Positions 1 to 34,077 of a DNA stretch of 34,077 nt are shown one piece after another; within the stretch, counting starts at the first letter, position 1, and each line of letters starts with the position of its first letter. A model generated the notes under the pieces. It was not told the origin of the DNA and did no database searches. It worked only from the letters and a program-made list of their open reading frames with translations. This DNA is from Octopus bimaculoides (Eukaryota), in the NCBI RefSeq assembly GCF_001194135.2, contig NC_068991.1:18511229-18545305 (forward strand), read 5' to 3'. The translations under genes and the position numbers were made by a program.

Positions 1-48
<48 letters not shown>

Positions 49-62
49 GTAATATATATATA
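1..62. repeat. (TA)n microsatellite
   Basis: Direct reading. Confidence 0.95.
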
Positions 63-573
63 TGTACGTTACTTTAGACTGCTAGCTCTGTTCGCTTGCA
101 AGATTTTGAAAGCGTTAACATGGTTACCAAACAAATTCCCTGCTTAGCAACAACGAACGGTTACATCGTCTGTCATTTAACACGTTTTTTGTTTTCATTT
201 ACCGAAGTAATTTGAAATTGGTATTTTTACATATAAATTTGATGGAGATTTTCATATTAAAATAAAAGAAACAAATTTTTCTAACTTTTAAAATTAATTT
301 TACATTTATATAAAATATTAAAAAAAAATAAATTAGAAGCCGGATTCAAAGCGCACGAAGTAACCGTCAGTGCTTGGTTGTTATTAGAAATAAGTACCAT
401 TGTTTAATTAGTTTTATTTTTGTTTTCTTTCTCTGTATCATTAAGTTTGTCGTTCATTTTTGTTATTGATTTTATTATTACTGTAGTTGTTACTGTCGAC
501 GTGAAAGAATTTTTATTACTGTTAGTAAAACAAAAAACAAAACTTTTCACTATAATATTTTTGCGACTTTACC
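60..573 (+). promoter_or_regulatory. Putative promoter/5'UTR region of the gene, with RFX X-box-like sites
   Basis: Non-repeat sequence with several CpGs immediately upstream of the ATG; GTTAACATGGTTAC (114-127) and CTTAGCAAC (143-151). TSS is not determinable from sequence. Confidence 0.35.
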
Positions 574-622
574 ATGAAAGTAGCCGTATTAGGATGTGGA
601 ATTTTAGGAGTGAAAATTGCAG
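574..622 (+). CDS. Coding exon 1 ([17 protein letters not shown])
   Basis: ACC-ATG-A start, Rossmann beta-A GCGILG, donor GCAG|gtattt; phase 1 joins exon 2 to complete Gly17. Confidence 0.9.
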
Positions 623-2905
623 GTATTTCATTCAATTGTCCTACTTGTTTATATTTTAGTTGATATTATTGCTTTGCTTCGGACATTACGCGAAAGCAGG
701 CCTATGATGAAATGTGTTCCATATCCGTTTTTATTTTTTCCTCCGAGCTATTTATGTATATTTAAGACTACATTATTCAATGTGACCCAGTTATTGTTGT
801 TTATTGTCACTGTAGTTGTTGGTGCTGTTGCTGCAATTGTTGTTCATGTAATAAATTATACTGACACAAAACCAAGTTATCTATCTATCTATCTATCTAT
901 CTATCTTACTAGCTGTCTGTCTGTCTATCTCTCTATCAACTACCTGTTAGTCTAACTGTCTATCAATCTATCAGTCTGTCTGTCTATCTATTAGTCTATC
1001 TATTAGTCTGTCTAACTGCCTGTCTATCAGTCTGTCTAACTGTCTGTCTGTCTGTCTGTCCGCCCGTTCATCGTTCTGTGGAAGGGAAATGGGATTCTGT
1101 GGCGTTTATGTCTTTAACAAATCATCAGTGGTGTAAATTACACTGAAATGAGCTGAAGATTGCTGCTTCAACCTAGAATTGAAACTGCATCGTGATCTTT
1201 GCTTAACGACATTAAAAGTAAAAGAAAAAGAAAACAAAAAAGTAACAAAAATGAACAAGAATATTTAAAAAAAACACTTTTTACATGTTTTGGTTATTGT
1301 TGCTGTTATTGTTGATGGCGATGTTCATGTGGATTATGTCATTGTTGAGAATGTTGATATAGAAATTATAGTTAAGATGATGATGGTAGTAGTGGCGGAG
1401 GTAAAGAATACGCACACTGCCCGTTTTCGGCGTAACCCTAACCCTAAGCCATAACCCATAACCCTAACTCTAAGCCCTAACCCTAAGCCCTAACCCTAAA
1501 CCCTAACCCCAACCCTAAACACCTGGTGTGCGTTTTCTTTACCTTCGCCTGTAGTAGTGGTGATGATGATGGTGGTGGTAGTGATGATGGTGGTAGTAGT
1601 GATGACGATGGTGGTGGTAGGGATGAGGATGATGATGATGATAGTGGTGGAGGTGATGATGATGAGGGTAGTGGTGGTGATGATGATGATGGAGGGGATG
1701 ATGATGATGACAGTAATGGTGATGCTTAGTAAATTCTATTCAATCCATGCAAGTATGGAAAAGAGGACATTAAGTAATACCTTGCTGTACTCAAGAAGAT
1801 CCCCTACTTCACAGCAGAAGTGTTAAGGTCGCTCCTTCTGCAAGAGTCCTATGCTGGTGCCATGAAAAAGCACTTGTGCTGGTGCCACCTAAAAGCACCC
1901 AGTACACTCTGTAAAGTAGTTAGTGTCAAGAAGAGCGTCCAGCCATAGACACCGTGCCAAATCAGACTGAAGCCTGGTACAGCTCTCCTGCTTGCCAGCT
2001 CTGGTGAAACCGTCCAACCCATGCCAGCATGGAAAACAAACGTTAAATGATGATGATGCTGATGATGGGAGTGGTGATGGCTGTGGCATCCTGATGATGG
2101 TAGGAGGGCCCTTATTTCTTTATTGCCCACAAGGGGCTAAACATAGAGGGTACAAACAAGGACAGACAAAGGGATTAAGTCAATTACATCGATCCCCAGT
2201 GCGTAACTGTTACTTATTTAATTGACCCCGAAAGGATGAAAGGCAAAGTCGACCTCGGCAGAATTTGAACTCAGAATGTAGCCGCAGACGAAATACCGCT
2301 AAGTATTTCGTCAGGTGTGCTAACGATTCTGCCATTTCGCCGCCTTAATGGTAGGAGGTAAGAGGTAGGTGGGCCCTTGTGATGAGCCTACTGGCCATGA
2401 TGATGATGCCTATAGTGGTGGAGATAAAGTAATAATGAGAGTAATTAATGGATCATTGGGATGATGATAATGATAATGATGGTGGCGAAGAAGACATTGA
2501 TGATTATCATGATGATGGTGATGACTCCAGGGCGGGCGGAGAATGATGACTGTAGTGACGGTAGTATTGATGACGATGATGATGACGATGATGATGACGA
2601 TGATGTCCCTAGTAAAGGTCGTAATGATGATAATGGTGATGTTGGTAATGACTCTTGTGATGATGATGATGATGATGATGTTGGTGACACAGTTTCTGAA
2701 GTGTTGCTGTTTGTTGTTTACGCTGTGTCTTCCTGTGATATTGGTGTCATTGTTGGTGATGGAGATATTGGTAGAGATGGTGGCGGCGGCGGCGGTGGTG
2801 GTGGTGGCTGGTAGCTGAGGCTGTAGTTATGTTGGTGTTGCTATTCTGTTGCTATGTGATACAGTAGTGTGAGGAGGGATGGACGTGAGCAAACAGAGAA
2901 TCTTG

Positions 2906-2975
<70 letters not shown>

Positions 2976-3563
2976 TTCTCTGTCTTAGCCTCACTTCGAC
3001 CTTGACTCTCTTTTCATCTCTTTCCCTTACGCTCCCACTTTCCATCTTGTACACACTTACAGAAAGACTGATTATGTTACCTGGATACACTCATCGGTTC
3101 CTCACACCTGTATGTATGTATGCATGCATCTGCGTTTTTGTGTATGTGTGTGTGGGTGTGTGTGTGTGCATGTGCCTGCATCGTTGGATGGATATATATA
3201 NNNNNNNNNNNNNNNNNNNNNNNNNNNNNNNNNNNNNNNNNNNNNNNNNNNNNNNNNNNNNNNNNNNNNNNNNNNNNNNNNNNNNNNNNNNNNNNNNNNN
3301 NNNNNNNNNNNNNNNNNNNNNNNNNNNNNNNNNNNNNNNNNNNNNNNNNNNNNNNNNNNNNNNNNNNNNNNNNNNNNNNNNNNNNNNNNNNNNNNNNNNN
3401 NNTTCTATCTATATATATATAATATTAGGGATAAAAATTCAAAATTACAGGTAAAAACTCAATTAAAATCAATTTTTAGAAATTAAAATGAAATCAATTT
3501 TTATATGTGTGACAGTGGATTTTCACCGATGAGTTCATGAACCTTGGTTCTTTTCCCTAAAAC

Positions 3564-3597
<34 letters not shown>

Positions 3598-3821
3598 GGG
3601 GGGGTATGTGTGTATATATGTACATACATATATATATACTCACACATAAAAGCATACACACACACACACACACAAACTCACACATGCACACATATACATA
3701 TACACAAAAACACAGATGCCATTACATGGATGCACCCACAAACACACATACACATAGAGACAGATATTTCATTGCTCAGATCCACATATACATGCACAAA
3801 CAGATCCATCTTTTTCACAAA

Positions 3822-3917
<96 letters not shown>

Positions 3918-6900
3918 TGTTTTCCTTTGTCTTACACACTCATATCTGGATCTAGAAACATTCTACTTTGGATGGTAGACTTCATCTTTTATCTGGTTTC
4001 ACACCCTCACCCGGGCTTTGGATGTCTTCAGTGACATCAATTTTGTTACATTTTGTTGCAAACATACAGACCAGATCACTGGAATAAGGGTAACTTCCTC
4101 CCTCCTTCCTCTCCCTCCTTCTTCTCCCTCCTTCCTCTCCCCCTTCCCCATTTACAGAGTCCCCTGTAAGAACTGAGGGTCATAGGTAATATATATATGG
4201 TATATTATGTATGGCAAGTGTGTTCTTTTCTTCTTAGAGTAGACTTGTTATTGAGGGCATTCCAACTGTGACCATCTTGTCTTTGTGAGTGGATTTGGTA
4301 GACGGAAACTGAAAGAAGCCCGTCATATATATGTATATGTTTGTCCCCCCAACATCGCTTGACAACCGATGCTGGTGTGTTTATGTCCCCGTAACTTAGT
4401 GGTTCGGCAAAAAGAGACCGATAGAATAAGTACTAGGCTTGCAAAGAATAAGTCCTGGGGGTCGATTTTCTCGACTAAAGGCGGTGCTCCAGCATGGCTG
4501 CAATCAAATAACTAAAACAAGTAAAAGTAAAAGAAAAGAGAGAGATATAATGTCCCTAGTACTCAATGCACTTCATTTACTAAGACAGTAAGTTGTGATT
4601 TTGTGTGTTAGGGTTAGGGTTAGGGCTAGTGGCTGCTAATTCTGGCAGGCTAAGCTATGTACATATTCATATGCACGTATGCCTGTGTGTGTGTGTGTGT
4701 GTGTGTGCGTGTGCGTGTGTGTGTGTGCATGCATATGTAGTATGTGTGTATATGCCATTGCTTTTCTTAAGAGTCTGTATCGCCTGGCAAATATGGGTCA
4801 ACAGATTAATTAAGGGCCAGGTACTAAGACCTAGTTTACCCTCTCTTTGTTCTTACCTTTCTCCTTTACCAGATCAAGGATTAGTTCCTTCTCCCACCCA
4901 CTGCACACACATACACAACTCAAATGTTTTATTTTGCCACACCATGTCCCTTTCTACCCCAACCCACCCCATCCCTCTGTTGTCTGATACATGAAGGAAC
5001 AGATTATATTGTTTTATATTTTTATAGTATATATTTTTAATGGTGAACAACACACACACACATATGAGGTGAGCTGGCAGAATCCTTAGTGTGCCAGAAA
5101 AATTGCTTGGCAGTATTTCTTCCAAGCTTACATTTTGAGTGCCACTGGGGTCAACTTAGTGTTTCATCCCTTTGGGGGTCGATAAAATAAGCACCAGTTG
5201 AACACCGGGGTCAATGTAATCGACTTATCCCCTCTCCCCCAAAATTATTGGCCTTTTGCCAAAATTTAAAACCAATATATATATATCAAATGGATGTCTT
5301 ATAAAACTATTCCACACATACAATAACAGCCATACCAACAATCCAACACACCTCCATCATCAGCTGCCACACGAATATCACTATGGTTTCGACACCTGGG
5401 CAGTACCATTCAACCTGGTGGTGTCAACAACACTAAAAGAAGTGTTTTTTGGGAACAAACATACCTTAGATATCACCACATTCATTTAATCTTAATTCTA
5501 GGAAGATTTAAACCCTAACATTATTAATTAAACTACAACAAAGAAACCACATTTATTCTATGTACAAAAACAGTATCAGTAAATTAATAATTCTATAAGT
5601 AATCCTATAACTAACTCCTAAATTATCTAACTTAATATGTATATTTAAAAGAAGGGGGCAGTCAGAATTTTGGATAATTCTCTATCAGCGCTTTTGTTCA
5701 TTTAACCAAGATAATATCACAGAAAGTTTCTTCGTCTTTTATATGAATCAAAGAAAGATTTAGTTTTTTGGAGAATGGGAGAAAGAGAGGAAGATAGGGA
5801 ACAGAACAAGTGAGAAAGAGGAACTTTCTTCAAACAACAAAATTTCTGTTCAGTTCATATAAAAGAAGAAACTTTTCTGTTTTATTATCTTGGTTTTATC
5901 TTGAAGAGTTCAGTTAAATGAATGAAAGTGCTAATAAAGAATTATCCAAAAATTCTGACTGCCTCCTTTTTCTTAATATACAATATCTGTACATCACTTC
6001 AAACAATCTATACATATATATACATATATATATATATATATGTATATATGCTAGAAATAAGAGCTAGAGTGCTCTGATGCTGCAGTCAATGTACATAATT
6101 GTATACATACATACTGACAGTGACTGTAAATGGTAAAACTGGCAGTCATGATATCCCTGTACTGCCGATGGTAGAGTTGGTTACAGCTTGCCAGATTCCA
6201 GACAAGATCGCCACCAGTATATATATATCTACTCCATAGAAATCTATGGATGATTTAGCGAATCACTAACGTGAATACAAATAATTAAATTAGGCAGTGG
6301 TTTAGCAATGTATCTTAATGACAATTATAGTTTTCCTTGTTGGTGATACATTGCTAAGCCACCGCCTAATTTAATAGGACACATAGAGAGAAGTAGATTT
6401 GGCAATCTGAAAGTTGAGTTTTTCCTTGTAGTAAATTATATTTTTTGATTAATATTTATTGAAAACCTTTTCTTTGAGATGTAGATTTTGAAAATCATGT
6501 CAGTTTTTCTCAAGAACACACCACTTTTGAGCCTTTTAGTGATATGTTGGCACTCTGTCACTTACGACGACGAGGGTTCCAGTTGATCCGATCAACGGAA
6601 CAGCCTGCTCATGAAATTAATGTGCAAGTGGCTGAGCACTCAACAGACACGTGTACCCTTAACGTAGTTCTCGGGGATATTCAGCGTGACAAGGCTGGCC
6701 CTTTGAATTACAGGCACAACAAAAACGGGAAGTAAGAGTGAGAGAAAGTTGTGGCGAAAGAGTAGAGCAGGGTTTGCCACCATCCCCTACCGGAGCCTCA
6801 TGGATCTTTAGGTGTTTTCGCTCAATAAACACTCACAACGCCCGGTCTGGGAATCGAAACCGTGATCCTATGACCGCGAGTCCGCTGCCCAAACCACTGG

Positions 6901-7421
6901 GCCATTGCGCCTCCACCTTTTAGTGATATACACACATGTATACACACATACACACACACTCTCTCTCTCCCTCTCTCTCTCTCTCCCTCTTTCTCTCTCC
7001 CTCTGTCACACACATATACACACACAGTTGTTTGGCGCTAAATATCTGCCACATCAGTGTGTCAATGTCAACAGTTTATGAAGACCTTTCAAGGTCATGA
7101 ACACGGCTCTCTTCTGCAGCAAGAAACTTGTTCATTTACAAAAAAGGTTGGTCTTTAACAAATGCATACTTGATTTAATATTCTTTCGTACTTTTTTTCT
7201 TCTTCCAGCCAGTGGGCTGTATGTAGCAAGGCTTAGCGCTCTACCCTTCAAGCTTTCAATAGTTGCTAGCTGTTTACTATCCTAATCATTAATTATGCCT
7301 TCAATAATTATTCAACTACATTATTAATTATGTTTACCAGTATTAGAAAAAAAAAAAAAAACATCTACTCCCACATCATTGGTGAATGGTGGTGGTTGTG
7401 GTAGCAGTAGTAGTAGTAGTG

Positions 7422-7452
<31 letters not shown>

Positions 7453-7825
7453 CAGCAACTGCACCAACAGTAACAACAGCAACAACAGTAGCAACAGTGC
7501 CAGTGCAGCAGCAGTAGAGGCAGCAGCAGCAGTTGTAATAGCAATAGTAGTGGTGGTGGTGGTGGTGGTAGTTGTTAAGTGCTCAGTTAGATCTGACTGA
7601 GTAGACTTATAAACAAGGGCATTTCAGCCATGATCATTCTGCCCTTTTTACATGTATGTGGGACTACAATAGCTCATCTGTCCTGTTATTTAAGACTGTA
7701 AGGTGTGATTTGAAGGCGATTTGACTGCTGTTCCTAGCAAATTGTGCTACAGTATACTGTATATTTTGATAAATTGAATTTAATTGAGATTTTACCTGTA
7801 AATTTAGATTTTTATCCTTAATATT

Positions 7826-7865
<40 letters not shown>

Positions 7866-8263
7866 TTGTTTAAAAGAGTTCCCACACTGTCTGTTTTTTA
7901 TGTTTTATTTATATTCCTGCAGAACCAATGTGGGGTATAGAATATGGAATATACAATATATAATATAATATACAATATATAATATAAAATAAAATAAAAT
8001 AAAAATGGATGGCACCATGAAAGAAAGTATTGAATGTAGATGAAATATTGAGTGTTCNNNNNNNNNNNNNNNNNNNNNNNNNNNNNNNNNNNNNNNNNNN
8101 NNNNNNNNNNNNNNNNNNNNNNNNNNNNNNNNNNNNNNNNNNNNNNNNNNNNNNNNNNNNNNNNNNNNNNNNNNNNNNNNNNNNNNNNNNNNNNNNNNNN
8201 NNNNNNNNNNNNNNNNNNNNNNNNNNNNNNNNNNNNNNNNNNNNNNNNNNNNNNNNNNNNNNN

Positions 8264-8307
<44 letters not shown>

Positions 8308-11300
8308 CGTGAGTGATCTAAGAGTCCATAAATAAAGGGAGAAGATGCACTCATATATCTGTCAATAGAGTGGGTATATTAGTCTGGTCAGTAGAGTGGG
8401 TATATAGGTCTGGTACTTAATACATTGTACCTGTATTAAGTTAGTGTATGGAGCATATACTGGTTTCAGATTTTAGCACAAGGCCAGCAAGTTGTGGGGG
8501 AGGGGTAAGTCAGTTATATCACCACCCCCAGTACTCAACTGGTACTTGTGTTATTGACTGCGAAATGATGAAAGGCAAAGTCGATCTTGGTGGAATTTGA
8601 ATTTAGAATGTAAAGACAAGACAAAATTTCGCTAAGCATTTTGTCCTGCTTTTTAATGATTCTGCCAGCTCACCACCTTGTACAAAACATATATCAAAAA
8701 ATAGTTTCTTCTGTAAATTTATAGTAGATGGTTTTGAATTATAGAATCAGACAGAGATGGTCTTGGACGGGTTGGCATAGAAAGGGTTAAACCTAACAAA
8801 TACCAACGGAAATTATTTATATGATATAAAACATGAAAATCAAGTATTATCATGTATTTACTATCACCCCTAATCTATCAATATTTTAAAACAGGTGTTA
8901 TAAAGTGAGGAGAAAAATCTTTAATCTGTAAAGTTGTTTATTCATCACAACTGCAAATAACTGGTCAACGAAAGGTCAACACATTAAAAAAAAAAACATC
9001 TGTCAGCTTCTTTTGTTAACAAAATTAATTTTTAACTGCCCACATCCACCACCCTTAGAAAAAAAATGAAACAATAATCAATTCAAACAAAGACATAAGA
9101 TGGGTGAGTCCTAGGTATGTATGTATGTATGTCATTATTCAGTTTCATTTCAAGATTTCTTGCCAATAGAGAAAGAGCTGGTTTCTAACCTAGACCCAAG
9201 GTTCCTTCATTGGAATTTCAACATCAACAACAGGGTATTTTTGTTTGTGTGTATGTATGTATGTATGTATGTATGTCATTGTTCAGTTTTATTTCAAGAT
9301 TTCTTGCCAATAGAGAAAGAGCTGGTTTCTAACCTAGACCCAAGGTTCCTTCATTGGAATTTCAACATCAACAACAGGGTATTTTTGNNNNNNNNNNNNN
9401 NNNNNNNNNNNNNNNNNNNNNNNNNNNNNNNNNNNNNNNNNNNNNNNNNNNNNNNNNNGGTATGTATGTATGTATGTCATTATTCAGTTTCATTTCAAGA
9501 TTTCTTGCCAATAGAGAAAGAGCTGGTTTCTAACCTAGACCCAAGGTTCCTTCATTGGAATTTCAACATCAACAACAGGGTATTTTTGTTTGTGTGTATG
9601 TATGTATGTATGTATGTCATTGTTCAGTTTTATTTCAAGATTTCTTGCCAATAGAGAAAGAGCCGGTTTCTAACCTAGATCCAAGGCTCCTTCATTGGAA
9701 TTCCAACATCAACTACGGTATTTTTGTATGTATGTATGTATGTCTATGTGCAGATTTGTTTGTTTTGTTTTATATATGCCTTCTCATGCATATACTTGCA
9801 TATCTAGACATGCTCATGTATAATTAAATGATAAACTTCTGGAGAGTTTTACAGATTTTTACAGTTCCAGTAATGGATTGGATCTGTAGTCTTCGGATCA
9901 GCTTTCTCCTTTCTGGCTTTGAGAAGCTTAATTTTTCAAGATTGATATTTAGGCAGTGTGTTACATATCCCAGGACCCCACGAAAAAATTGTCTGAGATG
10001 AAAAAAAGGTTAGGAACTGTTGATCTAAAAGATCATAAGCACTTCCCTTCCCTGTTGACTTAACAAACAAAAGAAAAAAATTATATCATCCAAAATATCC
10101 TTCCATTTTATGAAGACGATAGGGTGTGATTTGAGGATAAATTGGGTGTGATTTCTTGTCAATTCTTTCTTAACTTCTCATTTCCTTTTTTTTTTTCACA
10201 TGCATTTCTTTTTTATAGGATGGTTATTTTGCCAATCTGAGCCCTAGTGTTGCAGTAATTATTTTTACAACTAAGATAAACTATATACTTACTAATTATT
10301 CAACTATGAAATAGTGGATGTTCGGTCCAGCTTGAATTAAGAATAAATTAATTATACAGTTGGACAGTTATGTAGGTGAAAGATTTATTTATGATACATC
10401 TAATGATTAGAACATTAAATAAACTAATGAATATCAAATGCCAAATTGGATTGGTGGGGGTGGGTTGCCTAATATGGTCATAGTGCAGTGACAGGAATAA
10501 ATAAATTTATATTTATATTTGTTGAAAACTTGTTTTTGATTTGATTTATGAGTTAGAGAGAGAAGAACCATGTCTATAACTTTTGTGGGCCATCCTAGAT
10601 TGGTGAGGTTGATGTGTTTTCTTAATTACTCAACCCTTTAGCATTTAATCTGGCCATATCTAGCCCAGATATTCTACCTGTCTTATGTTCAAACTGGCCA
10701 TATCTGGCCTCTCACACCTACCTTATAATATAATTCTATAAATAAAGACATTCGAGCGAGATCGTTGCCAGTGCCGATGGACTGGCTCCTGTGCAGGTGG
10801 CACGTAAAATACACCATTTCAAGCGTGGCCGTTGCCAGTAAGACATTCGAGCAAGATTGTTACCAGTGCCGATGGACTGGCTCCTATGCAGGTGGCACAT
10901 AAAATACACCATTTCGAGCGTGGCCGTTGCCAGTACCGCCTGACTGGCCTTCGTGCCGGTGGCACGTAAAAGCACCCACTGCATTCTCAGAGTGGTTGGT
11001 GTTAGGCAGGGCATCCAGCTGTAGAAATTCTGCCAGATCAGATTGGAGCCTGGTGTCGCCTCCTGGTCCACCAGTCCTCAGTCAAATCGTCCAACCCATG
11101 CTAGCATGGAAAGCGGACATTAAACGACAATGGTGATGATGATGATGAAACAATCACATCATTAAAATCCCAAAATTAGAGATAATGCCTCATAGTCAGT
11201 GAGGCACACAAGCGATGACACTACCACAAGGACTGGACCTGTGGTGGCTAATTTAGGTTGCATGTAAATGAGGTTTTCATGTGTGCATAAGCATATGTGT

Positions 11301-14297
11301 GTGTGTGCATATGTATATATGTCTGTGTGAACATATGTGTGTGTGCATATGCATGTATGTGCATGCGAGCATATGTGTGAATAAGCACGTGTGTTTGTGT
11401 ATGTGTGCATTTATGTGTGTATTTGTGTGTGAGCATGTGTGTGTGTGTGCATATGTGTGCTTACTTTAACCTTATAGTCAGGAGGGAAGACAGTTCCCAT
11501 AACATTTTTCAGGGCCTTCCAGACTGGTGGGATGGAGGAAGAAGGGTATTCTGAAATAGAGGCCTGGCTTGAATGCTTGCAACAGAGTGGCCTTCTGCTA
11601 AAAATACTCAAGATCTAAAGTGGGGAACGTTAAACCATAGGACAGATAATGTCTACTACCGTGAAGGCTATGGTAGGGTTTAAACTCAGGATACAAAAGT
11701 CTAGAACAAATGCTGCAAGTTTTTCCATTCCAATATTCTCACAGTTCTGCCAATCCGTTAACGTGGGTTGGTACTTGTTTATCAATCGCAAAAAAGATGA
11801 AAGAGAAAGTTGACTTTGGTGAGATTTGAACTTAGAGCTTGGGGGAATCAGAATAAATACTGCAAGGTGTTCTGTCCGGTGCTCTAACAACCCTGTCAAT
11901 TCACAACCATGTGGAGGGTTATGGAGGAGTGAAGGGGTTGGTATAATCTTTATGAGAACACGTGTTCAATATGAATGGGAGCAAATGAACATGTTTTGTA
12001 TTTTTAAAAGAAGAGAATAGAAACTCAAATGATTTTTTGTTTTTCTTTTTTACATGACACACAATTGAAATTCAAGTATAAGCATGCATGGCTAATTACT
12101 ATTAATTTATTAATGTTTCAAGACAAGTGATGGCGCTATTATTAATGGCAAAAGAGAAAGACAATCTTTCATCTGTGAAGTTGTTTATTCATCATAACTC
12201 TAAATAATTGGTCAGTAAAAGGTCAGCGCATTTAGAAATATCAATCTCTGCCATTTTCAAAGCAATAAAATTCTATAATAATAACTTTATTGTTTTCTCA
12301 AGAAAGTTATTTTTAACATACACTTTTTTTTTTTTTTTACTTTTTTGTTTCCCTCTTTTTTGCTCAGTTTTACCACTTCAATCATCACCATCATCATCTT
12401 CATCATTGTCATTGGCATCATCATCACCATCATTTAACGTCTGTTTTCCATGCTGGTAGTGGTTAGGGCAGCGGACTCGCGGTCATAGGATCGAAGTTTC
12501 GATTCCCAGACCAGGCGTTGTGAGTGTTTATTGAGCAAAAACACCTAAAACTCCACGAGGCTCCGGCAGGGGATGGTGGCGAACCCTGCTGTACTCTTTC
12601 ACCACAACTTTCTCTCACTCTTACTTCCTGTTTCTGTTGTGCCTATAATTCAAAGGGTCAGCCTTGTCACACTTGTGTCACGCTGAATATCCCCGAGAAC
12701 TACGTTAAGGGTACATGTGTCTGTTGAGTGCTCAGCCACTTGCACATTAATTTCATGAGCAGGCTGTTCCGTTGATCGGATCAATTGGAACCCTCAATGT
12801 CGTAAGCGACGGAGTGCCAACAACATGCTGGTATGGATAGGATGGGTTGACAAGAGCTGGCCAGCTGAAGAGCCAGCTGAAGAGCCACCCAGGCTCCCTG
12901 TCTGTTTTGGCATGGTTTCTATGGCTGGGTGCCCTTCCTAACACCAACTACTTTACAGAGTGTACTGGGTGCTTTTATACAGCACCCTCATAGGTGCTTT
13001 TATGTGGCACTGGCACAAGTGCTTTTTACATGGCACCAACCATGAGTTATCAGATGTGCAGATTAGTTATGGTTCAGTTCAGTCCATTATCACTGAAGAT
13101 TTGGGTATGAGATGCATGTCTGCCAAGTTTGTGCCAAAACTGCTTTCAGCCGACCAAAAAGACCCTCGGGTTTCAATTGCACAAGATCTCCTTGGTTGTG
13201 TTGAGAACTATGAAATCTTTTTTAAAACTTTGCGTAGGCTTTTAGAGCTGGTATTGCCAAGCTTTTGACAAAATTTGATGCTGATTCTCTGCTCAGCTTT
13301 CTCTGTCATGGTCAATGCTATGATCACACGCTACACACGTTCCTTCCAAACACTGCTGGAAACAACAGAAGTGAGCTAGAGCATTAAAACTTAGTGTGCA
13401 TGCACAGCAGAGTTTAAGGTTAATTTGTGCCAAGTGGCTTCACTCTGCATGTTTTAGCTTCGTTACTATGGCAACAGTCCGGATACTTATTGATCAGACC
13501 ACACACACACACATACCCAAACACACACACCACCACCACCACACATCCACATCACACATACGCACACACATCCACATCCACTAACACATTCTTTGTGTGT
13601 TAGTGTAAATATATACATTATCGCATAATGACCAAAAAAATTTATCATTTTCTGCTAAGTATCATGCTTGACTAACTAAACAGAATAGATTATCGTATGG
13701 AATCCATCAAATTGATATCTGTCTGTTTATTTATTTACATGACATACCTATCTACATACCTTCCTTCTTTCCTACCTACATACTTAATTATCTACCTATC
13801 TACCTAAACTAATGTATCAGTCATATCAGTATCTATACTGTGTATGTGTATGTGTGTGTGTGTGTATGTGTATTGTCATAGAAATTGAAAGGGGACCTAG
13901 AAAATAACTTTCTACTAAAACTGAACATTCTGAACAACACAAGTAAAACACCCAGCAATACAATGACTCCATTTCTAGACATAAGTTTTCTGTTATGAAA
14001 TACTCCTTGTCTAAATTCACCTCCAGTGGAGGCATTTGGCTCAGTGGTTAGGGCAGCGTTTCTCAACTGAGGTTCCCCGGAATCCTAGGGTTCCGCAAAA
14101 GGTTCCTAGGGGTTCCACGAAAAAGAGTGAGCTAAGCTAATGCTAATTTCATGATCGTAATATTACTATATATACACAACATATTATTGGTTATTGTATT
14201 ATTGTAATCATCCTATCTAACCTATTATGTTATCAAAAAAATATAACAACCATTGGGGATATATTGAGTGATGTCTGTAATATATGGACACTCTATA

Positions 14298-14344
<47 letters not shown>

Positions 14345-14626
14345 NNNNNNNNNNNNNNNNNNNNNNNNNNNNNNNNNNNNNNNNNNNNNNNNNNNNNNNN
14401 NNNNNNNNNNNNNNNNNNNNNNNNNNNNNNNNNNNNNNNNNNNNNNNNNNNNNNNNNNNNNNNNNNNNNNNNNNNNNNNNNNNNNNNNNNNNNNNNNNNN
14501 NNNNNNNNNNNNNNNNNNNNNNNNNNNNNNNNNNNNNNNNNNNNNNNNNNNNNNNNNNNNNNNNNNNNNNNNNNNNNNNNNNNNNNNNNNNNNNNNNNNN
14601 NNNNNNNNNNNNNNNNNNNNNNNNNN

Positions 14627-14659
<33 letters not shown>

Positions 14660-14784
14660 TCATCATCGTTTAATGGGTTGGACGATTTGACTGAGGACTG
14701 GTGAACCAGATGGCTACACCAGGCTCCAATCTGATTTGGCAGAGTTTCTACGGCTGGATGCCCTTCCTAACGCCAACCACTCCG

Positions 14785-14817
<33 letters not shown>

Positions 14818-15474
14818 TATATAAATTTAAATGATAAGGGTAAAAAATTGATATTAATTAGATTAATATCAATTTAAACCAGTGGCCGAGCATATTGAAA
14901 AAAATCTGAAGATTCAGAAAATTATATTATATACATATAAGAGGAATGACCACTAGATGGACTCCTAATATGCTAAATGTAGACCCCATATGGTCTGACC
15001 ACTAAAAAAAATTGTTCTCAATTGAGAACAATTTTTCTTAGCATATTAGGAGTCCACCTAGTGGTCATTCCTCTTATATATCTGTAATATATATATATTT
15101 TTGATATTTACCATGTGAACTACGATGAAAAAATATGAGAAAGATATGGTATATAATTTTTTTATGCAGGGGTTCCTTGAGACATGTAATTTATTCTAAG
15201 GGTTATGTAAGGGTAAAAAGGTTGAGAAACACTAGGTTTAGGTGTTGGACTCATTGTCATAAGATTGTGGGTTTGATTCCTGGACTGGGCAACGTGTTGT
15301 GTTCTTGAACAAAACACTTCATTTGGCATTGCTTCGATTCACTCAGCCGGCAAAAATGAATAATCCTGCGACAGAGTGTCACCCCATTCAGGTGGGGAAC
15401 ATATATGCCATGGAAACCGGGAAACTGGCTCTTTTGAGTCGACATGACTTAGGAAATGTGTGTGTGTGTGTGTG

Positions 15475-15506
<32 letters not shown>

Positions 15507-15516
15507 TGTATGTATG

Positions 15517-15605
<89 letters not shown>

Positions 15606-16710
15606 CTATATATGCAATGAGATTCTTTCAGTTTCTGTTTACCAAATCCACTCACAAAGCTTTGGTCACAAGACACCTCCCAACGTGCCATGTTCTGGGA
15701 CTGAACAATAAACCACATAGTTTAGGAAGTGAATTTCTTAACCACACAGCTATGCCTGTGCTTATATACATATAATTGTGTGTGTGTGTGTGTGTGTGTG
15801 CCTGTCATGCATGCACATTACTTTTTGAACAGTAGATAGTTACAATGGTGAAGGCTGGTTGTCATAACCATGTTTATTGTGTTGTGTTGTCAACATCATG
15901 TTGCTTTCATATCAAGGTGTGTTATTTAAATTGTTATTTAAAAGAAAAATAAATACATACAAATTAACCCCTCCTCCACCCTCAATAACAAAACAAAACA
16001 AGAACAACAATAGTTGACCTTTCAGGGTGAGAAAGCATTTTGCAGAAACCACTGTCTCTAATTAGCACTTTGAAGACAAACATGCTGAAGCTGTATCAGA
16101 ATCAATTCCCATAAATGTCTTTGAGTGTGCATGCATGTGTGTGTGTGTGTGTGTGCATCTAGGGTTGTTGTTATTTAACCCTAGGTTAACTCTGACTGAG
16201 AAGACCTATGCTTAAAGGAATTCCAACCGAGACCGTTCCATCATTTTGTGGATGTGTAGTACTGCATTATCTAATGCAGTACTACATGATGATGGTGGAA
16301 TTGTGATTTGAGGGATATTTGGCTGCTATTTTATATCATTGTTTTATGTTAGGTATTTTTTAAGACACAAGGCCTTATGTTAGGATGTTGCACTCACAAC
16401 TGTAAGATTGTGGTTTCAATTCCTGGACCAGGTGGTGTTGTGTTGTTGAGCAAGACCCTTCATTTCATGTTGTTCCAACCCACTCAGTTACTCTATTTTA
16501 CTCTTTTACTTGTTTCAGTCTTTTGACCGTGGCCATGCTGGAGCACTGCCTTTAGTCAAGCAAATCGACCCCAAGACTTATTCTTTGTAAGCCTAGTACT
16601 TATTCTATCATACTCTTTTGCTGAACTGCTAAGTTACAGGGACATAAACACACCAGCATCGGTTGTCAAGTGATGTTAGGGGACAAACACAGACACACAA
16701 ACACATACAC

Positions 16711-16759
<49 letters not shown>

Positions 16760-17788
16760 CAAGATCAGCGACTGTGTGTCACTTTAAAAATGAGCCAGTC
16801 GAATAAGCCCCCATCACTAACCTGTGGTTATCTCACACCAAAAACGCGAAACAACCCAGAAACCTAGGTCTGTGAGTATCATGAAGGCTAGAGCTGGAAG
16901 TGATAAACTCCCTTGATCATGCTATATGGACACAAACTATGAAACTGTGTGTTGATAGCCAGCTGGAAAAGATGTTTTCCTGGGGCTAAGCAACAGTAAC
17001 ATCATCCTGTGTAGGATTGCCACATTCTATTGGCAAATAAACTTTACTGGTGACAAAGGGCCTCTCGCTCGGAGTAAAAGGTAGACTGCATGACACATGT
17101 GTACAAACAGCCATGCTACATGGCAGTGAAACATGGGCTATGACTGCTGAGGACGTGTGTTAGCTTGCAAGGAATGAAGCTTGTATACTCCACTGGATGT
17201 GTAAAGTCAGTGTGCATACACGACAGAGTGTAAGCACCCCGAGAGAAAAGTTGGGTTAGGAAGCATCAGATGTGGTGTGCAGGAGAGATGACTGTGCTGG
17301 TATGGTCACGTGTTGTGTATGGATGAGGACAGCTGTGTGAAAAAGTGTCAGACCCTAGCAGTAGAGGGAACCTGTGGAAGATGCAGACCCAGGAAGACCT
17401 GGGATGAGGTGCTGAAGCACGGCCTTTGAATGCTGGGCCTCATCAAGGCGATGACAAATGACCAAAATCTTTCGAGATATGTTGTGCTTGAGAAGACCTG
17501 GCAAGCCAAGTGAGACTGTAACTGTGGCCTATGCCAGTGCAGCATAACCAGCTTATCTAAGAGTACCCTTCAATCATTGCGCAATAAACTGTGCTTGCGA
17601 AGACCTGTTCAGGCAAGTGAAGTTGTCGTGGCTAATGACAATACCGCCTGATTGGCACCTGTGCCAGTGGCACATAAAAAGCACTATCTAAGCGTGGCTG
17701 ATGCCAGTACTGCCTGACTGGCCCTTGTGCTGGTGGCACATAAGAACCACCCACTACACTCTCAGACACACAAACATATATACACACA

Positions 17789-17864
<76 letters not shown>

Positions 17865-19128
17865 TACAATGGGCTTTCAGTTTCCGTCTACCAAAACCAC
17901 TCACAAGGCTTTAGTCGGCCCAAGGCTATAGTGGAAGACACTTGCCTAAGGTCACCTTACTACATAACATAATAATGATAATTGTTTCTAATTTAGAAAA
18001 AAGGCCAACAGTTTTGGGGAAGGGGATTAGTTGATGCCATCAACTTGAATACTTGACTGATACTTTATTTAATTGACCTCAGTGGGCTGTAAAGCAGATT
18101 TGGCCTTGGTGGTATTTGAACTCAGAACATAAAGGACATTGCTCTGACAATTCTGCCAATTTGCCCCACAAATGTGGCAAATGAGGTGACACTACAAGGA
18201 GAAATAACAAACAATGGGGGTTTATGCATAATCTTGTTATGAAAAATAAACACGATGATGTGAAAGATGTTTATAAAAAAAAAAAATGTGTTTATAGGAC
18301 ATAACTTGACGAAAAGCTATGGCATGTTAACTATTTTGTCTTCAGTAATTAAATTATTTACTTACCACACCTGAGTTGAATAGGAACAATTGTAGGAAAC
18401 TAATATGTTTATGTCACACCTAAGTCTCAAGTTTCATCTTCGCTTTATTCATCATCATCATCATCATCATCATCAACATCATCATGAACAAAATACTCAT
18501 TATGATTGCGATCACAATAAAGATTATAATGATGATGATGATCATAATGATAAACACTGTGTAACACAATTTTTGTCCTTGAGTAGCAAATATTTTTTCC
18601 TATTTGCTTACCCTTAAAAAGTATGAAAAAATGGCTAATATTTCCTTCAAACTTTGCTTTTGTTATATTTGTTCAACCCCNNNNNNNNNNNNNNNNNNNN
18701 NNNNNNNNNNNNNNNNNNNNNNNNNNNNNNNNNNNNCTAGCATGTCTGTTGTATTGATCAGAATATTTGCTATAACGATATTTCTGCTTTAGCACCTCAG
18801 TGTTGAATCAGTCTGAAATGTAATGGAAAATAGATCAGTTTCTAAATATTGATGTCCAGGTCACAAAAGCAAAGTTTGGAGGGAATAATAGTCATTTTCT
18901 TTGATTTTTAGATAGAAGTAAATAAGAAATAGCACTTACTGACGACCAAAGGCAAAAAACATAAAAAATGGAGTGGCTGTGTAGTAAGTAAGATGGTTGC
19001 TTCACAGCTATATAGATCCGAGTTTGGTAACTTTGAGCGGTGTTTCAGGCAAATGTCTTCTACTGTTATCTTGAACTTGTTGGTACCTTGTGAATATAAT
19101 TTGGTGGATAGAGCCTGTGCGAAAACCT

Positions 19129-19163
<35 letters not shown>

Positions 19164-19581
19164 TTGTGTGTGTATTTGTGTGTGTGTATGTATGCATGTG
19201 AGTGAGTGTGTATGTATGTATGTGTGTGAGTGTGTGTCTATGTGTGTGAGTGTGTGTGTGTATGTATGTATGTATCTGAATGTATGTGTATGTATGTATG
19301 TATGTATGTATGTATATATATGCATGTACTTATGTGTGTGCATATGAATGTTTGCATGTATGTGTGTATGCATATACATATATATGAGTGAATGTAGGAA
19401 TGCACTATATTTATATGCATGTATGTATATTTGTATGTATGTATGTATGTATGTATAAGTGAGTGTGTGTGTGGTTACACTGGTCTGAAAAACAGTGTTG
19501 TCATGTTGTGTCCCTTAGTTTCATATTTTATTGATGCAACAACTAGAAATTGCTAAAATAAATACCTTACTTAATTATCTA

Positions 19582-19653
<72 letters not shown>

Positions 19654-19679
19654 GTTAACTAGCTGGCTAGATGTCTATG

Positions 19680-19741
<62 letters not shown>

Positions 19742-19776
19742 CTTTCTTTCTTTCTATCTATCTATCCCTCTGTCTA

Positions 19777-19825
<49 letters not shown>

Positions 19826-22800
19826 GTCTATCTGTCTATCTACCTACCTGTATTTGATCATCTAAAACCATGGAAAAGTAGTGCCCCAGTATGACCACAG
19901 TTCAGTGGCCAAAACCAGTAAAACAAACAACCGCTTCCCCCTACCTCCCGTCCCACTAAAAATATACTTCTAAAATAAAATAATAAAAGCATAAATGAGG
20001 TGGTGGTAAGTTGTGGTTGGCAGTGAGCGGTGTGATGACATGACAGTTACAGTGCTTTTTGGTGCATTAGTCATAGCAGGCGTGTAAGAACGGCAGCCCC
20101 GCCGACCACCGACTGTTGCTACCATACAATGCAAGCTGCAAGAATGAAATACCTTTCCCTTGATATTGGTGTCATTAGCTGGTGTTTTCTTTTTTTGGTT
20201 TTTGTTGTTGTTGTTGCTGTAAGTGACTGTAGGCTGTGAAAGGAATGGGAAAGGGGTGGTTTAAGGTTGGTGGGGGTTTTGTAATGGGGCAGGGGAATAG
20301 GTTGTGGAGCGAAGGTGAGTGTGAGGGTCAGGGAGGGTTTCAGGTGAGTCCCAAATACTCACACTCACTTGCTCAGTCTGTCTTCTTATTACACGACTTT
20401 TTCCTCTGTTCTGGCCTGGGCGCCAGAATAGAGCCCCTGTCGGATTGTGGTGGCTCATCATGGTGCTGGTGGCCATGGTGATGTTGTTGTTGGTGGTGGT
20501 GGTGGTGGCAGCAGTGAAGGTGATTGACCCCTTCTCTACGACAAATCCTCTTCTCTGTTCCCCTTCTCTTCCATGGATATAATAGTCATTTAAAAGAAAA
20601 AAAATCTAGAGTGTCCATGTAGCCATACTGTCTTTGCAGTCATGATGTCTGTGTAGCTATAGTAATTGAGTAACTATAATGTTTGTGTATGTATAGTATT
20701 TGTATGTATAAGTGAGTGTGTGTGTGGTTACACTGGTCTGAAAAACAGTGTGTATTGCTATAGTGTGGAGGCGTAATAGCCCGGTGGTTAGGGCAGCGGA
20801 CTCGCGGTCGTAGGGTCGCGGTTTTGATTCCCAGACCGGGCGTTGTGAGTGTTTATTGAGCGAAAACATCCAAAGTTCCACGAGGCTCCGGCAGGGTTTG
20901 GTGGCGAACCCTGCTGTACTCTTTCACCACAACTTTCTCTCACTCTTTCTTCCTGTTTCTGTTGTACCTGTAATTCAAAGGGCCAGCCTTGTCACACTCT
21001 GTGTTACACTGAATCTCCCCGAGAACTACGTTAAGGCTACATGTGTCTGTGGAGTGCTCAGCCACTTGCACGTTAATTTCACAAGCAGGCTGTTCTGTTG
21101 ATCAGATCAAGTGGAACCCTCGTCGTTGTAACCGATGAAGTGCCAACAACAACGATTGCTATAGTGTTTGTGTAACTATGGTATCTATGAAGCCATAAAG
21201 TCTATGTAGTTATACTGTCTTCGTAGCTATAGTGTCTCTGTAGCTATATTGTCCAACTATATTGGCCAAAACTGGTAGTCTTTTTTCTGGATAAGCATTG
21301 GTAGCAGTGTGGAGGTGCAATGGCCCAGTGGTTAGGGCAGCGGACTCGTGGTCGGAGGATCGCGGTTTCGATTCCCAGACTGGGCATTGTGTGTGTTTAT
21401 TGAGCGAAAACACCTAAAGCTCCATGAGGCTCCGGCAGGGGGTGGTGGTGGTGACCCCTGTTGTACTCTTTTGCCCCAACTTTCTCTCACTCTTTCTTCC
21501 TGTTTTTTGAGTAAAGCTGCGATGGACTGGCGTCCCGTCCAGCTGGGGGGGGGGGACACATACACCACAGAAACCAGGAAACCAGGGCCCATGAGCCTGG
21601 CAAAGCTTTAAAAGGGCACATAAATAAAAAAACAAAATTGGTAGCAGTAGCATAGCTAATAGAGGAGACAGGGAAGCGACTACCAGCACTGAGCAGATCT
21701 TTCAAAATAGGCACCTATTCAACAATTTTTTTTTAGTTCTTTAGTTCACTTGTGTGATAAAATTCGAATCTCTTTTTCCCTTTTGTTAATTGCATGGCCT
21801 TGGGAGAATGTTCTGGATTCATTACTTTATTTGACTAACCTCCCATGTTTTTGAACTGTCGGTTCAATCTCCTGTGATGTATTGTTGGCCACGGACATCT
21901 GAAGAACCAAAACAAACCCTGACGTCATGACCTCTTAACACTGGGAAATACTGTGGAGTTTTATCTTTTTCATGTCACACATTGGTAGTTGTAAATTTCA
22001 TACGAAATCACATTGTTACTGAAACATGACGTTTATGAATATAGAATGCAATTCATCATCATCATAGTTTACCGTCCGCCTTCCATGCTGGGTGCTTTTT
22101 ACATACCACCAGCACAAGGGCCAGTAAAGTGGTACTGGCATTGGTCACATCACATAGGTACATAATTTTAAATGGTGCTTTTTACATGCTTTTTACATGC
22201 CACCAATATGGGAACCAGTCAGGCAGAACTGGCAGTGACCATGCTCGAATGGTGCTTTTTATGTGCTACCAGCACAGGAGCCAGTCAGACACTACTGGCA
22301 ATGACCACACTTGAATGGTGCTTTTTACATGTCACCAATATGGGAGCCAGTCAGGCGGAACTGGCAATGACCATGCTCAGATGGTGGTTTTTATGTGCCA
22401 CCGGCACGGGAGCCAGTCAGGCACTACTAGCAACGACCACACTTGAATGGTGCTTTTTACATGTCACCAATATGGGAGCCAGTCAGGCGGAACTGACAAT
22501 GACCATGCTCAGATGGTGGTTTTTATGTGCCACCGGCATGGGAGCCAGTCAGGCACTACTAGCAATGACCACACTTGAATGGTGCTTTTTACGTGCCACC
22601 AGCCCAGGGGCCAGTCAAGTGGTACTGGCATCGGCCACATCACATAGGTACATAATTTTAAAATGAAAAGACAAGATAATCTTGACTGGGCTTTCTTTGA
22701 TTCATTAGTTTGCTTAGTTAGGACTGACCTAGGGTTAAACAATTAAACAACAATAACCACTATAGCAATAGCACTTACTCAGTTCATTTCTCATATATTG

Positions 22801-25391
22801 CTTTTTGATATTTGATTTTCAGTCAGAGGTTATAGGTATGTTCTCTCTGTCAATGTAGATTTTTTAAAGAAAAACAAGTCTAACTTGTTTACTCCTCGTC
22901 ATCATCGTCATCATCATCATCATCATCATCAATATCCTCATCATCATCATTGGCATCAGTGTTGATCATCATCATCATCACTACAACCACTTCCACCACC
23001 ATCATCATTGTCATCATCATCCTCATCATCATCCTCATCATCATCCTCATCATCATCATCGCTGCCACCACCATCACCACTGCTACTGCCACTGCCATCA
23101 CCACCACCATCATCATTGTCATTGTCGTGATCATCATCATTACCATTGCCACCACCACCATTGCCCTCATCGCCACCGCTGCCACCACCACCACCACTAC
23201 AACCACCTTCATCATCATCATCATCAATGTCATTATCATCATCGATGTTTCCACCATTGTTATACATCTGTTATTCCATTCTAGCATGGGCCGGGGCAGT
23301 TTTTCTTGGTAGTGCTGTTGTAAAGCCAGAGGCCCTTCCAGTCACCGACCCTTCTAATTGCCTCTTACAACATCCAGACTTGTAGTGTAGCATCTGTCTT
23401 CTTTCAGGTGCTCTGGCATACCATGGTCACAGAGTTAAGATGTATGACAACAATACGGAAACACTCAATAAAGCCTACTCCGTCATTGAAGAAGATAAAA
23501 ACATGCTTCGACAAGAAGGACTGCTGCTACAAAAGAATTTCCTGGTAATTAATACTGTTAATTGTTCATTAATGGGTTTGGCTTTTACCTTCTTTACAAA
23601 AAGGTTGTTTTTGTTTCTTTCTGTCTTTTTGTTTAATAAGTTAATTCAGAGAAGAATGGCCAGATTGTGGCCATGGCCTTTGCGAGTCCTCTCAGACAGG
23701 ACAGACTGACAATATAACTGCGCAAAAAAATATCAGAGGGACTTACATCATCTTCATCATTGTTTTATGTCTGCTTTTCATGTTAGTATCGGTTGGATTG
23801 ATTGATACAGTCTGAAATAATTCTTTTCTGGAGTTATATCCATTGTAAGTGTGTTTGGTGAACCAGTTGCACTTATATGTCTTATTTCAGTTTGGCATTT
23901 AACAGCTTGATGTCCTTCCTAATACCAACCACTTTACAGAGCTTTATAGGGTGTACTGAATGCATTTTATTGTGGCACCAGCACTAGAGAGGGTGTCATG
24001 TTTTCCACAAGACCAGACCAGCTGGTCATCTCGTTCATACTGAAAGAAGCTCACCATACATGTGTATGTGTGTGTGTGTATCTTTGTCTAAATATTATTT
24101 GGTGATTGTAAATGAGCATCATTATACAAGCAATGTTGACTGTATTGGTGAGCTGGCAGAAACGTTAGCATGCTGGGCAAAATGCTTAGCGGTATTTCAG
24201 CTGCCGTTACATTCTGAGTTCAAATTCCACTGGGGTCGACTTTGCCTTTCATCCTTTTGGGGTTGATAAATTAAGTACCAGTTGTGGTACTTGTGCCTAG
24301 AGTAAAAAAGAATGTTGATTGCATCCAGTCTTCAGGGAAAACCATGCGCTGTCCTAGAGAAATATTACTTTGTTTAGAAATTGGTGAAGGGTGGTGACAA
24401 GAAGGGCATCCAGCTGTAGAAAATCTACTTCAGCAATTTCCATAAAGCATATGAAGCAAGGGAAAGTGGATGTTAAATGATGATGATGATGATGATGATG
24501 ATAATGATGATGGTAGTGGTGATGGTGGTGGTGAGTAGTAGTAGTAGTAGTAGTAGTAAAATATAGACATCAATACTTGGAAGTTTAGTATCTAAATTCT
24601 TAATCTTTATAGTTTTGGCAACAGGGAGTGCTAAATCCAAATTCTATTACAGACGTAGCAAATCTTAGAAAAGTTTAAAGTGTGCATTAATCTAAAAGTT
24701 CTGCTGACTCTTCATATCAAAGTGATGATGATTTATTCTTTCAGGGAACAATATATTATCTTAGTGGCCTCCAAGAAACAGTCAAAGATGCAGATTTTAT
24801 ATTTGAAGCTATTGTTGATGATCTTGAGATGAAACAAAACTTATTCCAAAGTAAGTACTAGACCAGTCAACCCCTGGCCTAGGTTAGCCATTGATTTTGA
24901 TTTAAAAAATAACTTCTGAAACTTAAGGGGTGGGTGTAAAAGAGAGTAAAAGAGTAAATAGTATAGTGGACTGGCAGAATCATTAATCTATTGGACAAAA
25001 TGCTTAGCAGTGATTTTTCTTCTTTTTTATGTTTTTGGCTCAAATCCTACCAAGATGAACTTTTCCTTTCATCCTTTTGGGGTCATTGAAATAAGTACCA
25101 GTTGAGCAATAGCATCAGGGATATTAATTATTCTCTCCCATGAAAAACTGCTGGCTTTGTGCCAAAATTTGAAGCTGTTTAAAATGGCAAATTGGCTGAG
25201 TTGTTAGCATACCTGTCAAAATGTTTTGTGGTTTTTCTTCCACCTTTACATACTGAGTTCAAATTTCATTGGGGTCAACTTTATCTTTCATCCTTTCAGG
25301 GGTGATAAAATAAGTGTCAGCTGAACACTGGGGTCGATTTAACCAACTTAGCCCCTCTCCTGAAATTGCTGGACTTGTGCCAAAATTTGAA

Positions 25392-25427
<36 letters not shown>

Positions 25428-27104
25428 GAAGACATCGCGCAGTATCCAATATTGCGAGGTTGTTGATTGAAGATATTGTGTCAACCGGGGGTTTGTATTG
25501 TCTGTTAAGTCACAACAAGGATCTCAGACAGATGCAATATGCATGCAATTCCAAGTAAAGCTGATTTTTGAAATACACCAAGATTGTTGAGTATTTCTAA
25601 AGTTTCCAGATGTTTCTTCAGGTTGGGTAGTATTGAACCCAATGCTCTGATGACAACAGGGTCAACCTTTATGTTTGACTCTTGTGGCTGCCACATCTTA
25701 ACAATCTAAATTTTCAGGTCTCCATATTTATCAACCTTTTCCGCTTTCTTTTCCCTCCCCCTCTCTTTCTCTCTCTCTCTCTCTTCCCTCTTTCTCTTTA
25801 TTATTATTGTTGTTGTTGTTTTAATTTTTACTCCATATATTTCTTATAACTTAGGTGCTTCACAAATGTGCAAGAATGATGCAGTGATTGCAACAAATTC
25901 ACTCAAGTTTCATATCTCAGATATTGCCAAGAAATCTTCAAACAAAGAGGTAAGATGGCTGCAGTATATCCAAAATACCTGAGATAAATTACTACTAGAC
26001 TTCATCAAAGATTCTTGCAGACATCTTTAGATATGATTAATAGTCTTATTCACCTTCCAATAACTTGAAGGTATGCCCCAACACATTTTCCCACCATCTT
26101 CTCTCCTTCTCATCTTTCTCTCTCTGCTTTTCTCATTTCTCTCTCCTGTCTTGTCTCTTTTCCAACAGGGAGGAGCCTTTACCACCAGGTACCTGTTTCT
26201 GTCACTCTGTCATAGCTTAATGTGCCATCATGTGGCACAAAACCACCTGTTTCCAAACTGTTCCCCACTCAGTTGAGGGATCTTGTCTTGTGAATTACTT
26301 AATGACCTTGCTGGTGCCGGTGCCTTGTAAAAAGCACCCGGCACACTCTGTAAAATGGTTAACACTGGGAAGGGCATCTAACCAAAGAAGCCATGCCAAA
26401 GCAAACAGTGGAGCTTGGCACAATCCTCTGACTTACCAGTTCCTGTCAAACCATCCAACCCATGCCAACATAAGAAATGGATATTAAATGGTGGTGGTGG
26501 TGGTAGTGGTGGTGGTAGGGGTGGTGGTGGTGATGATGATCACTAAATGAACTTCCCCATACAAGTGGTGTCATTCATGTCCAATCTTCTGTGAAATGAT
26601 GTTTGACACAAGGCCAAAAATTTGACGGGTGGAGACAAGTTGACTGCATTGACTCCTGTAATTGACTGGTACTATATTTTATTGACCTTGAAAAAAATGA
26701 AAGGTGAAGTTGACCTCAGCAGGATTTGAACTCTTATAACACAGAGAGCCAAGGAAAATGCTACTAAGTATTTTCTCTGATGTGCTAATGATTCTGCCAG
26801 TTCACTGCCTTCTTTCAAATTTTGGCACAAGGCCAGCAATTTTAGGGGATAGGGGTTAGTCAATTACATTGTAATCAACTAATTGACTGGTATTTTGGTT
26901 TGCTGACCTCAAAAGAGTGAGCGGAAAAGATGACCCCAACAGAAACTGAAATGTGATGACAAAGGGCTGTTACAAATACCATGAGGTATTTTGTTCTGGC
27001 TCCTTAAGTTCAAATCCTGTTGGGGTCAACTTTGCCCTTCATCCCTCCTGAGTTGATAAAATAAAGCACTAGTCAAGAACTAACTCTGACCTTGTGCCTA
27101 ATGG

Positions 27105-27138
<34 letters not shown>

Positions 27139-29820
27139 GGTGATGGTGGTGGGGGATGGCAGTAACAATGCTCATAAGGAAAATAACAACATCAACAACA
27201 ATAATGACTTCTTTTATTTGCCTCAGGAGCATTGGGTGAAGGGAATATTACATATCTATTTATCTATCTACTTATATATCTGTGAATGTATGTGTGCGTT
27301 AATACTCAATATTTCATATATTCAATAAGACATTCAATACTTCATTTCATTTTACTATTTATATTATATTATATATTCCATATTCTATATCCCACATTAA
27401 TTTTACAAGAATATAAATAAAACATAAAAAGCAGACAGAGCTGGAACTCTTTTAAATAATATATTCCTCTATACACGATCATACAAAACCCTTTTCTTTA
27501 TATATTTTTAAATTTTAATTTTAATTTTAATTTTTATTCACACATATATATACATACACATATATNNNNNNNNNNNNNNNNNNNNNNNNNNNNNNNNNNN
27601 NNNNNNNNNNNNNNNNNNNNNNNNNNNNNNNNNNNNNNNNNNNNNNNNNNNNNNNNNNNNNNNNNNNNNNNNNNNNNNNNNNNNNNNNNNNNNNNNNNNN
27701 NNNNNNNNNNNNNNNNNNNNNNNNNNNNNNNNNNNNNNNNNNNNNNNNNNNNNNNNNNNNNNNNNNNNNNNNNNNNNNNNNNNNNNNNNNNNNNNNNNNN
27801 NNNNNNNNNNNNNNNNNNNNNNNNNNNNNNNNNNNNNNATTTCATCAATTAAAAATAATTAAAATCAGAATCTTATATACGTATAAATGAAGATAATCAT
27901 TTAATCTGATTTAAAATTAAACTCATCCAAAAGAACAACTTATATACATAACTGATGTTAGTTGGAAGACATACATTGCAATGGAATGTTGACCAGATTA
28001 ATATGTTCAGTAAATATCAACTTTTTGTTTATGTTTTCACATGTTTCTATTACTTTCTTTCACAGCAAATGATTGGTTTAAGGTTTCTATACCCTGTCTA
28101 TTATATACCTGAAGTTGAGATCACTCTGAGCCAGCAGACTTCACCTGAAACTATTGAAAAAGGTAAGGCCACAACAAGTTTCAGTCACGTTTCTAACATA
28201 GTTCTTTCTATTTTCAATAGCAGTCAATTGTTTGCTTCAAGAATGGACAAGGTATTTCATTTCTATGCTTGTCACTTAACCTGTTGGTGACGTGTTGACA
28301 ATGTAGCAATAAACACTTATTTGAAAAATAGAAAAAAAAAATTATAATCTGTGTGAATTTGTGACTATATATGTGTGGATAAAACCATATTCCCTCGTCA
28401 GTCATCATCATCATCATCATTATGACCTCCTCCCCTTCCNNNNNNNNNNNNNNNNNNNNNNNNNNNNNNNNNNNNNNNNNNNNNNNNNNNNNNNNNNNNN
28501 NNNNNNNNNNNNNNNNNNNNNNNNNNNNNNNNNNNNNNNNNNNNNNNNNNNNNNNNNNNNNNNNNNNNNNNNNNNNNNNNNNNNNNNNNNNNNNNNNNNN
28601 NNNNNNNNNNNNNNNNNNNNNNNNNNNNNNNNNNNNNNNNNNNNNNNNNNNNNNNNNNNNNNNNNNNNNNNNNNNNNNNNNNNNNNNNNNNNNNNNNNNN
28701 NNNNNNNNNNNNNNNNNNNNNNNNNNNNNNNNNNNNNNNNNNNNNNNNNNNNNNNNNNNNNNNNNNNNNNNNNNNCTTACCCCCTCGTCCACCTTACCCC
28801 CACTCCACCTCATCTCTGCTTCCACTCTCGCCTCTCTCCCTCCTGCTTTTCCTCTTCATCCCTCTTCTCTCCCTCCTCCTTATCATTTCACAAATTTACT
28901 TTCCATGTTGGCATGGGTTGGATGGGCCATCAAGTGCAAGTCAGTTCTTGTTTGGAAATACTTCTTCTTTCTTTGTACCCTTTTAAAGCCTAGCCAGGCT
29001 CATGGGCCTGGTTTCCCAGTTTCTATGGCATATGTGTCTCCCCCCCCTCCCCAGTCCATTACAGCTTTACTCAAGAAACAGGAAGAAAGAGTGAGAGAAA
29101 GTTGGGGTGAAAGAGTACAACAGGGGGTCACTACCACCCCCTGCCAGAGCCTCGTGGAGCTTTAGGTGTTTTCACTCAATGAACACACATAACACCCGGT
29201 CTGGGAATTGAAACCGTGATCCTCCGACCACAAGTCTGCTGCCCTAACCACTGGGCCATTGTGCCGTTTGGAAATACTACCCTCCTATATGTGTCAGTGA
29301 CCACATCTTGCTCATACCTTTTATTTTGGCATGGTTCTATGGCTGCTACAATTGGACGCCCCTCCTATCACTAACAATTTTACTAAGTGAACTAAGATTT
29401 ATTTTATCCTAGTATCAACATTGAAGAGGCTGTCATGTCCCGAAGACAAGGCTGAACTAAAGGGTCTTCTTAACTTTGTGTTGTCTCTACTCATTCACCA
29501 ATTGCTTTACAGAGTGTACTGCATGTGATTTATTGTGGCATCAGCCCTAGTGAGGTTATCAAGTACCAGCAAGATAAAAGGCATGTCCATTGCATGGCAC
29601 ATTGGGGAAGTGTCTTCTACAATAGCCTCGAGCCAACCAAAGTCTTGTGAGTGGATTTGGTAGATGGAAACTGAAAGAAGCTCTTCATATGTATACAGGG
29701 TGTCCACAAAGTCTGGGTACATGGAGTAAATAAAATCATAACATAAACAATTAAATATGAAAAATAATAATTTCTTAAAGTATATGTTAATCCCCGTATA
29801 CCCAGACTTTGTGGACACCC

Positions 29821-29857
<37 letters not shown>

Positions 29858-32172
29858 ATGTTTATGTGTCTGTGTTTGTCACCCCACCATTGCTTGACAA
29901 CCAATGCTGGTGTGTTTATGCCCCCGTAACTTAGCTGTTCAGCAAAACAGACGGATAGAATAAGTACCAGGCTCACAAAGAATAAGTCCTGGGGTTGATT
30001 TGTTCGACTAAAGGCGGTGCTCCAGCATGGCCACAGTAAAATGACTGAAACAAATAAAAGAATAAAAGAATATAAGGCATGTGGCTCAGTGGTTAAGCTG
30101 CTGTACTCATGATTGTTAGCTCATGGGTTTGACCAGGTGGTGCATTCTGTTCTTGAGCAAGACACTTCATTTCACACTGCTCCAGCCTCCCTTGCAATCT
30201 GTGGGGAATGTTGGCCTACTTGCCTAGCCTGCAGAGTGGCATCATTCGAAGGCTAAAATGATACAAAGCGCATTGTGAACAGGGATGTGTAACAGCATCT
30301 TATAGTCAGGTTGGTCACATGGTCGTGTGATATACATGTATATGTGTACGCGTTTGTGGCCATCTACCTTTTGTCTTGACATCATGTGATGGTTGTAAAC
30401 AAAACATCACTGTCATGCAGATGAGGTTCATTCATAATTTTCAATGTAACCGTTTTGGTCATCTGGAGTTGATAAAATAAGCAACAGTCAAGTATTGGGA
30501 TCAATAGTATCGATTAGGCACCTCCTCTCAAAGCACCTGGCTGTAGTGGCTGTAGGAAAATATTACCTTACTTGGAAACAGTTGAGGGTTGGTAACTGGA
30601 AGGGCATCTGGTTGTAGAATATCTGCTTGAACAAACTCTGCCTGTCCCATGTAAGCATAGAAAATTGAGCATTAAATCAATGATGATGATAATGATGACA
30701 CACACTCACACACAATATGTGTATATATGTATATATATATATAAACAAAAGTAAATGAGTATATGCATATATACGTACAGGTATGTGCATACCGACATCC
30801 ACCTGTATGTATAGGTGCATATCTGGGTACAGGACATTGCAAACAAACGTAGACGAGAACACACGAGCCACATTANNNNNNNNNNNNNNNNNNNNNNNNN
30901 NNNNNNNNNNNNNNNNNNNNNNNNNNNNNNNNNNNNNNNNNNNNNNNNNNNNNNNNNNNNNNNNNNNNNNNNNNNNNNNNNNNNNNNNNNNNNNNNNNNN
31001 NNNNNNNNNNNNNNNNNNNNNNNNNNNNNNNNNNNNNNNNNNNNNNNNNNNNNNNNNNNNNNNNNNNNNNNNNNNNNNNNNNNNNNNNNNNNNNNNNNNN
31101 NNNNNNNNNNNNNNNNNNNNNNNNNNNNNNNNNNNNNNNNNNNNNNNNNNNNNNNNNNNNNNNNNNNNNNNNNNNNNNNNNNNNNNNNNNNNNNNNNNNN
31201 NNNNNNNNNNNNNNNNNNNNNNNNNNNNNNNNNNNNNNNNNNNNNNNNNNNNNNNNNNNNNNNNNNNNNNNNNNNNNNNNNNNNNNNNNNNNNNNNNNNN
31301 NNNNNNNNNNNNNNNNNNNNNNNNNNNNNNNNNNNNNNNNNNNNNNNNNNNNNNNNNNNNNNNNNNNNNNNNNNNNNNNNNNNNNNNNNNNNNNNNNNNN
31401 NNNNNNNNNNNNNNNNNNNNNNNNNNNNNNNNNNNNNNNNNNNNNNNNNNNNNNNNNNNNNNNNNNNNNNNNNNNNNNNNNNNNNNNNNNNNNNNNNNNN
31501 NNNNNNNNNNNNNNNNNNNNNNNNNNNNNNNNNNNNNNNNNNNNNNNNNNNNNNNNNNNNNNNNNNNNNNNNNNNNNNNNNNNNNNNNNNNNNNNNNNNN
31601 NNNNNNNNNNNNNNNNNNNNNNNNNNNNNNNNNNNNNNNNNNNNNNNNNNNNNNNNNNNNNNNNNNNNNNNNNNNNNNNNNNNNNNNNNNNNNNNNNNNN
31701 NNNNNNNNNNNNNNNNNNNNNNNNNNNNNNNNNNNNNNNNNNNNNNNNNNNNNNNNNNNNNNNNNNNNNNNNNNNNNNNNNNNNGTGTATATATGTATAT
31801 ATATATATAAACAAAAGTAAATGAGTATATGCATATATACGTACAGGTATGTGCATACCGACATCCACCTGTATGTATAGGTGCATATCTGGGTACAGGA
31901 CATTGCAAACAAACGTAGACGAGAACACACGAGCCACATTATACACACACACACACACTCATATTTTTCTATTGCCATGATAGATCGCTGACCACTACAT
32001 TTATTTTTTTTCTTCTCCTTGTTTCTCTCCTTATTTCTTTCTATGTTCCTTTCAGTTGAAGAGTGTAGGCTTGAAACGTCAAAGACTTTCTCTATTCCCT
32101 AGCGTTATACTAATACATCCATTTGTTGTTTACACTACCTGTGTTTGTCTGTTGTTTTTTTTGTAAATTCTC

Positions 32173-32213
<41 letters not shown>

Positions 32214-32244
32214 AATACACCCATATATATACATATATATGCAC

Positions 32245-32285
<41 letters not shown>

Positions 32286-33066
32286 CACATATACACTCAT
32301 ATATGCATACATACACACACATATATATATATATATACATATATAAAACGTATATAATGCTTATAACAAGTTATGTTTTCTTTGTATTTGACAGGAAGAA
32401 AGTTCTTGGAGAAAATGGGGAAGACATTATTCTTCAGATCTGGCACTGAACCATTGATTCTTAAGGAAGAGGAAAAAGATATGAGAAAACAACGTAATTT
32501 ATTATTTCAACATTCAAAACTATTGGCTGATTGCCTGATGTGTTAATGTTTTAGATGTAATGCCTTTTATGGCATTTAGATTTACATATTTCTTACATTT
32601 GAGTTCATTAAGTTCAAAATCAACTGGTTCTGTGATTGTGTTTCCTCAACTTGGGTGGCAGGGTGATTAAATATGTACTGATAGACTACTAAGGTCAAAG
32701 AAGTCTTAAAATGCTGAACCTTATGAAGTACATGACAAGACCGAGGTATGTGGTGCATTGCTGTACTTGAAAAGACATGCCTACCACAATAGAATTGAAA
32801 TCCTAAAACCAGGGTACCACATAAAACGCATTGGTGTGGGTACAAGTGGTGCCACATGAAAAAGCACCTATTACATTCTGTGGAGTGGTTGGTGTTCAGA
32901 AGGGCATCCAGCTGTAGAGACCAAGCCAAAACAGACTATGGAACCTGGTGTGACCTCTGGCCATACCAGTTCCTGTTAAGCCATCCAAACCATGCCAGCA
33001 TGGAAAATGGATTTTAAATGATGATGATGATGATGATGATGTTAATATGTGGAAAATGGATTTTAA

Positions 33067-33129
<63 letters not shown>

Positions 33130-33622
33130 TTAATATGTTAGAAATTGTCATCATCATCATCTTCATTGCCATTATCCTTGTTATTATTTTTCAGCTTTAC
33201 GTTCTGAGTTCAAATGTTACTGAGGTCAATCTTGCCTTTTATCCGTTCAGGGTCAATAAATTAAAATACTAGTCTAGTAGTGGCAGGGGTCAGTCTAATT
33301 GACTAACATCCTTCTCTCAAAACTACTGGTCTTGTGCATAAAATAAAAACTGGTATCATAGCAGAATTGTTAGCATGTCTGACAAAACTGCTTAGCGGCA
33401 TTTCTTATTATTAAGGCGGTGAGCTGGCAGAATCATTAGCACGCCAGGTGAAATGCTTAGCGGTATTTCGTCTGTTACATTTTGAGTTCAAATTCCACCG
33501 AGGTTGACTTTGTCTTTCATCCTTTTGGGGGTCGATAAATAAAGTACCAGTTGCGTATTGGGGATGATCTAATTTCGGCCCGCTCCCCCCAAATTTCCAG
33601 CCTTGTGCCTATAGTAGAAAGG

Positions 33623-33667
<45 letters not shown>

Positions 33668-33791
33668 GCTTTCTTCACAGTTCGTCTAGAACAGATCAAA
33701 AATTCATTCGGAATGACACACTTATTTAAGAAAACAGTTCCAAAACTTTCCCATGACGGTAATGAAGCTCCTTCACAAGATGAAGCTGAAG
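574..33791 (+). CDS. Spliced gene (7 coding exons, 3'-incomplete) encoding a 3-hydroxyacyl-CoA/3-hydroxybutyryl-CoA dehydrogenase-like NAD-binding domain protein
   Basis: Manual splice: [231 protein letters not shown]. It has GxGxxG, the beta-B Asp, EAIxxDLxMK and GxxFxxP motifs. Introns are 22785, 1200, 1004, 2116, 4232 and 1187 bp; phases after each exon are 1,0,1,0,1,1,1 and all junctions join in frame. Confidence 0.93.
868..1060. repeat. (CTAT)n/(CTGT)n compound microsatellite
   Basis: Direct reading. Confidence 0.9.
1394..1549. mobile_element. 156-bp MITE-like element with 24-bp TIRs enclosing a degenerate (CCCTAA)n array
   Basis: GGCGGAGGTAAAGAATACGCACAC (1394-1417) and GTGTGCGTTTTCTTTACCTTCGCC (1526-1549) are 22/24 inverted; telomere-like array at 1433-1518. 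Confidence 0.7.
1550..1727. repeat. (GAT/GGT)n trinucleotide low-complexity tract
   Basis: Direct reading; source of spurious poly-M/V/D ORFs. Confidence 0.9.
1828..2060 (+). mobile_element. RTE-type LINE 3'-end fragment
   Basis: aaaagcacccagtacactc...ccaacccatgccagcatggaaa...cgttaaatgatgatg; overlaps in sequence with the 3'UTR following the RTE ORF remnant at 16930-17765. Confidence 0.7.
2113..2346 (-). mobile_element. tRNA-derived SINE, family B (Deu/Nin-like core)
   Basis: Reverse complement has the aaggcggcgaaatggcagaa head and the gtcgactttgcctttcatcctttcggggtc core, repeated at more than 10 sites in the window. Confidence 0.8.
2395..2812. repeat. (GAT)n/(GGC/GGT)n low-complexity tract
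   Basis: Direct reading. Confidence 0.9.
2906..2972. repeat. (TTTC)n microsatellite
   Basis: Direct reading. Confidence 0.95.
3822..3915. repeat. (CA)n microsatellite
   Basis: Direct reading. Confidence 0.95.
4285..4540 (+). mobile_element. SINE family D (internal microsatellite, AAAAGAGT-type tail), 5'-truncated
   Basis: gtgagtggatttggtagacggaaactgaaagaagccc...gtccccccaacatcgcttgacaaccgatgctgg...ctccagcatgg; homologous to 16491, 29580 and 33826. Confidence 0.8.
5066..5273 (+). mobile_element. SINE family B
   Basis: gtgagctggcagaatc head, catccctttgggggtcgataaaataagcaccag core. Confidence 0.8.
5642..5978. mobile_element. Fold-back/MITE-like element with ~120-bp imperfect inverted arms and TA-rich ends
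   Basis: aagaagggggcagtcagaattttggataattc...ttcatttaaccaagataata... pairs with ...tattatcttgg...gttaaatgaa...gaattatccaaaaattctgactgcctcctttttctt. Confidence 0.7.
6546..6915 (-). mobile_element. Full-length tRNA-derived SINE, family A
   Basis: Reverse complement has A-box tggcccagtgg and B-box ggtttcgattcc; 14-bp TSD CCTTTTAGTGATAT at 6532-6545 and 6916-6929. Confidence 0.9.
7380..7575. repeat. (AGT/AAC/GCA/GGT)n compound trinucleotide tract
   Basis: Direct reading. Confidence 0.9.
8462..8679 (-). mobile_element. SINE family B
   Basis: gatgaaaggcaaagtcgatcttggtggaatttgaa...gattctgccagctcaccacctt. Confidence 0.8.
9117..9730. repeat. Tandem array of ~140-144-bp units separated by (GTAT)n, spanning a 71-N gap
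   Basis: Unit cat(t/g)ttcagttt...gagaaagagctggtttctaacctagacccaagg...caacatcaac starts at 9133, 9277, 9478 and 9618. Confidence 0.9.
10628..11195. mobile_element. piggyBac-like MITE remnant (CCCTTTAGCATT terminus) interrupted by an RTE 3'-end insertion
   Basis: caaccctttagcattt... at 10630; sequence resumes as aaacaatcacatcatt after the insert. Family call rests on terminus resemblance only; the other terminus is not seen. Confidence 0.45.
10745..11147 (+). mobile_element. RTE-type LINE 3'-end fragment with a 95-bp tandem duplication
   Basis: aagacattcgagc... at 10745 and 10840; ends ccaacccatgctagcatggaaagcggacattaaacga(tga)n. Confidence 0.8.
11765..11905 (-). mobile_element. Degenerate SINE family B
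   Basis: gatgaaagagaaagttgactttggtgagatttgaactt. Confidence 0.6.
12459..12823 (+). mobile_element. SINE family A (5'-truncated) inserted into a minus-strand RTE 3' end
   Basis: 10-bp TSD CATGCTGGTA at 12449-12458 and 12824-12833; gtgccaacaa tail; host RTE tail on both sides (about 12405-12458 and 12824-13040). Confidence 0.85.
13041..13500 (+). mobile_element. mariner transposase remnant and 3' terminus
   Basis: Translates ...[43 protein letters not shown], matching the mariner LG-x-R-x-x-S-A-x-(W/F)VP-x-x-L motif; TIR-like end gtccggatacttattgatcagacc. Confidence 0.8.
14657..14783 (-). mobile_element. RTE-type 3'-end fragment, internally deleted
   Basis: catcatcatcgtttaatgggttggacgatttgactgaggactgg...ctggatgcccttcctaacgccaaccactccga. 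Confidence 0.8.
14935..15079. mobile_element. 145-bp hairpin MITE with TA ends
   Basis: 42-bp inverted arms, 41/42 (14935-14976 vs 15038-15079); internal perfect 30-bp palindrome at 15007-15036. Confidence 0.85.
15610..15760 (-). mobile_element. SINE family D head half
   Basis: ctttcagtttctgtttaccaaatccactcacaaagctttggtc...ggactgaac...ttaaccacacagc. Confidence 0.7.
16491..17955 (-). mobile_element. SINE family D split at its internal microsatellite by an RTE fragment
   Basis: Tail half at 16491-16755 and head half at about 17866-17955, with (TA)n on both sides of the insert. Confidence 0.7.
16930..17765 (+). mobile_element. RTE-clade LINE 3' remnant (degraded ORF end plus 3'UTR)
   Basis: Translates [25 protein letters not shown]...L.WYGHVLCM...[16 protein letters not shown], with in-frame stops and a frameshift; these are RTE post-RT motifs YGSETW, RWYGHV and GRPRKTW. 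Confidence 0.88.
17982..18165 (-). mobile_element. Degenerate SINE family B
   Basis: ttgacctcagtgggctgtaaagcagatttggccttggtggtatttgaactcagaac. Confidence 0.6.
18969..19125 (+). mobile_element. Degenerate SINE family D head
   Basis: ggagtggctgtgtagtaag...ggcaaatgtcttctactgtta. Confidence 0.6.
19577..19852. repeat. (CTGT)n/(CTAT)n microsatellite
   Basis: Direct reading. Confidence 0.95.
20767..21154 (+). mobile_element. Full-length SINE family A with (AAC)n tail
   Basis: 13-bp TSD ATTGCTATAGTGT at 20754-20766 and 21155-21167; tRNA-like A/B boxes. Confidence 0.9.
21308..21635 (+). mobile_element. SINE family A head/core with an alternative 3' tail (A')
   Basis: Same as family A up to ctcttcttcctgttt, then gctgcgatggactggcgtcccgtccag...agaaaccaggaaaccagggcccatgagcctgg. 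Confidence 0.85.
22052..22665 (-). repeat. RTE-3'UTR-derived minisatellite: about seven 66-bp units alternating A/B (132-bp dimer)
   Basis: atggtg(c/g)ttttt unit starts at 22172, 22249, 22315, 22381, 22447, 22513 and 22579. Confidence 0.9.
22895..23250. repeat. (CAT/CAC)n trinucleotide tract
   Basis: Direct reading. Confidence 0.9.
23408..23544 (+). CDS. Coding exon 2 ([13 protein letters not shown]...QKNFL)
   Basis: tcttctttcag| acceptor, CTG|gtaatt donor, contains the VKMYD beta-B strand. Confidence 0.95.
24146..24305 (+). mobile_element. SINE family B
   Basis: ggtgagctggcagaaacgttagc...gtcgactttgcctttcatccttttggggttgataaattaagtaccag. Confidence 0.85.
24745..24850 (+). CDS. Coding exon 3 (GTIYYLS...[21 protein letters not shown])
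   Basis: ttattctttcag| acceptor, CAAA|gtaagt donor, 3HCDH D-x-x-x-EAI-x-D-x-x-x-K motif. Confidence 0.95.
24970..25392 (+). mobile_element. Two tandem SINE family B copies (about 24970-25178 and 25187-25392)
   Basis: Core tttcatcctttt/cggggt...aaataagt occurs twice. Confidence 0.75.
25392..25750 (-). mobile_element. R4/Dong-like RLE non-LTR retrotransposon 3' fragment ending in (TAA)n
   Basis: Minus strand reads [51 protein letters not shown]...[13 protein letters not shown], the K..KY..L / PxVIGALG / QKsALLG C-terminus of R4-clade ORFs; abuts (TAA)n at 25392-25427. Confidence 0.8.
25855..25949 (+). CDS. Coding exon 4 ([18 protein letters not shown]...NKE)
   Basis: ataacttag| acceptor, GAG|gtaaga donor, aligns to the family (A)SNTSSL segment. 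Confidence 0.93.
26310..26490 (+). mobile_element. RTE-type 3'-end fragment
   Basis: gtaaaaagcacccggcacactc...ccatccaacccatgccaaca...gatattaaatg. Confidence 0.75.
26602..27090. mobile_element. Cluster of SINE family B copies (two on minus, one partial on plus)
   Basis: aaaggtgaagttgacctcagcaggatttgaactc (minus); ggggtcaactttgcccttcatcc (plus). Confidence 0.65.
28066..28162 (+). CDS. Coding exon 5 ([20 protein letters not shown]...ETIEK)
   Basis: ttctttcacag| acceptor, AAAG|gtaagg donor, aligns to GxHFFNPV....LVE. Confidence 0.95.
28965..29267 (-). mobile_element. SINE family A' (alternative tail)
   Basis: Reverse-complement homolog of 21308-21635. Confidence 0.85.
29580..30072 (+). mobile_element. 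SINE family D with a MITE inserted in its internal (TA)n
   Basis: Head half ends ...ctgaaagaagc at about 29682; tail half gtgtctgtgtttgtcacccc...aaataaaagaataaaagaata. Confidence 0.8.
29696..29822. mobile_element. Tc1/mariner-type MITE (about 127 bp)
   Basis: Perfect 23-bp TIR AGGGTGTCCACAAAGTCTGGGTA (29697-29719 vs 29799-29821), TA-flanked, CAGGGTG terminus. Confidence 0.88.
30075..30330 (+). mobile_element. Degenerate tRNA-derived SINE (family E-like)
   Basis: gtggctcagtggttaag head; ttgagcaagacacttcatttcac core shared with 15300 and 16445. Confidence 0.6.
31975..32176 (+). mobile_element. Probable Penelope-type terminal repeat fragment abutting (TA)n
   Basis: Pyrimidine-rich block with gttgaagagtgtaggcttgaaacgtcaaag, ending at (TA)n. 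Family assignment is inference. Confidence 0.4.
32395..32493 (+). CDS. Coding exon 6 ([32 protein letters not shown])
   Basis: tttgtatttgacag| acceptor, AAC|gtaatt donor, in frame, xxxMGK end of the NAD-binding domain. Confidence 0.9.
32830..33130 (+). mobile_element. RTE-type 3'-end fragment with duplicated tail and (GAT)n
   Basis: gaagggcatccagctgtagagacc...ccatgccagcatggaaaatggattttaaa(tga)n; the terminus tggaaaatggattttaaatgatg occurs twice. Confidence 0.8.
33185..33620 (+). mobile_element. SINE family B copies; the best-preserved is 33413-33620
   Basis: aaggcggtgagctggcagaatcattagcacgccaggtgaaatgcttagcgg...ggggtcgataaat. Confidence 0.85.
33681..33791 (+). CDS. Coding exon 7 ([10 protein letters not shown]...SQDEAE); gene continues downstream
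   Basis: gctttcttcacag| acceptor, GAAG|gtaagg donor, in frame (C|TT Leu), no stop. Confidence 0.85.
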
Positions 33792-33825
33792 GTAAGGCAC
33801 TGAAGAAGGGATTCTATTTATATAT

Positions 33826-34077
33826 CTACTCTTTTACTCTTTTACTTGTTTCAGTCATTTGACTGTGGCCATGCTGGAGCACCACCTTTAGTCGATCAAA
33901 TCGACCCCAGGACTTATTCTTCGTAAGACTAGTACTTATTCTTCGTAAGACTAGTACTTATTCTTCGTAAGACTAGTACTTATTCTATCGGTCTCTTTTG
34001 CCGAACCGCTAAGTTACGGGGACGTAAACACACAAGCATCGGTTGTCAAGCGATGTTGGGGGGACAAACACAGACAC
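33826..34077 (-). mobile_element. SINE family D tail half (runs off window) with a 22-bp triplication
   Basis: tactcttttacttgtttcagtcatttgactgtggccatgctggagcacc...; ACTTATTCTTCGTAAGACTAGT x3 at 33912-33977. Confidence 0.9.

Follow-up and report, generated by a model that had tools for sequence, protein, structure and literature searches.

Gene structure of the octopus locus

The locus examined in Octopus bimaculoides encodes a 293-amino-acid protein from eight coding exons, all with GT–AG borders and consistent phases, that together form a clean open reading frame. The first seven lie on the forward strand of the window, i.e. the whole 34077-nucleotide stretch of DNA that was analysed. Exon 1 (574–622) starts at Met1, extends to the first base of the Gly17 codon and carries the dinucleotide loop G7-x-G9-x-x-G12 (codons 592–609); the orthologue N-termini at this exon begin MRVAVIGCGILG or MVKIAVLGCGLMG. 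Exon 2 (23408–23544, residues 17–62) contains the codon for Asp30 (23446–23448) at the end of β2, exon 3 (24745–24850, residues 63–98) encodes the motif E83-A-I-V-D-D-L-E-M-K92, and exon 4 (25855–25949, residues 98–129) provides Asn112 together with Leu114 (CTC, 25902–25904), which occupies the position of the catalytic Ser137 of HADH. Exon 5 (28066–28162, residues 130–162) places Arg135 (AGG, 28081–28083), Tyr138 (28090–28092) and Glu147 (28117–28119) at the positions of the catalytic His158, Asn161 and Glu170 respectively. Exon 6 (32395–32493, residues 162–194) carries a family motif and terminates at a phase-1 GT donor, and exon 7 (33681–33791, residues 195–231) encodes the last part of a long helix, followed by a disordered linker containing P215-x-L217. 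The RING finger and stop codon are supplied by exon 8, which sits outside the window, 7.1 kb beyond its end (window-equivalent 41187–41374; G000:C11:18552415-18552602; L008:7110-7297).

The original prediction had described a clean open reading frame of seven exons between 574 and 32493. That range contains six coding exons, and position 32493 is not a stop but the phase-1 splice donor from which exon 7, within the window but beyond that range, and exon 8 continue; the prediction therefore covered 194 of the 293 residues, and the RING escaped it. What it envisaged, a pseudo-dehydrogenase or NAD(H) module of ~194 amino acids standing alone without an effector domain, would agree with the fact that the N-terminal 172 residues form a complete 3HCDH_N domain, but the reading frame ends at a donor, exons 7 and 8 lead in phase to the RING and stop, and the fusion, seen also in mRNA-like contigs, recurs across more than 50 species. 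We have rejected this reading as already contradicted by the gene structure and regard it as very improbable.

Eight N runs are present at the locus, all of them intronic and none closer than 228 bp to any exon; one of 4.8 kb separates exon 7 from exon 8, and at least one gap resembles an artefact. These features would suit an annotation or assembly artefact in which a decaying dehydrogenase fragment had been merged with a neighbouring RING gene across the gaps. However, the exon phases match, the orthologue in Argonauta hians is organized alike within 10 kb, the full-length protein is encoded on intron-free contigs, ω is ~0.05 and the architecture is identical throughout the family, so that this explanation is already contradicted, and we rejected it as scarcely credible. 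All eight exon lengths are identical in octopus and A. hians and account for all 293 residues, and thus no exon is concealed in a gap. The intron-free contigs (~2 kb, from three sequencing runs) encode the cephalopod orthologue and are interpreted as spliced mRNA in which the GxGxxG and RING exons are joined.

The Rossmann domain and its active-site residues

Residues 2–172 match the Pfam 3HCDH_N domain with an E value of 5.6e-41, so low that the match cannot be due to chance; in the Pfam analysis of the full 293-residue protein, 3HCDH_N matched with E=1.9e-40 and no 3HCDH_C domain was found. Using HMMER, approx. 170–180 residues align with solved HADH-type relatives (E values 1e-20 to 1e-25), the closest of which include CRYL1, FHMPC dehydrogenase and diketoreductase; carnitine dehydrogenase is found only in the NCBIfam matches. 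The AF2 model (mean pLDDT 84.8) consists of a Rossmann sheet (residues 1–175), a helix (186–205), a disordered segment (206–236, pLDDT below 50) and the RING (239–293), and in Foldseek comparisons ~180 residues superpose on the N-domains of HADH, Hbd, MFE1 and CRYL1 with an rmsd of 2–3 Å.

The N-terminal Rossmann domain is thus like that of the PF02737 plus PF00725 enzymes (HADH/SCHAD, Hbd, the dehydrogenase part of FadB/MFE1, CRYL1 and FHMPC dehydrogenase), with which it has in common GxGxxG, the β2 aspartate, the E-A-I…K motif and the equivalents of Asn135 and Glu170. In contrast with these enzymes, it lacks 3HCDH_C, in whose place stands the RING finger, and it has no presequence-like N-terminal extension, Met1 directly preceding β1. 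The residue assignments of the original prediction were correct, both for those kept (G7, G9, G12, D30, E83 and K92) and for R135, L114, Y138 and E147, whose codons were located. Alignment with solved HADH-type structures using HMMER puts GLRF on GLHF, confirming the replacement of His158 by Arg135, and NSLKF on NTSSF, whereas the claim that the Asn208 segment is absent was mistaken: by manual alignment this position falls on Lys185, which across the family is Ser, Thr, Asn or Lys and in most relatives either Ser or Thr, and the part that is absent is the entire 3HCDH_C domain.

With His158 replaced by Arg, Ser137 by Leu and Asn161 by Tyr, and with the C-terminal substrate-binding and dimerization domain missing, the proposal that this is not a working dehydrogenase is upheld, and it is very unlikely that the octopus protein functions as an L-3-hydroxyacyl-CoA dehydrogenase. 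Judged by sequence, the NAD-contacting residues of HADH are retained and the catalytic His, Ser and Asn are lost. None of the NCBIfam enzyme models comes near its cut-off, the best score being 99 bits against cut-offs of 312–999. A-to-I editing cannot restore the catalytic residues, since AGG would become only GGG (Gly) and CTC contains no A. Separate canonical HADH-type genes are present in the octopus genome, among them an enzyme gene on contig C3 with both NTSS and GLHFFNP. It had also been anticipated that automated annotation would mislabel the gene, and indeed its NCBI name is ‘probable 3-hydroxybutyryl-CoA dehydrogenase’.

The RING domain

Residues 239–286 match Pfam zf-C3HC4_3 (E=6.4e-13), and this C-terminal C3HC4 RING is of the MDM2/MUL1/IAP type, its closest solved counterparts being those of MDM2, MUL1, MDM4, MGRN1 and the IAPs. 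All eight zinc ligands are invariant or nearly so in the family, position 244 is Ile or Val in 54/54 members, Pro278 and the linchpin Arg281 are present in 53/53 and the tail aromatic residue (Tyr/Phe291) in 52/53. Like the dimeric RING E3s of PF13920 (MDM2/MDMX, MUL1, cIAP/XIAP and MGRN1), the octopus protein has this C3HC4 spacing at its extreme C-terminus, an Ile that follows the first Cys, the linchpin Arg in C-P-x-C-R, and a tail aromatic three residues from the end (VKVYHS, compared with IPLYNS in MUL1 and VLTYF in MDM2). It differs from these ligases in its N-terminal partner, which is a dehydrogenase-type Rossmann domain and not a BIR, p53-binding or transmembrane domain. These data show a RING that is intact at its predicted E2-contact residues and should be competent; it is probably dimeric.

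Distribution and conservation of the family

The Rossmann–RING architecture was found in more than 50 species, covering molluscs, annelids, brachiopods, nemerteans, echinoderms, cnidarians, rotifers, some arthropods and a prasinophyte green alga. In a search of 1.8 billion proteins, the RING-bearing relatives that cover site 135 have Arg in 59 cases, Gln in one, Trp in one and His in none, and at site 114 Leu, Met or Ile is found in 58/59, the remaining one being His; among the sequences without a detected RING in this search, 48 have His and 51 have Ser. One branch (SH-aLRT 98) splits all of the Arg/RING sequences from the His-bearing enzymes, and the sequence data thus show the family to be a separate, widely distributed clade of single origin. 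We could find no mention of it in full-text searches of the literature, nor any Rossmann–RING pairing among solved structures or the literature searched, and this eukaryotic family is both old and conserved, and apparently uncharacterized.

Among the 54 aligned members, R135, F136, L137, P139, V140, E145 and E147 are invariant, as are E83 and K92, and Asn112 is present in 43. GxGxxG occurs in 47/47 members having an N-terminus. Position 30 is Asp in 45 (45/52) and Ser in seven, the latter being one set of bivalves, which weakens the case for strict NAD specificity. Position 114 is Leu, Met or Ile in 54/54 and Ser in none. Also invariant are F174, R176, G178, P181 and L184 of exon 6 and the linker residues P215 and L217. 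Comparison of octopus with Argonauta gave pN 0.092 and pS 0.70, with ω ~0.05 overall and ~0.04 in the dehydrogenase domain, values that show strong purifying selection on these coding sequences. The original prediction had named conservation across phyla as its test, and the outcome, an invariant Arg135, a Ser that is never present and strongly purifying selection, bears it out. Conservation peaks at residues 130–147 and 166–184, which correspond to the former active-site region; that this region is the most conserved part and has not decayed points to a new specific function rather than simple loss, although a cleft conserved to this degree would fit catalysis equally well.

Interpretation of the fusion

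The reading that we favour, with modest confidence for the explanation as a whole, is a RING E3 ligase that is controlled or targeted by a non-catalytic module binding NAD(H) or a ligand. The 3HCDH_N Rossmann domain, joined to the C3HC4 RING by one long helix and a ~30-residue disordered linker, would still bind NAD(H) or a related adenine dinucleotide, as its conserved motifs suggest, and would perform no 3-hydroxyacyl-CoA oxidation. The remodelled cleft (R135/E147, Y138, Y141, F174 and R176) may accommodate a second ligand or peptide, the nicotinamide end, or both, and its occupancy would gate substrate recruitment or RING activation of E2~ubiquitin, such that redox or metabolite state would be coupled to ubiquitination. 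The retained binding module of the original prediction survives here in its conserved nucleotide-contact residues but not as a free-standing unit, since its effector half had been overlooked; the protein may be an NAD(H) sensor. Against NAD binding, NCBI isoform X1 of the octopus gene has a replaced exon 1 without the GxGxxG loop, and if this were the main octopus transcript the nucleotide site would be destroyed.

There are precedents for the separate parts of such a mechanism. In RNF146/Iduna (WWE plus RING), iso-ADP-ribose bound by a non-RING domain switches the ligase on. The proposed likeness lies in a ligand-binding domain that switches a RING; the WWE and Rossmann folds are unrelated, and there is no sequence relation outside the RING. 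CtBP, HSCARG/NMRAL1 and NmrA are Rossmann-fold NAD(P)(H) sensors, in which a dehydrogenase-type fold keeps dinucleotide binding for signalling and not for metabolism. As analogues they differ in belonging to other Rossmann superfamilies (D-2-hydroxyacid dehydrogenase and SDR-like) and in having transcriptional or protein-binding outputs, with no built-in ubiquitin ligase domain.

An unlikely alternative to this ligand-gated ligase is that the Rossmann domain binds no nucleotide and is a folded protein–protein or substrate-recognition scaffold for the RING ligase, a role that many pseudoenzymes play and for which R135, Y141, F174 and R176 with the conserved surface around them, and the linker P215-x-L217, could provide peptide-binding features. 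A scaffold, however, would have no need to keep GxGxxG everywhere, or the β2 acidic residue, E83, K92 and N112 in lineages ranging from animals to green algae, and in Rossmann folds that have lost their cofactor the nucleotide loops usually decay. Quite unlikely, in our estimation, is an oxidoreductase of altered chemistry and substrate, in which Arg135/Glu147 would take the place of the His/Glu pair, a small molecule or modified protein side chain would be the substrate and the RING would be tethered to it as a second activity. In favour of this are full conservation of the NAD-contact residues, the invariant Glu147 and a former cleft more strongly conserved than any other part of the protein. 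Arginine serves in a few enzymes as catalytic acid or base, so that new chemistry at Arg135 may be an alternative, and in CRYL1, FHMPC dehydrogenase, diketoreductase and carnitine dehydrogenase the 3HCDH fold has come to act on non-CoA substrates. Yet those active relatives all keep the His, the Ser and 3HCDH_C, which makes up half of the substrate cleft and the dimer, whereas in the octopus family the C-domain is absent, the residues that replace His, Ser and Asn are ill suited to proton relay and no NCBIfam enzyme model scores near its cut-off.

Databases label the gene as a fatty-acid dehydrogenase; it encodes a dehydrogenase domain that no longer has its catalytic residues, fused to a RING, and the family to which it belongs may link metabolic state to protein ubiquitination.

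Genomic organization of the octopus gene

The original prediction placed a clean seven-exon ORF, encoding a free-standing pseudo-dehydrogenase, at positions 574-32493 of the window. Within this range we found six coding exons on the forward strand (574-622, 23408-23544, 24745-24850, 25855-25949, 28066-28162 and 32395-32493), all with AG/GT borders and matching phases, but at position 32493 there is a phase-1 splice donor, and the ORF continues beyond it. A search with the octopus RefSeq protein placed exon 7 at 33681-33791 (forward strand), still inside the window, and exon 8, also on the forward strand, at window-equivalent 41187-41374 (the numbering carried past the end of the window; G000:C11:18552415-18552602 of the octopus assembly, or L008:7110-7297 of the downstream stretch). 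Exon 8 lies 7.1 kb beyond the window end and terminates in TAG, giving a complete ORF of 882 nt and 293 aa. No other gene was found in the window, only low-complexity and repeat ORFs.

The octopus assembly holding the window (G000:C11:18511229-18545305) is 2.34 Gb in size, and the window itself has a GC content of 38%, is rich in microsatellites and interspersed repeats, and contains eight N runs. All of these are intronic, the smallest distance to an exon being 228 bp. In Argonauta hians the orthologous gene fits within 10 kb, and its eight exons match those of octopus exactly in length and encode a collinear 293-aa protein; therefore no octopus exon is hidden in a gap. The orthologue of another cephalopod is uninterrupted on ~2-kb contigs from three sequencing runs, in which the GxGxxG exon is joined to the RING exon, and we take these intron-free contigs to be spliced mRNAs. 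Gene structure, orthologues and transcript contigs thus contradict both a free-standing pseudoenzyme and an assembly artefact as the source of the architecture.

Several features of the introns were noted in passing. A run of 4796 N in intron 7 (window-equivalent 34078-38873; L008:1-4796), which begins directly after the window end, may be an assembly gap; the RefSeq protein and the orthologue show that it conceals no coding exon. At the 909-N gap at 30876-31784, the preceding 157 bp (30719-30875) are identical to the following 157 bp (31785-31941), and 133 25-mers recur across the flanks, always offset by 1066; the contig ends seem to overlap without having been merged, so that intron 5 is probably ~1 kb shorter than drawn. 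Across the 71-N gap at 9388-9458, a tandem unit, whose translation runs to 43 letters, is present in at least three copies on both sides (9114-9651; 245 shared 25-mers), its copy number being uncertain. Intron 1 also carries a 164-codon open frame of ~129-bp tandem repeats (22172-22663) with near-identical 43-aa units at 22315-22443 and 22447-22575; it had no family match and is probably a satellite-like repeat, not a gene. Just downstream (22868-23341) are long low-complexity frames rich in His, Ser and Ile. Interspersed copies with near-identical translations occur in the same intron at 12535-12645 and 20860-20970, and at about 6601, 12728 and 21054; they share a recurring 13-letter protein piece on either strand and are probably the remnant of a SINE or transposon.

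The start of the protein has two candidates. In NCBI isoform X1 (P0001) an alternative first exon, MFKNSIYKHYYGLLSPKKQLL, located 2.2 kb before the window start (window-equivalent about -2208; L012:7792 of the upstream stretch), replaces exon 1. The choice of start matters for the NAD-binding hypothesis because the X1 exon removes the GxGxxG loop; the orthologues favour the exon at 574-622.

A dehydrogenase N-domain without a canonical dehydrogenase active site

The N-terminal region retains the features of an NAD-binding Rossmann domain: residues 2-172 match Pfam 3HCDH_N (PF02737; E=5.6e-41 for the 194-aa fragment and E=1.9e-40 for the full protein), and the GxGxxG loop (G7, G9 and G12, codons at 592-609) and the β2 Asp (D30, 23446-23448) are both present. 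The catalytic His158–Glu170 pair (human HADH numbering) is broken, with His158 replaced by Arg135 (AGG, 28081-28083) and the Glu kept as Glu147 (28117-28119), and the substrate-site residues Ser137, Asn161 and Asn208 are replaced by Leu114 (CTC, 25902-25904), Tyr138 (28090-28092) and Lys185 respectively. HMMER alignments to solved HADH-type structures, in which GLRF falls on GLHF and NSLKF on NTSSF, agree with the original manual assignment of Arg135, Leu114, Tyr138 and Glu147, and the residue numbering is identical. The Asn208 segment had been considered absent, but in our manual alignment this position corresponds to K185, and it is the C-terminal domain that is missing as a whole. In 3-hydroxyacyl-CoA dehydrogenases (EC 1.1.1.35/157; HADH, Hbd and FadB) this helical domain (3HCDH_C, PF00725) is responsible for the substrate cleft and for dimer formation. 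It gave no Pfam match in the 293-aa protein, and with human HADH as the query no 3HCDH_C exons were found in 74 kb comprising the window and 40 kb downstream. The expected C-terminus is instead a RING, recognized through the orthologues.

All 19 NCBIfam dehydrogenase models scored far under their own cut-offs (best 98.9 bits compared with 508). No nearest enzyme subfamily was singled out, as FHMPC dehydrogenase, HADH, Hbd and CRYL1 scored about equally, and the YYIP.VE motif may resemble that of CRYL1. By our own mapping, E83, D87, K92 and N112 correspond to E106, E110, K115 and N135 of human HADH, which are established cofactor contacts in HADH–NAD structures. Taken together, these results show that the gene belongs to a family of 3HCDH_N–RING fusions whose catalytic site is remodelled and that it does not encode a canonical dehydrogenase.

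Two ways in which a catalytic residue might be restored were considered. A weak HADH-like match at 25678-25734 (E=2.7) could have been a concealed alternative exon carrying the His, but it was rejected: it precedes exon 4 and is hence in the wrong order, is directly preceded by a stop, continues into low-complexity sequence and is seen in no orthologue. A-to-I RNA editing is common in cephalopods, and it had been suggested that it might alter the critical codons; by codon logic, editing of AGG cannot yield His, nor that of CTC Ser, so that these residues cannot be restored in this way.

The C-terminal RING

Residues 239-286 match Pfam zf-C3HC4_3 (PF13920; E=6.4e-13, over its cut-off), and the nearest solved RINGs are those of MDM2, MUL1, MDM4, MEX3C, MGRN1, cIAP and XIAP. 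In our 54-sequence family alignment, to which all family conservation counts refer, the eight zinc ligands have C3HC4 spacing; six of them (C242, C245, C257, H259, C263 and C266) are invariant, and the other two, C277 and C280, are found in 53/53 sequences. Position 244 is Ile or Val in 54/54, and 53/53 sequences carry P278 and R281; from other RINGs we take I244 and P278 to be E2 contacts and R281 to be the linchpin Arg. The C-terminal tail, VKVYHS, aligns with the tails of MUL1 (IPLYNS) and MDM2, and its aromatic position 291 is Tyr or Phe in 52/53. The conserved I244, the C-P-x-C-R motif with R281 and the tail aromatic Y291 predict an active, probably dimeric, ligase.

Distribution and origin of the family

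Homologues of the 194-aa fragment have a length of ~290-300 aa, with the RING (PF13920) following 3HCDH_N in nearly all of them. Among the named matches this architecture is shared by cephalopods, gastropods, bivalves and a chiton; by annelids, a brachiopod and nemerteans; by echinoderms, corals, an anemone and a jellyfish; by rotifers, a mite, a millipede and a barnacle; and by the prasinophyte green alga Cymbomonas. A spider model matches the family but lacks the RING. No chordates, insects or nematodes were among the named matches obtained, an absence that applies to these lists only. Variant architectures include P0103 (669 aa), with two tandem 3HCDH_N(Arg)–RING units, P0094 (583 aa), with a long C-terminal extension beyond the RING, and the millipede model P0072 (478 aa), whose additional 185-residue N-terminal part may be a merged neighbouring gene.

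Arg135 is invariant across the 54 sequences and position 114 is Leu, Met or Ile in every one of them, so that the conservation of the Arg and the loss of the Ser proposed as a check of the original prediction are both borne out. Also invariant are F136, L137, P139, V140, E145, E147, F174, R176, G178, P181, L184, P215 and L217, as well as E83 and K92, and N112 is found in 43/54. GxGxxG occurs in 47/47 members having an N-terminus. Position 30 is Asp in 45 sequences and Ser in seven (P0008, P0010, P0013, P0023, P0027, P0030 and P0031), of which those with names are all from bivalves (Ruditapes, Mercenaria, Dreissena, Mya and Mactra). Rossmann folds in which the β2 Asp becomes Ser usually prefer NAD to NADP less strictly, and the bivalve group may represent a lineage-specific ligand change.

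When 1.84 billion representative proteins were searched with a profile, 99 matched at E≤1e-30, and residues were tallied on the best 148 matches. RING-bearing sequences covering the site had Arg at the His158 position in 59 cases, Gln in one and Trp in one, with no His, and never Ser at the Ser137 position. Sequences in which no RING was detected had 48 His, 21 Arg, three Asn and two Tyr at the former position and 51 Ser at the latter; the 21 with Arg were mostly short fragments ending before the RING. In a maximum-likelihood tree of the N-domains the Arg/RING sequences all fall on one side of a branch (SH-aLRT 98), which indicates that the His-to-Arg change, Ser loss, C-domain loss and RING fusion were coupled and had a single early origin. 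Inside the canonical His-bearing clade, P0191 (578 aa) and P0184 (326 aa) lack a RING yet have Arg at the catalytic His (GLRFLHP and GARFGNP respectively), and these may be independent His-to-Arg changes.

Selection and predicted structure

Between octopus and Argonauta, pN was 0.092 and pS 0.70, giving a Jukes–Cantor ω of ~0.05 for the whole protein, an approximate value as synonymous sites are saturated at this pS; ω was ~0.04 for the dehydrogenase domain and 0.12 for the linker, and in the RING, where pN was 0.07, it was not computable. The original prediction had named a dN/dS well under 1 as support for a conserved pseudoenzyme. Conservation peaks at residues 130-147 and 166-184, the former active-site region, and as these are the most conserved stretches the pattern is not that of passive decay of an active site. 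As in pseudoenzymes, the catalytic residues are lost while the fold and the gene are under purifying selection. Canonical enzyme function is covered elsewhere in the octopus genome, since a further 3HCDH_N gene (C3:113896635-113899891) is HADH-like, with NTSS and GLHFFNP intact. Two more such genes lie at C19:26171003-26176270 and C2:84287012-84292823; the C19 gene, which starts VSVLGAGLMGAG, looks like a trifunctional-enzyme α subunit.

An AlphaFold2 model of the Argonauta protein (85% identical to octopus), built with the family alignment, had a mean pLDDT of 84.8 and a pTM of 0.67. It shows an eight-stranded Rossmann domain (residues 1-175), with R135 ending the strand 131-136. Beyond residue 175 there are only a single long helix (186-205), a disordered linker (206-236; pLDDT <50), which nevertheless includes the invariant P215-x-L217, and a confident RING (239-293). 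By Foldseek, ~180 residues align to the N-domains of MFE1, Hbd, HADH and CRYL1 at 2-3 Å.

Possible function of the fusion protein

Judged from its sequence motifs, the Rossmann domain would bind NAD(H) or a related dinucleotide, and the conserved Arg/Glu cleft may hold the nicotinamide end, a second ligand or a peptide. Occupancy of the cleft could then control RING activity or substrate choice. We put forward, as a possibility that we rate at somewhat below even, an ancient eukaryotic metabolite-gated E3 ligase in which NAD+/NADH, or a second ligand in the Arg135/Glu147 cleft, would toggle a dimeric RING. Two rivals are to be weighed beside it: a novel oxidoreductase tethered to a RING, and a nucleotide-free scaffold. 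If the metabolite-gated ligase is correct, a single protein would link redox or metabolic state directly to ubiquitination. RING ligases switched by a ligand are already known, as are NAD(H) sensors with a Rossmann fold; their combination in a single conserved protein appears to be uncharacterized, and full-text literature searches found no paper on a 3HCDH_N and RING pairing.

The absence of vertebrates, insects and nematodes from the named matches would explain why the family is unstudied. Its members are named ‘3-hydroxybutyryl-CoA dehydrogenase(-like)’, ‘lambda-crystallin homolog’, ‘peroxisomal bifunctional enzyme-like’, ‘L-carnitine dehydrogenase’ or ‘RING-type domain-containing protein’ in databases, and the mislabelling as an enzyme foreseen in the original prediction is thus real. 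Such labels, present in dozens of genomes including the octopus RefSeq annotation, inflate reconstructions of invertebrate β-oxidation and butyrate pathways. Many marine invertebrates have retained the family, as has at least one green alga, and its presence in tractable non-model animals (Nematostella, oysters and sea urchins) makes the hypothesis directly testable. If it holds, a Rossmann-fold example would join the few small-molecule-switched ligases, and metabolism would be wired to the ubiquitin system in a new form, with the cofactor pocket of a dehydrogenase now serving a RING ligase as its sensor or recognition module.
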